DNA of 64,000 nucleotides. It comes from Bilabrum cf. latius. Lineage: Eukaryota. Positions within the stretch are counted from its first letter, which is position 1. Each line of letters begins with the position of its first letter. Below are positions 1 to 64,000 of this stretch, in pieces. The DNA lies in the NCBI GenBank assembly GCA_965178125.1, contig OZ237735.1:930001-994000 (forward strand), in the 5' to 3' direction. Below the pieces are notes generated by a model. It made no database searches, was not told where the DNA came from, and worked only from the letters and a program-made list of their open reading frames with translations. Made by a program: the position numbers and the translations under genes.

Positions 1-3000
1 GACCCCTTCACGCCAGACCCAGATGACACAGACACAGACCCGGACTCGCCCACCGTCGCAGACCCAGACCCCACTGACACTGACCCAGACGTGCCCGACC
101 CTGCAAGCCCGCTGCCCACTGTCACGCTCCCGCTCAGACCCGCCGTGGACTTGCCAGATACCACCGACACCGTGCCCGACGCTCCAGCAGACCCCACGCC
201 ATCCGCCGACCGCACCGTCACCAGCCCGCTCGTGGCCTCGCTGGCGCCCACGCCAGATGCCACGGACACCAGCCCGCCCGTGCTGGACGTGTCCGTCGAC
301 TCACCGCCGAACACGTACACCGACCCGCCCACGCCCGATGACGCCTTCGAAGACGTCACTGACACAGACCCAGACGCGCCCAGCGAGGACTCGCCGGCCG
401 ACAGCACCAGCCATCCCACAGACCCGGACCCCACGTTCCCGGACTCCACCAACACATGGCCGCTGCTGCCCACGTGCGCCGCGCCGCTACGCAGCACCAG
501 CCCGCCCGACGGGCCGCCGGAGCTCACGCCCGATCCCACCGTCACCGACCCAGACCCGGAGCTTGACGCAGACCCGGACTCCAGACTCACAGACCCAGAC
601 GACCCCTTCACGCCAGACCCAGATGACACAGACACAGACCCGGACTCGCCCACCGTCGCAGACCCAGACCCCACTGACACTGACCCAGACGTGCCCGACC
701 CTGCAAGCCCGCTGCCCACTGTCACGCTCCCGCTCAGACCCGCCGTGGACTTGCCAGATACCACCGACACCGTGCCCGACGCTCCGGCAGACCCCACGCC
801 ATCCGCCGACCGCACCGTCACCAGCCCGCTCGTGGCCTCGCTGGCGCCCACGCCAGATGCCACGGACACCAGCCCGCCCGTGCTCGACGTGTCCGTCGAC
901 TCACCGCCGAACACGTACACCGACCCGCCCACGCCCGATGACGCCTTCGAAGACGTCACTGACACAGACCCAGACGCGCCCAGCGAGGACTCGCCGGCCG
1001 ACAGCACCAGCCATCCCACAGACCCGGACCCCACGTTCCCGGACTCCACCAACACATGACCGCTGCTGCCCACGTGCGCCGCGCCGCTACGCAGCACCAG
1101 CCCGCCCGACGGGCCGCCGGAGCTCACGCCCGATCCCACCGTCACCGACCCAGACCCGGAGCTTGACGCAGACCCGGACTCCAGACTCACAGACCCAGAC
1201 GACCCCTTCACGCCAGACCCAGATGACACAGACACAGACCCGGACTCGCCCACCGTCGCAGACCCAGACCCCACTGACACTGACCCAGACGTGCCCGACC
1301 CTGCAAGCCCGCTGCCCACTGTCACGCTCCCGCTCAGACCCGCCGTGGACTTGCCAGATACCACCGACACCGTGCCCGACGCTCCGGCAGACCCCACGCC
1401 ATCCGCCGACCGCACCGTCACCAGCCCGCTCGTGGCCTCGCTGGCGCCCACGCCAGATGCCACGGACACCAGCCCGCCCGTGCTCGACGTGTCCGTCGAC
1501 TCACCGCCGAACACGTACACCGACCCGCCCACGCCCGATGACGCCTTCGAAGACGTCACTGACACAGACCCAGACGCGCCCAGCGAGGACTCGCCGGCCG
1601 ACAGCACCAGCCATCCCACAGACCCGGACCCCACGTTCCCGGACTCCACCAACACATGGCCGCTGCTGCCCACGTGCGCCGCGCCGCTACGCAGCACCAG
1701 CCCGCCCGACGGGCCGCCGGAGCTCACGCCCGATCCCACCGTCACCGACCCAGACCCGGAGCTTGACGCAGACCCGGACTCCAGACTCACAGACCCAGAC
1801 GACCCCTTCACGCCAGACCCAGATGACACAGACACAGACCCGGACTCGCCCACCGTCGCAGACCCAGACCCCACTGACACTGACCCAGACGTGCCCGACC
1901 CTGCAAGCCCGCTGCCCACTGTCACGCTCCCGCTCAGACCCGCCGTGGACTTGCCAGATACCACCGACACCGTGCCCGACGCTCCGGCAGACCCCACGCC
2001 ATCCGCCGACCGCACCGTCACCAGCCCGCTCGTGGCCTCGCTGGCGCCCACGCCAGATGCCACGGACACCAGCCCGCCCGTGCTGGACGTGTCCGTCGAC
2101 TCACCGCCGAACACGTACACCGACCCGCCCACGCCCGATGACGCCTTCGAAGACGTCACTGACACAGACCCAGACGCGCCCAGCGAGGACTCGCCGGCCG
2201 ACAGCACCAGCCATCCCACAGACCCGGACCCCACGTTCCCGGACTCCACCAACACATGGCCGCTGCTGCCCACGTGCGCCGCGCCGCTACGCAGCACCAG
2301 CCCGCCCGACGGGCCGCCGGAGCTCACGCCCGATCCCACCGTCACCGACCCAGACCCGGAGCTTGACGCAGACCCGGACTCCAGACTCACAGACCCAGAC
2401 GACCCCTTCACGCCAGACCCAGATGACACAGACACAGACCCGGACTCGCCCACCGTCGCAGACCCAGACCCCACTGACACTGACCCAGACGTGCCCGACC
2501 CTGCAAGCCCGCTGCCCACTGTCACGCTCCCGCTCAGACCCGCCGTGGACTTGCCAGATACCACCGACACCGTGCCCGACGCTCCAGCAGACCCCACGCC
2601 ATCCGCCGACCGCACCGTCACCAGCCCGCTCGTGGCCTCGCTGGCGCCCACGCCAGATGCCACGGACACCAGCCCGCCCGTGCTGGACGTGTCCGTCGAC
2701 TCACCGCCGAACACGTACACCGACCCGCCCACGCCCGATGACGCCTTCGAAGACGTCACTGACACAGACCCAGACGCGCCCAGCGAGGACTCGCCGGCCG
2801 ACAGCACCAGCCATCCCACAGACCCGGACCCCACGTTCCCGGACTCCACCAACACATGGCCGCTGCTGCCCACGTGCGCCGCGCCGCTACGCAGCACCAG
2901 CCCGCCCGACGGGCCGCCGGAGCTCACGCCCGATCCCACCGTCACCGACCCAGACCCGGAGCTTGACGCAGACCCGGACTCCAGACTCACAGACCCAGAC

Positions 3001-6000
3001 GACCCCTTCACGCCAGACCCAGATGACACAGACACAGACCCGGACTCGCCCACCGTCGCAGACCCAGACCCCACTGACACTGACCCAGACGTGCCCGACC
3101 CTGCAAGCCCGCTGCCCACTGTCACGCTCCCGCTCAGACCCGCCGTGGACTTGCCAGATACCACCGACACCGTGCCCGACGCTCCAGCAGACCCCACGCC
3201 ATCCGCCGACCGCACCGTCACCAGCCCGCTCGTGGCCTCGCTGGCGCCCACGCCAGATGCCACGGACACCAGCCCGCCCGTGCTCGACGTGTCCGTCGAC
3301 TCACCGCCGAACACGTACACCGACCCGCCCACGCCCGATGACGCCTTCGAAGACGTCACTGACACAGACCCAGACGCGCCCAGCGAGGACTCGCCGGCCG
3401 ACAGCACCAGCCATCCCACAGACCCGGACCCCACGTTCCCGGACTCCACCAACACATGGCCGCTGCTGCCCACGTGCGCCGCGCCGCTACGCAGCACCAG
3501 CCCGCCCGACGGGCCGCCGGAGCTCACGCCCGATCCCACCGTCACCGACCCAGACCCGGAGCTTGACGCAGACCCGGACTCCAGACTCACAGACCCAGAC
3601 GACCCCTTCACGCCAGACCCAGATGACACAGACACAGACCCGGACTCGCCCACCGTCGCAGACCCAGACCCCACTGACACTGACCCAGACGTGCCCGACC
3701 CTGCAAGCCCGCTGCCCACTGTCACGCTCCCGCTCAGACCCGCCGTGGACTTGCCAGATACCACCGACACCGTGCCCGACGCTCCAGCAGACCCCACGCC
3801 ATCCGCCGACCGCACCGTCACCAGCCCGCTCGTGGCCTCGCTGGCGCCCACGCCAGATGCCACGGACACCAGCCCGCCCGTGCTCGACGCGTCCGCCGAC
3901 TCACCGCCGAGCACGTACACCGACCCGCCCACGCCCGATGACGCCTTCGAAGACGTCACTGACACAGACCCAGACGCGCCCAGCGAGGACTCGCCGGCCG
4001 ACAGCACCAGCCATCCCACAGACCCGGACCCCACGTTCCCGGACTCCACCAACACATGGCCGCTGCTGCCCACGTGCGCCGCGCCGCTACGCAGCACCAG
4101 CCCGCCCGACGGGCCGCCGGAGCTCACGCCCGATCCCACCGTCACCGACCCAGACCCGGAGCTTGACGCAGACCCGGACTCCAGACTCACAGACCCAGAC
4201 GACCCCTTCACGCCAGACCCAGATGACACAGACACAGACCCGGACTCGCCCACCGTCGCAGACCCAGACCCCACTGACACTGACCCAGACGTGCCCGACC
4301 CTGCAAGCCCGCTGCCCACTGTCACGCTCCCGCTCAGACCCGCCGTGGACTTGCCAGATACCACCGACACCGTGCCCGACGCTCCAGCAGACCCCACGCC
4401 ATCCGCCGACCGCACCGTCACCAGCCCGCTCGTGGCCTCGCTGGCGCCCACGCCAGATGCCACGGACACCAGCCCGCCCGTGCTGGACGTGTCCGTCGAC
4501 TCACCGCCGAACACGTACACCGACCCGCCCACGCCCGATGACGCCTTCGAAGACGTCACTGACACAGACCCAGACGCGCCCAGCGAGGACTCGCCGGCCG
4601 ACAGCACCAGCCATCCCACAGACCCGGACCCCACGTTCCCGGACTCCACCAACACATGGCCGCTGCTGCCCACGTGCGCCGCGCCGCTACGCAGCACCAG
4701 CCCGCCCGACGGGCCGCCGGAGCTCACGCCCGATCCCACCGTCACCGACCCAGACCCGGAGCTTGACGCAGACCCGGACTCCAGACTCACAGACCCAGAC
4801 GACCCCTTCACGCCAGACCCAGATGACACAGACACAGACCCGGACTCGCCCACCGTCGCAGACCCAGACCCCACTGACACTGACCCAGACGTGCCCGACC
4901 CTGCAAGCCCGCTGCCCACTGTCACGCTCCCGCTCAGACCCGCCGTGGACTTGCCAGATACCACCGACACCGTGCCCGACGCTCCGTCAGACCCCACGCC
5001 ATCCGCCGACCGCACCGTCACCAGCCCGCTCGTGGCCTCGCTGGCGCCCACGCCAGATGCCACGGACACCAGCCCGCCCGTGCTCGACGTGTCCGTCGAC
5101 TCACCGCCGAACACGTACACCGACCCGCCCACGCCCGATGACGCCTTCGAAGACGTCACTGACACAGACCCAGACGCGCCCAGCGAGGACTCGCCGGCCG
5201 ACAGCACCAGCCATCCCACAGACCCGGACCCCACGTTCCCGGACTCCACCAACACATGGCCGCTGCTGCCCACGTGCGCCGCGCCGCTACGCAGCACCAG
5301 CCCGCCCGACGGGCCGCCGGAGCTCACGCCCGATCCCACCGTCACCGACCCAGACCCGGAGCTTGACGCAGACCCGGACTCCAGACTCACAGACCCAGAC
5401 GACCCCTTCACGCCAGACCCAGATGACACAGACACAGACCCGGACTCGCCCACCGTCGCAGACCCAGACCCCACTGACACTGACCCAGACGTGCCCGACC
5501 CTGCAAGCCCGCTGCCCACTGTCACGCTCCCGCTCAGACCCGCCGTGGACTTGCCAGATACCACCGACACCGTGCCCGACGCTCCGTCAGACCCCACGCC
5601 ATCCGCCGACCGCACCGTCACCAGCCCGCTCGTGGCCTCGCTGGCGCCCACGCCAGATGCCACGGACACCAGCCCGCCCGTGCTCGACGTGTCCGCCGAC
5701 TCACCGCCGAACACGTACACCGACCCGCCCACGCCCGATGACGCCTTCGAAGACGTCACTGACACAGACCCAGACGCGCCCAGCGAGGACTCGCCGGCCG
5801 ACAGCACCAGCCATCCCACAGACCCGGACCCCACGTTCCCGGACTCCACCAACACATGGCCGCTGCTGCCCACGTGCGCCGCGCCGCTACGCAGCACCAG
5901 CCCGCCCGACGGGCCGCCGGAGCTCACGCCCGATCCCACCGTCACCGACCCAGACCCGGAGCTTGACGCAGACCCGGACTCCAGACTCACAGACCCAGAC

Positions 6001-9000
6001 GACCCCTTCACGCCAGACCCAGATGACACAGACACAGACCCGGACTCGCCCACCGTCGCAGACCCAGACCCCACTGACACTGACCCAGACGTGCCCGACC
6101 CTGCAAGCCCGCTGCCCACTGTCACGCTCCCGCTCAGACCCGCCGTGGACTTGCCAGATACCACCGACACCGTGCCCGACGCTCCGGCAGACCCCACGCC
6201 ATCCGCCGACCGCACCGTCACCAGCCCACTCGTGGCCTCGCTGGCGCCCACGCCAGATGCCACGGACACCAGCCCGCCCGTGCTCGACGTGTCCGTCGAC
6301 TCACCGCCGAACACGTACACCGACCCGCCCACGCCCGATGACGCCTTCGAAGACGTCACTGACACAGACCCAGACGCGCCCAGCGAGGACTCGCCGGCCG
6401 ACAGCACCAGCCATCCCACAGACCCGGACCCCACGTTCCCGGACTCCACCAACACATGGCCGCTGCTGCCCACGTGCGCCGCGCCGCTACGCAGCACCAG
6501 CCCGCCCGACGGGCCGCCGGAGCTCACGCCCGATCCCACCGTCACCGACCCAGACCCGGAGCTTGACGCAGACCCGGACTCCAGACTCACAGACCCAGAC
6601 GACCCCTTCACGCCAGACCCAGATGACACAGACACAGACCCGGACTCGCCCACCGTCGCAGACCCAGACCCCACTGACACTGACCCAGACGTGCCCGACC
6701 CTGCAAGCCCGCTGCCCACTGTCACGCTCCCGCTCAGACCCGCCGTGGACTTGCCAGATACCACCGACACCGTGCCCGACGCTCCAGCAGACCCCACGCC
6801 ATCCGCCGACCGCACCGTCACCAGCCCGCTCGTGGCCTCGCTGGCGCCCACGCCAGATGCCACGGACACCAGCCCGCCCGTGCTGGACGTGTCCGTCGAC
6901 TCACCGCCGAACACGTACACCGACCCGCCCACGCCCGATGACGCCTTCGAAGACGTCACTGACACAGACCCAGACGCGCCCAGCGAGGACTCGCCGGCCG
7001 ACAGCACCAGCCATCCCACAGACCCGGACCCCACGTTCCCGGACTCCACCAACACATGACCGCTGCTGCCTACTGTGCTAGACCCGGTGCCAAGTCGCAA
7101 AGACCCAGACGACCCAGATCCAGCCGACCCAGTCAGCAGCGATCCAGACCCACTGCTGCCCACGTGTGCCGCGCCGCTACGCAGCACCAGCCCGCCCGAC
7201 GGGCCGCCGGAGCTCACGCCCGATCCCACCGTCACCGACCCAGACCCGGAGCTTGACGCAGACCCGGACTCCAGACTCACAGACCCAGACGACCCCTTCA
7301 CGCCAGACCCAGATGACACAGACACAGACCCGGACTCGCCCACCGTCGCAGACCCAGACCCCACTGACACTGACCCAGACGTGCCCGACCCTGCAAGCCC
7401 GCTGCCCACTGTCACGCTCCCGCTCAGACCCGCCGTGGACTTGCCAGATACCACCGACACCGTGCCCGACGCTCCGGCAGACCCCACGCCATCCGCCGAC
7501 CGCACCGTCACCAGCCCGCTCGTGGCCTCGCTGGCGCCCACGCCAGATGCCACGGACACCAGCCCGCCCGTGCTCGACGCGTCCGTCGACTCACCGCCGA
7601 ACACGTACACCGACCCGCCCACGCCCGATGACGCCTTCGAAGACGTCACTGACACAGACCCAGACGCGCCCAGCGAGGACTCGCCGGCCGACAGCACCAG
7701 CCATCCCACAGACCCGGACCCCACGTTCCCGGACTCCACCAACACATGACCGCTGCTGCCTACTGTGCTAGACCCGGTGCCAAGTCGCAAAGACCCAGAC
7801 GATCCAGACACAGCCGACCCAGTCAGCAACAATCCAGAACCACTGCTGCCCACGTGCGCCGCGCCGCTACGCAGCACCAGCCCGCCCGACGGGCCGCCGG
7901 AGCTCACGCCCGATCCCACCGTCACCGACCCAGACCTGGAGCTTGACGCAGACCCGGACTCCAGACTCACAGACCCAGACGACCCCTTCACGCCAGACCC
8001 AGATGACACAGACACAGACCCGGACTCGCCCACCGTCGCAGACCCAGACCCCACTGACACTGACCCAGACGTGCCCGACCCTGCAAGCCCGCTGCCCACT
8101 GTCACGCTCCCGCTCAGACCCGCCGTGGACTTGCCAGATACCACCGACACCGTGCCCGACGCTCCGTCAGACCCCACGCCATCCGCCGACCGCACCGTCA
8201 CCAGCCCGCTCGTGGCCTCGCTGGCGCCCACGCCAGATGCCACGGACACCAGCCCGCCCGTGCTCGACGTGTCCGTCGACTCACCGCCGAACACGTACAC
8301 CGACCCGCCCACGCCCGATGACGCCTTCGAAGACGTCACTGACACAGACCCAGACGCGCCCAGCGAGGACTCGCCGGCCGACAGCACCAGCCATCCCACA
8401 GACCCGGACCCCACGTTCCCGGACTCCACCAACACATGGCCGCTGCTGCCCACGTGCGACGCGCCGCTACGCAGCACCAGCCCGCCCGACGGGCCGCCGG
8501 AGCTCACGCCCGATCCCACCGTCACCGACCCAGACCCGGAGCTTGACGCAGACCCGGACTCCAGACTCACAGACCCAGACGACCCCTTCACGCCAGACCC
8601 AGATGACACAGACACAGACCCGGACTCGCCCACCGTCGCAGACCCAGACCCCACTGACACTGACCCAGACGTGCCCGACCCTGCAAGCCCGCTGCCCACT
8701 GTCACGCTCCCGCTCAGACCCGCCGTGGACTTGCCAGATACCACCGACACCGTGCCCGACGCTCCGTCAGACCCCACGCCATCCGCCGACCGCACCGTCA
8801 CCAGCCCGCTCGTGGCCTCGCTGGCGCCCACGCCAGATGCCACGGACACCAGCCCGCCCGTGCTCGACGTGTCCGTCGACTCACCGCCGAGCACGTACAC
8901 CGACCCGCCCACGCCCGATGACGCCTTCGAAGACGTCACTGACACAGACCCAGACGCGCCCAGCGAGGACTCGCCGGCCGAAAGCACCAGCCATCCCACA

Positions 9001-12000
9001 GACCCGGACCCCACGTTCCCGGACTCCACCAACACATGGCCGCTGCTGCCCACTGTGCTAGAGCCGGTGCCCAGTCGTAACAACCCGGACGATCCCGACC
9101 CAGCCGTACCAGTCAGCAGCGATCCAGACCCACTGCTGCCCACGTGTGCCGCGCCGCTACGCAGCACCAGCCCGCCCGACGGGCCGCCGGAGCTCACGCC
9201 CGATCCCACCGTCACCGACCCAGACCCGGAGCTTGACGCAGACCCGGACTCCAGACTCACAGACCCAGACGACCCCTTCACGCCAGACCCAGATGACACA
9301 GACACAGACCCGGACTCGCCCACCGTCGCAGACCCAGACCCCACTGACACTGACCCAGACGTGCCCGACCCTGCAAGCCCGCTGCCCACTGTCACGCTCC
9401 CGCTCAGACCCGCCGTGGACTTGCCAGATACCACCGACACCGTGCCCGACGCTCCGTCAGACCCCACGCCATCCGCCGACCGCACCGTCACCAGCCCGCT
9501 CGTGGCCTCGCTGGCGCCCACGCCAGATGCCACGGACACCAGCCCGCCCGTGCTCGACGTGTCCGTCGACTCACCGCCGAACACGTACACCGACCCGCCC
9601 ACGCCCGATGACGCCTTCGAAGACGTCACTGACACAGACCCAGACGCGCCCAGCGAGGACTCGCCGGCCGACAGCACCAGCCATCCCACAGACCCGGACC
9701 CCACGTTCCCAGACTCTACCAACACATGGCCGCTGCTGCCCTCTGTACTTGACCCGGTGCCCACACGCAGCGACCCGGACGACCCCGACCCAGCCGACCC
9801 AGTCAGCAGCGATCCAGACCCACTGCTGCCCACGTGCGCCGCGCCGCTACGCAGCACCAGCCCGCCCGACGGGCCGCCGGAGCTCACGCCCGATCCCACC
9901 GTCACCGACCCAGACCCGGAGCTTGACGCAGACCCGGACTCCAGACTCACAGACCCAGACGACCCCTTCACGCCAGACCCAGATGACACAGACACAGACC
10001 CGGACTCGCCCACCGTCGCAGACCCAGACCCCACTGACACTGACCCAGACGTGCCCGACCCTGCAAGCCCGCTGCCCACTGTCACGCTCCCGCTCAGACC
10101 CGCCGTGGACTTGCCAGATACCACCGACACCGTGCCCGACGCTCCGGCAGACCCCACGCCATCCGCCGACCGCACCGTCACCAGCCCGCTCGTGGCCTCG
10201 CTGGCGCCCACGCCAGATGCCACGGACACCAGCCCGCCCGTGCTCGACGTGTCCGTCGACTCACCGCCGAACACGTACACCGACCCGCCCACGCCCGATG
10301 ACGCCTTCGAAGACGTCACTGACACAGACCCAGACGCGCCCAGCGAGGACTCGCCGGCCGACAGCACCAGCCATCCCACAGACCCGGACCCCACGTTCCC
10401 GGACTCCACCAACACATGGCCGCTGCTGCCCACTGTGCTAGACCCGGTGCCCAGTCGTAGCGACCCAGACGATCCCGACCCAGCCGTACCAGTCAGCAGC
10501 GATCCAGACCCACTGCTGCCCACGTGCGACGCGCCGCTACGCAGCACCAGCCCGCCCGACGGGCCGCCGGAGCTCACGCCCGATCCCACCGTCACCGACC
10601 CAGACCCGGAGCTTGACGCAGACCCGGACTCCAGACTCACAGACCCAGACGACCCCTTCACGCCAGACCCAGATGACACAGACACAGACCCAGACGTGCC
10701 CGACCCTGCAAGCCCGCTGCCCACTGTCACGCTCCCGCTCAGACCCGCCGTGGACTTGCCAGATACCACCGACACCGTGCCCGACGCTCCGGCAGACCCC
10801 ACGCCATCCGCCGACCGCACCGTCACCAGCCCGCTCGTGGCCTCGCTGGCGCCCACGCCAGATGCCACGGACACCAGCCCGCCCGTGCTCGACGTGTCCG
10901 TCGACTCACCGCCGAACACGTACACCGACCCGCCCACGCCCGATGACGCCTTCGAAGACGTCACTGACACAGACCCAGACGCGCCCAGCGAGGACTCGCC
11001 GGCCGACAGCACCAGCCATCCCACAGACCCGGACCCCACGTTCCCGGACTCCACCAACACATGGCCGCTGCTGCCCACGTGCGCCGCGCCGCTACGCAGC
11101 ACCAGCCCGCCCGACGGGCCGCCGGAGCTCACGCCCGATCCCACCGTCACCGACCCAGACCCGGAGCTTGACGCAGACCCGGACTCCAGACTCACAGACC
11201 CAGACGACCCCTTCACGCCAGACCCAGATGACACAGACACAGACCCGGACTCGCCCACCGTCGCAGACCCAGACCCCACTGACACTGACCCAGACGTGCC
11301 CGACCCTGCAAGCCCGCTGCCCACTGTCACGCTCCCGCTCAGACCCGCCGTGGACTTGCCAGATACAACCGACACCGTGCCCGACGCTCCGGCAGACCCC
11401 ACGCCATCCGCCGACCGCACCGTCACCAGCCCGCTCGTGGCCTCGCTGGCGCCCACGCCAGATGCCACGGACACCAGCCCGCCCGTGCTCGACGTGTCCG
11501 TCGACTCACCGCCGAACACGTACACCGACCCGCCCACGCCCGATGACGCCTTCGAAGACGTCACTGACACAGACCCAGACGCGCCCAGCGAGGACTCGCC
11601 GGCCGACAGCACCAGCCATCCCACAGACCCGGACCCCACGTTCCCGGACTCCACCAACACATGGCCGCTGCTGCCCACGTGCGACGCGCCGCTACGCAGC
11701 ACCAGCCCGCCCGACGGGCCGCCGGAGCTCACGCCCGATCCCACCGTCACCGACCCAGACCCGGAGCTTGACGCAGACCCGGACTCCAGACTCACAGACC
11801 CAGACGACCCCTTCACGCCAGACCCAGATGACACAGACACAGACCCGGACTCGCCCACCGTCGCAGACCCAGACCCCACTGACACTGACCCAGACGTGCC
11901 CGACCCTGCAAGCCCGCTGCCCACTGTCACGCTCCCGCTCAGACCCGCCGTGGACTTGCCAGATACCACCGACACCGTGCCCGACGCTCCGGCAGACCCC

Positions 12001-15000
12001 ACGCCATCCGCCGACCGCACCGTCACCAGCCCGCTCGTGGCCTCGCTGGCGCCCACGCCAGATGCCACGGACACCAGCCCGCCCGTGCTCGACGTGTCCG
12101 TCGACTCACCGCCGAACACGTACACCGACCCGCCCACGCCCGATGACGCCTTCGAAGACGTCACTGACACAGACCCAGACGCGCCCAGCGAGGACTCGCC
12201 GGCCGACAGCACCAGCCATCCCACAGACCCGGACCCCACGTTCCCGGACTCCACCAACACATGACCGCTGCTGCCCACGTGCGCCGCGCCGCTGCGCAGC
12301 ACCAGCCCGCCCGACGGGCCGCCGGAGCTCACGCCCGATCCCACCGTCACCGACCCAGACCCGGAGCTTGACGCAGACCCGGACTCCAGACTCACAGACC
12401 CAGACGACCCCTTCACGCCAGACCCAGATGACACAGACACAGACCCGGACTCGCCCACCGTCGCAGACCCAGACCCCACTGACACTGACCCAGACGTGCC
12501 CGACCCTGCAAGCCCGCTGCCCACTGTCACGCTCCCGCTCAGACCCGCCGTGGACTTGCCAGATACCACCGACACCGTGCCCGACGCTCCGGCAGACCCC
12601 ACGCCATCCGCCGACCGCACCGTCACCAGCCCGCTCGTGGCCTCGCTGGCGCCCACGCCAGATGCCACGGACACCAGCCCGCCCGTGCTCGACGTGTCCG
12701 TCGACTCACCGCCGAACACGTACACCGACCCGCCCACGCCCGATGACGCCTTCGAAGACGTCACTGACACAGACCCAGACGCGCCCAGCGAGGACTCGCC
12801 GGCCGACAGCACCAGCCATCCCACAGACCCGGACCCCACGTTCCCGGACTCCACCAACACATGGCCGCTGCTGCCCACGTGCGCCGCGCCGCTACGCAGC
12901 ACCAGCCCGCCCGACGGGCCGCCGGAGCTCACGCCCGATCCCACCGTCACCGACCCAGACCCGGAGCTTGACGCAGACCCGGACTCCAGACTCACAGACC
13001 CAGACGACCCCTTCACGCCAGACCCAGATGACACAGACACAGACCCGGACTCGCCCACCGTCGCAGACCCAGACCCCACTGACACTGACCCAGACGTGCC
13101 CGACCCTGCAAGCCCGCTGCCCACTGTCACGCTCCCGCTCAGACCCGCCGTGGACTTGCCAGATACCACCGACACCGTGCCCGACGCTCCGTCAGACCCC
13201 ACGCCATCCGCCGACCGCACCGTCACCAGCCCGCTCGTGGCCTCGCTGGCGCCCACGCCAGATGCCACGGACACCAGCCCGCCCGTGCTCGACGTGTCCG
13301 TCGACTCACCGCCGAACACGTACACCGACCCGCCCACGCCCGATGACGCCTTCGAAGACGTCACTGACACAGACCCAGACGCGCCCAGCGAGGACTCGCC
13401 GGCCGACAGCACCAGCCATCCCACAGACCCGGACCCCACGTTCCCGGACTCCACCAACACATGGCCGCTGCTGCCCACGTGCGCCGCGCCGCTACGCAGC
13501 ACCAGCCCGCCCGACGGGCCGCCGGAGCTCACGCCCGATCCCACCGTCACCGACCCAGACCCGGAGCTTGACGCAGACCCGGACTCCAGACTCACAGACC
13601 CAGACGACCCCTTCACGCCAGACCCAGATGACACAGACACAGACCCGGACTCGCCCACCGTCGCAGACCCAGACCCCACTGACACTGACCCAGACGTGCC
13701 CGACCCTGCAAGCCCGCTGCCCACTGTCACGCTCCCGCTCAGACCCGCCGTGGACTTGCCAGATACCACCGACACCGTGCCCGACGCTCCGTCAGACCCC
13801 ACGCCATCCGCCGACCGCACCGTCACCAGCCCGCTCGTGGCCTCGCTGGCGCCCACGCCAGATGCCACGGACACCAGCCCGCCCGTGCTCGACGTGTCCG
13901 TCGACTCACCGCCGAACACGTACACCGACCCGCCCACGCCCGATGACGCCTTCGAAGACGTCACTGACACAGATCCAGACGCGCCCAGCGAGGACTCGCC
14001 GGCCGACAGCACCAGCCATCCCACAGACCCGGACCCCACGTTCCCGGACTCCACCAACACATGGCCGCTGCTGCCCACGTGCGCCGCGCCGCTACGCAGC
14101 ACCAGCCCGCCCGACGGGCCGCCGGAGCTCACGCCCGATCCCACCGTCACCGACCCAGACCCGGAGCTTGACGCAGACCCGGACTCCAGACTCACAGACC
14201 CAGACGACCCCTTCACGCCAGACCCAGATGACACAGACACAGACCCGGACTCGCCCACCGTCGCAGACCCAGACCCCACTGACACTGACCCAGACGTGCC
14301 CGACCCTGCAAGCCCGCTGCCCACTGTCACGCTCCCGCTCAGACCCGCCGTGGACTTGCCAGATACCACCGACACCGTGCCCGACGCTCCGGCAGACCCC
14401 ACGCCATCCGCCGACCGCACCGTCACCAGCCCGCTCGTGGCCTCGCTGGCGCCCACGCCAGATGCCACGGACACCAGCCCGCCCGTGCTCGACGTGTCCG
14501 TCGACTCACCGCCGAACACGTACACCGACCCGCCCACGCCCGATGACGCCTTCGAAGACGTCACTGACACAGACCCAGACGCGCCCAGCGAGGACTCGCC
14601 GGCCGACAGCACCAGCCATCCCACAGACCCGGACCCCACGTTCCCGGACTCCACCAACACATGGCCGCTGCTGCCCACGTGCGCCGCGCCGCTACGCAGC
14701 ACCAGCCCGCCCGACGGGCCGCCGGAGCTCACGCCCGATCCCACCGTCACCGACCCAGACCCGGAGCTTGACGCAGACCCGGACTCCAGACTCACAGACC
14801 CAGACGACCCCTTCACGCCAGACCCAGATGACACAGACACAGACCCGGACTCGCCCACCGTCGCAGACCCAGACCCCACTGACACTGACCCAGACGTGCC
14901 CGACCCTGCAAGCCCGCTGCCCACTGTCACGCTCCCGCTCAGACCCGCCGTGGACTTGCCAGATACCACCGACACCGTGCCCGACGCTCCGTCAGACCCC

Positions 15001-18000
15001 ACGCCATCCGCCGACCGCACCGTCACCAGCCCGCTCGTGGCCTCGCTGGCGCCCACGCCAGATGCCACGGACACCAGCCCGCCCGTGCTCGACGTGTCCG
15101 TCGACTCACCGCCGAACACGTACACCGACCCGCCCACGCCCGATGACGCCTTCGAAGACGTCACTGACACAGACCCAGACGCGCCCAGCGAGGACTCGCC
15201 GGCCGACAGCACCAGCCATCCCACAGACCCGGACCCCACGTTCCCGGACTCCACCAACACATGACCGCTGCTGCCCACGTGCGCCGCGCCGCTACGCAGC
15301 ACCAGCCCGCCCGACGGGCCGCCGGAGCTCACGCCCGATCCCACCGTCACCGACCCAGACCCGGAGCTTGACGCAGACCCGGACTCCAGACTCACAGACC
15401 CAGACGACCCCTTCACGCCAGACCCAGACCCCACTGACACTGACCCGGACTCGCCCACAGTCGCAGACCCAGACCCCACTGACACTGACCCAGACGTGCC
15501 CGACCCTGCAAGCCCGCTGCCCACTGTCACGCTCCCGCTCAGACCCGCCGTGGACTTGCCAGATACCACCGACACCGTGCCCGACGCTCCGGCAGACCCC
15601 ACGCCATCCGCCGACCGCACCGTCACCAGCCCGCTCGTGGCCTCGCTGGCGCCCGCGCCAGATGCCACGGACACCAGCCCGCCCGTGCTCGACGTGTCCG
15701 TCGACTCACCGCCGAACACGTACACCGACCCGCCCACGCCCGATGACGCCTTCGAAGACGTCACTGACACAGACCCAGACGCGCCCAGCGAGGACTCGCC
15801 GGCCGACAGCACCAGCCATCCCACAGACCCGGACCCCACGTTCCCGGACTCCACCAACACATGACCGCTGCTGCCCACGTGCGCCGCGCCGCTACGCAGC
15901 ACCAGCCCGCCCGACGGGCCGCCGGAGCTCACGCCCGATCCCACCGTCACCGACCCAGACCCGGAGCTTGACGCAGACCCGGACTCCAGACTCACAGACC
16001 CAGACGACCCCTTCACGCCAGACCCAGATGACACAGACACAGACCCGGACTCGCCCACCGTCGCAGACCCAGACCCCACTGACACTGACCCAGACGTGCC
16101 CGACCCTGCAAGCCCGCTGCCCACTGTCACGCTCCCGCTCAGACCCGCCGTGGACTTGCCAGATACCACCGACACCGTGCCCGACGCTCCGTCAGACCCC
16201 ACGCCATCCGCCGACCGCACCGTCACCAGCCCGCTCGTGGCCTCGCTGGCGCCCACGCCAGATGCCACGGACACCAGCCCGCCCGTGCTCGACGTGTCCG
16301 TCGACTCACCGCCGAACACGTACACCGACCCGCCCACGCCCGATGACGCCTTCGAAGACGTCACTGACACAGACCCAGACGCGCCCAGCGAGGACTCGCC
16401 GGCCGACAGCACCAGCCATCCCACAGACCCGGACCCCACGTTCCCGGACTCCACCAACACATGGCCGCTGCTGCCCACGTGCGCCGCGCCGCTACGCAGC
16501 ACCAGCCCGCCCGACGGGCCGCCGGAGCTCACGCCCGATCCCACCGTCACCGACCCAGACCCGGAGCTTGACGCAGACCCGGACTCCAGACTCACAGACC
16601 CAGACGACCCCTTCACGCCAGACCCAGATGACACAGACACAGACCCGGACTCGCCCACCGTCGCAGACCCAGACCCCACTGACACTGACCCAGACGTGCC
16701 CGACCCTGCAAGCCCGCTGCCCACTGTCACGCTCCCGCTCAGACCCGCCGTGGACTTGCCAGATACCACCGACACCGTGCCCGACGCTCCGACAGACCCC
16801 ACGCCATCCGCCGACCGCACCGTCACCAGCCCGCTCGTGGCCTCGCTGGCGCCCACGCCAGATGCCACGGACACCAGCCCGCCCGTGCTCGACGTGTCCG
16901 TCGACTCACCGCCGAACACGTACACCGACCCGCCCACGCCCGATGACGCCTTCGAAGACGTCACTGACACAGACCCAGACGCGCCCAGCGAGGACTCGCC
17001 GGCCGACAGCACCAGCCATCCCACAGACCCGGACCCCACGTTCCCGGACTCCACCAACACATGGCCGCTGCTGCCCACGTGCGCCGCGCCGCTACGCAGC
17101 ACCAGCCCGCCCGACGGGCCGCCGGAGCTCACGCCCGATCCCACCGTCACCGACCCAGACCCGGAGCTTGACGCAGACCCGGACTCCAGACTCACAGACC
17201 CAGACGACCCCTTCACGCCAGACCCAGATGACACAGACACAGACCCGGACTCGCCCACCGTCGCAGACCCAGACCCCACTGACACTGACCCAGACGTGCC
17301 CGACCCTGCAAGCCCGCTGCCCACTGTCACGCTCCCGCTCAGACCCGCCGTGGACTTGCCAGATACTACCGACACCGTGCCCGACGCTCCGTCAGACCCC
17401 ACGCCATCCGCCGACCGCACCGTCACCAGCCCGCTCGTGGCCTCGCTGGCGCCCACGCCAGATGCCACGGACACCAGCCCGCCCGTGCTCGACGTGTCCG
17501 TCGACTCACCGCCGAACACGTACACCGACCCGCCCACGCCCGATGACGCCTTCGAAGACGTCACTGACACAGACCCAGACGCGCCCAGCGAGGACTCGCC
17601 GGCCGACAGCACCAGCCATCCCACAGACCCGGACCCCACGTTCCCGGACTCCACCAACACATGGCCGCTGCTGCCCACGTGCGCCGCGCCGCTACGCAGC
17701 ACCAGCCCGCCCGACGGGCCGCCGGAGCTCACGCCCGATCCCACCGTCACCGACCCAGACCCGGAGCTTGACGCAGACCCGGACTCCAGACTCACAGACC
17801 CAGACGACCCCTTCACGCCAGACCCAGATGACACAGACACAGACCCGGACTCGCCCACCGTCGCAGACCCAGACCCCACTGACACTGACCCAGACGTGCC
17901 CGACCCTGCAAGCCCGCTGCCCACTGTCACGCTCCCGCTCAGACCCGCCGTGGACTTGCCAGATACCACCGACACCGTGCCCGACGCTCCGTCAGACCCC

Positions 18001-21000
18001 ACGCCATCCGCCGACCGCACCGTCACCAGCCCGCTCGTGGCCTCGCTGGCGCCCACGCCAGATGCCACGGACACCAGCCCGCCCGTGCTCGACGTGTCCG
18101 CCGACTCACCGCCGAACACGTACACCGACCCGCCCACGCCCGATGACGCCTTCGAAGACGTCACTGACACAGACCCAGACGCGCCCAGCGAGGACTCGCC
18201 GGCCGACAGCACCAGCCATCCCACAGACCCGGACCCCACGTTCCCGGACTCCACCAACACATGGCCGCTGCTGCCCACGTGCGACGCGCCGCTACGCAGC
18301 ACCAGCCCGCCCGACGGGCCGCCGGAGCTCACGCCCGATCCCACCGTCACCGACCCAGACCCGGAGCTTGACGCAGACCCGGACTCCAGACTCACAGACC
18401 CAGACGACCCCTTCACGCCAGACCCAGATGACACAGACACAGACCCGGACTCGCCCACCGTCGCAGACCCAGACCCCACTGACACTGACCCAGACGTGCC
18501 CGACCCTGCAAGCCCGCTGCCCACTGTCACGCTCCCGCTCAGACCCGCCGTGGACTTGCCAGATACCACCGACACCGTGCCCGACGCTCCGACAGACCCC
18601 ACGCCATCCGCCGACCGCACCGTCACCAGCCCGCTCGTGGCCTCGCTGGCGCCCACGCCAGATGCCACGGACACCAGCCCGCCCGTGCTCGACGTGTCCG
18701 TCGACTCACCGCCGAGCACGTACACCGACCCGCCCACGCCCGATGACGCCTTCGAAGACGTCACTGACACAGACCCAGACGCGCCCAGCGAGGACTCGCC
18801 GGCCGACAGCACCAGCCATCCCACAGACCCGGACCCCACGTTCCCGGACTCCACCAACACATGGCCGCTGCTGCCCACGTGCGCCGCGCCGCTACGCAGC
18901 ACCAGCCCGCCCGACGGGCCGCCGGAGCTCACGCCCGATCCCACCGTCACCGACCCAGACCCGGAGCTTGACGCAGACCCGGACTCCAGACTCACAGACC
19001 CAGACGACCCCTTCACGCCAGACCCAGATGACACAGACACAGACCCGGACTCGCCCACCGTCGCAGACCCAGACCCCACTGACACTGACCCAGACGTGCC
19101 CGACCCTGCAAGCCCGCTGCCCACTGTCACGCTCCCGCTCAGACCCGCCGTGGACTTGCCAGATACCACCGACACCGTGCCCGACGCTCCGTCAGACCCC
19201 ACGCCATCCGCCGACCGCACCGTCACCAGCCCGCTCGTGGCCTCGCTGGCGCCCACGCCAGATGCCACGGACACCAGCCCGCCCGTGCTGGACGTGTCCG
19301 TCGACTCACCGCCGAACACGTACACCGACCCGCCCACGCCCGATGACGCCTTCGAAGACGTCACTGACACAGACCCAGACGCGCCCAGCGAGGACTCGCC
19401 GGCCGACAGCACCAGCCATCCCACAGACCCGGACCCCACGTTCCCGGACTCCACCAACACATGGCCGCTGCTGCCGACTGTACTTGACCCGGTGCCAACC
19501 CGCAGCGACCCAGACGACCCCGACCCCGCCAACCCAGTCAGCAGAGATCCTGACCCACTGCTGCCCACGTGCGCCGCGCCGCTACGCAGCACCAGCCCGC
19601 CCGACGGGCCGCCGGAGCTCACGCCCGATCCCACCGTCACCGACCCAGACCCGGAGCTTGACGCAGACCCGGACTCCAGACTCACAGACCCAGACGACCC
19701 CTTCACGCCAGACCCAGATGACACAGACACAGACCCGGACTCGCCCACCGTCGCAGACCCAGACCCCACTGACACTGACCCAGACGTGCCCGACCCTGCA
19801 AGCCCGCTGCCCACTGTCACGCTCCCGCTCAGACCCGCCGTGGACTTGCCAGATACCACCGACACCGTGCCCGACGCTCCGGCAGACCCCACGCCATCCG
19901 CCGACCGCACCGTCACCAGCCCGCTCGTGGCCTCGCTGGCGCCCACGCCAGATGCCACGGACACCAGCCCGCCCGTGCTCGACGTGTCCGTCGACTCACC
20001 GCCGAACACGTACACCGACCCGCCCACGCCCGATGACGCCTTCGAAGACGTCACTGACACAGACCCAGACGCGCCCAGCGAGGACTCGCCGGCCGACAGC
20101 ACCAGCCATCCCACAGACCCGGACCCCACGTTCCCGGACTCCACCAATACATGGCCGCTGCTGCCCACGTGCGCCGCGCCGCTACGCAGCACCAGCCCGC
20201 CCGACGGGCCGCCGGAGCTCACGCCCGATCCCACCGTCACCGACCCAGACCCGGAGCTTGACGCAGACCCGGACTCCAGACTCACAGACCCAGACGACCC
20301 CTTCACGCCAGACCCAGATGACACAGACACAGACCCGGACTCGCCCACCGTCGCAGACCCAGACCCCACTGACACTGACCCAGACGTGCCCGACCCTGCA
20401 AGCCCGCTGCCCACTGTCACGCTCCCGCTCAGACCCGCCGTGGACTTGCCAGATACCACCGACACCGTGCCCGACGCTCCGGCAGACCCCACGCCATCCG
20501 CCGACCGCACCGTCACCAGCCCGCTCGTGGCCTCGCTGGCGCCCACGCCAGATGCCACGGACACCAGCCCGCCCGTGCTGGACGTGTCCGTCGACTCACC
20601 GCCGAACACGTACACCGACCCGCCCACGCCCGATGACGCCTTCGAAGACGTCACTGACACAGACCCAGACGCGCCCAGCGAGGACTCGCCGGCCGACAGC
20701 ACCAGCCATCCCACAGACCCGGACCCCACGTTCCCGGACTCCACCAACACATGGCCGCTGCTGCCCACGTGCGCCGCGCCGCTACGCAGCACCAGCCCGC
20801 CCGACGGGCCGCCGGAGCTCACGCCCGATCCCACCGTCACCGACCCAGACCCGGAGCTTGACGCAGACCCGGACTCCAGACTCACAGACCCAGACGACCC
20901 CTTCACGCCAGACCCAGATGACACAGACACAGACCCGGACTCGCCCACCGTCGCAGACCCAGACCCCACTGACACTGACCCAGACGTGCCCGACCCTGCA

Positions 21001-24000
21001 AGCCCGCTGCCCACTGTCACGCTCCCGCTCAGACCCGCCGTGGACTTGCCAGATACCACCGACACCGTGCCCGACGCTCCGGCAGACCCCACGCCATCCG
21101 CCGACCGCACCGTCACCAAGCCGCTCGTGGCCTCGCTGGCGCCCACGCCAGATGCCACGGACACCAGCCCGCCCGTGCTCGACGCGTCCGTCGACTCACC
21201 GCCGAGCACGTACACCGACCCGCCCACGCCCGATGACGCCTTCGAAGACGTCACTGACACAGACCCAGACGCGCCCAGCGAGGACTCGCCGGCCGACAGC
21301 ACCAGCCATCCCACAGACCCGGACCCCACGTTCCCGGACTCCACCAACACATGACCGCTGCTGCCCACGTGCGCCGCGCCGCTACGCAGCACCAGCCCGC
21401 CCGACGGGCCGCCGGAGCTCACGCCCGATCCCACCGTCACCGACCCAGACCCGGAGCTTGACGCAGACCCGGACTCCAGACTCACAGACCCAGACGACCC
21501 CTTCACGCCAGACCCAGATGACACAGACACAGACCCGGACTCGCCCACCGTCGCAGACCCAGACCCCACTGACACTGACCCAGACGTGCCCGACCCTGCA
21601 AGCCCGCTGCCCACTGTCACGCTCCCGCTCAGACCCGCCGTGGACTTGCCAGATACCACCGACACCGTGCCCGACGCTCCGTCAGACCCCACGCCATCCG
21701 CCGACCGCACCGTCACCAGCCCGCTCGTGGCCTCGCTGGCGCCCACGCCAGATGCCACGGACACCAGCCCGCCCGTGCTCGACGTGTCCGTCGACTCACC
21801 GCCGAACACGTACACCGACCCGCCCACGCCCGATGACGCCTTCGAAGACGTCACTGACACAGACCCAGACGCGCCCAGCGAGGACTCGCCGGCCGACAGC
21901 ACCAGCCATCCCACAGACCCGGACCCCACGTTCCCGGACTCCACCAACACATGGCCGCTGCTGCCCACGTGCGCCGCGCCGCTACGCAGCACCAGCCCGC
22001 CCGACGGGCCGCCGGAGCTCACGCCCGATCCCACCGTCACCGACCCAGACCCGGAGCTTGACGCAGACCCGGACTCCAGACTCACAGACCCAGACGACCC
22101 CTTCACGCCAGACCCAGATGACACAGACACAGACCCGGACTCGCCCACCGTCGCAGACCCAGACCCCACTGACACTGACCCAGACGTGCCCGACCCTGCA
22201 AGCCCGCTGCCCACTGTCACGCTCCCGCTCAGACCCGCCGTGGACTTGCCAGATACCACCGACACCGTGCCCGACGCTCCGGCAGACCCCACGCCATCCG
22301 CCGACCGCACCGTCACCAGCCCGCTCGTGGCCTCGCTGGCGCCCACGCCAGATGCCACGGACACCAGCCCGCCCGTGCTCGACGTGTCCGTCGACTCACC
22401 GCCGAACACGTACACCGACCCGCCCACGCCCGATGACGCCTTCGAAGACGTCACTGACACAGACCCAGACGCGCCCAGCGAGGACTCGCCGGCCGACAGC
22501 ACCAGCCATCCCACAGACCCGGACCCCACGTTCCCGGACTCCACCAACACATGGCCGCTGCTGCCCACGTGCGCCGCGCCGCTACGCAGCACCAGCCCGC
22601 CCGACGGGCCGCCGGAGCTCACGCCCGATCCCACCGTCACCGACCCAGACCCGGAGCTTGACGCAGACCCGGACTCCAGACTCACAGACCCAGACGACCC
22701 CTTCACGCCAGACCCAGATGACACAGACACAGACCCGGACTCGCCCACCGTCGCAGACCCAGACCCCACTGACACTGACCCAGACGTGCCCGACCCTGCA
22801 AGCCCGCTGCCCACTGTCACGCTCCCGCTCAGACCCGCCGTGGACTTGCCAGATACCACCGACACCGTGCCCGACGCTCCGTCAGACCCCACGCCATCCG
22901 CCGACCGCACCGTCACCAGCCCGCTCGTGGCCTCGCTGGCGCCCACGCCAGATGCCACGGACACCAGCCCGCCCGTGCTCGACGTGTCCGTCGACTCACC
23001 GCCGAGCACGTACACCGACCCGCCCACGCCCGATGACGCCTTCGAAGACGTCACTGACACAGACCCAGACGCGCCCAGCGAGGACTCGCCGGCCGACAGC
23101 ACCAGCCATCCCACAGACCCGGACCCCACGTTCCCGGACTCCACCAATACATGGCCGCTGCTGCCCACGTGCGCCGCGCCGCTACGCAGCACCAGCCCGC
23201 CCGACGGGCCGCCGGAGCTCACGCCCGATCCCACCGTCACCGACCCAGACCCGGAGCTTGACGCAGACCCGGACTCCAGACTCACAGACCCAGACGACCC
23301 CTTCACGCCAGACCCAGATGACACAGACACAGACCCGGACTCGCCCACCGTCGCAGACCCAGACCCCACTGACACTGACCCAGACGTGCCCGACCCTGCA
23401 AGCCCGCTGCCCACTGTCACGCTCCCGCTCAGACCCGCCGTGGACTTGCCAGATACCACCGACACCGTGCCCGACGCTCCGGCAGACCCCACGCCATCCG
23501 CCGACCGCACCGTCACCAGCCCGCTCGTGGCCTCGCTGGCGCCCACGCCAGATGCCACGGACACCAGCCCGCCCGTGCTCGACGCGTCCGTCGACTCACC
23601 GCCGAGCACGTACACCGACCCGCCCACGCCCGATGACGCCTTCGAAGACGTCACTGACACAGACCCAGACGCGCCCAGCGAGGACTCGCCGGCCGACAGC
23701 ACCAGCCATCCCACAGACCCGGACCCCACGTTCCCGGACTCCACCAACACATGACCGCTGCTGCCCACGTGCGCCGCGCCGCTACGCAGCACCAGCCCGC
23801 CCGACGGGCCGCCGGAGCTCACGCCCGATCCCACCGTCACCGACCCAGACCCGGAGCTTGACGCAGACCCGGACTCCAGACTCACAGACCCAGACGACCC
23901 CTTCACGCCAGACCCAGATGACACAGACACAGACCCGGACTCGCCCACCGTCGCAGACCCAGACCCCACTGACACTGACCCAGACGTGCCCGACCCTGCA

Positions 24001-27000
24001 AGCCCGCTGCCCACTGTCACGCTCCCGCTCAGACCCGCCGTGGACTTGCCAGATACCACCGACACCGTGCCCGACGCTCCGTCAGACCCCACGCCATCCG
24101 CCGACCGCACCGTCACCAGCCCGCTCGTGGCCTCGCTGGCGCCCGCGCCAGATGCCACGGACACCAGCCCGCCCGTGCTCGACGTGTCCGTCGACTCACC
24201 GCCGAACACGTACACCGACCCGCCCACGCCCGATGACGCCTTCGAAGACGTCACTGACACAGACCCAGACGCGCCCAGCGAGGACTCGCCGGCCGACAGC
24301 ACCAGCCATCCCACAGACCCGGACCCCACGTTCCCGGACTCCACCAACACATGGCCGCTGCTGCCCACGTGCGCCGCGCCGCTACGCAGCACCAGCCCGC
24401 CCGACGGGCCGCCGGAGCTCACGCCCGATCCCACCGTCACCGACCCAGACCCGGAGCTTGACGCAGACCCGGACTCCAGACTCACAGACCCAGACGACCC
24501 CTTCACGCCAGACCCAGATGACACAGACACAGACCCGGACTCGCCCACCGTCGCAGACCCAGACCCCACTGACACTGACCCAGACGTGCCCGACCCTGCA
24601 AGCCCGCTGCCCACTGTCACGCTCCCGCTCAGACCCGCCGTGGACTTGCCAGATACCACCGACACCGTGCCCGACGCTCCGGCAGACCCCACGCCATCCG
24701 CCGACCGCACCGTCACCAGCCCGCTCGTGGCCTCGCTGGCGCCCGCGCCAGATGCCACGGACACCAGCCCGCCCGTGCTCGACGTGTCCGTCGACTCACC
24801 GCCGAACACGTACACCGACCCGCCCACGCCCGATGACGCCTTCGAAGACGTCACTGACACAGACCCAGACGCGCCCAGCGAGGACTCGCCGGCCGACAGC
24901 ACCAGCCATCCCACAGACCCGGACCCCACGTTCCCGGACTCCACCAACACATGACCGCTGCTGCCCACGTGCGCCGCGCCGCTACGCAGCACCAGCCCGC
25001 CCGACGGGCCACCGGAGCTCACGCCCGATCCCACCGTCACCGACCCAGACCCGGAGCTTGACGCAGACCCGGACTCCAGACTCACAGACCCAGACGACCC
25101 CTTCACGCCAGACCCAGATGACACAGACACAGACCCGGACTCGCCCACCGTCGCAGACCCAGACCCCACTGACACTGACCCAGACGTGCCCGACCCTGCA
25201 AGCCCGCTGCCCACTGTCACGCTCCCGCTCAGACCCGCCGTGGACTTGCCAGATACCACCGACACCGTGCCCGACGCTCCGTCAGACCCCACGCCATCCG
25301 CCGACCGCACCGTCACCAGCCCGCTCGTGGCCTCGCTGGCGCCCACGCCAGATGCCACGGACACCAGCCCGCCCGTGCTCGACGTGTCCGTCGACTCACC
25401 GCCGAACACGTACACCGACCCGCCCACGCCCGATGACGCCTTCGAAGACGTCACTGACACAGACCCAGACGCGCCCAGCGAGGACTCGCCGGCCGACAGC
25501 ACCAGCCATCCCACAGACCCGGACCCCACGTTCCCGGACTCCACCAACACATGACCGCTGCTGCCCACGTGCGCCGCGCCGCTACGCAGCACCAGCCCGC
25601 CCGACGGGCCGCCGGAGCTCACGCCCGATCCCACCGTCACCGACCCAGACCCGGAGCTTGACGCAGACCCGGACTCCAGACTCACAGACCCAGACGACCC
25701 CTTCACGCCAGACCCAGATGACACAGACACAGACCCGGACTCGCCCACCGTCGCAGACCCAGACCCCACTGACACTGACCCAGACGTGCCCGACCCTGCA
25801 AGCCCGCTGCCCACTGTCACGCTCCCGCTCAGACCCGCCGTGGACTTGCCAGATACCACCGACACCGTGCCCGACGCTCCGGCAGACCCCACGCCATCCG
25901 CCGACCGCACCGTCACCAGCCCGCTCGTGGCCTCGCTGGCGCCCACGCCAGATGCCACGGACACCAGCCCGCCCGTGCTCGACGTGTCCGTCGACTCACC
26001 GCCGAGCACGTACACCGACCCGCCCACGCCCGATGACGCCTTCGAAGACGTCACTGACACAGACCCAGACGCGCCCAGCGAGGACTCGCCGGCCGACAGC
26101 ACCAGCCATCCCACAGACCCGGACCCCACGTTCCCGGACTCCACCAACACATGACCGCTGCTGCCCACGTGCGCCGCGCCGCTACGCAGCACCAGCCCGC
26201 CCGACGGGCCGCCGGAGCTCACGCCCGATCCCACCGTCACCGACCCAGACCCGGAGCTTGACGCAGACCCGGACTCCAGACTCACAGACCCAGACGACCC
26301 CTTCACGCCAGACCCAGATGACACAGACACAGACCCGGACTCGCCCACCGTCGCAGACCCAGACCCCACTGACACTGACCCAGACGTGCCCGACCCTGCA
26401 AGCCCGCTGCCCACTGTCACGCTCCCGCTCAGACCCGCCGTGGACTTGCCAGATACCACCGACACCGTGCCCGACGCTCCGTCAGACCCCACGCCATCCG
26501 CCGACCGCACCGTCACCAGCCCGCTCGTGGCCTCGCTGGCGCCCACGCCAGATGCCACGGACACCAGCCCGCCCGTGCTCGACGCGTCCGTCGACTCACC
26601 GCCGAACACGTACACCGACCCGCCCACGCCCGATGACGCCTTCGAAGACGTCACTGACACAGACCCAGACGCGCCCAGCGAGGACTCGCCGGCCGACAGC
26701 ACCAGCCATCCCACAGACCCGGACCCCACGTTCCCGGACTCCACCAACACATGGCCGCTGCTGCCCACGTGCGCCGCGCCGCTACGCAGCACCAGCCCGC
26801 CCGACGGGCCGCCGGAGCTCACGCCCGATCCCACCGTCACCGACCCAGACCCGGAGCTTGACGCAGACCCGGACTCCAGACTCACAGACCCAGACGACCC
26901 CTTCACGCCAGACCCAGATGACACAGACACAGACCCGGACTCGCCCACCGTCGCAGACCCAGACCCCACTGACACTGACCCAGACGTGCCCGACCCTGCA

Positions 27001-30000
27001 AGCCCGCTGCCCACTGTCACGCTCCCGCTCAGACCCGCCGTGGACTTGCCAGATACCACCGACACCGTGCCCGACGCTCCGGCAGACCCCACGCCATCCG
27101 CCGACCGCACCGTCACCAGCCCGCTCGTGGCCTCGCTGGCGCCCACGCCAGATGCCACGGACACCAGCCCGCCCGTGCTCGACGCGTCCGTCGACTCACC
27201 GCCGAGCACGTACACCGACCCGCCCACGCCCGATGACGCCTTCGAAGACGTCACTGACACAGACCCAGACGCGCCCAGCGAGGACTCGCCGGCCGACAGC
27301 ACCAGCCATCCCACAGACCCGGACCCCACGTTCCCGGACTCCACCAACACATGACCGCTGCTGCCCACGTGCGCCGCGCCGCTACGCAGCACCAGCCCGC
27401 CCGACGGGCCGCCGGAGCTCACGCCCGATCCCACCGTCACCGACCCAGACCCGGAGCTTGACGCAGACCCGGACTCCAGACTCACAGACCCAGACGACCC
27501 CTTCACGCCAGACCCAGATGACACAGACACAGACCCGGACTCGCCCACCGTCGCAGACCCAGACCCCACTGACACTGACCCAGACGTGCCCGACCCTGCA
27601 AGCCCGCTGCCCACTGTCACGCTCCCGCTCAGACCCGCCGTGGACTTGCCAGATACCACCGACACCGTGCCCGACGCTCCGGCAGACCCCACGCCATCCG
27701 CCGACCGCACCGTCACCAGCCCGCTCGTGGCCTCGCTGGCGCCCGCGCCAGATGCCACGGACACCAGCCCGCCCGTGCTCGACGTGTCCGTCGACTCACC
27801 GCCGAACACGTACACCGACCCGCCCACGCCCGATGACGCCTTCGAAGACGTCACTGACACAGACCCAGACGCGCCCAGCGAGGACTCGCCGGCCGACAGC
27901 ACCAGCCATCCCACAGACCCGGACCCCACGTTCCCGGACTCCACCAACACATGACCGCTGCTGCCCACGTGCGCCGCGCCGCTACGCAGCACCAGCCCGC
28001 CCGACGGGCCACCGGAGCTCACGCCCGATCCCACCGTCACCGACCCAGACCCGGAGCTTGACGCAGACCCGGACTCCAGACTCACAGACCCAGACGACCC
28101 CTTCACGCCAGACCCAGATGACACAGACACAGACCCGGACTCGCCCACCGTCGCAGACCCAGACCCCACTGACACTGACCCAGACGTGCCCGACCCTGCA
28201 AGCCCGCTGCCCACTGTCACGCTCCCGCTCAGACCCGCCGTGGACTTGCCAGATACCACCGACACCGTGCCCGACGCTCCGGCAGACCCCACGCCATCCG
28301 CCGACCGCACCGTCACCAGCCCGCTCGTGGCCTCGCTGGCGCCCGCGCCAGATGCCACGGACACCAGCCCGCCCGTGCTCGACGTGTCCGTCGACTCACC
28401 GCCGAGCACGTACACCGACCCGCCCACGCCCGATGACGCCTTCGAAGACGTCACTGACACAGACCCAGACGCGCCCAGCGAGGACTCGCCGGCCGATAGC
28501 ACCAGCCATCCCACAGACCCGGACCCCACGTTCCCGGACTCCACCAACACATGGCCGCTGCTGCCCACGTGCGCCGCGCCGCTACGCAGCACCAGCCCGC
28601 CCGACGGGCCGCCGGAGCTCACGCCCGATCCCACCGTCACCGACCCAGACCCGGAGCTTGACGCAGACCCGGACTCCAGACTCACAGACCCAGACGACCC
28701 CTTCACGCCAGACCCAGATGACACAGACACAGACCCGGACTCGCCCACCGTCGCAGACCCAGACCCCACTGACACTGACCCAGACGTGCCCGACCCTGCA
28801 AGCCCGCTGCCCACTGTCACGCTCCCGCTCAGACCCGCCGTGGACTTGCCAGATACCACCGACACCGTGCCCGACGCTCCGGCAGACCCCACGCCATCCG
28901 CCGACCGCACCGTCACCAGCCCGCTCGTGGCCTCGCTGGCGCCCACGCCAGATGCCACGGACACCAGCCCGCCCGTGCTCGACGCGTCCGTCGACTCACC
29001 GCCGAACACGTACACCGACCCGCCCACGCCCGATGACGCCTTCGAAGACGTCACTGACACAGACCCAGACGCGCCCAGCGAGGACTCGCCGGCCGACAGC
29101 ACCAGCCATCCCACAGACCCGGACCCCACGTTCCCGGACTCCACCAACACATGGCCGCTGCTGCCCACGTGCGCCGCGCCGCTACGCAGCACCAGCCCGC
29201 CCGACGGGCCGCCGGAGCTCACGCCCGATCCCACCGTCACCGACCCAGACCCGGAGCTTGACGCAGACCCGGACTCCAGACTCACAGACCCAGACGACCC
29301 CTTCACGCCAGACCCAGATGACACAGACACAGACCCGGACTCGCCCACCGTCGCAGACCCAGACCCCACTGACACTGACCCAGACGTGCCCGACCCTGCA
29401 AGCCCGCTGCCCACTGTCACGCTCCCGCTCAGACCCGCCGTGGACTTGCCAGATACCACCGACACCGTGCCCGACGCTCCGGCAGACCCCACGCCATCCG
29501 CCGACCGCACCGTCACCAGCCCGCTCGTGGCCTCGCTGGCGCCCACGCCAGATGCCACGGACACCAGCCCGCCCGTGCTCGACGTGTCCGTCGACTCACC
29601 GCCGAGCACGTACACCGACCCGCCCACGCCCGATGACGCCTTCGAAGACGTCACTGACACAGATCCAGACGCGCCCAGCGAGGACTCGCCGGCCGACAGC
29701 ACCAGCCATCCCACAGACCCGGACCCCACGTTCCCGGACTCCACCAACACATGGCCGCTGCTGCCCACGTGCGCCGCGCCGCTACGCAGCACCAGCCCGC
29801 CCGACGGGCCGCCGGAGCTCACGCCCGATCCCACCGTCACCGACCCAGACCCGGAGCTTGACGCAGACCCGGACTCCAGACTCACAGACCCAGACGACCC
29901 CTTCACGCCAGACCCAGATGACACAGACACAGACCCGGACTCGCCCACCGTCGCAGACCCAGACCCCACTGACACTGACCCAGACGTGCCCGACCCTGCA

Positions 30001-32666
30001 AGCCCGCTGCCCACTGTCACGCTCCCGCTCAGACCCGCCGTGGACTTGCCAGATACCACCGACACCGTGCCCGACGCTCCGGCAGACCCCACGCCATCCG
30101 CCGACCGCACCGTCACCAGCCCGCTCGTGGCCTCGCTGGCGCCCACGCCAGATGCCACGGACACCAGCCCGCCCGTGCTCGACGTGTCCGTCGACTCACC
30201 GCCGAACACGTACACCGACCCGCCCACGCCCGATGACGCCTTCGAAGACGTCACTGACACAGATCCAGACGCGCCCAGCGAGGACTCGCCGGCCGACAGC
30301 ACCAGCCATCCCACAGACCCGGACCCCACGTTCCCGGACTCCACCAACACATGGCCGCTGCTGCCCACGTGCGCCGCGCCGCTACGCAGCACCAGCCCGC
30401 CCGACGGGCCGCCGGAGCTCACGCCCGATCCCACCGTCACCGACCCAGACCCGGAGCTTGACGCAGACCCGGACTCCAGACTCACAGACCCAGACGACCC
30501 CTTCACGCCAGACCCAGATGACACAGACACAGACCCGGACTCGCCCACCGTCGCAGACCCAGACCCCACTGACACTGACCCAGACGTGCCCGACCCTGCA
30601 AGCCCGCTGCCCACTGTCACGCTCCCGCTCAGACCCGCCGTAGACTTGCCAGATACCACCGACACCGTGCCCGACGCTCCGGCAGACCCCACGCCATCCG
30701 CCGACCGCACCGTCACCAGCCCGCTCGTGGCCTCGCTGGCGCCCGCGCCAGATGCCACGGACACCAGCCCGCCCGTGCTCGACGTGTCCGTCGACTCACC
30801 GCCGAACACGTACACCGACCCGCCCACGCCCGATGACGCCTTCGAAGACGTCACTGACACAGACCCAGACGCGCCCAGCGAGGACTCGCCGGCCGACAGC
30901 ACCAGCCATCCCACAGACCCGGACCCCACGTTCCCGGACTCCACCAACACATGACCGCTGCTGCCCACGTGCGCCGCGCCGCTACGCAGCACCAGCCCGC
31001 CCGACGGGCCGCCGGAGCTCACGCCCGATCCCACCGTCACCGACCCAGACCCGGAGCTTGACGCAGACCCGGACTCCAGACTCACAGACCCAGACGACCC
31101 CTTCACGCCAGACCCAGATGACACAGACACAGACCCGGACTCGCCCACCGTCGCAGACCCAGACCCCACTGACACTGACCCAGACGTGCCCGACCCTGCA
31201 AGCCCGCTGCCCACTGTCACGCTCCCGCTCAGACCCGCCGTGGACTTGCCAGATACCACCGACACCGTGCCCGACGCTCCGGCAGACCCCACGCCATCCG
31301 CCGACCGCACCGTCACCAGCCCGCTCGTGGCCTCGCTGGCGCCCACGCCAGATGCCACGGACACCAGCCCGCCCGTGCTCGACGTGTCCGTCGACTCACC
31401 GCCGAGCACGTACACCGACCCGCCCACGCCCGATGACGCCTTCGAAGACGTCACTGACACAGACCCAGACGCGCCCAGCGAGGACTCGCCGGCCGACAGC
31501 ACCAGCCATCCCACAGACCCGGACCCCACGTTCCCGGACTCCACCAACACATGACCGCTGCTGCCCACGTGCGCCGCGCCGCTACGCAGCACCAGCCCGC
31601 CCGACGGGCCGCCGGAGCTCACGCCCGATCCCACCGTCACCGACCCAGACCCGGAGCTTGACGCAGACCCGGACTCCAGACTCACAGACCCAGACGACCC
31701 CTTCACGCCAGACCCAGATGACACAGACACAGACCCGGACTCGCCCACCGTCGCAGACCCAGACCCCACTGACACTGACCCAGACGTGCCCGACCCTGCA
31801 AGCCCGCTGCCCACTGTCACGCTCCCGCTCAGACCCGCCGTGGACTTGCCAGATACCACCGACACCGTGCCCGACGCTCCGGCAGACCCCACGCCATCCG
31901 CCGACCGCACCGTCACCAGCCCGCTCGTGGCCTCGCTGGCGCCCACGCCAGATGCCACGGACACCAGCCCGCCCGTGCTCGACGTGTCCGTCGACTCACC
32001 GCCGAACACGTACACCGACCCGCCCACGCCCGATGACGCCTTCGAAGACGTCACTGACACAGATCCAGACGCGCCCAGCGAGGACTCGCCGGCCGACAGC
32101 ACCAGCCATCCCACAGACCCGGACCCCACGTTCCCGGACTCCACCAACACATGGCCGCTGCTGCCCACGTGCGCCGCGCCGCTACGCAGCACCAGCCCGC
32201 CCGACGGGCCGCCGGAGCTCACGCCCGATCCCACCGTCACCGACCCAGACCCGGAGCTTGACGCAGACCCGGACTCCAGACTCACAGACCCAGACGACCC
32301 CTTCACGCCAGACCCAGATGACACAGACACAGACCCAGACGTGCCCGACCCTGCAAGCCCGCTGCCCACTGTCACGCTCCCGCTCAGACCCGCCGTGGAC
32401 TTGCCAGATACCACCGACACCGTGCCCGACGCTCCGGCAGACCCCACGCCATCCGCCGACCGCACCGTCACCAGCCCGCTCGTGGCCTCGCTGGCGCCCA
32501 CGCCAGATGCCACGGACACCAGCCCGCCCGTGCTCGACGTGTCCGTCGACTCACCGCCGAACACGTACACCGACCCGCCCACGCCCGATGACGCCTTCGA
32601 AGACGTCACTGACACAGATCCAGACGCGCCCAGCGAGGACTCGCCGGCCGACAGCACCAGCCATCC
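1..32666 (-). repeat. Coding tandem array, 600-bp unit (200 aa), about 54 copies in window, continuing past the left edge
   Basis: The sequence repeats with a 600-bp period and only a few SNPs per unit. There are six +90-bp insertions and two -45-bp deletions. Minus-strand unit: SSGSVSLESGSASSS GSGSVTVGSGVSSGG PSGGLVLRSGAAHVG SSGHVLVESGNVGSG SVGWLVLSAGESSLG ASGSVSVTSSKASSG VGGSVYVFGGESTDTSS TGGLVSVASGVGASEA TSGLVTVRSADGVGSAG ASGTVSVVSGKSTAG LSGSVTVGSGLAGSG TSGSVSVGSGSATVG ESGSVSVSSGSGVKG. Confidence 0.97.
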
Positions 32667-35600
32667 GACGCTTCCGGAAGCTGATGTTCCTGAGCTTATC
32701 GTGATTTCTCCAGAACGTCCTCTTGATACACTACCTGTTTGCATTTTCAGGCCGCCAGAGTTTCCTGATGTTGCATCGCCGCTTGTAACCGTTACTAATC
32801 CGGAATCTCCTGATGTTGATTCACCAGTTATTAGTTGGACTTGACCAGTCGTTCCTGCTAACGTGGTTCCAGTTTTTATTCTTACAGATCCAGAATTCGT
32901 GTTGCCGGAGTTGCCAGTTGAGACTTCTATTTGACCGGATTGACCTCGAGTTGAATCTCCTGTTGACAGTGATACGGAGCCTGAAGTAGCTGATGCGGTG
33001 CTTCCAATGGCTGTTCTAATATCAATGTAGCCGGTGCTTGACCCAATGCCGCTGGTACCGCTTGTAAGTTTTATGGAGCCGCCTTGGTGGACGCTTGAGT
33101 CGGTTTGGCCAGCGGAGAGCAGGATAGATCCCCCAGATCTCGTTTTGGCCTGACCAGCACGTACCTACACCTGACCGGCTTCACCATTGTTTGAAGATCC
33201 AGCTGACAGAGTTACCCAACCTGCATCACCGGATGCTGTATGACCTGTCGCAAGATACACTTGGCCTGAAGTCCCGTGGGAAACAGTACCAGTTGACACC
33301 TGAACTGATCCGCTGCCTGCTCCCGCTGCTGTACTTCCAGTCGAAAGATGAATTGTGCCAGAGAGACCGGTATCCGCAGATCCAGTTTTCAGAGAAATAT
33401 CCCCACTTGATGCAGACGTGCCAGTGACAGCCGGAGATCGAATGTGAACATGCCCAGAGCTGGATGACAGGCTGGCCCCAGACACCAAAGAAAGCAAGCC
33501 TCCAGTTCTGGCTGGTACATTGGAGCCAAGACTATTGCCGGCTTGAATATACATCAGAGCACCAGAGAGCTGCTCTGAAGTACCAGCCACTATGCTCATT
33601 GTACCTGCTCTTCTATCTGCTAGACCTGTGGTGAGCAAAGCGTTGCCACTATTGGAGTTTGATGAACGACCGGTCGAAAACAGGAGGTCTCCAGACGCTT
33701 CAACATCAATTTGGCTGCTTGGTACTGTTGACGCTCCTGACATAACACGAATGGAACCAGACACTCCAAGCGTATTATCACTTGACCTGATAGAAACCAG
33801 TCCTGTCGTACCAGCTTCAACCGTGCCCGAAGCAATTTCGACTCTCCCACTCATCCCTGACACCGTTGACCCTGACAGAACCGATACACTGCCACTGTCA
33901 ATGCTATTAGCTGCCACATTGGCAGACCTCAATTGTACCCAACCAGAGGTCGATACAGACCCAGCGCCAGAAACGATGTCAATGGCGCCCCCAACAGCGG
34001 TGCTGTCAAGGGTGTTGCCGCCTAGTACACGGACCATGGCCCCGTTACCTACCCCTGTTGAGCCAGGCGCGACGTCTACTCGCCCAGCTGAGCCCTACGT
34101 CGCAGATCCAGAGCCCAAGGAGACATCGCCAGAGTCCCCACCGGTTGAAATGCCAGACCCGATCTCAATTCCACCAGATGTGCCAGCCGCCGTGGAGCCG
34201 GACTAGATCACGGTACTTCCAGATGAAGTCACGCTACTGCTTGCAGAAAGAATACTCACATCACCGCTCGTGACAGATCCTTTCCCAGACAGAACAAGTA
34301 TGTTGCCACCTGAACCACTGGTGGAGTCTCCGGCCGAAACTGTAACATCCGCCCCCGCTCCACTGTCAGAGCTACCGGCAGCGATTTGAATAGAGCCTGA
34401 CCTGCCCCCTGAAGCTGCACCCGTTGCTAGATATAAGGTTCCAGCGTTGTCAGTAGCTGTACTTCCAGTGAAAATAGACACGTCGCCGGATTGTCCGGAA
34501 CTGCTGGCATCAGCAGACCGAATCGAGACATGGCCTGATGACGACGATGTACCGCCTCCGGAAGCAAGCGACAGCAACCCTCCACGGCCTTCGGCATGCA
34601 GACTAGCTCCTGCCCTGAGGCGAAGCTGCGCTCCATTACCGCTTGTGGAGCTGCCTGGAATCACATCAATGTCTCCTGCTTGGCCAAGCAACGGGGACCC
34701 AGTCTGCACTCTCACGCTGCCGGATGGCCCTTGCTGGGGGGTACCGGAACCAAGCATAAGCGACCCGCTAGCTGCTTGCTTCACATTCCCTGTCTGAATT
34801 GAAATACTTCCACTAACAACACTGGCAGCGGTTCCTGCAGCAGAAAACATGCGAATCGATCCAGTTATGCCATCACTGCTGCCGCCAGAGAGCAGAGACA
34901 AAACACCTCCATTTTGCGCAGTTCCAGTGGCTGCGCCGGCAGCAATAAATGTCGAAGAGCCTGTACCGCTACTGGAAGGGCCAGGGTTGATCTAGATCGT
35001 TCCAGCTGTACCCGAAGTTGGTGCACCGGTTCGAATCTTGACGTCACCGCTTCTGTACGAGTCACTGGATCCCGTACTGACATACACTGCACCAGAACTA
35101 GCACCCCTACTGTCACCAGTGAAAATGCTGACCGATCCAGACGAAGCTAAAGTTGTAGCCCCGGAATGTAACTCGATTGTGCCACTACCTGATCCTTCGG
35201 ACGAGCCAGACATCACTGCAATAGAGCCTGAGCTTCCTAGTTCCGTGTTTCCAGTCGACAACAGAATCTATCCTGTCTAGCCTTGCGGATTTGCGCTTTG
35301 CGTCCGAAGCAAAATGCTCCCTGTCTCAAACTAGGAGCTGGATCCTGTTAGCACGTCGAAGCTCCCCCCGCGAGAATTCGCTCCTCCTGTGGTACCTGGC
35401 CGCACAACAACATCCCCCCCATTTCCAGAGTCACCGAGTCCAACTTCAATCCGAATCGCTCCACCGGCACCAGCTGTTGCTGCGCCAGAAAACAACGAAA
35501 TAGCGCCAGAGGGTCCACTTGCAGATGTACCAGTTTCTAAAAGCATGTGTCCGCTTGACCCCCCAGGCCCGCTATTCTGCGAGCGAATACGAACGCTTCC

Positions 35601-38600
35601 AGAAGAAGTCTCAAGCGACTTCCCCGAAACTAGCTCGATGGTGCCACCTGCCCTTGTGCGCGCTGAGCCTGCTTCAACATAAACAGGGCCGCCTGAGTTC
35701 TGTCCGGATCCAGTAGCACTGCCGGCAACAATGCTCACACTGCCACCAGATATACCTGTCACGTCGTTAAGGGCACGTGTTGAGCCTGCCTGAATAACAA
35801 CGTCGCCTCCATCTAGAGTTCCATCACCTGAACCAACTGAAATGCTGATGCTACCACCAGATCCCCCAATTCCAGATCCCGAACGAAGCAAAATTTCTCC
35901 GCCACGGCCTCCGAACGAGTTCATACCGTCTCCACTCGATATATCAACAACTCCCCCAGCTGCTTGATTGCCCTGCGTTGATCCGGCAGATATTGAGATA
36001 GAACCGCCAGAATAGTCGGAGAATGGATTCATAGAATCTCCGACTGAAAGCGATATGTTCCCACCTCTACCCTGAGTTCCATCCGCTGTTGAGATGTTCA
36101 CGGCCCCCGTGTCACCAACTGCTGATTTTCCCGTCCGTAGTACGATATTGCCACTCTACCCTCTTAGTCCGCCATCAGATGATAACATTGAGAGAGAACC
36201 AGACTAGAACAGACTGCTCTTTCCACTACGGATAAGGATATCGCCACCGTCATCCCCTTCGGAATACCCTGCGTCCAACGTAACAGATCCACCTTTCTTG
36301 GAGTCAATCGCCGTGACAGGTCCGGCTACAATTGATATGCCCCCACCTCTTGCACCACTTCCAACGGAACCTCCACTACGAATTGTTACCTGGCTGCTGC
36401 GATCAGTTGATGCGCCATCGCCAGAGCGAATACTAATATCTCCAGCGCGAGAGCCACGGCTGGAAATACCAGTTCCAGTTCGAATGCTTATGTTTCCGCT
36501 TGCGCCTCCGAACGACAACCCAGTTTTGATGTCGACATTGCCGGATTCTCCATCGAGGCCAGAGTCGGCCGAAGCCAAAACCACTCGACCACTCGAACCA
36601 ACTATGCTAGAGCCACTTAGAATCGAGGTGTCTCCACCAGAACCCGTCAATGCGATTCCAGCAGCAATCGAGACGTTTCCCCCATATCCAGCAGATTCCC
36701 CAACGGACCGCCCGGCGAGGATCGTCACACCTCCTCCTTCTCGAGCTGAGTCGCCACTAAAAATCTCGACCTGTCCACCAGCGACATCTGCAAGTGTTGA
36801 ACCAACTTGAATTGAAATATTTCCAGGTCTACCAGCCTCGCTGCTTCCAGACGTGACCCGAACATCACCACCCTGTCCACCTTGAATATGAGTGGAGTTA
36901 CCAGCCAGCAGCTCAATTGATCCTCCAGAAGCCATGTAACCGGTCGTGGAACCCGGAGCGATCACGAAATCTCCAGCTGCTCCGCCCCCAGCGTCACCTG
37001 TTCCGACGCTCACAGCCCCGGATGATCCCGTTTCAGAGTTACCTGATCTGATCAACACATCACCAGAGTTGCCATACAGTGTAGGACCTGAGCCTATCGA
37101 AACCATGCCGGACTGGTCATCTCTCCCAGAAGCACCTGTATGTATCTCTACGTCCCCGCTGCTGCTTCGAGAGGAGTCTCCAGATCGAATCGAAACAGAC
37201 CCACCTTTGCTGGCAACAGAACTACCAGCAGCAATCACTGTATCCCCACCGGTACTGGACTCTGAACTCGACGCTGATCCGGCCAATATACTCACTGAGC
37301 CTCCTGTACCCTTGTATCCATCCGAATTTCCGGCAGAAACGAGTACAGAGCCAGAAGTAGCCGAATCTTCACCGGATCCGCCAGCTGCGACCGTAATGGA
37401 GCCAGAGACCCCGAACTACGAATCCCCAGACTTCACGTCAAGACCTCCTGACCCGTCTACAGCTGTTCCCGATCCAATCAGTACAGAGCCAGACTCGGGT
37501 GAAATCGCCGAAATGAGTGAAACATTCCCGCTGCGTTTCTCTATTGATGAACCACTTCTTAGAATAATGTCGCCGCCGTCGCTGGCAACTCCTCTCCCAG
37601 CAACGGCCTCAAAAACACCCCCGGTGTATCCAGCTCCAGCAACAATTCGAACAGCGCCTCCAGCATCAGAAGGTTTTTTAGGCTCCAAAACACTTCCGCC
37701 AGACAGCTCAGCAACACCTGGCTGCCCTTGGCGCACCGAGCCGACCTGGAGGCGCACGCTACCGCTGGATCCTCTGTCAGTGTCTCCAGATGCCACAAAC
37801 GTTGTACCAGTGTTTCCAAACCGAGTCGACCCTGACACTACTGAGACTGCCCCAGAGCTAGACAGTCGGTTCAGTTGATTTGATGTCCCACTTGCAGAGT
37901 GTAACAGCACGTCTCCGGACGTTGATAGTGCGCCGAAGGCCTCACCAGAGTGCATCGTGAGAGCACCGCCAGCCAAAGTGTCTTGGTGGGATGAGCCTGC
38001 GGATACTTTCACCATCCCGCCAACTTGACTGCTCCCCGCCACCACATTCACAGCACCACCTTGTCCACGACTAGACGAAGAGTTGCCGGCATGAACAAAA
38101 AGGGTACCTCCACGGATGTCCGAATCCAAGCTGCCCAGTGCAGAACCAGCGAAGACAGAAACATCTCCTCCAGATGCCTCGTAGCCGTTGCCACCAAGAA
38201 CTTGCACTGAACCGCCAAGTGACTAGATTCCAAGCTGTTCACTTCCACTGCCTGCTGCGAGCATGGCGCTACCTGCAACAGACACTCCACCAGAAGAATC
38301 AGGCCCGCCAACATCAGAGATGGAACCAGCTCGAAGTTCCACACTGCCTGCCTTTCTCCTGCCAGCTCCAGCGGATACGACCACATCACCTGAGGACTCA
38401 AAACCCTCCCCACTCGCAATGTGAACACTACCAGAGCTACCAGCTCTCGCTGGTCCAGACGATACCTCAACTCGACCCGTGCCCTAGCGCGCGCCATCCG
38501 ACCCTGCTGTACTGACGAATGCACGCCCCGAACCTGCTTGCCCTACTCCAGAAATTAGCATTACATCACCACCAACGCCACTTTCGGAAGAGCCACCTTT

Positions 38601-41600
38601 CATGGTAGCTGAGCTACTTTCGTCGGTTGTCGACAAACCAATAGAGGCGCCACCGATGCCGTTCCCGCTCCCGGCTTGCAAGTCGACGGATCCTCCCCTA
38701 ACTCCTCCCGGCCCTGCAGATATCGAAACGCTTGCGCCGACTCCAACTCTAGAGTTTCCTGCTGTCACGGTGACGTTGCCAGGATCCTCAACTGCATTCC
38801 CAGTAGAAAGTCGTAGCCCGCCCGATCCTTCGATTCCACTACCAGTGTCCAGGCTAACTGGTCCACTGCTTGACACAGAGGAAGCCGATGAAATGCGGAC
38901 TCCACCGGAACCCCCTGCTGCATTTCCTGAAACCATCACAGCCGAACCTCCCATGTCTCCTCTGGGTCCTTCCGCGTGCAGTCTAGCCCCTGTACCAGAT
39001 GGCGATGATCCACCTTCGACCACAGCACTGCCAGACCTAGACGCTAGCGAGAATCCACCTCGAACCACAACATTGCCACCATCTGACTGTTTTGATGTTC
39101 CAGCTAGAACGGATACATCTCCAGAGTCTAGAGTTGAGTCCCCAGATCGAACAACAATACCTCCTGACGCACCGCTTCCATTTCCAGATGTGATACTCAA
39201 GCTTCCGGATGGTGCCCCGCGCGAGCTTGCCTCCCCTGATCGGATCTGTACATCTCCTCCTGGCCCAGTTCTGCTGCTTCCAGCTGTCACCTCAACCATC
39301 CCGCCTTGCACTGCAGAACTATTCGAGTTTCCGGATAAAATTCTGATATCGCCTGGTACAACTCGCGAGTGAGCATGACTTGCTCGCCCATCGCCGGCTT
39401 GGAGGGTGATCGAACCAGCTGCGCCTCTTCTTCCAGTAGCAGAGCCCGTCGCTATTTCCAGGCTCCCGGAATCAGCATCCTTGCCGAATGCGTTCCCAGA
39501 AGAAAGAGTGACCTGACCTGTTGTGCTAGCGTTGCTTCCTGTCTGAATACTGAGCTACCCAGTCGAAGCGTTAGCTGCAGAGGCATCTGCCGTTCTAACT
39601 ACCACTGCGCCTGTCGCGTCGTTTGATGGTCCAGATTCAACCAGGACTTCGCCTCCACGCCCCGCGAGCGCCAGTCCGCCCCGAATTGCAACTGCACCTC
39701 CAATGCTCTGATTGGATGGCCCTGTTGATGCACCGCCACGAATGCTCACAGTACCCGCATTTGCAACTGCACTGGCACCACCGGTCAGGAATACGCTAGC
39801 GCTTCGATTCGATAGCGACTTCCCAGCTTCTAGCCGAATGCTTCCAGGGTGTGACGCAGCTCCAGTGCGGATTGATACCGCTCCACTTGAGCCCTTGTTC
39901 GAAGTTGTGTTGCCTGACACAAACGCAATTGAGCCTGTGTGCAAGTATCTACCGCCGACAGTGGATACTACGACGTTTCCACCTGTGCCATTAGACCTTG
40001 ATGGACCTCCCGTGAGCTTGGCGGTCCCACCTAATAGTGTACCGGCTCCGCCAGATACTTCTGCAAGTCCTCCCTGCAGTCCACCTCCGCCACGGATAGC
40101 AACTGCGCCCCCTGACGACACTCCGGATCCGCCGTGCACCGCAACAGATCCGCCAGATGCGTCCTTACTTGACCCTCCCATTACTTCGACCTCCCCTGCA
40201 TGCGTCTTGCCGGACCCACCAACCACTCGCACCGCTCCAGCTACTTCAACTGCATTCCCGGAACCAACTAAAACGTTACCAGTCGATGATGCGTTTGCAG
40301 ATCTCACAGAAACAGAACCGCTAGTACCCACTACCGAACCACCAGAGACGAGCTCGGCATGACCACCTCTGGCATCTGTGGACAGCCCACCAGCGACAAG
40401 TACTGACCCGGCAGACGAACCTGTTCCTGCGTGCCCACCGACTACATGTACGTGACCTGCAGAACCGTTCAAGTGCGCTTCGCCACCGCCAACTCTCACT
40501 GATCCGGCACTTCCACGGAATGAAGAACCTCCTTGCAACTGGACTTCTCCGCCAAAGCCAGACTCTCCGGTACCATTACCAGCATGCATATACAAACCTC
40601 CACTAGCACTGGCAGATCCAGATGAACGCAAATAAATGGACCCTGCATCACCATCGCTTGAGCCATTCCCAGACGAAATGTGAACATTACCACCTGTTCG
40701 CAAGCCAGATGATTTGGAGGCAGGAAGAAGCTTCCCTCCACGAATCCATACATCTCCTGCCTGGACACCTTGGGATGCACCAGCTTCGACCAGCACGTTG
40801 CCCTTCCCTGATGTCGACGTGCCACCGACTACTTCGACTGTACCAGGGTTCCGGGCAGTGCCGGTTGAGATTCGAACAGCACCGCTACCTGACTACGAAT
40901 CGTGCGACTTCAACTCTACTGATCCACTGGATGCTTCTCCTGACGTCGTGTTGCCTGAGACTATTGATACTGAGCCTCCCTGTACGTGGCCAACCCCAGC
41001 TGTAATACCAACTGATCCACCATGCGAATGTCCTGCACCTGGCAGTATCAAGACGTCCCCAGATGTACCATTCGATGACCCTGACGACACAACCACATCC
41101 CCAGATACCTCGCTGCCATTTCCCGATCGAAGTACGAGTTGTCCACTTCTTTGAGTGGTCAATGTAGACTGCGAGGATACAAACGACCCTGAAGTGATGG
41201 ACACGTCCCCAGTAGCGTTTCGCGAATTCGGCAGGTAGGAGAAACGCTTGTGCCTTGACTGCATCGCTGCAACAAGGTCAATCGCAATACGAATCTTGTT
41301 GACCTCGTGAAAATCCTCCAACTTAAACCCGGCTTCATCGAAGCTCATCTCGTCATTAACTGTGATATACTCTGGAAATACCTCGCGTACCTCTTGAGCA
41401 ATTACACCACGAACTGTCCTATCCTCAATACCACGTACCCGTCGCCAGACATCGGTGTACCGATATCGCTTCACTCGTAGCTTCAGCATGCGGTGCATAA
41501 GCTCGTCTTCATCCACAGATACAATGTCTTCCTTGATCCTTCTGTCGGATGGGGAAATCACTTCCACGAGCTCGGCCGGAACGTGAGAGAATATCTTGTC

Positions 41601-44600
41601 GCGTCGTACTCGAAATGGGATCTGGCCAGGCGGTGAGTCTTCGTGGGAGACGCGGTACTCGCCGTTGCTTCCGACGAGCGTGTCAATGTTCCGACCACTC
41701 ATCTACAACTGGCCGTCCTACGCGTTGACTCTAACAGCACCAGATCCTGCAACTTCGATCGAAGAAGAATTCGAGTTTCCAACTCGAACTTGTACGGCAG
41801 CATGGCCCTCATCGGTGCTGCCAGAGCCTTGGATTATGACAGCTCCGGCAAGTCCTGTGGCAGATGTGCCCGCAGCAATGCTTACTGAACCCCCACCGCC
41901 TTTCGTGCCAGCTCCTCCAACTATGTTCACCGATCCTCCCGAGCCGCCGTCACCGCCACTCACCGTGACCGATCCGGGAGTATCAGTTGCCGAACCAGAC
42001 GAAATCGAAACATCTCCTGAGCTCAAAGAGTCAGATTTTGATCGGAGCATAACAGAGCCACTGCTCCTGGCACCTTGCCCAGACTCGAGCAGAATTCCAC
42101 CACCCTATCCCAATTTCTACTGGCCACCGACGAGCTTGATCCGTCCGCCTGACGTTGAATCAGAATAACCTCCAGATACAACCACACCCCCACCGGATTC
42201 ACTGGTGGACGAGCCTGCAGAAATGGACACACTTCCTGCAAGACCATTGGGGGCGTGCCCGGCTGCAATTGCTATGTCACCCCCGGCTCCCAAGCTAGAC
42301 TAGCCTGCCGATACGCGGATGGTACCAGCAGATCCACTTCGTACAGACCTAGTCTTGATGCTCACTGCTCCAGAGGATGCCCCACCACCACTTAGCAGTG
42401 TTAGATCACCTCCTATTCCATTCATGTGTCCGTCGCCGCCTTCAAGTGATACGCGACCCGCCGTTCCATTCAACTCAGTGCTATTGCCACCACGGAGCAA
42501 GACTGCGCCGCCCGCTTTGCCGCCGCTGCCACCTTGCATTGCAGCAGAGCCACCTTGCCCAACCGTAGCTGTCGAATGCCCAGCTTGCAGGGAGATCCCT
42601 CCACCGGTGCGAGCATTGCCAAGGGCGTCGCCAGATCGCAGTTCAACAGCACCGGCACTGCCCATGGCTCCACTGACGTTGCCTGCAGCGATTCGCACTC
42701 GACCAGAATGGGCTGCAGTCAAACGGCTGAATGCCTGCCCTGTGCCAATGTCAAGGTTGCCAGACGACACGCTAGCAACATCATCGATGGGGGCGCTGCC
42801 TGTTTCGATTTGAATCGGCCCCGATTCAGCAGATGAGTGTTGATCTCCGGTGCTAAGCGGGGATCCAGATCGAATTGATACGAGTCCGGCTACTTGAGTG
42901 CTATTTCGACTAGTGAACACTCCTCCCGACAGTATTCGGACCGCACCGGACTAGCCATCTGACCCCAGTCGAGAGTTACCCCCTCGAATTTGAACAGACC
43001 CTGCGACTCCACGCCTGTTTGATCCTGTCTGCAGTTTGATCGACCCTGAAGAAGCCTTGCTTGACGAGAGTTCACCAGATTCCGCAACAATGCTCCCAGT
43101 GCCACCGGAGGATCCTTCCAGAGCTGGCTGAGAACCGAGATGAACAGAGCCTGAATCAGCATACTTGGACCCACCTCCGCCACGTACTACAATGTTTCCA
43201 CCGGGTGACTTAGAGTGCTGGCCGGCGGCTCCGCCTTGCAGCTCAACTTCACTACCTCCAAACTGGCCTCCGGAAGCACCAGCCCGAAGCCTAATCCCAC
43301 CGCCAGCACCTTGCTCACTGGACCCTGATACCAACGAAATTGTACCCGCAGTGCCTTCTAGTGAGGCTGACCCTGTGCGGATCAGAGCGCTGCCGGTGCT
43401 TGTCTTGTGATCAGCAGTCTGCGGGGCGGGAGCGGTCTGTAGCACGACACTTCCGGATTCAAATCCCCTTCCAAGACCACTGGTGATTGAGACAGTCCCA
43501 CCTATACCAAGCCCCTTGCCAACATCACCACCTCGAATGCTTACGCTTCCAGCCGAGGCTGCAGCCGGAACTGACCCAAAGGCTGCAAACTGGGGGTCAA
43601 TGCCAGACACTGCGCCTCCACTGACTGAGACTGTACCGCCTGAATGGCCTGTGGGAGTTCCAGGCTACGCAATACCTGCTCCTGCAGAAATCTCAATGCT
43701 GCCGCCGCTAGTACTCTTGGTTGCCAAGCTAGGGGGAACGACTGCGTCGCCAGCCGCAAGGCTGACACCTGCTCCGGTGTGTGCGACTGAGGCCCCCGCT
43801 CGAATATTGAGGCCTCCTGCAGGCTTCAAGTGCTATGCTTCAGCCATTGGTACCGCCCCACCGTTGGCTACCTATGCAAAGATGGGAGATGATCCAGTCA
43901 CAATGTTGATGGCTCCAGAGCCACGAGCACCCGCTGCCCCGGAACCCAACGTGACGCTTCCAGAAGATCCAAGCTTGCCAGCGTTCGATGATCTTATGAC
44001 AACTCGGCCAGACTACCCATTTCGACTGCCACCAGATCGAATTTCAACGGAACCGCCACCATCGCCTGTATCAATTCCAGGCGATGTGTCATCTCCTGCA
44101 TGAATGGCCACAGACCCACCCCCAAGTGCCCCAGGCCCTGCCGCAAGAGATACTGAGCCAGATCTTCCATGAGCAGACTCTCCTGATCCAAACACTGCGC
44201 TGCCGGAGGGTCCTCCGGAGAGCCCGGATCTTACGTCCACGTCACCCGACGCTTGAGTCGTTGTCTGGACGGCACTCCCAGATGAAATTCGAACTAGGCC
44301 CGAGCTTTGGGAAAGTTTTCCCTCAGCAGAACCTGATACAATGTCTACGGAACCACCACGACCGCCTCCACGCACGCCTCCAGCAACCACTTTGATTGCT
44401 CCGCCTGATGCAGTGGCCAACCTCGAGGCCTGGCTGCCAGCGAGTATCTCTACACCACCCGCATCGGTTCGCGATGAAATAGACGGTGACCTGGCATGAC
44501 CTGCAGCGATTCTGACCCCTCCAGCTTTGCCATGCGTGCGAGACTGCGAGTCGCCGGCAGAGAGCAACATACTCGCACCAGAAGAAACTGCTGAACTGCC

Positions 44601-47600
44601 TCCCACAAGAGAAATATTTCCAGCCAGTCCGCTTGCAGCGCCACTTGCGATGGAGACTGACCCGCTCTCCAGCTCAGCACTCGCAGACCCAAGACTGACG
44701 TTGCCGCTGGCGCTTGAGTTTGATGCACCAGATAAAATGCCAACTGAACCTCCAGACCCGCCAGAGCTAGAACCAGCTTCTACACGAACAGAGCCGCCCG
44801 TTCCATGAGCAGCAGAACCAGCAACAACTTGCACACTTCCAGCAGCAGATTCGTGGAGGTGCGACAAGCCAGAGCTATTCCCAGCCTTGATACTTACGTG
44901 ACCTCCATTGCCATGGCTTGGGCTTAAACTAGATCCTGACTCTAGAGTTAGATCCCCAGCCTTAGAACCGTCCCCAGTTGAATCTCCGGAAGCAACACCA
45001 ACGGCTCCAGAAGACTCTCCGCGGCCACTGCCAATTCGTACCAAACCGCTGCCGGAGGTCTCTGAGCTGTTCCCCGTTTGGGCAATCAATGAACCACTTG
45101 GACCTTCTTCTGATCCAAGTCCAGTACGAATCTGAATATCTCCACTCTTGCCCTGCATCTGAGCACCATCGGGAGTCAGGACCTCAACATTTCCCGAGGA
45201 GCCCCCAACCTTGCCGCCGCCGCGCCCACCTGCCAGGCGAACAGTGCCACCTACTGAGGAAGAGGTGGTAGGCACAGCGCCCGCTTCAATGCGGACGTTT
45301 GCCCCAATATGAGAGAGACTTCTCGTCTTTCCCGCCCGAATTTCGATCTGCCCAGCAGACGCTGCAGCAGCTACGCCGGATCGGATCCCCACTGGGCCGC
45401 TACTACCGGCGGTTGAAAGGCCACTTTCGATGTCTATTGAACCAGACTCTCCGCGTGAGCCGCCATCTTGCGTTCTTATCCTAATTCTACCACTAGACTG
45501 CTGCCGCGAGGCTCCAGAAAAGATCGATACATCACCGCCAACACCCATGGTGGCATTGCCACCGGATATGGCAACTACTCCACCTTGGTCCAATCGGTGG
45601 CCTCCAAACGACTTGCCAGCTGAGATTTCGACGCTACCTCCGTCTCCTCCGTCGGCAAACAAGTCGCTGGTTCCATCACCCGCAGAAATTCGCACTGCTC
45701 CGCCTGACCCACCGTCAGCTGCGTCATCTCCAGCTCGCATTGACACTGATGCACCAAGTCCGCTTCTACCATCGCCAGCTGCAATGCCAATGCTTCCTCC
45801 GGCTGCATCGCTTGCACTTGATCCTGCTTGCAAGGCAATAGAGCCGGCATCGCCGCTCTGCGCACTTCCTGTCCGAATCTAGATACCTCCAGAGGACCCA
45901 GCGATCCCGGAATCGGCCGTGCTCATCTAAATGGGACCTGACGTGCCTCCAACTGATGCGCCAGAAGACACTAGTACGTTTCCACCGATTGCATCGGGAG
46001 ACGTAGACTTCGTGGTCCCTGCGGATAGCAAGAGAGACCCAGCGATCGGTGCATTCCCAGCGCCGACATTAATCGCCACGTCACCGGCCCGACCATTCGT
46101 AGAATCACCAGTTGAGATGGTGACGCTGCCAGAGTTGCCCAGATTGGACTTGCCGGTTCCAACCAGCACCGTGCCGCTAGCACCTCGAACACCTCCATCA
46201 GCGGTAAGCAGACCGACACTTCCAGAATCGCCTCGTCTCGATTCACCAGAGATCACGAGAGCATCGCCGCCGGCGCCTTCGTCAGCATCCCCACCCTCTA
46301 GGCTGGCATCACCTCCACGATCATTGTCCTGGCTGCGGCCGAGACTGGAGCCGCCGCGTACTACGACCCTGCCTCCGTCACCGCCATCTACAGTAGACGT
46401 TGACGACCCTTCGCCACCGGTGAGAAGTACGTCACCGCCGGCATACCCAGCGGCGGTAGACCTCCCACCATGCACCCTAACCCTCCCTCCATCGTTCTCA
46501 TCGCCATCTCCAACGGCAAGAAGGATATCCCCGCCAGAACCTCCCGCTGCGGGCCCGGACTGTAGGAGGATGTCGCCCGACTCTCCGTCAGACGACTAGC
46601 CCGTGCTGAGCACGACGTCACCTGAGACGCCCGAGGTGCCCGCATTGGCTGTTCCGATCCGCATAGACCCGCTGCTGCGGGAATCAGACGAGCCAGAAGA
46701 CAGCTCCAGCGAGCCACCGGCACCCCCGCGAGCAGATCCAGCAGCAATTCGAACGTGGCCTCCGGTGTCTGCTGGGTTCATTCCAAACGAGTCACCAGCG
46801 TCCAAAATAACATCACCGCCATCCCCGCCGTTCCCTGGATCCTGAGATGTTCCGTCCCCAGCACGAATGTGGACAGCACCGCCCTGGCCACCAGGTGAGG
46901 CTGTAGTTCCGGAAGCAATGGTAACCTGGCCACCATCGCCAGTGTCTCCGGCTCCAACTGAGACACGGACATCTCCACCAGCCCCACCCTGCGATGGACC
47001 TGACTCGATCGACACTGAACCTGATGGCCCATTTGAGGCGATACCACTCCGAGCAGAGATGCTTCCAGATGCGCCCGCGGCAGCGTCAGAAGAGCGGATC
47101 TGCAGGTCCCCTGAGGCCTGTCGGGAAGATGCCCCGGACTCGATCACCACCTGACCACCCCTGTCATTGGCAGATGATCCACCACGCAGAATAGCGTCAC
47201 CACCTGCACCACCTCCAGAGGCATCTCCACCTTCAAGCACGGCGCTTCCACCAGCCGCAGTCGCAGCTTGCCCGCTCGCAGCACCTCCGGACAGCACCAG
47301 CGGTCCTCCCGCGGCTCTAGTTCCCGATGCAGTCCCTCCAGTGACACTGGCAAGTCCGGCCTGCGACGCGAGATTGCCTGACGCTGACCCCGCATTGAGG
47401 CTCAGCCGAGATCCGTCTCCGGACTGCAAGCCGGTCTCGCCGACAGATATGTCTACAGAGCCTGCCTGGCCCTGCTAGGAGTGCCCCGTAGAGAGTGACA
47501 AGGATCCCGAACGACCACCTGGTGACTAGCTAGACCCAGAGCTGATAGTAACCTCTCCCGAGTTGCTGCTGGGCGACGCAGGACCGGCAGCTGCACTTCT

Positions 47601-50083
47601 GAGCACCAGCCTGCCTGATGAACTACCGCTGCCGGCACCGGCGCCGCTGGCAAGCTCTACAGACCCGCCGTCACCTGACAGGCTTTGGTCCAAGCTATCC
47701 CCAGCGCTGACAGTGACTGATCCTCCATTTCCAGATCCAGATGACCCTGACGATACCGACACATTGCCTGCAGCCCCATGCCTAGCATCTCCAGATTGGA
47801 GCACGACGTGTCCAGATGCAGCGCCGGACGCGGTGGCGCCACCAGATGAAACAGACACGGTCCCACTCGAGGCCGTCGCGTTGCCGCGAGTGCCACCATC
47901 GCTGGACGTCAGCACAACACTGCCGCTCGCTCCCATAACAGAACGCCCTGAAGCGACGCGAACGTTTCCGCCGGTTCCACCGACGGCCTCACCGCCCACA
48001 ACACTTACGTCGCCACCTGTGCTGGCCTCGCCTCCTCCGAGCCCACTGCCTCCTTGAAGCAAGAGCTTGCCCCCGGATCCTCCGCTGGAGGTCGCCCGCG
48101 AGGTTCCGTCTCCGCCAGTGATGGAGACTGCTCCTCCAGAAGCACCTGGAGCGGCGGCGATCCCACCGCTCACCGACACGGCAGCCCCATTGCTGGAGCT
48201 TCCTGACTCGCCGGGGCCGATGCTCACTGCCCCAGCCTGACCGTCAGTGGCTTGTCCTGTCGACAGATCCAGCGCGCCAGTTAGAGCATCTTGGCCGCTG
48301 GCGGACCCGGTGGAGAGCTGCACGTCCCCCGTCACCTGCCTGTCCTGTCCCGCGGCGGGGACCACGCGGCTGCTTGCGCTCGCAACCGACACACTGCCGG
48401 ACTGGCCAAGTTGCGATGCGCCAGACTGCAGCTGGATGTCGCCGCCATGTGCCTGGGGCGCCACCGCAGAGCCGGCCACCAGCACTGCGTCGCCTCCTCC
48501 CTCGATGGACTCCGAGGCACCGGCGCTCAGCCGAAGCTCCCCTCCCTTGCCCGCGCCGGTACCGTGGCTGCTGCCAGCAGCGATGGTGACATTGCCTGCG
48601 GTACCGTTTCTCGTACTGCCGCTCCCAACTAGTACGGAGCCGCTTGAGCCAGGCCCGTCCTGCTCTCCCGACTGCAGGGACGCATCGCCTGACCGGACGC
48701 CTCCTTGACCGGATCGCAGGAGCAGCCGGCCTCCAACGTACGTTCTAGATCTTCCACCGGAAACAAGAGCTTCTCCTCCGGTGCCATCTTCAGCAGCTCC
48801 GCCTGCCACGTGTACTGGGCCTCCCAGACCAGCGCCACCATGCGTGGCAAGTCCGCTGGATGCTCCTCCTTCGATGGATACCCTACCTCCAGAGCCCCGA
48901 TCAACGCTGGTACCAGATCCAGCTAGAATTGACACGCTGCCACCAGCACCTGCTGTTCCGCTGTCGTGGCCGCCCTGTATGGAAGCATCGTCGGCCGAGA
49001 CGACCTGCACTGTCTCGTCATTCGCAACTATTCCAAAGTCTTTGGCGGCTCCTCCGCTGTCCAAGGTGCTTCCCTTAGTTGTTAAGGAACCTCCTCCAAA
49101 CTTTGGGTCGCTGACAACGGAAAGATCTCCGACAACCTTGCTTACTGCGCTCGATAAATGGCAAATCAAACTCGCGGAATACAATGCAGTGCACGTCCCC
49201 GCCGCGTGGCCAGGTAAACTACCCTTGACGACTCACTCTGCACAAAGGTATCGGGGCATGGAACATCGAATACCGTGCCCCGACAGTTCGCTCCAAGGGC
49301 ATCAGAAACTGTCATGCAGCTGCTCTCTGATGCGCACCACGCGCACTCATCTTGGCCGGCGCAAGATTCGCACCCAAGCAGGGAGTACTCTTCGCACTCC
49401 GGCTTAACTGCGAATAGCCAAAACAAAACAAAGCATGTACATTGTATGCGACGTGCCTGGTTCGAAGTGTTTATCGTGCACTGACAGCAACAACTGCGAC
49501 TGGATTCTGACGCATCGACTCACTCGGGCATTCTTCATTGTCGGAAACAATATCGGGGCATTCGGCCTCATCCGCCTCATCTATGCACTACAATGTGGCG
49601 ATGCAAAATGTGCACCCCTCCTGTGTGCACGGACTGCAGGCCCCGACAGCATCCCTGCGACGCGAGAATAGCCACAACGAGAACCGAATCAGCTTACTTT
49701 TGAGTCATACTGGCCTGAAAACAAAACAGATTATCCTGAATTAACATTACCATGCCAATGTCACTGAATCTGGGCGAAAACTGGCCTCTTGAAGTGTTTC
49801 GACGCTTGAATCTGGCAGGCCGACACTCCGGGGATGGAATCAGAGTTCTGAAACCATGCTAGAGCTTATAGTCATCCGTAAACGAAGGCTACTAATTCAA
49901 CCGTAGTCTCAGCTGGATGCTTCTACCCGATTTATCCAGGAGTTTGTGTTCAATACGTTGCCTGTCTCACCAGTAGTCTCCGTCGATCGTGTGCTGAGAG
50001 CATGAGGTAGTCGCTACCGCTGTACCAGCTACCAGAATCAACAAACTGAAGTTGTACATTTTGCACAATTGGTGCTTGTACAT
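1..50083 (-). CDS. Giant secreted Gly/Ser/Val-rich repeat protein (>=16,519 aa in window, 3' end beyond window): signal peptide, 2 PSI-like modules, ~15-aa beta-coil repeats, internal Peptidase S74 (ICA) domain, 200-aa tandem array. Model: join(50083..49971, 49654..49524, 49407..49237, 49144..<1) with TAG read as sense
   Basis: All 16 minus-strand Gly/Ser ORF fragments from 33165 to 49184 share one frame and each ends in TAG. Reading the gaps by hand gave 13 more TAGs and no TAA/TGA. From 33164 to 1 the frame has no stop at all; the ORF track missed it because it leaves the window. Three GTGAG..CGCAG introns join the upstream exons in phase. The start may be ATG 50083 or 50059. Confidence 0.9.
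41244..41552 (-). other. Peptidase S74 / intramolecular chaperone auto-processing domain (MYRF-ICA-like) within the giant protein
   Basis: PSDRRIKEDIVSVDEDELMHRMLKLRVKRYRY...GVIAQEVREVFPEYI...LEDFHEVNKIRIAIDLVAAMQ matches the S-D-x-R-x-K, YRY, GVIAQEV..P and VNK motifs of MYRF and tailspike chaperones (recognised from memory). Putative catalytic Ser at 41549..41547 and Lys at 41534..41532. Confidence 0.9.
49145..49236 (-). other. Intron 3 of giant gene (92 nt)
   Basis: GTGAGT...GCGCAG; the phase-1 join puts exon 3 in frame with the 49-kb exon (FVQ-I-SKVVGDL). Confidence 0.8.
49237..49654 (-). other. Two PSI/plexin-like cysteine-rich modules (exons 2-3 of the giant gene)
   Basis: CSPCTQEGCTFCIATL*CIDE...CP and CEEYSLLGCESCAGQDECAWCASESSC...C...CP show the CxxC-x4/5-Cx(W/F)C-x5-C spacing. 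One in-frame TAG at 49590..49588. Confidence 0.7.
49408..49523 (-). other. Intron 2 of giant gene (116 nt)
   Basis: GTGAGT...T-rich tract...TCGCAG; the phase-1 join gives CP-I-KPEC. Confidence 0.8.
49655..49970 (-). other. Intron 1 of giant gene (316 nt)
   Basis: GTGAGA...TCGCAG; the phase-2 join TG|G gives Trp in DGDYWDAVGAC. Confidence 0.6.
50012..50083 (-). other. Predicted signal peptide of the giant protein
   Basis: MYKHQLCKMYNFSLLILVAGTAVA-TTSC: basic N-region, hydrophobic core and an A-V-A cleavage motif. Confidence 0.65.
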
Positions 50084-50431
50084 CTTGAGTCGCCTTCTAA
50101 TCGTCTGCAGAGCAACGGGAAGTTTGCGACTACTTTGGTGGTGCCACTTGCTCTCCCGGGCTTGGCTCGACGTCTGATACAGGTTCGAATCGATTTATCT
50201 CGCACAACCAATGGACGAAGTCAACTAGAGCAAATATTTTGTAGTATGTACTTGAAATGTCCTTATCTTATCTGCTGTTTGCACTAATGCCCTCAACGCA
50301 CACCTGCTCGGTCAAGAATCTGTAATAAACCAATTCACACGCTACTTTATGCAAGGAATCCTTGTCGGAATCTTGTGGCTCTGGGGCCGCTTAAACGTGT
50401 GAAATCACATGTTTGCGCAAAGAAATACTCC

Positions 50432-52465
50432 TCAACCCAGCTTGCCTGACAATGCCTCTGCCCCGCGTGTCCGTCTACCGGGATTTGGCTCCGTACCGGG
50501 CCGCTGCGGCAATCTGGTCTCCTCCACGGATGAAGCCGCCAGCACAAGCACACCAAAGCAAGCAGACATCGCGGTCGTTGCTTTCTCTAGCGCTCCATCA
50601 ACAGGCCTCGATGACGTGCAGCTCAGGATTGCAAACCCGGGCTCCATCGGAGCCGGCAGGTGCACCGCCAGCTCCCCGGCCCCAACAACTGGATGACCGG
50701 CGTGCGTGGCACCATCTGAATCTGCATCGACGCGATCTCGACTTCCAGTCCGTGCCCCTGAGTCTGCACTACGCGTCGCTGCTGCCTTTCCAGCCCCTGT
50801 CCTGGACGGCCCCGGCAGGGGCAGCAGGCTCAGAACGTCTGTTGCCTAGCCCGCCACTGTTGGCACTGGAGCCGGCTTGGATTGCGAAGCAGAGCCAGCT
50901 CCCCGGTCCCGATCTTGCACCTCGCGCCCCGCATGCCCTCGGTGACTATTGTTCCCATGGACATGGGCACTTGCACTGCCGAGCGGTGCATCATGCTGCT
51001 CCTCGGGACCGGGACCGGCCCCACCGACCAGCCTCCCTCGCACGTGCGACAGCGCGTCGGCCTTGCCCACTGGGACCTCCCCGACGAACACCAGCGTAGC
51101 CGCCGCGGACAGAACGTCCGTCGCCACCGCCACAGGGAGGCACCCCTGAGTCGCTGCCGCCTGCAGCGAGCCGTCCTCCTTCGCCCTGGCGAGCACTTGC
51201 AACGAGACAGCCCCGCGGTCCTTGGGCCCCAGCCCGGCGCAGCCAAGAAGCCAAGCAAGCGCTGCAAGAGGGCGCTCGTGCCGGCACAACTAGCACATAT
51301 GCCTGCCGCGCACCCCGGCAGCTTCAAACCAGGCCAGCCAGGGAACAAATGCGGACGACCTGGGAAGGTCAGGCACAGGCTCCACCGTGCTCCAATCCGA
51401 AGGGGCGGGCCGCGGTCGCGTGCCTGGTCGTTGCTACTGCGCGCGGCTGTGTCTGTCGCCCACGGAAGCGCCCGTTCCCTCTTCTTGCCCGACACGGCGA
51501 TGCCCTTCCTCTACCAGTGGTCGCTCCGATCGGCCTGCTGGACCCGTGCCAGTGGGCGCGACGGGTCTTCGGAGGTCCTGTGATTCTGCGGCAGAGCTCC
51601 CTTCGGCTGCCCGTGGTGTGGTCGACAGCTGACCTTCGCTGGGTGGTTTCTCGCTACTCCTGAGTAGCAAAGCTCCGCTGGGATCGCTGGGATTCAGCTC
51701 AAGGAGCCTCAGCATCCACAGGCAGACGTCGTCCGCGGTCCACAGCCACAGTGGCTGTTGGAGCCTCGCGATGTCTCTCATGAGTCGACCGCGCCGGACC
51801 CCTGCGATGTCCATGGCTGCAACCTGGGACGGTGCATCGCTGGGATAGTGGGAACCGGTGGCCTGCGCCTCGATGCGGCGCCTGCGGTCCTGCTCTGCCT
51901 TCAACCGGTCGGCAGCGAGCCCCTCCAGCCGTCGAAGCACAAAAGAGCCTTCGATTCCTGGGACCGGAACCACATCATCAGCATGATCTAGTAGAGCAAT
52001 TAGCACTGGGTCGCCGTGAAGTCTTGCTTCGGCCCGGGGTGTCGTTCCTGAGTCTGCCAAGGCATCCGGGTCCGCGCCGTGCTGCAGAAGCACCCGGACT
52101 GTTTCCACCGAAGGCCTTAGACAAGCGAGCAGCAAAGGAGTCTGCCGTTTTCCATTGCGAACATCAGCGAGCGCACCAGCGCACAGCAAAACCCTGGCAC
52201 ACTCAGCGTGGCCCCGTCCACTCGCTAGGTGCAACGGACACTCGTGAAACTAATTCTCGCGGTTCACACTGGCACCGTTCGCTAACAAACGCTGCACTTC
52301 CGTAATACTACCCATGTATGCTGCTTGCCAAAGGTTGGAACATCGCTTAGTCTTCACAGCTGGCATGCTATTGGGCTTTGAAAACGTAGTTCGCAGTCGT
52401 CCCATTTGTGCCACAGTGCGCTGCAAATTGGTGGAAGGGTAGGGATGATGCAAGAATGCACTCAT
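50432..52465 (-). CDS. Ankyrin-repeat protein (~650-680 aa) with a SAM-like WTADDVCLW motif and a low-complexity C-terminus
   Basis: LWQAAYMGSITEVQRLLANGASVNREN*FHECPLHLASGRGHAECARVLL...QTPLLLAC...LLQHGADPD. Four ORF pieces in one frame are joined by TAGs at 52250, 51434, 51290 and 50846, and the frame ends in TGA at 50432. The exact start ATG is uncertain. Confidence 0.8.
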
Positions 52466-52526
52466 TGCGGCGCGGTGCTGCTAAATTTGATATCATGCAT
52501 CCGGGAATACATTCATTGTATTACTA
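52466..52526. promoter_or_regulatory. Very short divergent intergenic region (putative bidirectional promoter) between the ankyrin and LRR genes
   Basis: Head-to-head ATGs 61 bp apart with an AT-rich spacer; depends on the start codons chosen. Confidence 0.4.
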
Positions 52527-55500
52527 ATGTCACTGCTAGCTGCCTCCTCTAGGGGATCACTGGCTCTCGATCGGTCCAGACGGGTGAGAATAGTCGTCGT
52601 GCAACGGCTACCGCACCAGCACCATTCCTGTACGCACAAGGGCTGCGGTCCAACATTTTTGATCCCGCAGGGCTTAGATTCTATTGATAGGATTGCTGAC
52701 TATATCACCTCGGCGAACTTTAGCTTCAACAAGCTCCAGCAGCTCCCAGTAGGACTCTAGGACTGTGGCAGCCTTGAGCGTCTAAATGTGTCCCACAACC
52801 GACTCAAGTCTCTTCTTGCTGACAATTCCCCGGTTTTGACGTATTTACCGCGGCTTCGCCACCTCGATGTGTCTGGCAATCCCTCGTTGACTGGATTCCG
52901 GCTTCTTGCGGGCCTAACTCGTTCGGGTGGAAGCGCTGGAGCTCTGGAAGAGTTGTGGTGCGCTAGATGCGGCATTGGTCAAGAACCAGATGTTCACCGT
53001 AGTATTTCACATCTCTTGAAGTCCCTCTCGGCTCTGTCTGTTCTAGTTGTCGCTGACAACCCCGCGACAAGCTCAAGCCGAGCAGCTGCAGTCGATACAG
53101 CCTCAGTCATACTCTGCTCTGCTCCACAAATCCGAAAGCTGTGCGTAAGCTTTAGCGTACCTGGTACAAGCATACCTTTGGGCTCGAGTGCGGTAGCCGA
53201 TGCGACCAGAGTAGGCAAGCGTGAACCTGCAGCAGCAGCCGATGGCTGGATCAGCTCTGGCTTGGTCACAGTGACCGCTCGAATGCTATCTGCAGCCAAG
53301 GAACATCATGCACGTTTGATTGATAGCTCTGCACCAGATGGTACTGTACGAAGTGGGCTAAAGAAGCCGAGGAGTCGGTCCACTGTGCCATCAGTGTCGT
53401 CGAACCGAGCACCAGGTGCGTCTGCCGGCCAGAAGCAACAGGCCGAGCGGCAGGGTATAGTCTCACATTCCGGGCCAAAGACCACCCATGGACGGAAGCG
53501 AGAAGCAATATTGTAGCTCTCTGCGGCCGCAGTGGGGCAGTCGCCCGGCAGTGGACTACCACCCGCACACTCCGGGGGCTTGCCCGCAGCAGCAGAGTCC
53601 GCCCGGGTGGATGGTACGGAGCAAAGTGCAGGCAGAGATGATGCCCACGGGCCAGCCGGTGCCGAGATGCCAGCGCTAGCGATAGGTTATCAATCTTCAT
53701 CGACGGTGCGACCTTATCCCAAGCACCGGTACCGACCAGCTTCCACCGCAGAAGCGGTTCGAGTCGCCGCTAAGCAGACATTGCGAGAACTGAGCGCTGA
53801 TTCGAGCGCACCGGGCGCGGCACCCGGCAGCGAGATGGAGTCAGATGGCCGCCGATCCTTGGGCATACTTGGTTCGGTTGAGGCGGCACTAGCAGGCGGC
53901 TCATCCGCCGCAAAGCAATACAATGCGCGCCGCGCAAGGGCTGCCGCTGGACCCGCTCGGGCCCGCCGAGGCCCCAAGTCCGACTGCCTCGCACTTGCCA
54001 TTGCTGAGCTGGCCAAGCTGCAGCCACCCCCGCTGCCAAATGCATCAATGCCAGTCTCAGCTCCTAGCAAGCCAGCCAAACTGGTTCGGTTCGATGTTGC
54101 TGACTCAGAAGGATTCCGCGTAGCGACAGCAGGCGAAGACGGCACCATTCGGGCATTCGTGGAGGCAGCCACTGGACCCCATCTTGCCGGCAAATCCACG
54201 CACCATCGATCACCAGCCCCCGCGTCTCGAGAGATACAGTGTGTATCGGCAGAAATTGACCGCCAGCTGTCAGTGGCAGCCCACAAATCCGGTCTGATAT
54301 CAGATGTGGGCTCTCAGGGCCTCCGGCAGCTCAGCGCATCCGTGCCCTGGCCTGGAACTGCTTGTACCCCTGGAGTGGTGATGCAAAGGTACTTGCAGGC
54401 AGTCGGCGCGCTGCGGACTTCCAGGGCGGGAATAGCCTTGCGATGGACGGCCTCAGCACCCGGACGGCCGGCAATCGTGGCGCGGTTCTCCGGCCTGGGG
54501 CGTGGGTCAGTGGATGATCCCAGGTCTGGCTCATTGCTACTTCGCTCAGACGGTAGCGGTCAAGGCGAAGAGTTCTCAGTTGCTGGTACGAAGGCTTGTC
54601 GTGTCTGCCGGTGGGAACGAGGGGCTAAGGAACCTCAAGCATGCGTCGCAAGCCTACCGGGAGTACTATCTGGTAGCAGAAGGATGTTCTTGCTCAGCCC
54701 GGAGCTCGTCATGATGCACGACACCAGATCCTCCATTACAAGCGCATTTGTGTTTGGGTGGACGCGGGCACCGGCGCAGAGCTCCAGTGATGGCGCACAA
54801 AGCGATGACTGCGATCCTGTCCGGGAGAAGGGGCACGTGCACGCAGATATTGCACCTCTAGTTAGCAGCTGTGTGCGTGTAACGTCTGGATGGCAGGGCT
54901 GGAGTGCCGATTAGATCAAACTCAGCCCTGGCGAGGCTTCTGCCGTGTTTGTGGACGCGTGGGTGCAAAGCGTTGCGAGGCGACAGGCTGCGGCACAGGG
55001 AGCGCGACCCGCGAAGCTGGACCAGAGGCGTTCATCGGCTCGTAGTCTCAGTCCAATCTCTGTTCCAGGCAAGCGTCCAGTGAATGAACCGTTGCAGACA
55101 CGCGGCGAATAGCCGGTACGAAGACGTCGCGCTCAAGATTCGGGACCTGCTGCAGCAGCATCCCGCATTCGAGCGTATCGTAAAAAGCAAACGAGTATCG
55201 AGAAGCCGCCCCCGCGGAAAGGCCTTGCGTTTGGGCGGGCTGCAGAGGGGACACAAGGAGTGGCACCGTCTCGCAGACCAGCGGGCAGTGGCAGCCGGAG
55301 CGGGACTCGAGTGGCTGCCCGCACTTTTGGGGCGCGATCCCGGTAGGCTGCGCCGCACGGAAATCGTGCACCGCGAACCAGCAAGTCTCCCGGTCATTCT
55401 CAGGCAGCGGCCCCGGTGGGATCAACCTCGGCTGACGACGACATGGAACAGCTAGCTCGTATTCGTGGTGCTGTGCAGGGGTTGTTGAGCGGCCTGGGCT

Positions 55501-55664
55501 TGGGCCATGAGCAGCAAGCGAATCGTGATTCAGAGACTGCAGCTCCGATCAGTGGCTTTGGCTCAGACGGCTCTGCTTCACGGGTAGCATCAAAGGGGGC
55601 TGCAGGCGGTGCTGCGGCTGCTGCATTAGCCAAAGCAAAAGCACTTCTAGCGCGAGACTCATGA
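52527..55664 (+). CDS. N-terminal leucine-rich-repeat protein (~1,015 aa); probable 87-nt intron at 52584..52670
   Basis: ANFSFNKLQQLPVGL*DCGSLERLNVSHNRLKSL, LRHLDVSGNP, LEELWCARCGI, LSVLVVADNP. One frame with TAGs at 52758, 53514, 54912, 55110 and 55344, ending in TGA. Removing the GTGAGA..CCGCAG intron gives LDRSRRGLDSI. Confidence 0.8.
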
Positions 55665-55864
55665 GCTGGTTGATTTCATAATATTGCCTTTCTTGTCACC
55701 TTGAATTATTCGCAAAGACTCTGCCAAATCCATGAGTGTGTAAGCTTTCTTAAATAATATAGCAAGTATTGGACGTGTGTGGCAGGCACCCAAACACTGC
55801 ATCTGATGCAATCCAACCACAAGCGGACCACTCGCAGTGACACGGCGGATCATAACAGTAGCAA

Positions 55865-57404
55865 TCAGAACAGCGCCGTGTCATCATCACTGGCCGACGG
55901 AGCCGAGCCAAGCAGCAGTCCCTTCGGTAGCTTGACGCTAGGCTTCGGACTCGCCGCTTGCTCAAAAATGCCGCTCTGCTTCCTGTGGGCACCATCACCC
56001 GGGGCCGATCCCTCGCCGTCAGGGGCCGCCCGAATGCTGTTCTCTTCGCGCTCAGCCTCAAGGCGCTTGGCCTCCGCCTCAGCCTCGGCCTGAGCATCCG
56101 CAGCGCTAGCCTGCGCAAGAGTTGGCAAGACAGGGGCGGACGGCCGGAACAGCTGCTGCTGCAGGGTCACAGCAGCAGAGGCAGTCGCGCCGGTGGCCGC
56201 TCCGGCGGCACCACCAGCAGCCGCCCCAGAACCCGGCATGTCTGCGGCAGCACCGTCTTCGATAGCGAGCACGCGATCTTGCTGCCCCTCGTAGTCGGGA
56301 TCCATGGGCTTTTTCCGCCAGAGCTCCACCTCGTGCTGCTTAAAGTACCTGCGGTCGCCTTCGTCCACCAGCACCAGGTTCAGGAAGTAGCGGACCGAGT
56401 ACCGGTTTGTCTGGTCGTCGATAGTCGGAGTCAGGTTGTAAGCATCGAGGTACAGGCGAATAGGGATCTGCTCGTTCTTCACAGGGGATCCATCCATGAC
56501 CTCGAACTTGGCCAGCGTCTCAGACTCGTTGTACACTGTGCGGTCCACCTCGCACTGCTCCCTCCGGATGATGGCGATCTCGGCGTACTTGAGGCGCAGC
56601 CGAACCAGCAAGAAATACAAGTTGCCCATCACGACGTCCTACAGATGGTAGCGGTGCTTGTCGTACTCGAACTCGATGTGCAGGTACTCCTCGATGCCGA
56701 CCTCCATCCTGATCTTGGAAGGCTCCTCCTTGCCGGGAGCTCCGAAGCGAGACTGAATGAAATGCAGCTGCTTTTCGTGCTTTGAAGGAGAAAACCCCGT
56801 GCTTTCGGTTCTGACTCTGAGGTAGTACCTGCACCGAACGTTGATCCCATTGTAGGACTCGTGCGGGCGCTGCACTTCTTCGCCGAACTTTACCTTGAAC
56901 TTGTGGTCCTCACCGCCCCTCAACGTCCCTCCAGACGCAAGTTGTAACACACCCCGTGTGAATTCTTGGGCCTAGGCTCTGTCATAATACTTTTCTGCGA
57001 CTCGACAAAGGGGCACATGGGAAGAAGGCACGAAGCTCATAGGTGCACGGCACCCTTGAGTTACGCTCGGCAGTTGTTTCCAATACTCTCACCAACTACA
57101 CCAATCAGCTCGCATGTAATCCCTGTGTGTTCGAGCGTCTGTGACGCGGGCAATCTCAGGGTGACATCGGCTTCGATCGGTTCGTCGTTGTGAAACACGC
57201 AGCACTCAACCTTGCCGCCTTCGTCTCCCAGATCAAAGCTTCGTTTCTCTCTGATCGACTCATCAATGAACTTCATGGTAATGAGAACCTCTGTACCACC
57301 GAACAGAAACGCCTGGGATACGATGAGAGGAAGGGTTGCAGCAACCACGAATCGAGCAAGGGTTTCTGTTCGATTACATCATTAAAGGACCGGAATCTTA
57401 CCAT
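55865..57404 (-). CDS. VPS26: Retromer subunit VPS26; join(57404..57402, 57312..57093, 56994..55865)
   Basis: LEHTGI, HESYNGINVRCRYYLRV, IRMEVGIEEYLHIEFEYDKHRYHL*DVVMGNLYFLLVR, ESETLAKFEVMDGSPVKNEQIPIRLYL and YSVRYFLNLVLVDEGDRRYFKQHEVELWR are hallmark VPS26 motifs. In-frame TAGs at 56974..56972 and 56641..56639; ends in TGA. Exon 1 is only ATG followed by GTAAG. Confidence 0.95.
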
Positions 57405-57665
57405 CTCGATGAAAACGTAATAGATAGATAAGTGAAATCTTGACCGCAATACTGCTCAACCGCTGTGTAGCGAAGCTGGCAGTGCTAAAGGTCGCCGCAG
57501 CGCAGTTTTGCTAAAACCGCTCGTCACATGCCGAACGCCTCGCCGGCGGGCGCTAAACCTCGCTGCAGAGTTACAAAATGCTGCCTGGTCGACAATGTAT
57601 GTTTTTTTAAGATAACATTGTATGTGGTGGCCGCGGCTCGCACCGGAGAGTGGGTTTTTCTAGGT
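57405..57665. promoter_or_regulatory. Divergent intergenic region (putative bidirectional promoter) between VPS26 and the GT41 gene
   Basis: Head-to-head genes 261 bp apart. Confidence 0.4.
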
Positions 57666-60600
57666 ATGAAGGCATTCTGTTGTACGGTTCTACTCGTGTG
57701 TGTGTTTCCCAGTGTTCGCACTGAAGCTGGATTAGATTGGCTCGCGAAGCTCGAGGGCAACTTAGCCACCAATAGAGTATCTGCTGACCACGCAATCAGG
57801 ATTCTGCAGGAGCTGGGGCAGCCTGCAACGGCATGCACAGCCAGTTTGGATCTGCTCGGGAGAATGCTACTGAGGAAGAACATGCACCTCGAGGCATCCA
57901 AAGCGGCAGCGCTTGCAATCGATCATGGTAACTGCAGCAAGAATTGGTGTCCTGGCGACCCAACGAGCATTGCTGAGACGCACTGCGATTCATGCCGGTG
58001 CGGTCCAGCCTATTCGAGCCCTGCGATACTGGCTTCTTCGCTGCGTACGATCGGTTTATCGCTGATTTTCGATTCTAAATCAATAATGATGCAGTTTGGC
58101 ACGTGGGGAACTGCGGCGTCTTGCTTAATTCGGCAATGTCCTATGACATCACGGCTGGAGCGCATGGTGTAGACAGCTGGACTCCTCATTGCAACAGGCA
58201 CGCAGCGAGAAAAAGATTCGCTAGCTCTTGATTTGTATGTGTTTGCCTCTCAAGCAGTGCTCCAGTCGGTGGGCGCTCGAGGGCCGTCCGTTTGGACCTG
58301 CGTGGAAGCCCTGGACCTGCTGGACGCATTCCGGGCCGGGCTGCTGCAGTCTGAGCATCTGCGAGGCCGAGAGGCGAGCCAAATGCATTCATTATTCTGG
58401 AAGGTAGCAGCAGCGTGTCAGTCTAGTATTGATGCCCATTGCACGGGTCGCTCAAGCGTCTAGTAGACTAGTCGGGTTGGGCGGGCACTACACAATCGCA
58501 CGGCTCAGGATTCGCGCTCTGCATGGCTCGCTCGAATCCGAGAGGATCTGGCCGATTCCATCCAGGCAAGTCTAGAGCGCTTGGGTGCCTCGTTGCAAGA
58601 CCCTGCTACAATGCTTGCCGCTGCCAGCAAGTCTGAGCTGCCTGGGTGGAAGCCCTATTCCCTCGAGTCGAGGCAACACCACGCAGCCGGAGGGTTCGGC
58701 GACGAGGAGGTGGAGCCGGACGAATACGCTGCAGTCTACGGATACCAGGCGAGCGGGTGGAAGCGGTGCTGGATTGGAATGGCACAGGCGTCGCTTTCGC
58801 TCTTCAAGATGGGCAGGTGGGCAGATGCCGAAGGGGGTGGCAGCGATGCTCAACACCTTTACGCAGCTGCAGCGATTGCATGGCCTAGGGCCTCGGAGCC
58901 CTGGATCAACCTCGCGGCGCTGTACCAGCGATTCAACATTCTCTACCCTGCAAGGCGCATATACATCGGTTTGCTATCGTCCGCATGTGTTGGCAAAGCC
59001 AGCGCCAGCTCGTTCTCTCCTGCACGGTCTGGTCGACCAATCAACAGCGGCACAGCTGGCTTGGAGCCTTGGAAGCCATTCGGTATAGCGTGTCAAGCAG
59101 AATTACTGTCCCAGGTAATTGGTAAACAGGGTATGTGTCGGGTTATCGTCGGTTAGCAGACGTGCGACTTGTCGATTTCAACGCGTGTAGATGCGCCTCT
59201 GGTGGAGTCAGCTGTTCCAGCCGAGGACAAAGTCTATGGGAAGTGCATTTGCATGCAGGCTGAGCGGGCCGCGGACGTGCTGCTCAATCTTGCGACCATG
59301 GCAGAGGTCTCGGACAACTTTGCGGGCGATTCGAGCTGGCTTGCAGCTGCGGGCTCGGCCATCATTCAGGGGCGGAGGACGTGTGGTAGCGCGTCTCCGG
59401 CAGCGTCTTTCCGCAAGACTGATGCATTGGACTTTGTAGCCAGTGAGCACCGACGTCGTTTGTTCAAAGGAGACCTTAGAGGACGATCCGCGCTAGAGGT
59501 TGCGCTGCGCCGCGATGCTCGCGATGCGTGCCAGGGCACAGGTGGCGCAACCGCAACGGAATCACACCTGACGGCATTCAGCAGCGTTGGCATGCGGGGT
59601 GTGCAGCTTGATGTTCGTCGCTGCATTGCATCACGAGAATCTCGCAGGAAGTCGACCAGTGCAATGCACAATCACAGCGGGTACCAAGCTAGGGTGTTGT
59701 AGGCAGCACCTTCCCGGCGCTTGCGGATGCCTCTGCACGTGGCATACCTATCGTGGGACTTCAGGGACCACCCTACTGCGCACATGATAGAAGGTGCCGT
59801 GCAAGGTCATGCGAGCCGAGGTCTTGCTGGCACTGAGGCAGTAAGGCCCATTCTGGTCCAATACGGACCTATGGATGGCAGCAGTACCGCGAAACGACTT
59901 CAGATGATTTCAGAGTCGAATGGAGAATGGCTGGATGCCACTGAGCTATCAGATGAGGAAGTGATTGAGAGTCTCGACAAGTTGGGCGTGCACGTTGCGA
60001 TTGACTTGCAGGGGCCAACCTTTGGGCAAAGGCAATCGCTGTTCGCGCGCAGGATTGCAGCGGTGCAGGCAGTATATCTCATTTTCCCTGGAACTACTGG
60101 ATTAGATCAGATTGATTTCCATCTTGTAGACAAAACCGTGGTGCATGCCGAGCGCGACACGCCACATTATCTTGAGAAGATGGTATACTTGCCCCGGACC
60201 TATCAGATCAACCACTTCGTCCTCGGAGAGAGGCAGCAGCGCATGCCAGACACCGAGAGCCCAAAGTGTCGGGTCAGCGAGACAGGCAGCGTACCCGAAG
60301 GTGTGCTTGATTGGGTCCGAGCGTGCAAACGACGCGGGGCACCAGCTGAAGGCTGTGGCACAGAAGCCGGCTTGATCGAACGTGTACAAAGCAAGCACGG
60401 GTTCGGTGTTGCCGCAGCTTCCTCGCGGTATATTGACAACCATGCGCACGACTTGCTCGAGTTCTTGCTTGAGCGAGTCTGTACTCAAGCACGGAGCCGT
60501 CAGCGAGGTCGACCGTGGCGACTGGGGATGGTGCGCCTTGCACGCAAGGTTGACGAGATGAGGCGCAAGGAAGGACTGCCAGCTTCCGACAGGGTGGTGT

Positions 60601-61511
60601 TCGTGAACTTTAACAAGGTTACCAAGATCGGCCCTGGCACTGTGGAGCTGCTCGCTGGGTTGCTCCGGGTCACACCAGGAAGCGTTGCGTGGCTCCTGTC
60701 CTCCAAGCAGCAAGGGTACGAGGCGAGCATCCGACTGGAGTTTGCCGCCAGGGGCGTCAGTCCCCATCGGCTTGTCATTGCTTAGAGGCAAGCAAAACAG
60801 GAGCATTTAGTCCGGCTAGGGCTCGCAGATGTATTTGTTGATAGCGTGGATGGGTACGGTGCGCACTCCACAGCAGCGGATGCGTTGGCGGCTGGTGTGC
60901 CACTCGTCACATACAACGGAGGTTCTTTCCCCGAACGAGTTGGTTGCTCCATTCTCAAGTCATATTTTCGATTGAAGCGCTCCCACCGACACGAAAAGTC
61001 GAGGACGCTGCCTTTGGTTGGGTGCACCGCTGGACTTCGGGAGATGCACGCGGTGGCGGCCCGACTTGTGGTAGGACGCAGACCTCCTCCTACAGACCAT
61101 TCAACAGGAGTAGCCCTGCCAGTTGCCCCGCTGCGTGCCGCAGCCTCTGTCTCATTGGCCATGCACCTGCGAGCAGTGTCTTTGGTGACCCTGAGCGAGC
61201 AGCTTGGGCTGGTAGCACCAGGCGTAGCGGCTTCTGAGCTGAAACCAAACTATCTGGGGCACCTGTGCGCCTCAAGTTGCAACATTGCGACGGATTCAAG
61301 CACCGACGGGAGTTTAGTCGCGGAAAGTAGCCCTGGGCTCAATGAAATGGACAGCCGGGCTGGCATGCTGCAGTGGACACGCAGGTCCGTCGACCTGGAA
61401 CGGGCCTACCATGCGATGTGGGAACTGCACCAGCTGTCAGATGAGCCAGGGGAGGAACGGCAAGGTAGTTCCATGAAGCGCATGCACATTATTTTGGGCT
61501 TGACCGCGTAA
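57666..61511 (+). CDS. OGT-like glycosyltransferase family 41 protein (1,281 aa) with TPR-like helical segments and a possible signal peptide
   Basis: LHVAYLSWDFRDHPTAHM, VAIDLQGPT, LEKMVYLPRTYQINH, FVNFNKVTKI and EHLVRLGLADVFVDS..YGAHSTAADALAAGVPLVT..G.SFPERVG match the OGT catalytic lobes. Six pieces in one frame are joined by TAGs at 58170, 58461, 58464, 59154, 59700 and 60783; ends in TAA. Confidence 0.85.
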
Positions 61512-61673
61512 ACGGCCCCTCTCCAGAAGAGTGCGGGGCTGCCCTCATCACATGCTGTGTTCCCGTGTGCGGGGGAGAAAGATGGGCATTCAACACAGCG
61601 AATAATGAGAGGATTCGCACGCCGATGGTATCAATTTAATGCAAATCTATTTCTTAATAGCGCGTGTCTTCGC

Positions 61674-64000
61674 ATGAGCCGCACAACCACAATGATTGGG
61701 CTCAGAGGTACGCCGAGCACTAGCCGGCTACAGAGCATTTTACGTGCAGCCCAGCACTATCCTTTGTCATATCGCTCTGCTTCTCAGACCACTCATTAGT
61801 TTAGAGGTATCCCTAGCATGAGCAGAGTATTGTCTGTTGGAAGGGAGATGTGCTTGCAGCATCTTCAATCGTCAAAAAGCAACTAGCAGCGGATCAAATA
61901 GAACTTGGAGCAAACTGTGTCATCGCTGCTGCATGAGATGAGAAGGCGACTACTCGAGAAGTCGGATGGTGGTCGGGAAGCGAAGCCTCGGCTCCAACAC
62001 ATCGTGGCTGTCCTTGACATGGCGACAACGATTGCAAACGACGCAGGTCTGGGTTCTCTGCTGACCGAAGACTCATCTGCAGTAGCCATCGATGCGCTAT
62101 GCTTGGAGGGATCTCCTAGGGGAGAACACATTGCAACCAATGTTTTGTTCTAGTTTTTTCCAGAGCCACCATCGCATCAGCTGCCCGAAGAGGATCTTGC
62201 AGCTCTTGCTGTTCGAGTTGCTGCTGGCCTGCGATTAGCTCTCAACACGGCATTTCGCCTGAAACAGTTAGAATCTTTTGGTCAACCTGGTCATATATTT
62301 GAGGTGGACCCCACTGAAGCCCTGCAAGGACCCATGGGGGGCTTCGGGCCGTGGAGAAACGGGGCGTACTTTGACGCCATTCGTCTGTCTCCCAGCGGTG
62401 GCACCCGTGTCTGGACTCGCTGGTGCAGCGCCACAGAAACTTCCATCGTAGCAGCACGGACAAAACAGCACATGGACGGTTCTCGGGACGGCTCACCTGA
62501 CTTTGCTACGGTGGGCACACGGACAGCGGATGTGACAAGTTCAGGACGGGTATCGCGTGCAGCTGGTGCCAAACCAAGGCTATCAGCTGGTCTGCAGGCT
62601 GCTATTGGGGTGGGTCCATTGAACTTAGTTGGGGGTTCGCTAGGGGTGTCAATAGAGCTCATTCAAAAGCAAAGGAGGCGCCAGAGCGTAACTGAGCGAG
62701 CGAAGCGGCTGTTAGACAGCGACGACAAGCTCGTTGGAGACTCGCGAAGGTCGCAGGAGCGCATGATCGATGCAAGGCGGAGAGTTGTAAATTCGGGCGA
62801 CCTTCGCTCCGCGCTTGCGCTGCTTGCCTTGGAGCTGCACTGGGCGTTTGCAGTTGCTGCTGGATTTGCTGAGCAAGGCGGTCGCTCCGAGGAGGCCGCC
62901 TCCTTGCAGAGCCTCGCGAGAAGGAGCCGCAACCTGGGCGCGCATGATTCGTCCAAGAGCGGCAAAGTTGCTTCAAAAGTCACAAACGACGACATTCTTT
63001 GGGAATCTATGGGTGATGGGTCCCCAGATGCCCCGGCTATTCACTGGTCGTCAATCTTGCAAAGCATCGATCGATCCGTTCCAAGTGACCATGCACAGAC
63101 CGCTCATGTAGAACCGCTGGAGCGTGCAGAGGCACTTAGCATAGCTGAAACTGCCGTGGCGGTGCTTCGTGTCCTCCAGGAGGACACTGCAGCCGAAGGA
63201 GTCATCAACATGGAGCTTCGCAGGACCAACTCTTTGACCCCAAAGCTCGCTAGCGAACTCGTGCACGTGCTTGTGCACAAGAATGATGCCGAGTAGGCAT
63301 CCGCAGTTGTCGACTGGCTTGCCCGCAGTGGCGCACTTTTGCACCCTCATGCTCTGGTTTAGATCATGCGGTCCCTTTGCAAAGATCATAGCTACCAGAG
63401 AGCTGTTCAGATTGGTCTGGTGGCTCTCCGACTGCTGCACTCTGACGAGAGTGGGCTCCGTGTGTACGAGAACAGGATTGCATCTGAGATCTTAAATTCA
63501 TTGATTCGAAAGATGCAACGTGACCACTTGGCTTGGATCCGAGGAATTGGACCTAGCACTGGGCTTTATTCGGCCGTTGTATCCGGGCACGTTGTGCGTG
63601 GAAGCGAACAAGTCGAGTAGGATGATACAGAAGATGAGGACGGCCATAGTGGTAGCAGGACAGAAGAAGATGTGCCACAGTCGCTAGTTCTTTCTGGTTT
63701 TGGTGCTGACAGTATCCGAAGAAATACGAGCTTGCGACGGCTTCCCCGAGCAGGCGAAGTTACGTGCGACGCACGATCGCTGTCGGTTGTTGAAGAGGCG
63801 GCATTTGAGATCATACGAAAAACGGCCCTCAACGACATGTTGTCTAGTGACGTCTTCTTTGCAGCCGTGATGAAGTTCTTTGTGGGCATATCGAGGCCCT
63901 CGCTCGCATTGGCTGCGTTCGAGCAGTCGCTGTGCAGCACTGAGCCGCCGTCCACTTCGATGGTGCAAGCCTTGGCTCTCGCGTCGTCTGCGTGTGGAGT
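61674..64000 (+). CDS. Hypothetical helical-repeat (PPR-like) protein, possibly organelle-targeted; runs off the right edge
   Basis: One frame is open to the window end if TAG is sense (61797, 61884, 61899, 62151, 63294, 63360, 63618). The N-terminus is Arg/Ser-rich with no acidic residues. PPR-like segments: IMRSLCKDHSYQRAVQIG, LYSAVVSGHV, FAAVMKFFVGISRPSLALAAFEQ. The product call is tentative. Confidence 0.6.

Follow-up and report, generated by a model that had tools for sequence, protein, structure and literature searches.

On balance, we read a gene on the minus strand of the window, the 64,000-nucleotide stretch of Bilabrum cf. latius DNA analysed here, as a cellular gene with TAG as a sense codon, encoding a secreted, trimeric and self-cutting fibre precursor of more than 16,519 residues. 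From the N terminus, the protein would consist of a signal peptide, a pair of Cys-knot modules of which the second is PSI-like, a first block of repeats, a neck with a Peptidase_S74 domain, further divergent repeats and an array of near-identical units. The chain exceeds 1.46 MDa inside the window and would, if the gene is read correctly, be one of the largest proteins in any organism, with titin and the PKZILLA synthases reportedly larger still.

Gene structure and splicing

The gene has four exons, starts with an ATG at 50083 and extends past the window edge. Its exon borders were set by reading the sequence together with the joints seen in contigs of a read run, X5, and give the following features:

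49971..50083, minus strand: exon 1; the ATG at 50083 is the earliest in-frame ATG past an in-frame TAA, and the exon ends in ...GDYW
49655..49970, minus strand: intron 1, 316 nt, GT..AG (plus-strand ends CT..AC), skipped in an X5 contig
49524..49654, minus strand: exon 2, first Cys-rich module with 7 Cys and one in-frame TAG
49408..49523, minus strand: intron 2, 116 nt, GT..AG
49237..49407, minus strand: exon 3, PSI-like 8-Cys module, C..C..C.WC...CRGTVF..PCP
49145..49236, minus strand: intron 3, 92 nt, GT..AG, X5 joint 49144|49237
49144 to beyond position 1, minus strand: exon 4, open to the window edge, no stop codon visible
41703..49144, minus strand: exon 4 part a, divergent 15-residue Gly/Ser repeats over about 2,480 residues, the putative N-terminal fibre
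41193..41702, minus strand: neck and Peptidase_S74, predicted intramolecular chaperone and auto-cleaving domain
32670..41192, minus strand: exon 4 part c, divergent 15-residue repeats following S74, about 2,840 residues in all
1..32669, minus strand: exon 4 part d, at least 54 near-identical 200-residue (600-nt) units, crossing the window edge

Inside the window the whole gene counts 16,519 codons with 30 in-frame TAG, no TAA and no TGA, and the minus-strand frame 3..49232 has 16,410 codons (29 TAG, 0 TAA, 0 TGA). The original prediction had set the start at 50083 and a frame free of TAA and TGA from 49144 to the edge; both positions are exact, and neither codon occurs. In the non-identical part of exon 4 (32745..49144), the coding frame has no TAA or TGA in 5,466 codons, whereas the five alternative frames have 60-211 each. 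It had also been said that the gene is invisible to standard-code ORF calling, which goes too far, since the array part alone appears as a 10,914-aa table-11 ORF.

This is a real spliced gene with a conserved frame. The three small upstream exons that had been proposed are separated by three GT..AG introns, all joined exactly in X5 contigs. At intron 1 the joint lies at 49653|49970, and a cut moved by +1 gives GT..AG on the minus strand; at intron 2, X5 record 8 links 49407 with 49524, its shorter side being 130 nt. All 28 aligned X5 contigs are at least 99% alike to the locus, and they cover 26 of the 30 bins from 32.8 to 50.4 kb, also inside exon 4 part a; the library type of this run is not on record and by guess is probably DNA, each spliced joint is one low-depth contig, and the sole argument for taking X5 as cDNA is that it contains these three joints. 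In two further runs, X6 and X7, relatives align at ~91% identity, exon 4 part a included, with 0 gaps in contigs of up to 6,575 nt. Among 40 of the 1,104 differences, 26 affect the third, 11 the first and 3 the second codon position (P = 4e-5).

Exon 1 encodes a hydrophobic core (Kyte-Doolittle 11-residue maximum 2.6), and judged by this hydropathy the N terminus is probably signal-peptide-like; hydropathy and the Cys modules together are what makes secretion probable. Exon 3 has 8 Cys in 56 residues, including CAWC, and fits the eight-Cys C-x-W-C pattern, which is kept in four relatives; PSI domains likewise have eight Cys. Because the match to Pfam PSI (PF01437; E 0.0024, 18.6 bits) lies under the curated cut-off of 23.1, the module is labelled PSI-like only. 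Of the signal peptide and PSI-like modules originally proposed, the hydrophobic start and the PSI-like exon 3 stand, but the PSI cut-off was missed and exon 2, with its 7 Cys, matched no Pfam family.

The repeats, the array and the Peptidase_S74 domain

The body of the protein carries the motif G-x-S-G-x-V-x-V-x-S-G with a 15-residue period. The autocorrelation has maxima at 15, 30 and 45 residues, two positions of the 15-mer hold Gly with 95-97% conservation, and V/I/L sit at fixed alternating positions. This agrees with the ~1,000 Cys-free copies of ~15 residues that had been predicted: we count ~1,090 (16,380 residues / 15), with 0 Cys in exon 4. The picture of a plain 15-residue repeat needs amending in one respect, in that the period holds throughout but the last 32.7 kb is built of at least 54 tandem 200-residue units, a copy number taken entirely from the assembly. 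Tandem Repeats Finder, with a longest period of 500, reported no array units, and a script resolved the 600-nt units instead. They comprise 46 units of 200 aa, 5 of 230, 1 of 215 and 1 of 185, all length variants being multiples of 15 aa (45 nt), with a mean DNA identity of 99.66% to the consensus; the 46 units of 600 nt include 37 distinct sequences, whose variants are arranged in a mosaic.

Such an array could be satellite-like or inflated by the assembly, in which case the real protein would be much shorter or its copy number wrong. Several frames on both strands are open over it, as follows from a unit without stops, and in X1, the probable source run, the short-read contig ends at ~32,637, where the array starts. 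Nevertheless, we regard this explanation as very improbable, given that the frame and the 15-residue motif run on from the divergent repeats into the array through a junction without a stop, that the 600-nt units vary in length by multiples of 45 nt and in sequence as a mosaic, and that 16 of the 25 variable columns lie at codon position 3 (P = 0.0016). GC3 is 0.80 in the array versus 0.45 in the divergent region. A relative, metagenome contig L006, forms a single open frame along its whole length provided that TAG is sense (3,778 codons, 25 TAG, 0 TAA/TGA) and is collinear with residues 1805-5533 (42.9% identity, 3,818 columns). Its end at the point homologous to residue 5533 also speaks against an inflated array, being what would be expected if that relative too had an array there.

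The Peptidase_S74 domain sits ~2,670 residues into the protein. The Pfam match (PF13884, at 41367..41549; E 5.3e-13, 49.5 bits, cut-off 22) is the sole family at the per-stretch threshold in the four pieces scanned (3,410 of 16,410 residues), the repeat pieces giving nothing but zero-stretch Kelch noise on the array, and the best PDB match is MYRF (7dc3, E 2.7e-11). Its catalytic dyad is intact, with Ser at 41547..41549 and Lys at 41532..41534 within the motif SDRRIK (41532..41549), which aligns on ADLRAK of the MYRF chain 7dc3 and in which D and R-I-K reach at least 90% conservation across alignment A1 (57 sequences). To our knowledge, S74 is a trimerising chaperone in every case studied, and the phage proteins investigated carry it at their C terminus and discard it after folding. 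The phage-type position is not seen here, as 13,849 residues follow the Ser within the window. The dyad spacing equals that of SDLRIK in MrfA, where Ser767 and Lys772 are essential according to PMC3828593; by analogy, the chain would be cut autoproteolytically before the S74 Ser.

Three copies of the domain modelled together with ESMFold2 scored 0.90, 0.91 and 0.91 against 0.00 for the best of three controls, on a mark reached by 21 of 30 proteins solved as one-chain pairs but by none of the 23 solved as single chains. The mark is calibrated on two copies, the protein's own alignment was unused, and the three-copy pass may reflect the model's acquaintance with S74 trimers already solved. The runs agree in at least 96% of contacts, partner pLDDT is at least 85, and the interface takes in residues 185-251, the first repeats past S74. 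This model suggests that S74 forms a homotrimer.

How the repeats fold is less clear-cut. The original prediction was a beta-solenoid or beta-helix with coils of about 0.48 nm, forming a rod of ~0.5 µm or more, taken here as a monomeric, one-chain fold with one coil per 15 residues. The strict 15-residue period, the two alternating hydrophobic positions and the two near-invariant Gly would suit it, as would an AlphaFold2 monomer from the single sequence, which has short strands about every 15 residues, and a wide VIA-align search in which CsgA, the curli solenoid, came top (Z 6.4, rmsd 8.7 Å, 222 aligned), followed by SufD-like beta-helices (Z 5.0-5.1). However, the Z of 6.4 lies under the noise level of 7-8, the single-sequence monomer has a mean pLDDT of 40.9, and the better monomer (pLDDT 62.1, from a 43-row alignment) lacks stacked rungs, since it has just two 3-residue strands in 445 residues. 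Foldseek against the PDB with the latter returned 0 rows, the best BFVD hit had E 5e-3 and TM 0.11, and a PDB sequence search with the 445-residue repeat segment gave a chance row only (E 1.3). Moreover, two hydrophobic residues per 15 would make a thin core, and S74 and the three-copy model place repeats in predicted inter-chain contact. We consider the single-chain solenoid improbable. The length estimate of ~0.5 µm or more accordingly widens: on rise-per-repeat values for such folds, the fibre would be roughly 0.5-1.4 µm long, depending on the fold.

Alternatively, the repeats could form a largely unstructured, heavily O-glycosylated, mucin-like Ser/Thr/Gly polymer, with S74 merely trimerising and cutting it. 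An array that is 36% Ser+Thr and 25% Gly, monomer models of low confidence, repeats without a sequence relative in the PDB and a GT41-family glycosyltransferase gene 8 kb away would all agree with this. It is hard to reconcile with the exact period, the Gly conservation of 95-97% and the fixed V/I/L positions, with the scarcity of Pro (150 in 16,410 residues) and, as far as the three-copy model goes, with repeats in confident inter-chain contact. A disordered polymer would also tolerate indels and shifts of phase, so the 0 indels over 6.6 kb in relatives and the restriction of array length variants to whole 15-residue steps argue against disorder. We therefore hold a mucin-like polymer to be unlikely, and return to a trimeric fibre as the preferred reading.

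A proposed self-cutting fibre and its relatives

In the trimeric fibre reading, S74 would set three chains in register, template the trimeric beta-structure of the segment preceding it, as in phage tailspikes and MYRF, and then cut the chain before its own Ser via the Ser/Lys dyad. One product would be a trimeric fibre of ~230 kDa per chain with a Cys-knot tip (PSI-like cap); the other, a trimeric fibre of >1.2 MDa per chain, would keep the S74 trimer as its N-terminal nucleus. Jointly they may make sub-micron to micron extracellular threads, such as a surface coat, hair, or adhesive or extruded filament. No transmembrane-like segment occurs in the 16,410 residues seen, in which no 19-residue window has a hydropathy above 1.6. 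We also put forward, more tentatively, that phage-type tail fibres gave rise to a "poly-fibre" system encoded by the cell, to which the gene belongs and in which S74 acts both ways: it would chaperone a preceding Cys-knot-tipped fibre of fixed length (~2,200-2,600 residues) and nucleate the micron-scale fibre after it, and relatives with two or three S74 domains would be processed into series of fibre modules.

By its sequence, the gene is a member of a widespread, uncharacterised eukaryotic family found in oomycetes and marine metagenomes. An S74 library search gave 776 matches at E<=1e-3 and 109 at <=1e-10, 46 metagenome loci of the family were collected, and the top Atlas cluster is a eukaryotic S74 cluster (score 0.97) whose commonest phylum is Oomycota. 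The architecture of PSI module, Gly/Ser repeats and S74, for which a search of protist proteomes had been proposed, was found again: relatives share the block of neck and S74, the 15-residue repeats at its flanks and a PSI-like module at the N terminus. In four loci (L008, L021, L033 and L034) this module lies upstream of S74 on the same strand at 2,170-2,580 codon-lengths, compared with ~2,600 in this gene; exon 2 has homologues in the first three, and an exon of L008 ends in ...SGDYW, compared with ...GDYW of exon 1. The intron-bearing N-terminal structure is conserved across relatives of very different GC content. L009 has one 5,075-aa frame spanning the entire locus, and L013 carries repeats of the same type and 15-residue period in six ORFs over 20.8 kb, with no Pfam family in its flanking ORFs. 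Several relatives have two or three S74 domains 400-1,900 residues apart; here one is in view. The metagenome ORF ends gave no clean C terminus or anchor, as introns blur them, and proteins of 701-2,000 aa, searched with 400 residues of the array, gave five weak matches (31-40% identity).

Among eukaryotic S74 proteins (CAK4417441.1 of Aphanomyces euteiches; P0001, P0002 and P0010; L008-L047), the neck and S74 are 30-65% identical to those of this gene, and the 15-residue Gly/Ser repeats on both sides, the spacing of the PSI-like module and the multi-kilobase size are shared. In contrast to these relatives, this copy is the longest seen, carries an array of near-identical 200-residue units and depends on TAG being sense. 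Phage tailspike and tail-fibre S74 domains, such as that of endosialidase endoNF of phage K1F, belong to the same Pfam family and have the same S-x4-K dyad spacing. They are also alike, going by the mechanism in PMC3828593, in predicted trimerisation and in their place directly behind a fibre segment. However, the domain here is internal, with >13,800 residues after it, and is encoded by a eukaryotic cell in a gene with introns, a signal-like peptide and Cys-knot-like modules but no enzymatic head, for a protein 10-15 times larger.

MYRF and Dictyostelium MrfA resemble the protein in being eukaryotic, in entering the secretory pathway and in having an internal self-cleaving S74. They differ in that here S74 is flanked on both sides by Gly/Ser fibre repeats, the N terminus would be luminal or extracellular instead of cytosolic, the four pieces scanned showed no DNA-binding domain and the residues seen no transmembrane segment. 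A MYRF-type transcription factor was considered and rejected, with no NDT80-type domain in the 3,410 of 16,410 residues scanned and no transmembrane helix in view. Trimeric fibres with comparable periods and conserved Gly are the adenovirus fibre shaft, a 15-residue triple beta-spiral, and YadA-type adhesin heads, with repeats of 14-15 residues; unlike these, to which there is no sequence or fold match, the present repeats have a single V-x-V strand per unit.

If the fibre reading is true, eukaryotes use S74, a phage tailspike maturation device, for giant extracellular fibres of their own, beyond the release of MYRF. The poly-fibre would, if true, be an undescribed class of eukaryotic filament (hair, adhesive thread or extrusome content), common to oomycetes and many uncultured marine protists. 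Our literature searches turned up no account of S74 Gly/Ser-repeat fibres made by the cells of protists or oomycetes. The family is as yet unnamed, common though it is in oomycetes and in eukaryotic metagenomes from marine and fresh water. Standard gene callers fragment it, and a class of surface structures may therefore be absent from protist annotations.

Genetic code and neighbouring genes

TAG is read as sense in this gene, and most likely as Gln. A nuclear code with TAG alone as sense is rare, and the locus is a record of one. A tRNA scan of the window found 0 genes, the repeat context held no informative signal for the residue encoded, and the TAG site in the GT41 gene aligns with Pro at a variable position. 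The neighbouring genes (VPS26, GT41, ankyrin and LRR) are cellular and use the same TAG-sense code.

These features bear on whether the gene could be a viral fibre gene, integrated from a polinton-like or giant virus. Long modular fibres ending in a C-terminal S74 are common in polinton-like viruses of protist genomes, up to 3.9 k aa and built with laminin-G, collagen or adenovirus-fibre modules, as described in PMC12220804. None of these Pfam modules was found here, and the gene instead has cellular features: three spliceosomal introns, the host TAG-sense code, cellular neighbours with that same code, and an intron-bearing N terminus conserved in relatives of very different GC. An IMG/VR scan gave five loci, sharing the generic S74 core only (30-46% identity over ~60-100 residues). 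A viral origin of this kind thus seems highly improbable, and we favour a cellular gene. As to the neighbour VPS26, its best named matches, at ~50-54% identity, are mostly stramenopiles, with green algae and insects at nearly equal score.

The giant open frame and its exons

With TAG read as sense, a minus-strand frame has no stop between 49232 and the edge of the window, giving 16,410 codons with no TAA, no TGA and 29 TAG, all of the latter between 33167 and 47528; under table 11, a 10,914-aa minus-strand ORF is called at 3..32744. Such a stop-free coding frame is far beyond chance: in its non-identical part there are 0 TAA or TGA among 5,466 codons, whereas the other five frames have 60-211. 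Base composition is 70% GC with a strong skew at 1-32 kb and 55-60% GC in the remainder of the window. When TAG is taken as sense, the plus strand also shows very long ORFs of up to 10,900 aa (2-32704 and other array frames); their product is nonsense rich in Pro, Thr, Arg and Gln, and they stay open only because the repeated 600-nt unit has no stops in those frames.

In minus-strand reading, the start codon is the ATG at 50083, the first in-frame ATG past an in-frame TAA, and the N-terminus that it opens is hydrophobic, with hydropathy over 11 residues peaking at 2.6. Further along come three donors (GTGAG) and three acceptors (CAG), all in consistent phases, and the resulting four exons hold 16,519 codons and 30 TAG in frame within the window. 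Contigs from X5, a public sequencing run of a different study from the probable source runs X1-X4 and with no library type on record, match the window at 99% identity or better in 28 of 28 cases. Their joints at 49144|49237, 49407|49524 and 49653|49970, each seen in a single contig at a depth of ~4, have plus-strand ends CT..AC, equivalent to minus-strand GT..AG; they are exactly the three predicted introns and thus set the exon coordinates, and the original prediction of a giant minus-strand frame is confirmed. The X1 contig, from DNA, retains all three introns, and short low-depth X5 contigs occupy 26 of 30 bins over 32.8-50.4 kb, that is, the divergent part and the 5' exons.

Features of the window (exons from sequence reading and X5 joints)
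50083..49971, minus strand: exon 1 of the giant gene
49654..49524, minus strand: exon 2, encoding a 7-Cys module
49407..49237, minus strand: exon 3, encoding an 8-Cys module
49144..<1, minus strand: exon 4, continuing past the window edge
55865-57378, minus strand: VPS26, at least one intron, N-terminal exon within ORF 57061..57378, two in-frame TAG
57489-61511, plus strand: GT41-family (OGT/SPINDLY-like) glycosyltransferase ORF, 8 kb from the giant gene
61512-63998, plus strand: open frame of 829 codons with 7 TAG, running off the window

Genetic code and neighbouring genes

The neighbours are eukaryotic, namely VPS26 (Pfam E 2.5e-65), the GT41 glycosyltransferase (E 4e-38), an ankyrin-repeat ORF and an LRR ORF, and neighbouring ORFs carry 2-7 in-frame TAG each. 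Judging from its codons, the organism reads TAG, and TAG alone, as sense across 33167-63998, since TAA does not occur in the giant gene's divergent repeats, where CAA and CAG are used about equally (CAA 64, CAG 77, TAG 29, TAA 0; P = 2.4e-8 for 0 of 29 under CAA-like use of TAA), and the neighbouring ORFs end in TGA (VPS26, ankyrin, LRR) or TAA (GT41). At 39 sites where a TAG in the giant gene or its relative L006, a metagenome locus, faces an ordinary residue, Gln is the best-fitting meaning and Leu is strongly disfavoured, the log-likelihood differences from Gln being -1.4 for Asp, -4.1 for His, -4.8 for Lys, -6.4 for Ser and -28 for Leu. In two unnamed VPS26 relatives, at 90% and 98% identity, both of the VPS26 TAG sites are occupied by Gln; these relatives lend the assignment weak support, as they may themselves have been translated with TAG as Gln. 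One of these TAG codons lies at a conserved YHL-x-DV site, occupied by K, Q or S in other eukaryotes. A nuclear code in which only UAG is sense is reportedly found in phyllopharyngean ciliates (PMC11687900). Published cases include a rhizarian (Leu) and Iotanema (Gln) (PMC5304391). The metagenome relatives L006 and L007 share the TAG-sense code of the window, and each stays open throughout only when TAG is taken as sense (25 and 10 TAG, respectively, with 0 TAA/TGA).

The GT41 neighbour of a giant Ser/Thr-rich secreted protein is a candidate for a possible glycosylation link; by eye, the translated N-terminal part of its ORF has a hydrophobic stretch.

Repeat array, S74 domain and fold

The 8-Cys module of exon 3 matches Pfam PSI below threshold (E 0.0024; 18.6 bits, cut-off 23.1). 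Exon 4 has 0 Cys in 16,380 residues, a Gly plus Ser content of 42-55% and hydrophobic residues with a period of 15, with the 15-mer consensus G-x-[SG]-G-x-[VIL]-x-[VIL]-x-[STA]-G-x-[SA]-x-x, two positions of which are Gly in 97% and 95% of cases. A hydropathy scan found no TM-like segment anywhere in the residues in view. From ORF residue 5522 onward, 54 anchors mark an array of a 200-residue unit, spaced by 200 aa (46 times), 230 (5), 215 (1) or 185 (1), all whole 15-residue steps. Units average 99.66% DNA identity to their consensus, 37 distinct sequences occur among the 46 600-nt units, and of 25 variable columns, 16 fall at codon position 3. GC3 differs between the array (0.80; 1-32669) and the divergent region (0.45; 32670-49144). 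Codon usage shifts sharply within exon 4 (GTG 1705 vs GTT 2 in the array), which fits a single GC-rich unit that has recently expanded and been homogenised.

ORF residues ~2511-2680 are non-repeat and match Peptidase_S74 (E 5.3e-13) and MYRF chain 7dc3 (E 2.7e-11), with an SDRRIK motif aligned to the Ser/Lys dyad position. In MrfA (SDLRIK; Ser767, Lys772) and endoNF (Ser911, Lys916), whose dyad spacing is the same, the dyad is described as essential for self-cleavage following trimerisation (PMC3828593). A predicted cut before the SDRRIK Ser would release an N-terminal product comprising the Cys modules and ~233 kDa encoded by exon 4, and a C-terminal product of >1,231 kDa. The best-supported reading is that S74 would drive trimerisation of a secretory precursor, and that self-cleavage would then yield two trimeric fibres.

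The original prediction had suggested a beta-solenoid or beta-helix for the ~15-aa repeats. A TAG-free piece of 269 residues (neck, S74 domain and ~100 residues of following repeats), modelled in three copies, scored 0.90, 0.91 and 0.91, whereas its three controls reached 0.00 at best, with at least 96% of contacts common to the runs and partner pLDDT of at least 85, its interface comprising the neck (residues 5-63), the S74 helices and repeat residues 185-251. Of proteins solved as pairs of one chain, 21 of 30 attained the score mark, and of those solved as single chains, 0 of 23; this calibration was on two copies, not three, and the pass, obtained with no custom alignment, may reflect memory of solved S74 trimers. 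AlphaFold2 monomers gave mean pLDDT 40.9 and pTM 0.23 for two array units from single sequence, with short strands about every 15 residues. For a 445-residue segment of the divergent repeats, given 43 aligned rows of orthologous and paralogous segments, the values were 62.1 and 0.46, and only two strands appeared, of 3 residues each; moderate confidence without intra-chain sheets might be how one chain from an intertwined trimer looks. Fold searches with the model of this 445-residue segment found nothing above noise. Given the three-copy pass, the strand-poor monomers and the lack of a fold match, we prefer a trimeric fibre to the one-chain solenoid, exact fold aside, on the models; the original prediction of a giant secreted fibre is supported, that of a monomeric solenoid is not. 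The rise per 15-residue unit is 0.48 nm for a one-chain coil, ~0.95 nm for two triple-beta-helix strands and ~1.3 nm for a triple beta-spiral. If these rises, from 0.48 to ~1.3 nm, apply to ~1,090 units, the fibre would measure 0.5-1.4 um, depending on the fold.

Relatives and significance

The giant gene is a member of a widespread, undescribed family of eukaryotic secreted S74 fibres, and the largest among the members examined. At E<=1e-3 the neck and S74 block matches 776 cluster representatives, 109 of them at <=1e-10 and 30 at <=1e-30, mostly fragments of 40-60% identity, the one named relative being CAK4417441.1 of Aphanomyces euteiches ('unnamed protein product, partial'). In the Atlas, a repeat segment adjoins eukaryotic 'Peptidase S74 domain-containing protein' clusters, most commonly Oomycota (score 0.97). 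The longer protein relatives P0001, P0002 and P0010 have 2-3 S74 domains among same-type Gly/Ser repeats, and multiple S74 domains also occur in the metagenome loci L009 (10001-12139) and L013. In these relatives the domains are ~400-1,900 residues from one another within a protein, which would thus be cut into several fibre modules, each with the preceding S74 as its N-terminus.

A literature search for cellular S74 Gly/Ser-repeat fibre proteins found no paper, and a scan of IMG/VR gave generic S74 matches only. The nearest published case is that of polinton-like virus fibres with a C-terminal S74 domain (PMC12220804), whose supplement may show closer architectures. Among known kinds of protein, the product of the giant gene would belong with the S74-matured trimeric fibres; it is noteworthy for its size, conserved architecture, internal S74 domain and rare code. 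One could guess at a role in the cell as a coat, a hair, an adhesive or an extruded thread.

Among 46 loci from the metagenome scan, L006 is collinear with giant-protein residues 1805-5533 (42.9% identity, 3,818 columns), and its contig ends at the point homologous to the array start. The short-read X1 contig of the organism itself breaks near 32637, exactly at the array start. These shared breaks suggest that an array of this kind is present in the relative too, and that assemblies systematically truncate members of the family. L009 is a single 5,075-aa standard-code frame spanning the whole locus, and L013 has same-type repeats in six same-strand ORFs across 20.8 kb. The PSI-like module seen in exon 3 also lies upstream of S74 in L008, L021, L033 and L034, by 2,170-2,580 codon-lengths with introns included (~2,600 in the giant gene), and L008 has matching equivalents of exons 1 and 2. 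Finally, runs X6 and X7 contain a relative that shares ~91% identity across 36.6-49.4 kb, without a gap in contigs of up to 6,575 nt; its differences number 1,104 in total, and of the 40 listed, 26 fall at codon position 3 (P = 4e-5).

Follow-up and report, generated by a model that had tools for sequence, protein, structure and literature searches.

The nuclear DNA examined here, a 64-kb stretch referred to as the window, very probably belongs to a genome in which UAG is translated on cytoplasmic ribosomes, most probably into glutamine, while UAA and UGA terminate translation, an assignment that corresponds to NCBI table 15. There is strong support for UAG being a sense codon, because open frames of gene length run across it, Pfam domains extend over TAGs, the TAGs are retained in intron-less contigs, and their sites are common to related organisms. 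It is also supported that TAA is not a sense codon, since no in-frame TAA accompanies 54 TAGs in genes where CAA is well represented and the sole TAA stands where the open reading frames of a relative and of GT41 homologs end. The glutamine identity is supported by comparison with close relatives. Spliceosomal introns and a retromer VPS26 gene are present, and therefore the window represents a eukaryotic nuclear genome.

In-frame TAG codons

Six genes on both strands between positions 33165 and 64000 (Table 1) comprise 9,675 codons with 54 TAG and neither TAA nor TGA in frame. When raw stop-to-stop frames are taken with TAG left open, 54-55 in-frame TAGs are obtained (29 in the main exon of the giant gene and 5, 5, 2, 6, and 7 in the ankyrin (ANK), LRR, VPS26, GT41, and helical protein genes, respectively), while gene models with splice joints give 30, 4, 5, 2, 6, and 7. 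The giant gene gains one because an extra TAG at 49588-49590 lies in a 5' exon, and the ANK gene loses one because the TAG at 52483 is upstream of the transcript contig start at 52346. The gene models reproduce the hand count of the first-pass annotation, all 54 coordinates were verified as TAG in frame, and the TAG-TAG pair (58461-58466) and the motifs YHL*DVVMG, GQV*VRAG, GGI*IRTG, TG*ILL, and TG*LSI were all found.

Table 1. Genes and repeat array of the window with their in-frame TAG codons
Feature	Position	Strand	Structure and domains	In-frame TAGs
Giant gene	3..50083	-	Continues past left edge; exons 50083..49971, 49654..49524, 49407..49237, 49144..3; Peptidase_S74 inside (Pfam E=2.4e-12)	30, confined to 33165-49590
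Tandem array within giant gene	1..32800	-	600-nt (200-aa) units, some 690-nt variants	0
Ankyrin-repeat gene	50432..52315	-	Ank_2 E=1.1e-14; TGA stop 50432-50434	4: 52252, 51436, 51292, 50848
LRR-containing gene	52491..55664	+	Intron 52584-52670 (87 nt, GT..AG); TGA stop 55662-55664	5: 52758, 53514, 54912, 55110, 55344
VPS26 (retromer) gene	55865..57404	-	Vps26 E=2.5e-65; exons 57404..57402 (ATG), 57312..57093, 56994..55865; TGA stop 55865-55867	2: 56974, 56641
GT41 (OGT/SPINDLY-like) glycosyltransferase gene	57666..61511	+	Glyco_transf_41 E=4e-38; TAA stop 61509-61511	6: 58170, 58461, 58464, 59154, 59700, 60783
Helical protein gene	61512..63998	+	Frame of 829 codons if TAG is taken as sense; continues past right edge	7: 61797, 61884, 61899, 62151, 63294, 63360, 63618

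The earlier remark that internal TAA and TGA are missing also holds, but for stop-to-stop frames it does so by construction, and the real evidence is that the frames span whole genes. Read in its two remaining frames, this DNA contains 347 TGA, 81 TAA, and 233 TAG, and from these densities approximately 40 TAA and 174 TGA would be expected in frame, where none of either is observed. The VPS26 and GT41 frames run from the start through to the C-terminus of their families, the LRR and ANK frames reach within 48 and 126 nt, respectively, of the 3' ends of transcript contigs, and TAG-containing frames carry the Pfam domains Vps26, GT41, Ank, and Peptidase_S74 at the E-values given in Table 1. The giant frame 3..49232 comprises 16,410 open codons with TAG read through and breaks into about 15 pieces if TAG is a stop.

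Identity of the amino acid

The database open reading frames of close relatives are interrupted at presumed TAG codons, two of them (P0123 and P0125) ending at the window TAG sites X497 and X679. If these breaks are TAG codons themselves, as is probable, a Q inside a relative's frame would represent a real CAR codon. Relatives read through six window TAG sites and have Q at four of them: VPS26 X10 (two relatives) and X121 (three relatives), one of these relatives being 98% identical, and GT41 X169 and X1040. At four further window TAG sites the relatives' frames break too, and at all three extra breaks of the relatives the window has CAG. Thus Gln or CAG is found in 7 of 9 comparisons of TAG with a sense codon and K, E, or L in none, against a background Gln share of about 3%. 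The TAG positions shared with relatives indicate that the reassignment is older than their split.

An assignment of UAG to Lys, Glu, Ser, Leu, or Trp is unlikely, although codes with UAG as Leu, Ser, or Glu are known (PMC11687900) and several observations can be read in its favour. The TAG-TAG pair stands opposite S and W in an 84%-identical relative with identical flanks. In distant homologs the two VPS26 TAG columns have N in 73 and Q in 3 of 117 sequences and K in 75 and Q in 13 of 117, respectively, and the column of GT41 X1040 has P in 13 of 22, so that the commonest residues are N, K, and P and glutamine is not singled out; being mutually discordant, these columns do not support any single alternative residue. 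Self-alignment of the giant protein places Lys level with Gln, the TAG scores being 0.0 for K, -0.1 for Q, -3.3 for S, and -13.6 for L. In masked controls, where the residues under test were kept out of building their own alignments, true Gln was ranked second after K in 8 of 8 replicates, Leu was called M or F with Leu itself ranked second to third, and Ser was called S in 5 of 8. According to these data Gln is not separable from Lys, Glu, Arg, and His by this method, while its scores exclude Leu and disfavour Ser as the meaning of UAG. A naive-Bayes context model recovered true Gln in 8% of draws, so its use is limited to ruling out Leu, Ile, Val, and Gly. The first-pass reading of UAG as Gln and not Leu is supported by the close relatives and self-alignment. 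If UAG is Gln, TAG accounts for 54 of 356 Gln codons (15%).

Gene ends and the meaning of UAA

The tally of four gene ends agrees with the first-pass annotation, as TGA terminates the ANK, LRR, and VPS26 genes, TAA terminates GT41, and TAG is found at none. The VPS26 TGA coincides with the end of the relative P0002 and the GT41 TAA with that of P0124, and transcript contigs finish 48-126 nt past the three TGA stops. Given just four ends, the absence of terminal UAG has a weak basis and occasional termination at UAG is still compatible with the data. A dual-meaning UAG, which would be sense within genes and terminator at some ends as in Condylostoma or Blastocrithidia, belongs to a known type of code (PMC5304391); it is nevertheless improbable here, since besides the lack of TAG at the four ends the base following in-frame TAG is unbiased (G 14, C 9, A 14, T 17) and two dedicated stop codons are still available.

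Even less probable is the ordinary UAR-to-Gln code (NCBI table 6), where UAA would also encode Gln and be missing through composition or small sample, despite the fact that it is the commonest nuclear variant in the surveys cited (PMC5304391, PMC11687900). In the six genes, with GC3 of 0.46-0.71, CAA makes up 118 of 302 CAR codons (39%), so the missing TAA is not an effect of GC bias, and if TAA were used like CAA its absence would have P = 2.4e-12. In favour of table 6, the GT41 frame is followed in the same phase by another open frame, with one TAA between them, and one X5 contig covers both. However, this sole TAA is at the end of the relative's P0124 frame and lies 34 residues past the motif AYHAMW, a similar motif being found 18-33 residues from the C-terminus in 11 of 22 distant homologs; as a weak hint, X7 and X8 contigs end 71-101 nt beyond it.

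In the split code favoured here, UAG would be decoded by a tRNA-Gln with anticodon CUA, putatively derived from tRNA-Gln(CUG), UAA would be spared because a suppressor with UUA anticodon is absent, and eRF1 would have lost efficient recognition of UAG while keeping that of UAA and UGA. The eRF1 N-domain motifs for stop recognition are GTS, NIKS, and YxCxxxF (PMC5304391). The tRNA scan of the 64-kb window returned 0 genes and the Rfam scan of the window 0 matches.

Introns and transcript-like contigs

The runs X5, X7, and X8, with contigs from two studies, may be RNA. Six of the eight joints in their contigs are canonical GT..AG introns of 87, 89, 92, 98, 116, and 316 nt with ends GTGAG..CAG, which agrees with the 87-316 nt range noticed previously. 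The LRR intron is a joint in X5 and X8 and is unspliced in X6, the VPS26 introns appear as joints of 98 nt (X5, X7, X8) and 89 nt (X7, X8), and the three 5' introns of the giant gene are joints in X5, from which a spliced translation was made. The spliced VPS26 N-terminus agrees with the relative P0002. Two other joints, 48153 to 51225 and 56521 to 56657, were rejected as introns, since their ends are non-canonical and their sides short (21-32 letters). Loose contig ends at approximately 56490-56714 carry a different VPS26-like sequence, and both are taken to derive from a second copy of the gene or from another organism.

With zero differing letters, the intron-less contigs retain both TAGs of VPS26, all five of the LRR gene, and the one at 49588-49590 in the giant gene, so that editing and splicing-out, which had been named as possible refutations, are ruled out at the covered sites. 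That the TAGs are untranslated, as in pseudogenes, assembly errors, RNA editing, or unrecognised introns, is hardly credible, since the frames are interrupted by TAG alone and never by TAA or TGA, the contigs of four runs from three studies are identical in every letter, the TAGs persist in those contigs that lack the introns, relatives 84-94% identical conserve their positions, and Pfam domains cross them.

X5 contigs with zero letter differences cover the ANK gene (50306-52346), the LRR gene (52670-55712, ending 48 nt past its TGA), and the helical protein gene (57587-64000). The ATG of the ANK gene is predicted at 52315, since its contig begins at 52346. LRR_4/LRR_8 matches of the LRR gene are weak and under Pfam cut-offs, and the helical protein, previously called PPR-like, gave no match in the Pfam search; its first three TAGs may be in the 5' UTR.

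Giant gene and tandem array

The giant gene begins at an ATG predicted at 50083 or 50059 and encodes a signal-peptide-like start, two Cys-rich modules, and Gly/Ser-rich repeats that extend over more than 16,400 codons. Neighbouring copies in its tandem array are 99.2-99.9% alike in the majority of 1,500-nt bins. The array has 70% GC and GC3 of 0.80, and among its 11,054 codons TAG does not occur and just 8 encode Gln; it was missed by Tandem Repeats Finder because the maximum period of that program is 500. The homolog search with the giant protein was overwhelmed by low-complexity words and gave only 2 matches, and a representative search with a stretch containing 11 TAGs gave 454 matches at E <= 0.001, among which the one close fragment, P0158 (95%), lies between TAG sites. 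Another fragment, P0150 (94% identical), covers exactly residues 2481-2749 and is bounded by the TAG sites X2480 and X2750.

Comparison with known codes

Panek et al. (2017) described the fornicate Iotanema spirale with UAG as Gln and UAA and UGA as stops (PMC5304391). This is the same assignment, also in a non-ciliate, and UAG is a minority Gln codon in both (about 8% in Iotanema, 15% here); however, Iotanema does not fit the window in stop usage, since its predominant terminator is described as UAA while TGA stands at three of four ends here. The two were compared by description, the Iotanema data being a transcriptome and ours a 64-kb genomic contig of 55-60% GC.

Among ciliates McGowan et al. 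(2024) describe UAG-only reassignment to Gln, with UAA and UGA still stops, in Protocruzia tuzeti and two phyllopharyngean lineages (PMC11687900). In those ciliates UAA is reported as the most used stop and UGA as the least (1.7-13.1% of genes), at GC of 27-54%, whereas the window has TGA at three of four ends and a GC of 55-60% that rises to 70% in the array; its introns, 87-316 nt long, have GTGAG..CAG ends, and a single contig carries six genes or more. The earlier impression that the DNA is not ciliate-looking thus fits GC, introns, and stop usage, although the argument is compositional and not phylogenetic.

Codes assigning both UAR codons to Gln are described from some ciliates, ulvophytes, hexamitin diplomonads, oxymonads, and Amoeboaphelidium protococcarum (PMC5304391, PMC11687900, PMC6299283); UAG is Gln there as here, presumably via a mutated tRNA-Gln, but UAA is Gln as well. 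An affinity with Amoeboaphelidium, an aphelid, was rejected on its GC of about 40% (Table 1 of PMC10608142), and no named Amoeboaphelidium protein occurs among the VPS26 matches. Other codes reassign UAG apart from UAA, as here, with a different amino acid, including UAG as Leu in the rhizarian exLh and a phyllopharyngean, UAG as Ser in Scotinosphaera, and UAA as Lys with UAG as Glu in the ciliate PL0344 (PMC11687900). The crAss-like phages with code 15, where TAG is Gln (PMC9523058), are bacteriophages and differ from the window in its spliceosomal introns and VPS26.

The list of decoupled codes in the first-pass annotation was slightly short, as Protocruzia tuzeti, two phyllopharyngean origins (Gln), and Scotinosphaera (Ser) are to be added (PMC11687900), and this type of code is consequently less rare than was implied. 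The split code type itself is already known from other lineages as described in these reports, and the window is an additional case.

Lineage and significance

It is a serious possibility, though short of a probability, that the window represents a new independent origin of UAG-to-Gln with UAA and UGA stops in a GC-rich, compact-genomed non-ciliate clade with TGA as main terminator, possibly a stramenopile. The latter suggestion is made because the named relatives of the giant S74 protein are oomycetes only. At least three members of the clade have been sampled, with protein identities of 98%, about 90%, and about 84% and TAG positions in common. In the VPS26 tree the clade has a branch of 1.77, and the one lineage that it joins is itself a long branch. 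The described UAG-only cases are either ciliates or three isolated protist/algal lineages (PMC5304391, PMC11687900), and TGA as main terminator is unlike those UAG-only lineages whose stop usage these sources describe, where UAA is the main stop. The literature search found neither a nuclear stop reassignment in stramenopiles nor any other new UAG-to-Gln lineage, although this does not prove that none exists. No taxonomic signal came from the protein atlas, and the metagenome scan with VPS26 returned 58 loci, none above about 50% identity over full length.

Codes that split UAG from UAA are rare and relevant to the question of how the two codons are told apart by eRF1 and suppressor tRNAs. If the independent origin is true, the clade would offer a new and independent test of whether the gain of tRNA-Gln(CUA) or the change in eRF1 came first, and of whether the stop codon that gets captured depends on GC content. 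Public data exist in the form of genomic contigs, transcript-like contigs, and several related taxa with common TAG sites. In the database GT41 is present as four fragments, with P0123-P0126 of a relative tiling the gene, and the giant gene is present in pieces; standard gene callers shred such genes, and therefore annotation of the proteome is wrong wherever it relied on table 1 or 11.

Open Frames and In-Frame TAG Codons

Bases 1 to about 32,800 form an array of 70% GC, and the remainder of the window has 55–60% GC. With TAG read through, a minus-strand frame, array included, runs without a stop for 16,410 codons between 49232 and the left edge; once TAG is counted as a stop, the non-array part of the giant frame falls into about 15 pieces. 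Five further frames follow (see the table).

Genes of the window, with TAG codons counted in stop-to-stop frames and introns taken from contig joints
Gene	Position	Strand	Pfam match	TAGs	Introns	Stop
Giant gene	3–50083	−	Peptidase_S74 (intramolecular chaperone) domain, internal, 2.4e-12	29	92, 116, and 316 nt (5′ end)	
ANK	50432–52315	−	Ank_2, 1.1e-14	5		TGA
LRR	52491–55664	+	LRR matches weak, below cut-off	5	87 nt	TGA
VPS26	55865–57404	−	Vps26, 2.5e-65	2	98 and 89 nt	TGA
GT41	57666–61511	+	Glyco_transf_41, 4e-38	6		TAA
Helical protein without family (last open frame)	61512–63998	+	zero matches in Pfam search	7		

The stop-to-stop frames contain 54 TAG codons. Gene models built on the joints add one TAG to the giant gene, at 49588–49590 within a 5′ exon, and take one from ANK that is located upstream of its transcript contig; this recount gives exactly the figures of the first-pass annotation (54 TAGs, split 30/4/5/2/6/7). 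The absence of internal TAA and TGA, also claimed there, was borne out, as 9,675 codons include 54 in-frame TAG, 0 TAA, and 0 TGA; read in its two other frames, this DNA contains 233 TAG, 81 TAA, and 347 TGA. Codons ending in A are not avoided (CAA accounts for 118 of 302 CAR codons; GC3 is 0.46–0.71), and the probability of zero TAA beside 54 TAGs, were TAA used like CAA, is 2.4e-12. The nucleotide 3′ of TAG shows no bias. Pseudogenes were ruled out because the other two stop codons are completely absent in frame.

TAG Codons in Putative Spliced Transcripts

Public runs X1–X4 contain the entire window. Contigs from four public sequencing runs (X5–X8) were compared with positions 44101–64000, and every listed contig piece is identical to the window at each letter. 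The contigs of X5, X7, and X8, runs of two studies that may be RNA, are missing six segments, each bounded by canonical GT..AG ends; the LRR intron is unspliced in X6. Two more joints with noncanonical ends and short sides were not taken as introns. The spliced VPS26 frame opens with the ATG that closes exon 1 and is continuous through both junctions, and its N-terminus agrees with that of a database relative (P0002). The intron-less contigs keep the two TAGs of VPS26, the five of LRR, and the one at 49588–49590 in the giant gene unchanged, which excludes both editing and splicing-out of TAG at these eight covered sites.

At 57313–57404 the VPS26 ATG is the final three bases of exon 1 and is directly followed by the 89-nt intron. 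Only after splicing does the N-terminus (MAFLFGG...) match the family. The same three runs (X5, X7, and X8) also contain a second, differing VPS26-like sequence, which matches only the most conserved stretch (56490–56714) and is either a paralogue or derived from another eukaryote of the same samples.

Identity of the Encoded Amino Acid

The strongest evidence on the amino acid is the comparison with close relatives in the protein database. For VPS26 these are P0004 (98% identity) and P0002 and P0003 (90%), all remaining matches being at most 56% identical, while GT41 is tiled by four fragments (P0123–P0126; 83–89% identity) from a single source contig of 47,369 nt. Two of the GT41 fragments stop exactly at the window TAGs X497 and X679 (residues encoded by TAG are designated by X with their number), and a relative of the giant protein (P0150, 94%) comprises exactly the 269 residues between X2480 and X2750. 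Judged by these ends, the relatives' ORFs are called with TAG as a stop, and a Q in them would therefore be a genuine CAA or CAG codon.

The relatives' ORFs break at four window TAGs (GT41 X497 and X679; giant X2480 and X2750) and read through six others. At four of these six the relative has Q (VPS26 X10 and X121; GT41 X169 and X1040); the other two form the TAG-TAG pair at 58461–58466 in GT41, opposite which an 84%-identical relative has Ser-Trp between identical flanks (GRSSV..TSRVG). TCG and TGG are each one middle base away from TAG, and the site may reflect either relaxed constraint or something site-specific. Three extra breaks in the relatives' ORFs lie opposite a window sense codon, which is CAG in all three. 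Altogether Gln was found in seven of nine TAG-versus-sense comparisons, where Gln makes up about 3% of the background, in agreement with the first-pass reading of UAG as probably Gln.

As a second, independent test the diverged repeats of the giant protein were aligned against each other; in the controls, 29 residues of known identity were masked (X) ahead of alignment. The scores of residues opposite TAG were K 0.0, Q −0.1, E −0.4, S −3.3, and L −13.6. Masked true Gln gave the same pattern, K first and Q second in 8/8 replicates; masked Ser was called as Ser in 5/8 and masked Thr as Thr in 6/8, and masked Leu was called as M or F with Leu ranking second or third. According to these controls the test fits Gln but does not discriminate between Gln and Lys, Glu, Arg, or His, whereas Ser is disfavoured and Leu is excluded. 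Two further results are neutral toward Gln or speak against it. The columns of distant homologs are mutually discordant and located at variable positions: the two in VPS26 contain N in 73 of 117 sequences with Q in 3, and K in 75 of 117 with Q in 13, and GT41 X1040 falls in a column with P in 13 of 22. With a simple context model, just 8% of draws recovered true Gln.

Stop Codons and Gene Ends

Gene ends in three TGA and one TAA, as annotated at first pass, were confirmed. The VPS26 end coincides with that of P0002 and the GT41 end with that of P0124; in GT41 the motif AYHAMW lies 34 residues upstream of TAA, and a similar motif is located 18–33 residues from the C-terminus in 11 of 22 distant homologs. 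Transcript-like contigs run past the stops by 48 nt (LRR), 126 nt (ANK), and 89–115 nt (VPS26). At 61509–61600 the frame of GT41 is in phase with the one that follows it, a single TAA standing between them, and one X5 contig covers both, while X7 and X8 contigs end 71–101 nt past the GT41 TAA; the two frames are read as neighbouring genes of a compact genome. Between the converging genes LRR and VPS26 (55665–55864) their transcript contigs stop at 55712 and 55750, and this gap of about 38 nt points to a very compact genome.

Comparison with Known Codes and Taxonomic Placement

The assignment of UAG to Gln with UAA and UGA as stops is already known, being described in PMC11687900 for Iotanema, Protocruzia tuzeti, and two phyllopharyngean lineages. 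In Iotanema, according to PMC5304391, the main stop is UAA and UAG makes up about 8% of Gln codons, whereas in the window TGA stands at three of four gene ends and TAG makes up 15% of putative Gln codons. The phyllopharyngean ciliates, as PMC11687900 describes them, use UGA least and have 27–54% GC, in contrast to the prevailing TGA and the 55–60% GC outside the array found here. An aphelid affinity failed: Amoeboaphelidium is cited with both TAG and TAA as Gln (PMC6299283, PMC5304391), and its genomes have about 40% GC (PMC10608142, Table 1).

In a literature search of partial coverage the assignment was unreported for a GC-rich non-ciliate or a stramenopile, and an unreported independent origin of the UAG = Gln code is nearly as likely as not. 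By analogy with other such codes, UAG would be decoded by a tRNA-Gln(CUA) and the eRF1 would not read UAG; a tRNA scan and an Rfam scan found no tRNA genes in the window, and the eRF1 gene is absent from it.

In the VPS26 tree the clade is located on a branch of 1.77 substitutions, joined only to another long branch. The metagenome scan yielded no close locus among 58, and the protein atlas gave no taxonomic signal. Of ten matches of the S74 region that were looked up, those with a name belong without exception to oomycetes (Aphanomyces euteiches, A. astaci, and Phytophthora infestans; 35–40% identity), and the best named VPS26 matches are ochrophytes, with oomycetes, green algae, and insects only a few identity points off. 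Together these results are a weak pointer to the stramenopiles.

The Giant Gene and Its Array

The giant gene exceeds 16,500 codons and continues beyond the window. Its product has a signal-peptide-like start, two Cys-rich CxxC...CxWC-like modules, and thousands of short Gly/Ser-rich repeats, and its S74 stretch is matched by 454 database proteins (E ≤ 0.001). The array consists of about 33 kb of coding units of 600 nt (200 aa) with some 690-nt variants, neighbours being 99.2–99.9% alike in most 1,500-nt bins. Its GC3 is 0.80 versus 0.46 elsewhere in the gene, its strand skews are strong (GC skew −0.33, AT skew +0.37), and its 11,054 codons include only 8 for Gln and zero TAG. The array seems to have expanded very recently, with a codon bias that differs from the rest of its own gene.

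Follow-up and report, generated by a model that had tools for sequence, protein, structure and literature searches.

Within the window, by which we mean the whole analysed stretch of 64,000 nucleotides, the minus strand carries a spliced gene that starts at an ATG in an exon at 49971..50083 and whose 3' end lies beyond the window. Its product is a very long protein of Gly/Ser-rich repeats, in the midst of which is embedded a Peptidase_S74 / ICA domain.

Gene structure and protein architecture

The 5' exons are fixed by three introns, which were defined from GT..AG joints in contigs of run X5 (run type not on record) that are identical to the window. Exon 1 (49971..50083, minus strand) begins at the ATG, ends at a GT donor and encodes a signal-peptide-like N-terminus, MYKHQLCKMYNFSLLILVAGTAVATTS..., with a hydrophobic core of 12 residues, FSLLILVAGTAV, of mean Kyte-Doolittle hydropathy 2.4. 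It is joined at 49653|49970 (cut +1, GT..AG) to exon 2 (49524..49654, minus strand; further joint 49407|49524), a Cys-rich module, DAVGACSPCTQEGCTFCIATLQCIDEADEAECPD..., that includes one TAG codon and has no Pfam match. A mini-exon that had been guessed at ~49700-49720 was dropped, the spliced contig joining 49971 straight to 49654. Exon 3 (49237..49407, minus strand; joints 49407|49524 and 49144|49237) encodes a PSI-like Cys-rich module, KPECEEYSLLGCESCAGQDECAWCASESSC...; for the PSI tip of the first-pass description, the match to the Pfam PSI family (PF01437), 18.4 bits (E 0.0028), stays under the cut-off of 23.1. The spliced contigs of run X5, whose type is not on record, show that the 5' part of the gene is transcribed; no contig of runs X5 or X7 was found for bins 41248-42219, the domain included.

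The body of the protein is encoded by the main exon, exon 4. Its N-terminal arm (41685..49144, minus strand) is made up of Gly/Ser/Ala-rich repeats over ~2,490 residues (G 24%, S 18%, A 12%), with a 15-residue period detected as a lag-15 peak in the autocorrelation of V/I/L/M/F. Past the domain, a proximal C-terminal arm (32745..41240, minus strand) of diverged Gly/Ser repeats of 15 residues, ~2,830 residues long in all and delimited by composition and lag-15 periodicity, opens with a junction, ...HKRFSYLPNSRNATGDVSITSG, that is conserved in relatives. It is followed by a distal C-terminal arm (3..32744, minus strand) of ~54 near-identical super-repeats of 200 residues, some of 230, that runs past the window edge. 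The super-repeat period of 600 nt was obtained from k-mer spacing (200 residues; 8,330 pairs) and exceeds the period limit of Tandem Repeats Finder, which returned nothing at score >=500; the distal arm contains 54 Trp, with S 30%, G 25%, V 16% and a GC content of 0.70. The domain is thus flanked on both sides by 15-residue Gly/Ser repeats; repeats on both sides had been described in the first-pass annotation. The N-terminal and proximal C-terminal arms matched no Pfam family, PF13884 being the only one found in 31002-49184, and no TM-like segment was found in the in-window body, the highest mean hydropathy over 19 residues among the 13,849 in-window residues after the predicted nucleophile being 1.56, in a strand of Gly/Ala/Ser.

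TAG as a sense codon

Over ~16,400 codons the main frame contains 29 TAG codons (33165..47528, minus strand) and neither TAA nor TGA, and upstream of 49232 the same frame holds 166 stops of all three kinds. Because the 29 TAG codons interrupt the frame, a single protein results only where TAG is read as sense. Four neighbouring genes likewise need sense TAG and end in TGA or TAA, and TAG accounts for ~0.5% of the codons of the gene, similar to its frequency in the cellular neighbours, the Vps26, OGT, Ank and LRR genes. The distal arm is without Gln (CAG 0, CAA 1) and therefore without TAG. When the TAG sites of the fibre arms were compared with L005, a co-linear metagenome relative, the aligned residues scattered widely, as they do at Gln positions; since these sites are uninformative, the meaning of TAG was read from Vps26, in which both TAG sites align to Gln in close relatives. 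PDB homologues have N, K and P at the TAG sites of Vps26 and OGT, residues that alone do not settle the meaning. Two metagenome relatives, L005 and L007, contain 25 and 10 TAG codons, respectively, and no other stop across their whole contigs. No tRNA gene, including any with a CUA anticodon, was found in the window. As judged by these sequence comparisons, the genome reads TAG as glutamine and uses TAA and TGA as stops.

Identity and predicted fold of the domain

The minus-strand translation of 41244-41552 reads PSDRRIKEDIV...RGVIAQEVREVFPEY...HEVNKIRIAIDLVAAMQSRHKR and contains all three motifs that had been noted at the outset, SDRRIK, GVIAQEV and VNK. A 269-aa stop-free stretch (40893-41702) matched Pfam PF13884 (Peptidase_S74) with 51.1 bits (E 1.6e-13; profile positions 1-56 of 58), against a curated cut-off of 22 bits, and the family was found again, with 46.8 bits, in a longer translation. 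This match is far outside chance and confirms the reported domain, which proper spans 41241..41549 on the minus strand, from Ser2671 to about residue 2773. The other profile with which the first-pass annotation had proposed to check the domain, Pfam MYRF_ICA (PF13887), had no match at E<=1. A six-frame phmmer search returned this copy only, with no second S74 copy in the window.

In a scan of the main exon (16,380 residues within the window) with 60-residue segments, the sole non-Gly/Ser island (G+S+A+T <0.40) was found at residues 2582-2812 (nt 41124-41816), with no second island in the 13,849 in-window residues after the Ser. Neck plus domain is rich in charged residues (K+R+D+E 0.355 vs 0.084 in the body) and poor in small ones (G+S+A+T 0.174 vs 0.650), which bears out the description of this region as the main globular, charged island of the protein.

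The AF2 model of the domain had a mean pLDDT of 83.5 and a pTM of 0.71, with pLDDT of 91-97 across most of the domain proper. In Foldseek, chains of the MyRF ICA structure 7dc3 ranked first (E 1.4e-8, rmsd 2.1 A, 34% identity, TM 0.72 on target), ahead of the phage chaperones 3gw6, 3gud and 4uw8; at E<=0.001 the matches comprised the 7dc3 chains and one 3gw6 chain. MyRF ICA 7dc3 was also the best of four matches in a phmmer search of the PDB (E 6.1e-12, 104 aligned residues), so the proposed MYRF/tailspike-type likeness holds, MyRF ICA being the nearest solved relative by both sequence and fold.

The domain is preceded by a conserved neck of ~45 residues, ...FRVRRDKIFSHVPAELVEVISP (41550..41684, minus strand), over which relatives align. 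It is predicted by AF2 as short beta strands (pLDDT 80-91), and its positions K36, S39, P42, V48 and P51 are invariant in alignment A3. At the other end of the domain, AF2 predicts an 18-residue C-terminal helix, VNKIRIAIDLVAAMQSRH (41244..41297, minus strand; model residues 136-153). This helix corresponds to the first part of the trimerising MyRF alpha4 coiled coil, at about half the length; alpha4 is described in passages of PMC8326128 as spanning N670-K705 (36 residues) and as the main driver of trimerisation. For a segment of the repeat arm (39858-40892, 345 residues), AF2, supplied with an alignment of 28 segments from the protein's own arms, gave no usable model (mean pLDDT 47.2, pTM 0.35), with only short strands ~13-15 residues apart. 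The arm thus stayed unfolded as an AF2 monomer, and a beta-helical nature of the repeats, in one chain or in three, is at most putative.

Conservation of the cleavage site and catalytic centre

The predicted scissile bond, Pro2670|Ser2671, lies at 41547..41552 on the minus strand, with the codon of the predicted nucleophile at 41547-41549. Under the splice model Pro is residue 2670 and Ser residue 2671, with 13,849 residues onward to the window edge; the cut-site numbering of the first-pass annotation and its figure of at least 13,800 residues downstream are thereby reproduced. In S-D-R-R-I-K the Lys lies five residues past the nucleophile Ser, as a Ser-Lys dyad requires. This residue, Lys2676 (41532..41534, minus strand), aligns to MyRF K592, is the predicted general base of the dyad and is invariant in family alignments A1 and A3.

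Cleavage-centre pairs were counted along the MyRF sequence alignment from residues named in passages of PMC8326128, where MyRF S587/K592 are equated with endoNF S911/K916. In the numbering of our query, S587/K592 correspond to Ser52/Lys57, R590 to R55, Y615 and Y617 to Y80 and Y82, F621 to W86, I637 to I101, Q639 to Q103, F657 to F126, F666 to F131 and K671 to K136. Ser2671 itself pairs with MyRF position 587, which is Ala in the S587A crystal construct. Most of these residues are invariant or nearly so in a 40-row family alignment. The conservation of the dyad and of the MyRF cleavage-centre residues indicates at the sequence level that the domain is catalytically intact.

Among 105 family domain copies, Ser occupies the nucleophile position in 83 and is lost in 22, often together with the Lys. 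This loss indicates that the family tolerates non-cleaving domains and that its function does not depend on cleavage. VISPSDRRIK is retained in each of the three nearest metagenome relatives, L005, L006 and L007.

Relatives and phylogeny

With a 191-aa query, 766 representatives were found at E<=1e-3, of which 31 reached E<=1e-30. The top matches align across the whole query including the neck (query residues 2-190) and have Gly/Ser repeats on either side of the domain; identity reaches 71% among metagenome relatives. A shared pattern emerges, consisting of a neck of the form ..SHVP....V..P|SD.RIK, the ICA core, the helix-to-repeat junction and Gly/Ser repeats on both sides, and the window protein fits it. 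In a relative of 2,635 aa, P0277, the domain lies at residues 534-652, and in 37 metagenome loci a G/S/A/T-rich open frame of at least 100 aa follows 35 of the 45 copies. The internal position, which the first-pass annotation had called unusual, is so in comparison with phages, in which the domain was at the C-terminal end in all four genes fetched, but is the rule in this eukaryotic family.

Some members carry more than one domain. There are three in P0003 and in locus L008, and two each, with Ser and Lys intact, in L010, L013, L014, L016, L017 and L018; Ser is lacking in copies 2 and 3 of P0003, copy 2 of P0006 and the middle copy of L008. In comparison with the co-linear L005, neck plus domain is 80% identical (124/155) and the arms 42.5% (302/710 and 1,204/2,828), a difference that suggests purifying selection on neck plus domain relative to the arms.

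In a quick ML tree of 105 domain copies and 121 columns, the window domain fell in an 83-row clade (SH-aLRT 99) and six MYRF orthologues in a 9-row clade of their own (SH-aLRT 97). By this tree the domain is not a MYRF orthologue and belongs to a separate eukaryotic clade of 'fibre ICA' domains, which are always embedded in Gly/Ser repeat proteins, at an internal position and sometimes in several copies.

The named members of the family, all within the 83-row clade, are oomycete hypothetical proteins that carry the annotation 'Peptidase S74 domain-containing': PITG_01491 of Phytophthora infestans, PHYSODRAFT_500080 of P. sojae, a model from P. capsici and a partial protein of Aphanomyces euteiches. 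With the oomycete homologue P0010 as query, the clusters returned from a protein atlas were S74 only, viral and oomycete. Searches for longer-protein homologues gave five matches and one match, which says little in either direction, as the index is crowded with Gly/Ser words. No paper on the eukaryotic fibre family was found in the literature searched (subscription journals were outside its scope), and the locus tags PITG_01491 and PHYSODRAFT_500080 occurred in none of the full texts searched.

Proposed mechanism and alternative explanations

The identity and fold of the domain, its conserved catalytic centre and internal position, the gene model and the existence of the family, as documented above, form the basis from which we infer trimerisation, cleavage, a direction of folding and an extracellular fibre function. 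We consider it probable that the gene encodes a secreted Gly/Ser beta-repeat protein of more than 16,500 residues containing an intact ICA auto-processing domain that assembles three chains and then cuts them, and in this sense the interpretation given in the first-pass annotation is supported overall. The protein, built of Gly/Ser-rich beta repeats of 15 residues, would be headed by a signal peptide followed by two Cys-rich (PSI-like) modules. By analogy with endoNF and MyRF, the ICA domains would trimerise via the C-terminal helix and collars, aligning the three chains in register, and the trimer would nucleate folding of the upstream three-chain repeat arm; the conserved helix-to-repeat junction after the domain suggests that the downstream arm is probably registered too. 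In the formed trimer, Ser2671, activated by Lys2676, would attack the Pro2670-Ser2671 bond. The cut would yield a PSI-headed N-terminal fibre of 2,670 residues, leaving a C-terminal part, 13,849 residues or longer, that starts with SDRRIK. Against this scheme speak the short predicted helix of 18 residues and the failure to match MYRF_ICA, the family copies that have lost the Ser, the AF2 result for the arm and the empty contig bins over the domain. The 3' part of the gene beyond the window may encode further domains or an anchor.

The main competitor is an uncut domain, acting as a permanent, non-cleaving trimerisation knot between the two arms of the mature fibre. The 22 of 105 copies without the nucleophile Ser argue that the fold can be useful without proteolysis, and the conserved junction leading into further repeats directly after the helix is what a two-arm node would need. 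We nevertheless regard this as unlikely for the present protein, given that Ser, Lys and the MyRF cleavage-centre residues are kept in the window copy, VISPSDRRIK in L005, L006 and L007, and the dyad in 83 of 105 copies.

A viral origin is much less probable. PF13884 is described as ubiquitous on fibres of polinton-like viruses (PLVs) in the excerpted text of PMC12220804, and the best IMG/VR matches are giant-virus MAG contigs, so that an endogenous fibre gene of a PLV or giant virus, rather than a cellular gene, had to be weighed. The gene has three spliced GT..AG introns, however, uses sense TAG at the ~0.5% of codons seen in its cellular neighbours, and is flanked by those neighbours (Vps26, OGT, Ank and LRR genes), with no capsid or polymerase family in Pfam scans of the window ORFs submitted. 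Among 50 viral loci the best match had 31% identity (E 1e-13) and none covered the neck; the top identity, 40% over 71 residues, compares with up to 71% in metagenome relatives. In PLVs, moreover, S74 is C-terminal according to the same excerpts of PMC12220804.

We give slightly less credence still to a regulated release of the MYRF type, in which a signalling or transcription-factor fragment would be freed from a membrane-anchored remainder. MyRF ICA is the nearest solved relative and the MYRF domain is also internal, but the two domains fall in separate clades (MYRF in 9 rows, support 97; window in 83 rows, support 99), and the upstream region has no NDT80/PhoG or other Pfam family, the weak PSI match apart, with no MYRF_ICA match in the domain. 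The signal-peptide-like N-terminus would place the domain in the secretory lumen and not in the cytosol, and no TM-like stretch occurs between the Ser and the window edge (13,849 residues).

The least credible reading takes the TAG codons as true stops and the S74 domain as a short independent ORF or the relic of a pseudogene, as the 269-codon stop-to-stop frame of the standard code would suggest. Against it stand 29 TAG and no TAA or TGA in ~16,400 codons against 166 mixed stops upstream of 49232, four neighbours that need sense TAG, Vps26 TAG sites that align to Gln, and the same pattern in L005 and L007.

Returning to the assembly-and-cleavage scheme, the two or three ICA domains in some chains suggest polyprotein precursors that would be cleaved to give segments of fibre. 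A generalisation, which we put forward tentatively as possible rather than probable, is that these protist precursors are 'fibre polyproteins', their internal ICA domains serving as assemble-then-cut stations in a cellular counterpart of phage tail-fibre assembly. Each station would register three chains, fold the adjoining Gly/Ser arm and then sever it, and Ser-less copies would remain as permanent nodes. One gene of more than 50 kb could thus give several trimeric extracellular fibres, here of 2,670 and at least 13,849 residues, in an organism whose nuclear code reads UAG as Gln and UAA/UGA as stop. Such systems would be widespread in plankton and oomycetes, and may be the source lineage of the MYRF ICA or one beside which it arose.

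If the domain works as inferred, it would explain how proteins of more than 16,000 residues are folded and sized into three-chain fibres, and the giant precursors would be polyproteins. Since these eukaryotic proteins are closely related to the MYRF ICA but are not transcription factors, they bear on the source of the domain in animals and amoebae. Members of the family include hypothetical proteins from oomycetes that attack plants as well as abundant sequences from marine plankton, which makes its function worth finding; candidates are a cell coat, hairs or adhesive threads.

Comparison with known systems

The MYRF ICA domain releases a transcription factor and represents one eukaryotic family. 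The MYRF / MrfA ICA (7dc3; PF13884 + PF13887) resembles the window domain in its internal position, in the short beta stalk or neck that precedes the cleavage site and in the Ser-Lys dyad in S-D-x-R-x-K and the aromatic/hydrophobic residues of the cleavage centre. In contrast to the six MYRF comparators, all of which carry NDT80_PhoG, the window protein has no NDT80/PhoG domain upstream; it also differs in having no MYRF_ICA match, in a predicted C-terminal helix of 18 residues against 36 in MyRF, in the lack of a TM helix within the window and in a predicted routing to the secretory pathway instead of the cytosolic side. Thousands of Gly/Ser repeat residues, moreover, flank its domain on both sides.

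In phages the S74/ICA domain is C-terminal and is discarded after cleavage. The phage chaperones (K1F endoNF, 3gw6; the phi29/GA-1-type neck appendage, 3gud; the T5 L-shaped fibre, 4uw8/8hqz) share the Pfam family, the fold and the dyad with the window domain, and in both settings the domain is attached to long fibrous repeats, trimer-forming in phages and putatively so here. Sequence similarity is marginal, with 13 bits to 3gud and 8hqz, and seven of 50,697 phage records matched, at 30-40% identity. Whereas the phage domain ends the protein in the four genes fetched (the gene ending 48-180 nt past the match), at least 13,849 residues follow it here.

The fibres of polinton-like viruses, virophages and giant viruses share with the window protein the eukaryotic setting and very long modular PF13884 architectures; according to the excerpts of PMC12220804, PLVs of most eukaryotic groups ubiquitously carry PF13884, C-terminal on modular fibres of up to 3.9k aa. 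They differ in that S74 is described there as C-terminal and fused to laminin-G, collagen, adenovirus-fibre or baseplate modules, in that the viral contigs searched yielded no close relative of the window's clade, and in that the window gene is spliced and lies among cellular genes.

Among named proteins, the oomycete members show 46-51% identity over neck plus domain, SDRRIK, and Gly/Ser repeats on both sides; they differ in their gene models of 390-859 aa, which are probably fragments, and in using the standard code. Beside the phage fibres and MYRF, the family would represent a third, apparently unstudied setting of the ICA/S74 domain, that of giant secreted eukaryotic fibre proteins in which the domain lies mid-protein and is sometimes repeated.

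Domain identity and structure of the giant gene

The minus strand of window positions 41244-41552 translates to PSDRRIKEDIVSVDEDELMHRMLKLRVKRYRYTDVWRRVRGIEDRTVRGVIAQEVREVFPEYITVNDEMSFDEAGFKLEDFHEVNKIRIAIDLVAAMQSRHKR, in which the three motifs listed by the first-pass annotation, SDRRIK, GVIAQEV and VNK, are all present. That annotation had read the segment as a self-cleaving chaperone of the MYRF/tailspike type in the middle of a fibre protein, and the Pfam search it proposed for the S74 family returned PF13884 (Peptidase_S74) at 51.1 bits (E 1.6e-13; curated cut-off 22 bits). This is the sole Pfam family in the giant-gene frame (18 kb scanned, 31002-49184), and six-frame phmmer located one copy of the domain in the window. 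When the main exon (16,380 residues inside the window) was scanned in sliding 60-residue windows, G+S+A+T fell below 0.40 in one island only, at residues 2582-2812 (nt 41124-41816), which comprises the domain and its neck, the approximately 45 conserved residues ahead of the predicted scissile bond. Assignment of the segment as a Peptidase_S74/ICA domain is virtually certain.

The encoding frame is open on the minus strand from 49232 to base 3, where it leaves the window; its only interruptions are 29 TAG codons (in frame, 33165-47528, minus strand), and neither TAA nor TGA occurs between 49232 and base 3. Upstream of 49232 the frame holds 166 stops of all three kinds, and GTGAGT...CAG introns are readable in the sequence upstream of the long exon. 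The public sequencing run X5, whose type is unrecorded, has contigs that match the window exactly and contain three joints (49144|49237, 49407|49524 and 49653|49970), all with GT..AG on the minus strand; these are the signature of spliced mRNA and fix the exon bounds. All exons are on the minus strand: exon 1 (50083-49971) encodes the hydrophobic stretch FSLLILVAGTAV, which resembles the core of a signal peptide; exon 2 (49654-49524) specifies a Cys-rich module and exon 3 (49407-49237) a PSI-like one; exon 4 is the long exon, from 49144 onward. The PSI tip described in the first reading is therefore retained as PSI-like, its Pfam score of 18.4 bits lying below the cut-off of 23.1. Counted through exons 1-4, SDRRIK begins with Ser2671, after which 13,849 residues remain inside the window, in exact agreement with the earlier numbering and downstream length. 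One X5 contig, over 50021-50277 (minus strand), reaches about 190 nt beyond the ATG (50083) on its 5' side and suggests, if it represents RNA, a 5' UTR of at least about 190 nt.

In both arms, the repeat stretches flanking the domain, hydrophobic residues recur with a 15-residue period, and no TM-like segment was found in the in-window body of the protein. The distal arm (3-32744, minus strand; 70% GC, GC3 0.80) consists of about 54 near-identical super-repeats of 200 residues, some of 230, whose units are Ser/Gly/Val-rich with one Trp each and lack Gln throughout. A huge open frame on the opposite strand (2-32704) is most likely a by-product of this stop-poor repeat composition. AF2 gave no folded model of an arm segment as a monomer (pLDDT 47.2); from the repeat pattern and the kind of domain between the arms we infer that they are three-chain and beta-helical.

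Fold and catalytic centre

A 40-row family alignment gave a 221-residue AF2 model with a mean pLDDT of 83.5, rising to 91-97 across most of the domain. Foldseek against the PDB ranked first the three chains of the MyRF ICA structure 7dc3 (E 1.4e-8, TM 0.72 on target, rmsd 2.1 A, 34% identity), followed by endoNF (3gw6), the neck-appendage chaperone 3gud and the T5 fibre 4uw8. At the sequence level, 7dc3 was also the best of four PDB entries matched at E<=1, its alignment spanning 104 residues at E 6.1e-12; for the phage chaperones 3gud and 8hqz the score was only about 13 bits.

As described in the available text of PMC8326128, the MyRF dyad is S587 and K592, equivalent to endoNF S911/K916; the reaction centre is lined by Y615, Y617, F621, I637, F657, I663 and F666, with R590, Q639 and K671 close by. 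Counted along the alignment from the PDB sequence search, S587/K592 correspond to Ser52/Lys57 of the window protein (query numbering), R590 to R55, Y615 and Y617 to Y80 and Y82, F621 to W86, I637 to I101, Q639 to Q103, F657 to F126, F666 to F131 and K671 to K136; VNK matches V669-N670-K671 of MyRF. Most of these equivalents vary little or not at all in the 40-row alignment. By analogy with endoNF and MyRF, trimerisation of the domain would register three chains, the trimerised domain would nucleate folding of the adjoining arm, and the assembled trimer would place Ser2671 and Lys2676 for a cut at Pro2670-Ser2671. The window domain is probably cleavage-competent.

A eukaryotic family of repeat proteins with internal domains

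When all 1.84 billion representatives were searched by HMMER with the 191-residue query, 766 proteins passed E<=1e-3; of these, 115 reached 1e-10 or lower and 31 reached 1e-30 or lower. The best relatives are 35-59% identical across the whole query, including the neck, and Gly/Ser repeats flank the domain on both sides in those inspected. The members with names, all hypothetical proteins, come from Phytophthora infestans, P. sojae, P. capsici and Aphanomyces euteiches; UniRef labels P. infestans PITG_01491 'Peptidase S74 domain-containing protein'. Among database relatives, P0003 has three domains and P0006 two, and P0277 (2,635 aa) carries its domain at residues 534-652.

In metagenomes we detected 45 domain copies on 37 loci. 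Behind 35 of the copies (28 loci) the frame stays open and G/S/A/T-rich for 100 residues or more. For a single copy, that of L040, a weak relative, it closes no more than 60 residues on and not at a contig end; the other nine are cut by the contig end or have less Gly/Ser-rich flanks. Locus L008 contains three domains in the order Ser-Lys, degenerate, Ser-Lys, and six loci (L010, L013, L014, L016, L017 and L018) two intact domains each, about 1,900 residues apart. A two-domain fibre gene with 38-39% identity to the query recurs almost unchanged as L010-L018, on contigs from nine different metagenome records; evidently, one widespread planktonic eukaryote bears a family member. Locus L005 aligns co-linearly with the window protein along 3,818 columns, and its neck and domain are 80% identical (124/155) against 42.5% for the arms, so constraint within the protein is highest in the domain.

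The junction at which the domain helix runs directly into further repeats is conserved. Because of this, and because several relatives have two or three intact domains, we favour a 'fibre polyprotein' in which each intact domain would fold an arm and then sever it, Ser-less copies persisting as permanent nodes. The window domain might instead be an uncut structural node, which we consider unlikely. Among 105 domain copies drawn from 156 stored proteins, three phage loci and the window, Ser is lost in 22, and Ser and Lys are both kept in 83, the window copy having both. The nucleophile is replaced by Ala or Asp, or the copy is degenerate, in copies 2 and 3 of P0003, copy 2 of P0006 and the middle copy of L008; other multi-domain relatives have the dyad in every copy. 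The subtypes 'SPSDRRIK' and 'QYSSDxRIK' can co-occur in one protein.

A viral origin of the giant gene is very improbable. Fibre proteins of polinton-like viruses do carry S74 domains, C-terminally (PMC12220804, available text), and the best of 50 viral-contig loci, on a giant-virus MAG, is 31% identical (E 1e-13); none of the 50 covers the neck, and only 7 of 50,697 phage records match (30-40% identity, best E 1e-6).

Slightly less probable still is a MYRF-type release switch, for all the resemblance to 7dc3. MYRF orthologues (NDT80_PhoG, S74, MYRF_ICA and mostly also MRF_C2), 6 of the 20 proteins scanned, surface only at E ~1e-10 to 1e-8. The phylogeny proposed in the first-pass annotation, run as a quick ML tree (LG+G4, 121 columns, rooted on three phage rows), placed the window domain outside the 9-row MYRF clade (SH-aLRT 97), in an 83-row clade with oomycete sequences (SH-aLRT 99); with so few columns and only best matches to the query as rows, this tree does not settle the deep order.

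Reassignment of TAG

TAG is needed as a sense codon in neighbouring Vps26, GT41 O-GlcNAc-transferase-like, ankyrin and LRR genes, which terminate at TGA or TAA; genes with sense TAG lie at 50432-52465 (minus), 52527-55664 (plus), 55865-57040 (minus; Vps26), 57528-61511 (plus) and 61557-63998 (plus). Sense TAG makes up about 0.5% of codons in the window genes. In close relatives of Vps26 (P0157, P0159 and P0158; 81-97% identity), the first TAG site is Gln in both sequences covering it and the second in all three. The non-repetitive part of the giant gene has 63 CAA versus 77 CAG, and no TAA versus 29 TAG. Since the Vps26 sites align to Gln, and TAA is absent despite similar use of CAA and CAG, these comparisons indicate that TAG most likely encodes Gln, with TAA and TGA as stops, as in NCBI table 15; that the TAG codons are real stops is scarcely credible. 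L005 (71% domain identity) and L007 (53%) have 25 and 10 in-frame TAG, respectively, and no other stop across their whole contigs (11.3 and 6.7 kb), so relatives of the organism in environmental data share the recoding; L006 and L008 lack TAG.

The nearest named relatives of Vps26, from ochrophyte algae and animals, are only about 50% identical. Its Pfam profile matches only from position 67 of 275, and close relatives have about 60 extra N-terminal residues, which points to an upstream exon that the simple ORF probably lacks.

The available text of PMC5304391 names Iotanema spirale (UAG=Gln) and a rhizarian (UAG=Leu) as the first cases of UAG decoupled from UAA, and UAG-only reassignment to Gln is rare among nuclear genomes. 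UAG=Gln with UAA/UGA stops is a separate observation, possibly more surprising than the fibre domain.

Comparison with known systems

The S74 family and its chemistry are already known, and oomycete fragments are auto-labelled in databases. A search of the open-access literature returned no description of a giant secreted eukaryotic Gly/Ser-repeat family with internal ICA domains; what appears to be new is such proteins, with internal and sometimes multiple ICA domains, in their own clade beside MYRF. MyRF trimerisation is driven by a 36-residue coiled coil, N670-K705 (PMC8326128), whereas the C-terminal helix of the window-domain model has 18 residues. A second difference is that the MYRF_ICA Pfam model, which the first reading had also proposed to search, does not match the window protein. 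In the four phage loci inspected, the tail-fibre gene stops 48-180 nt past the match, whereas in the window protein 13,849 residues follow the Ser.
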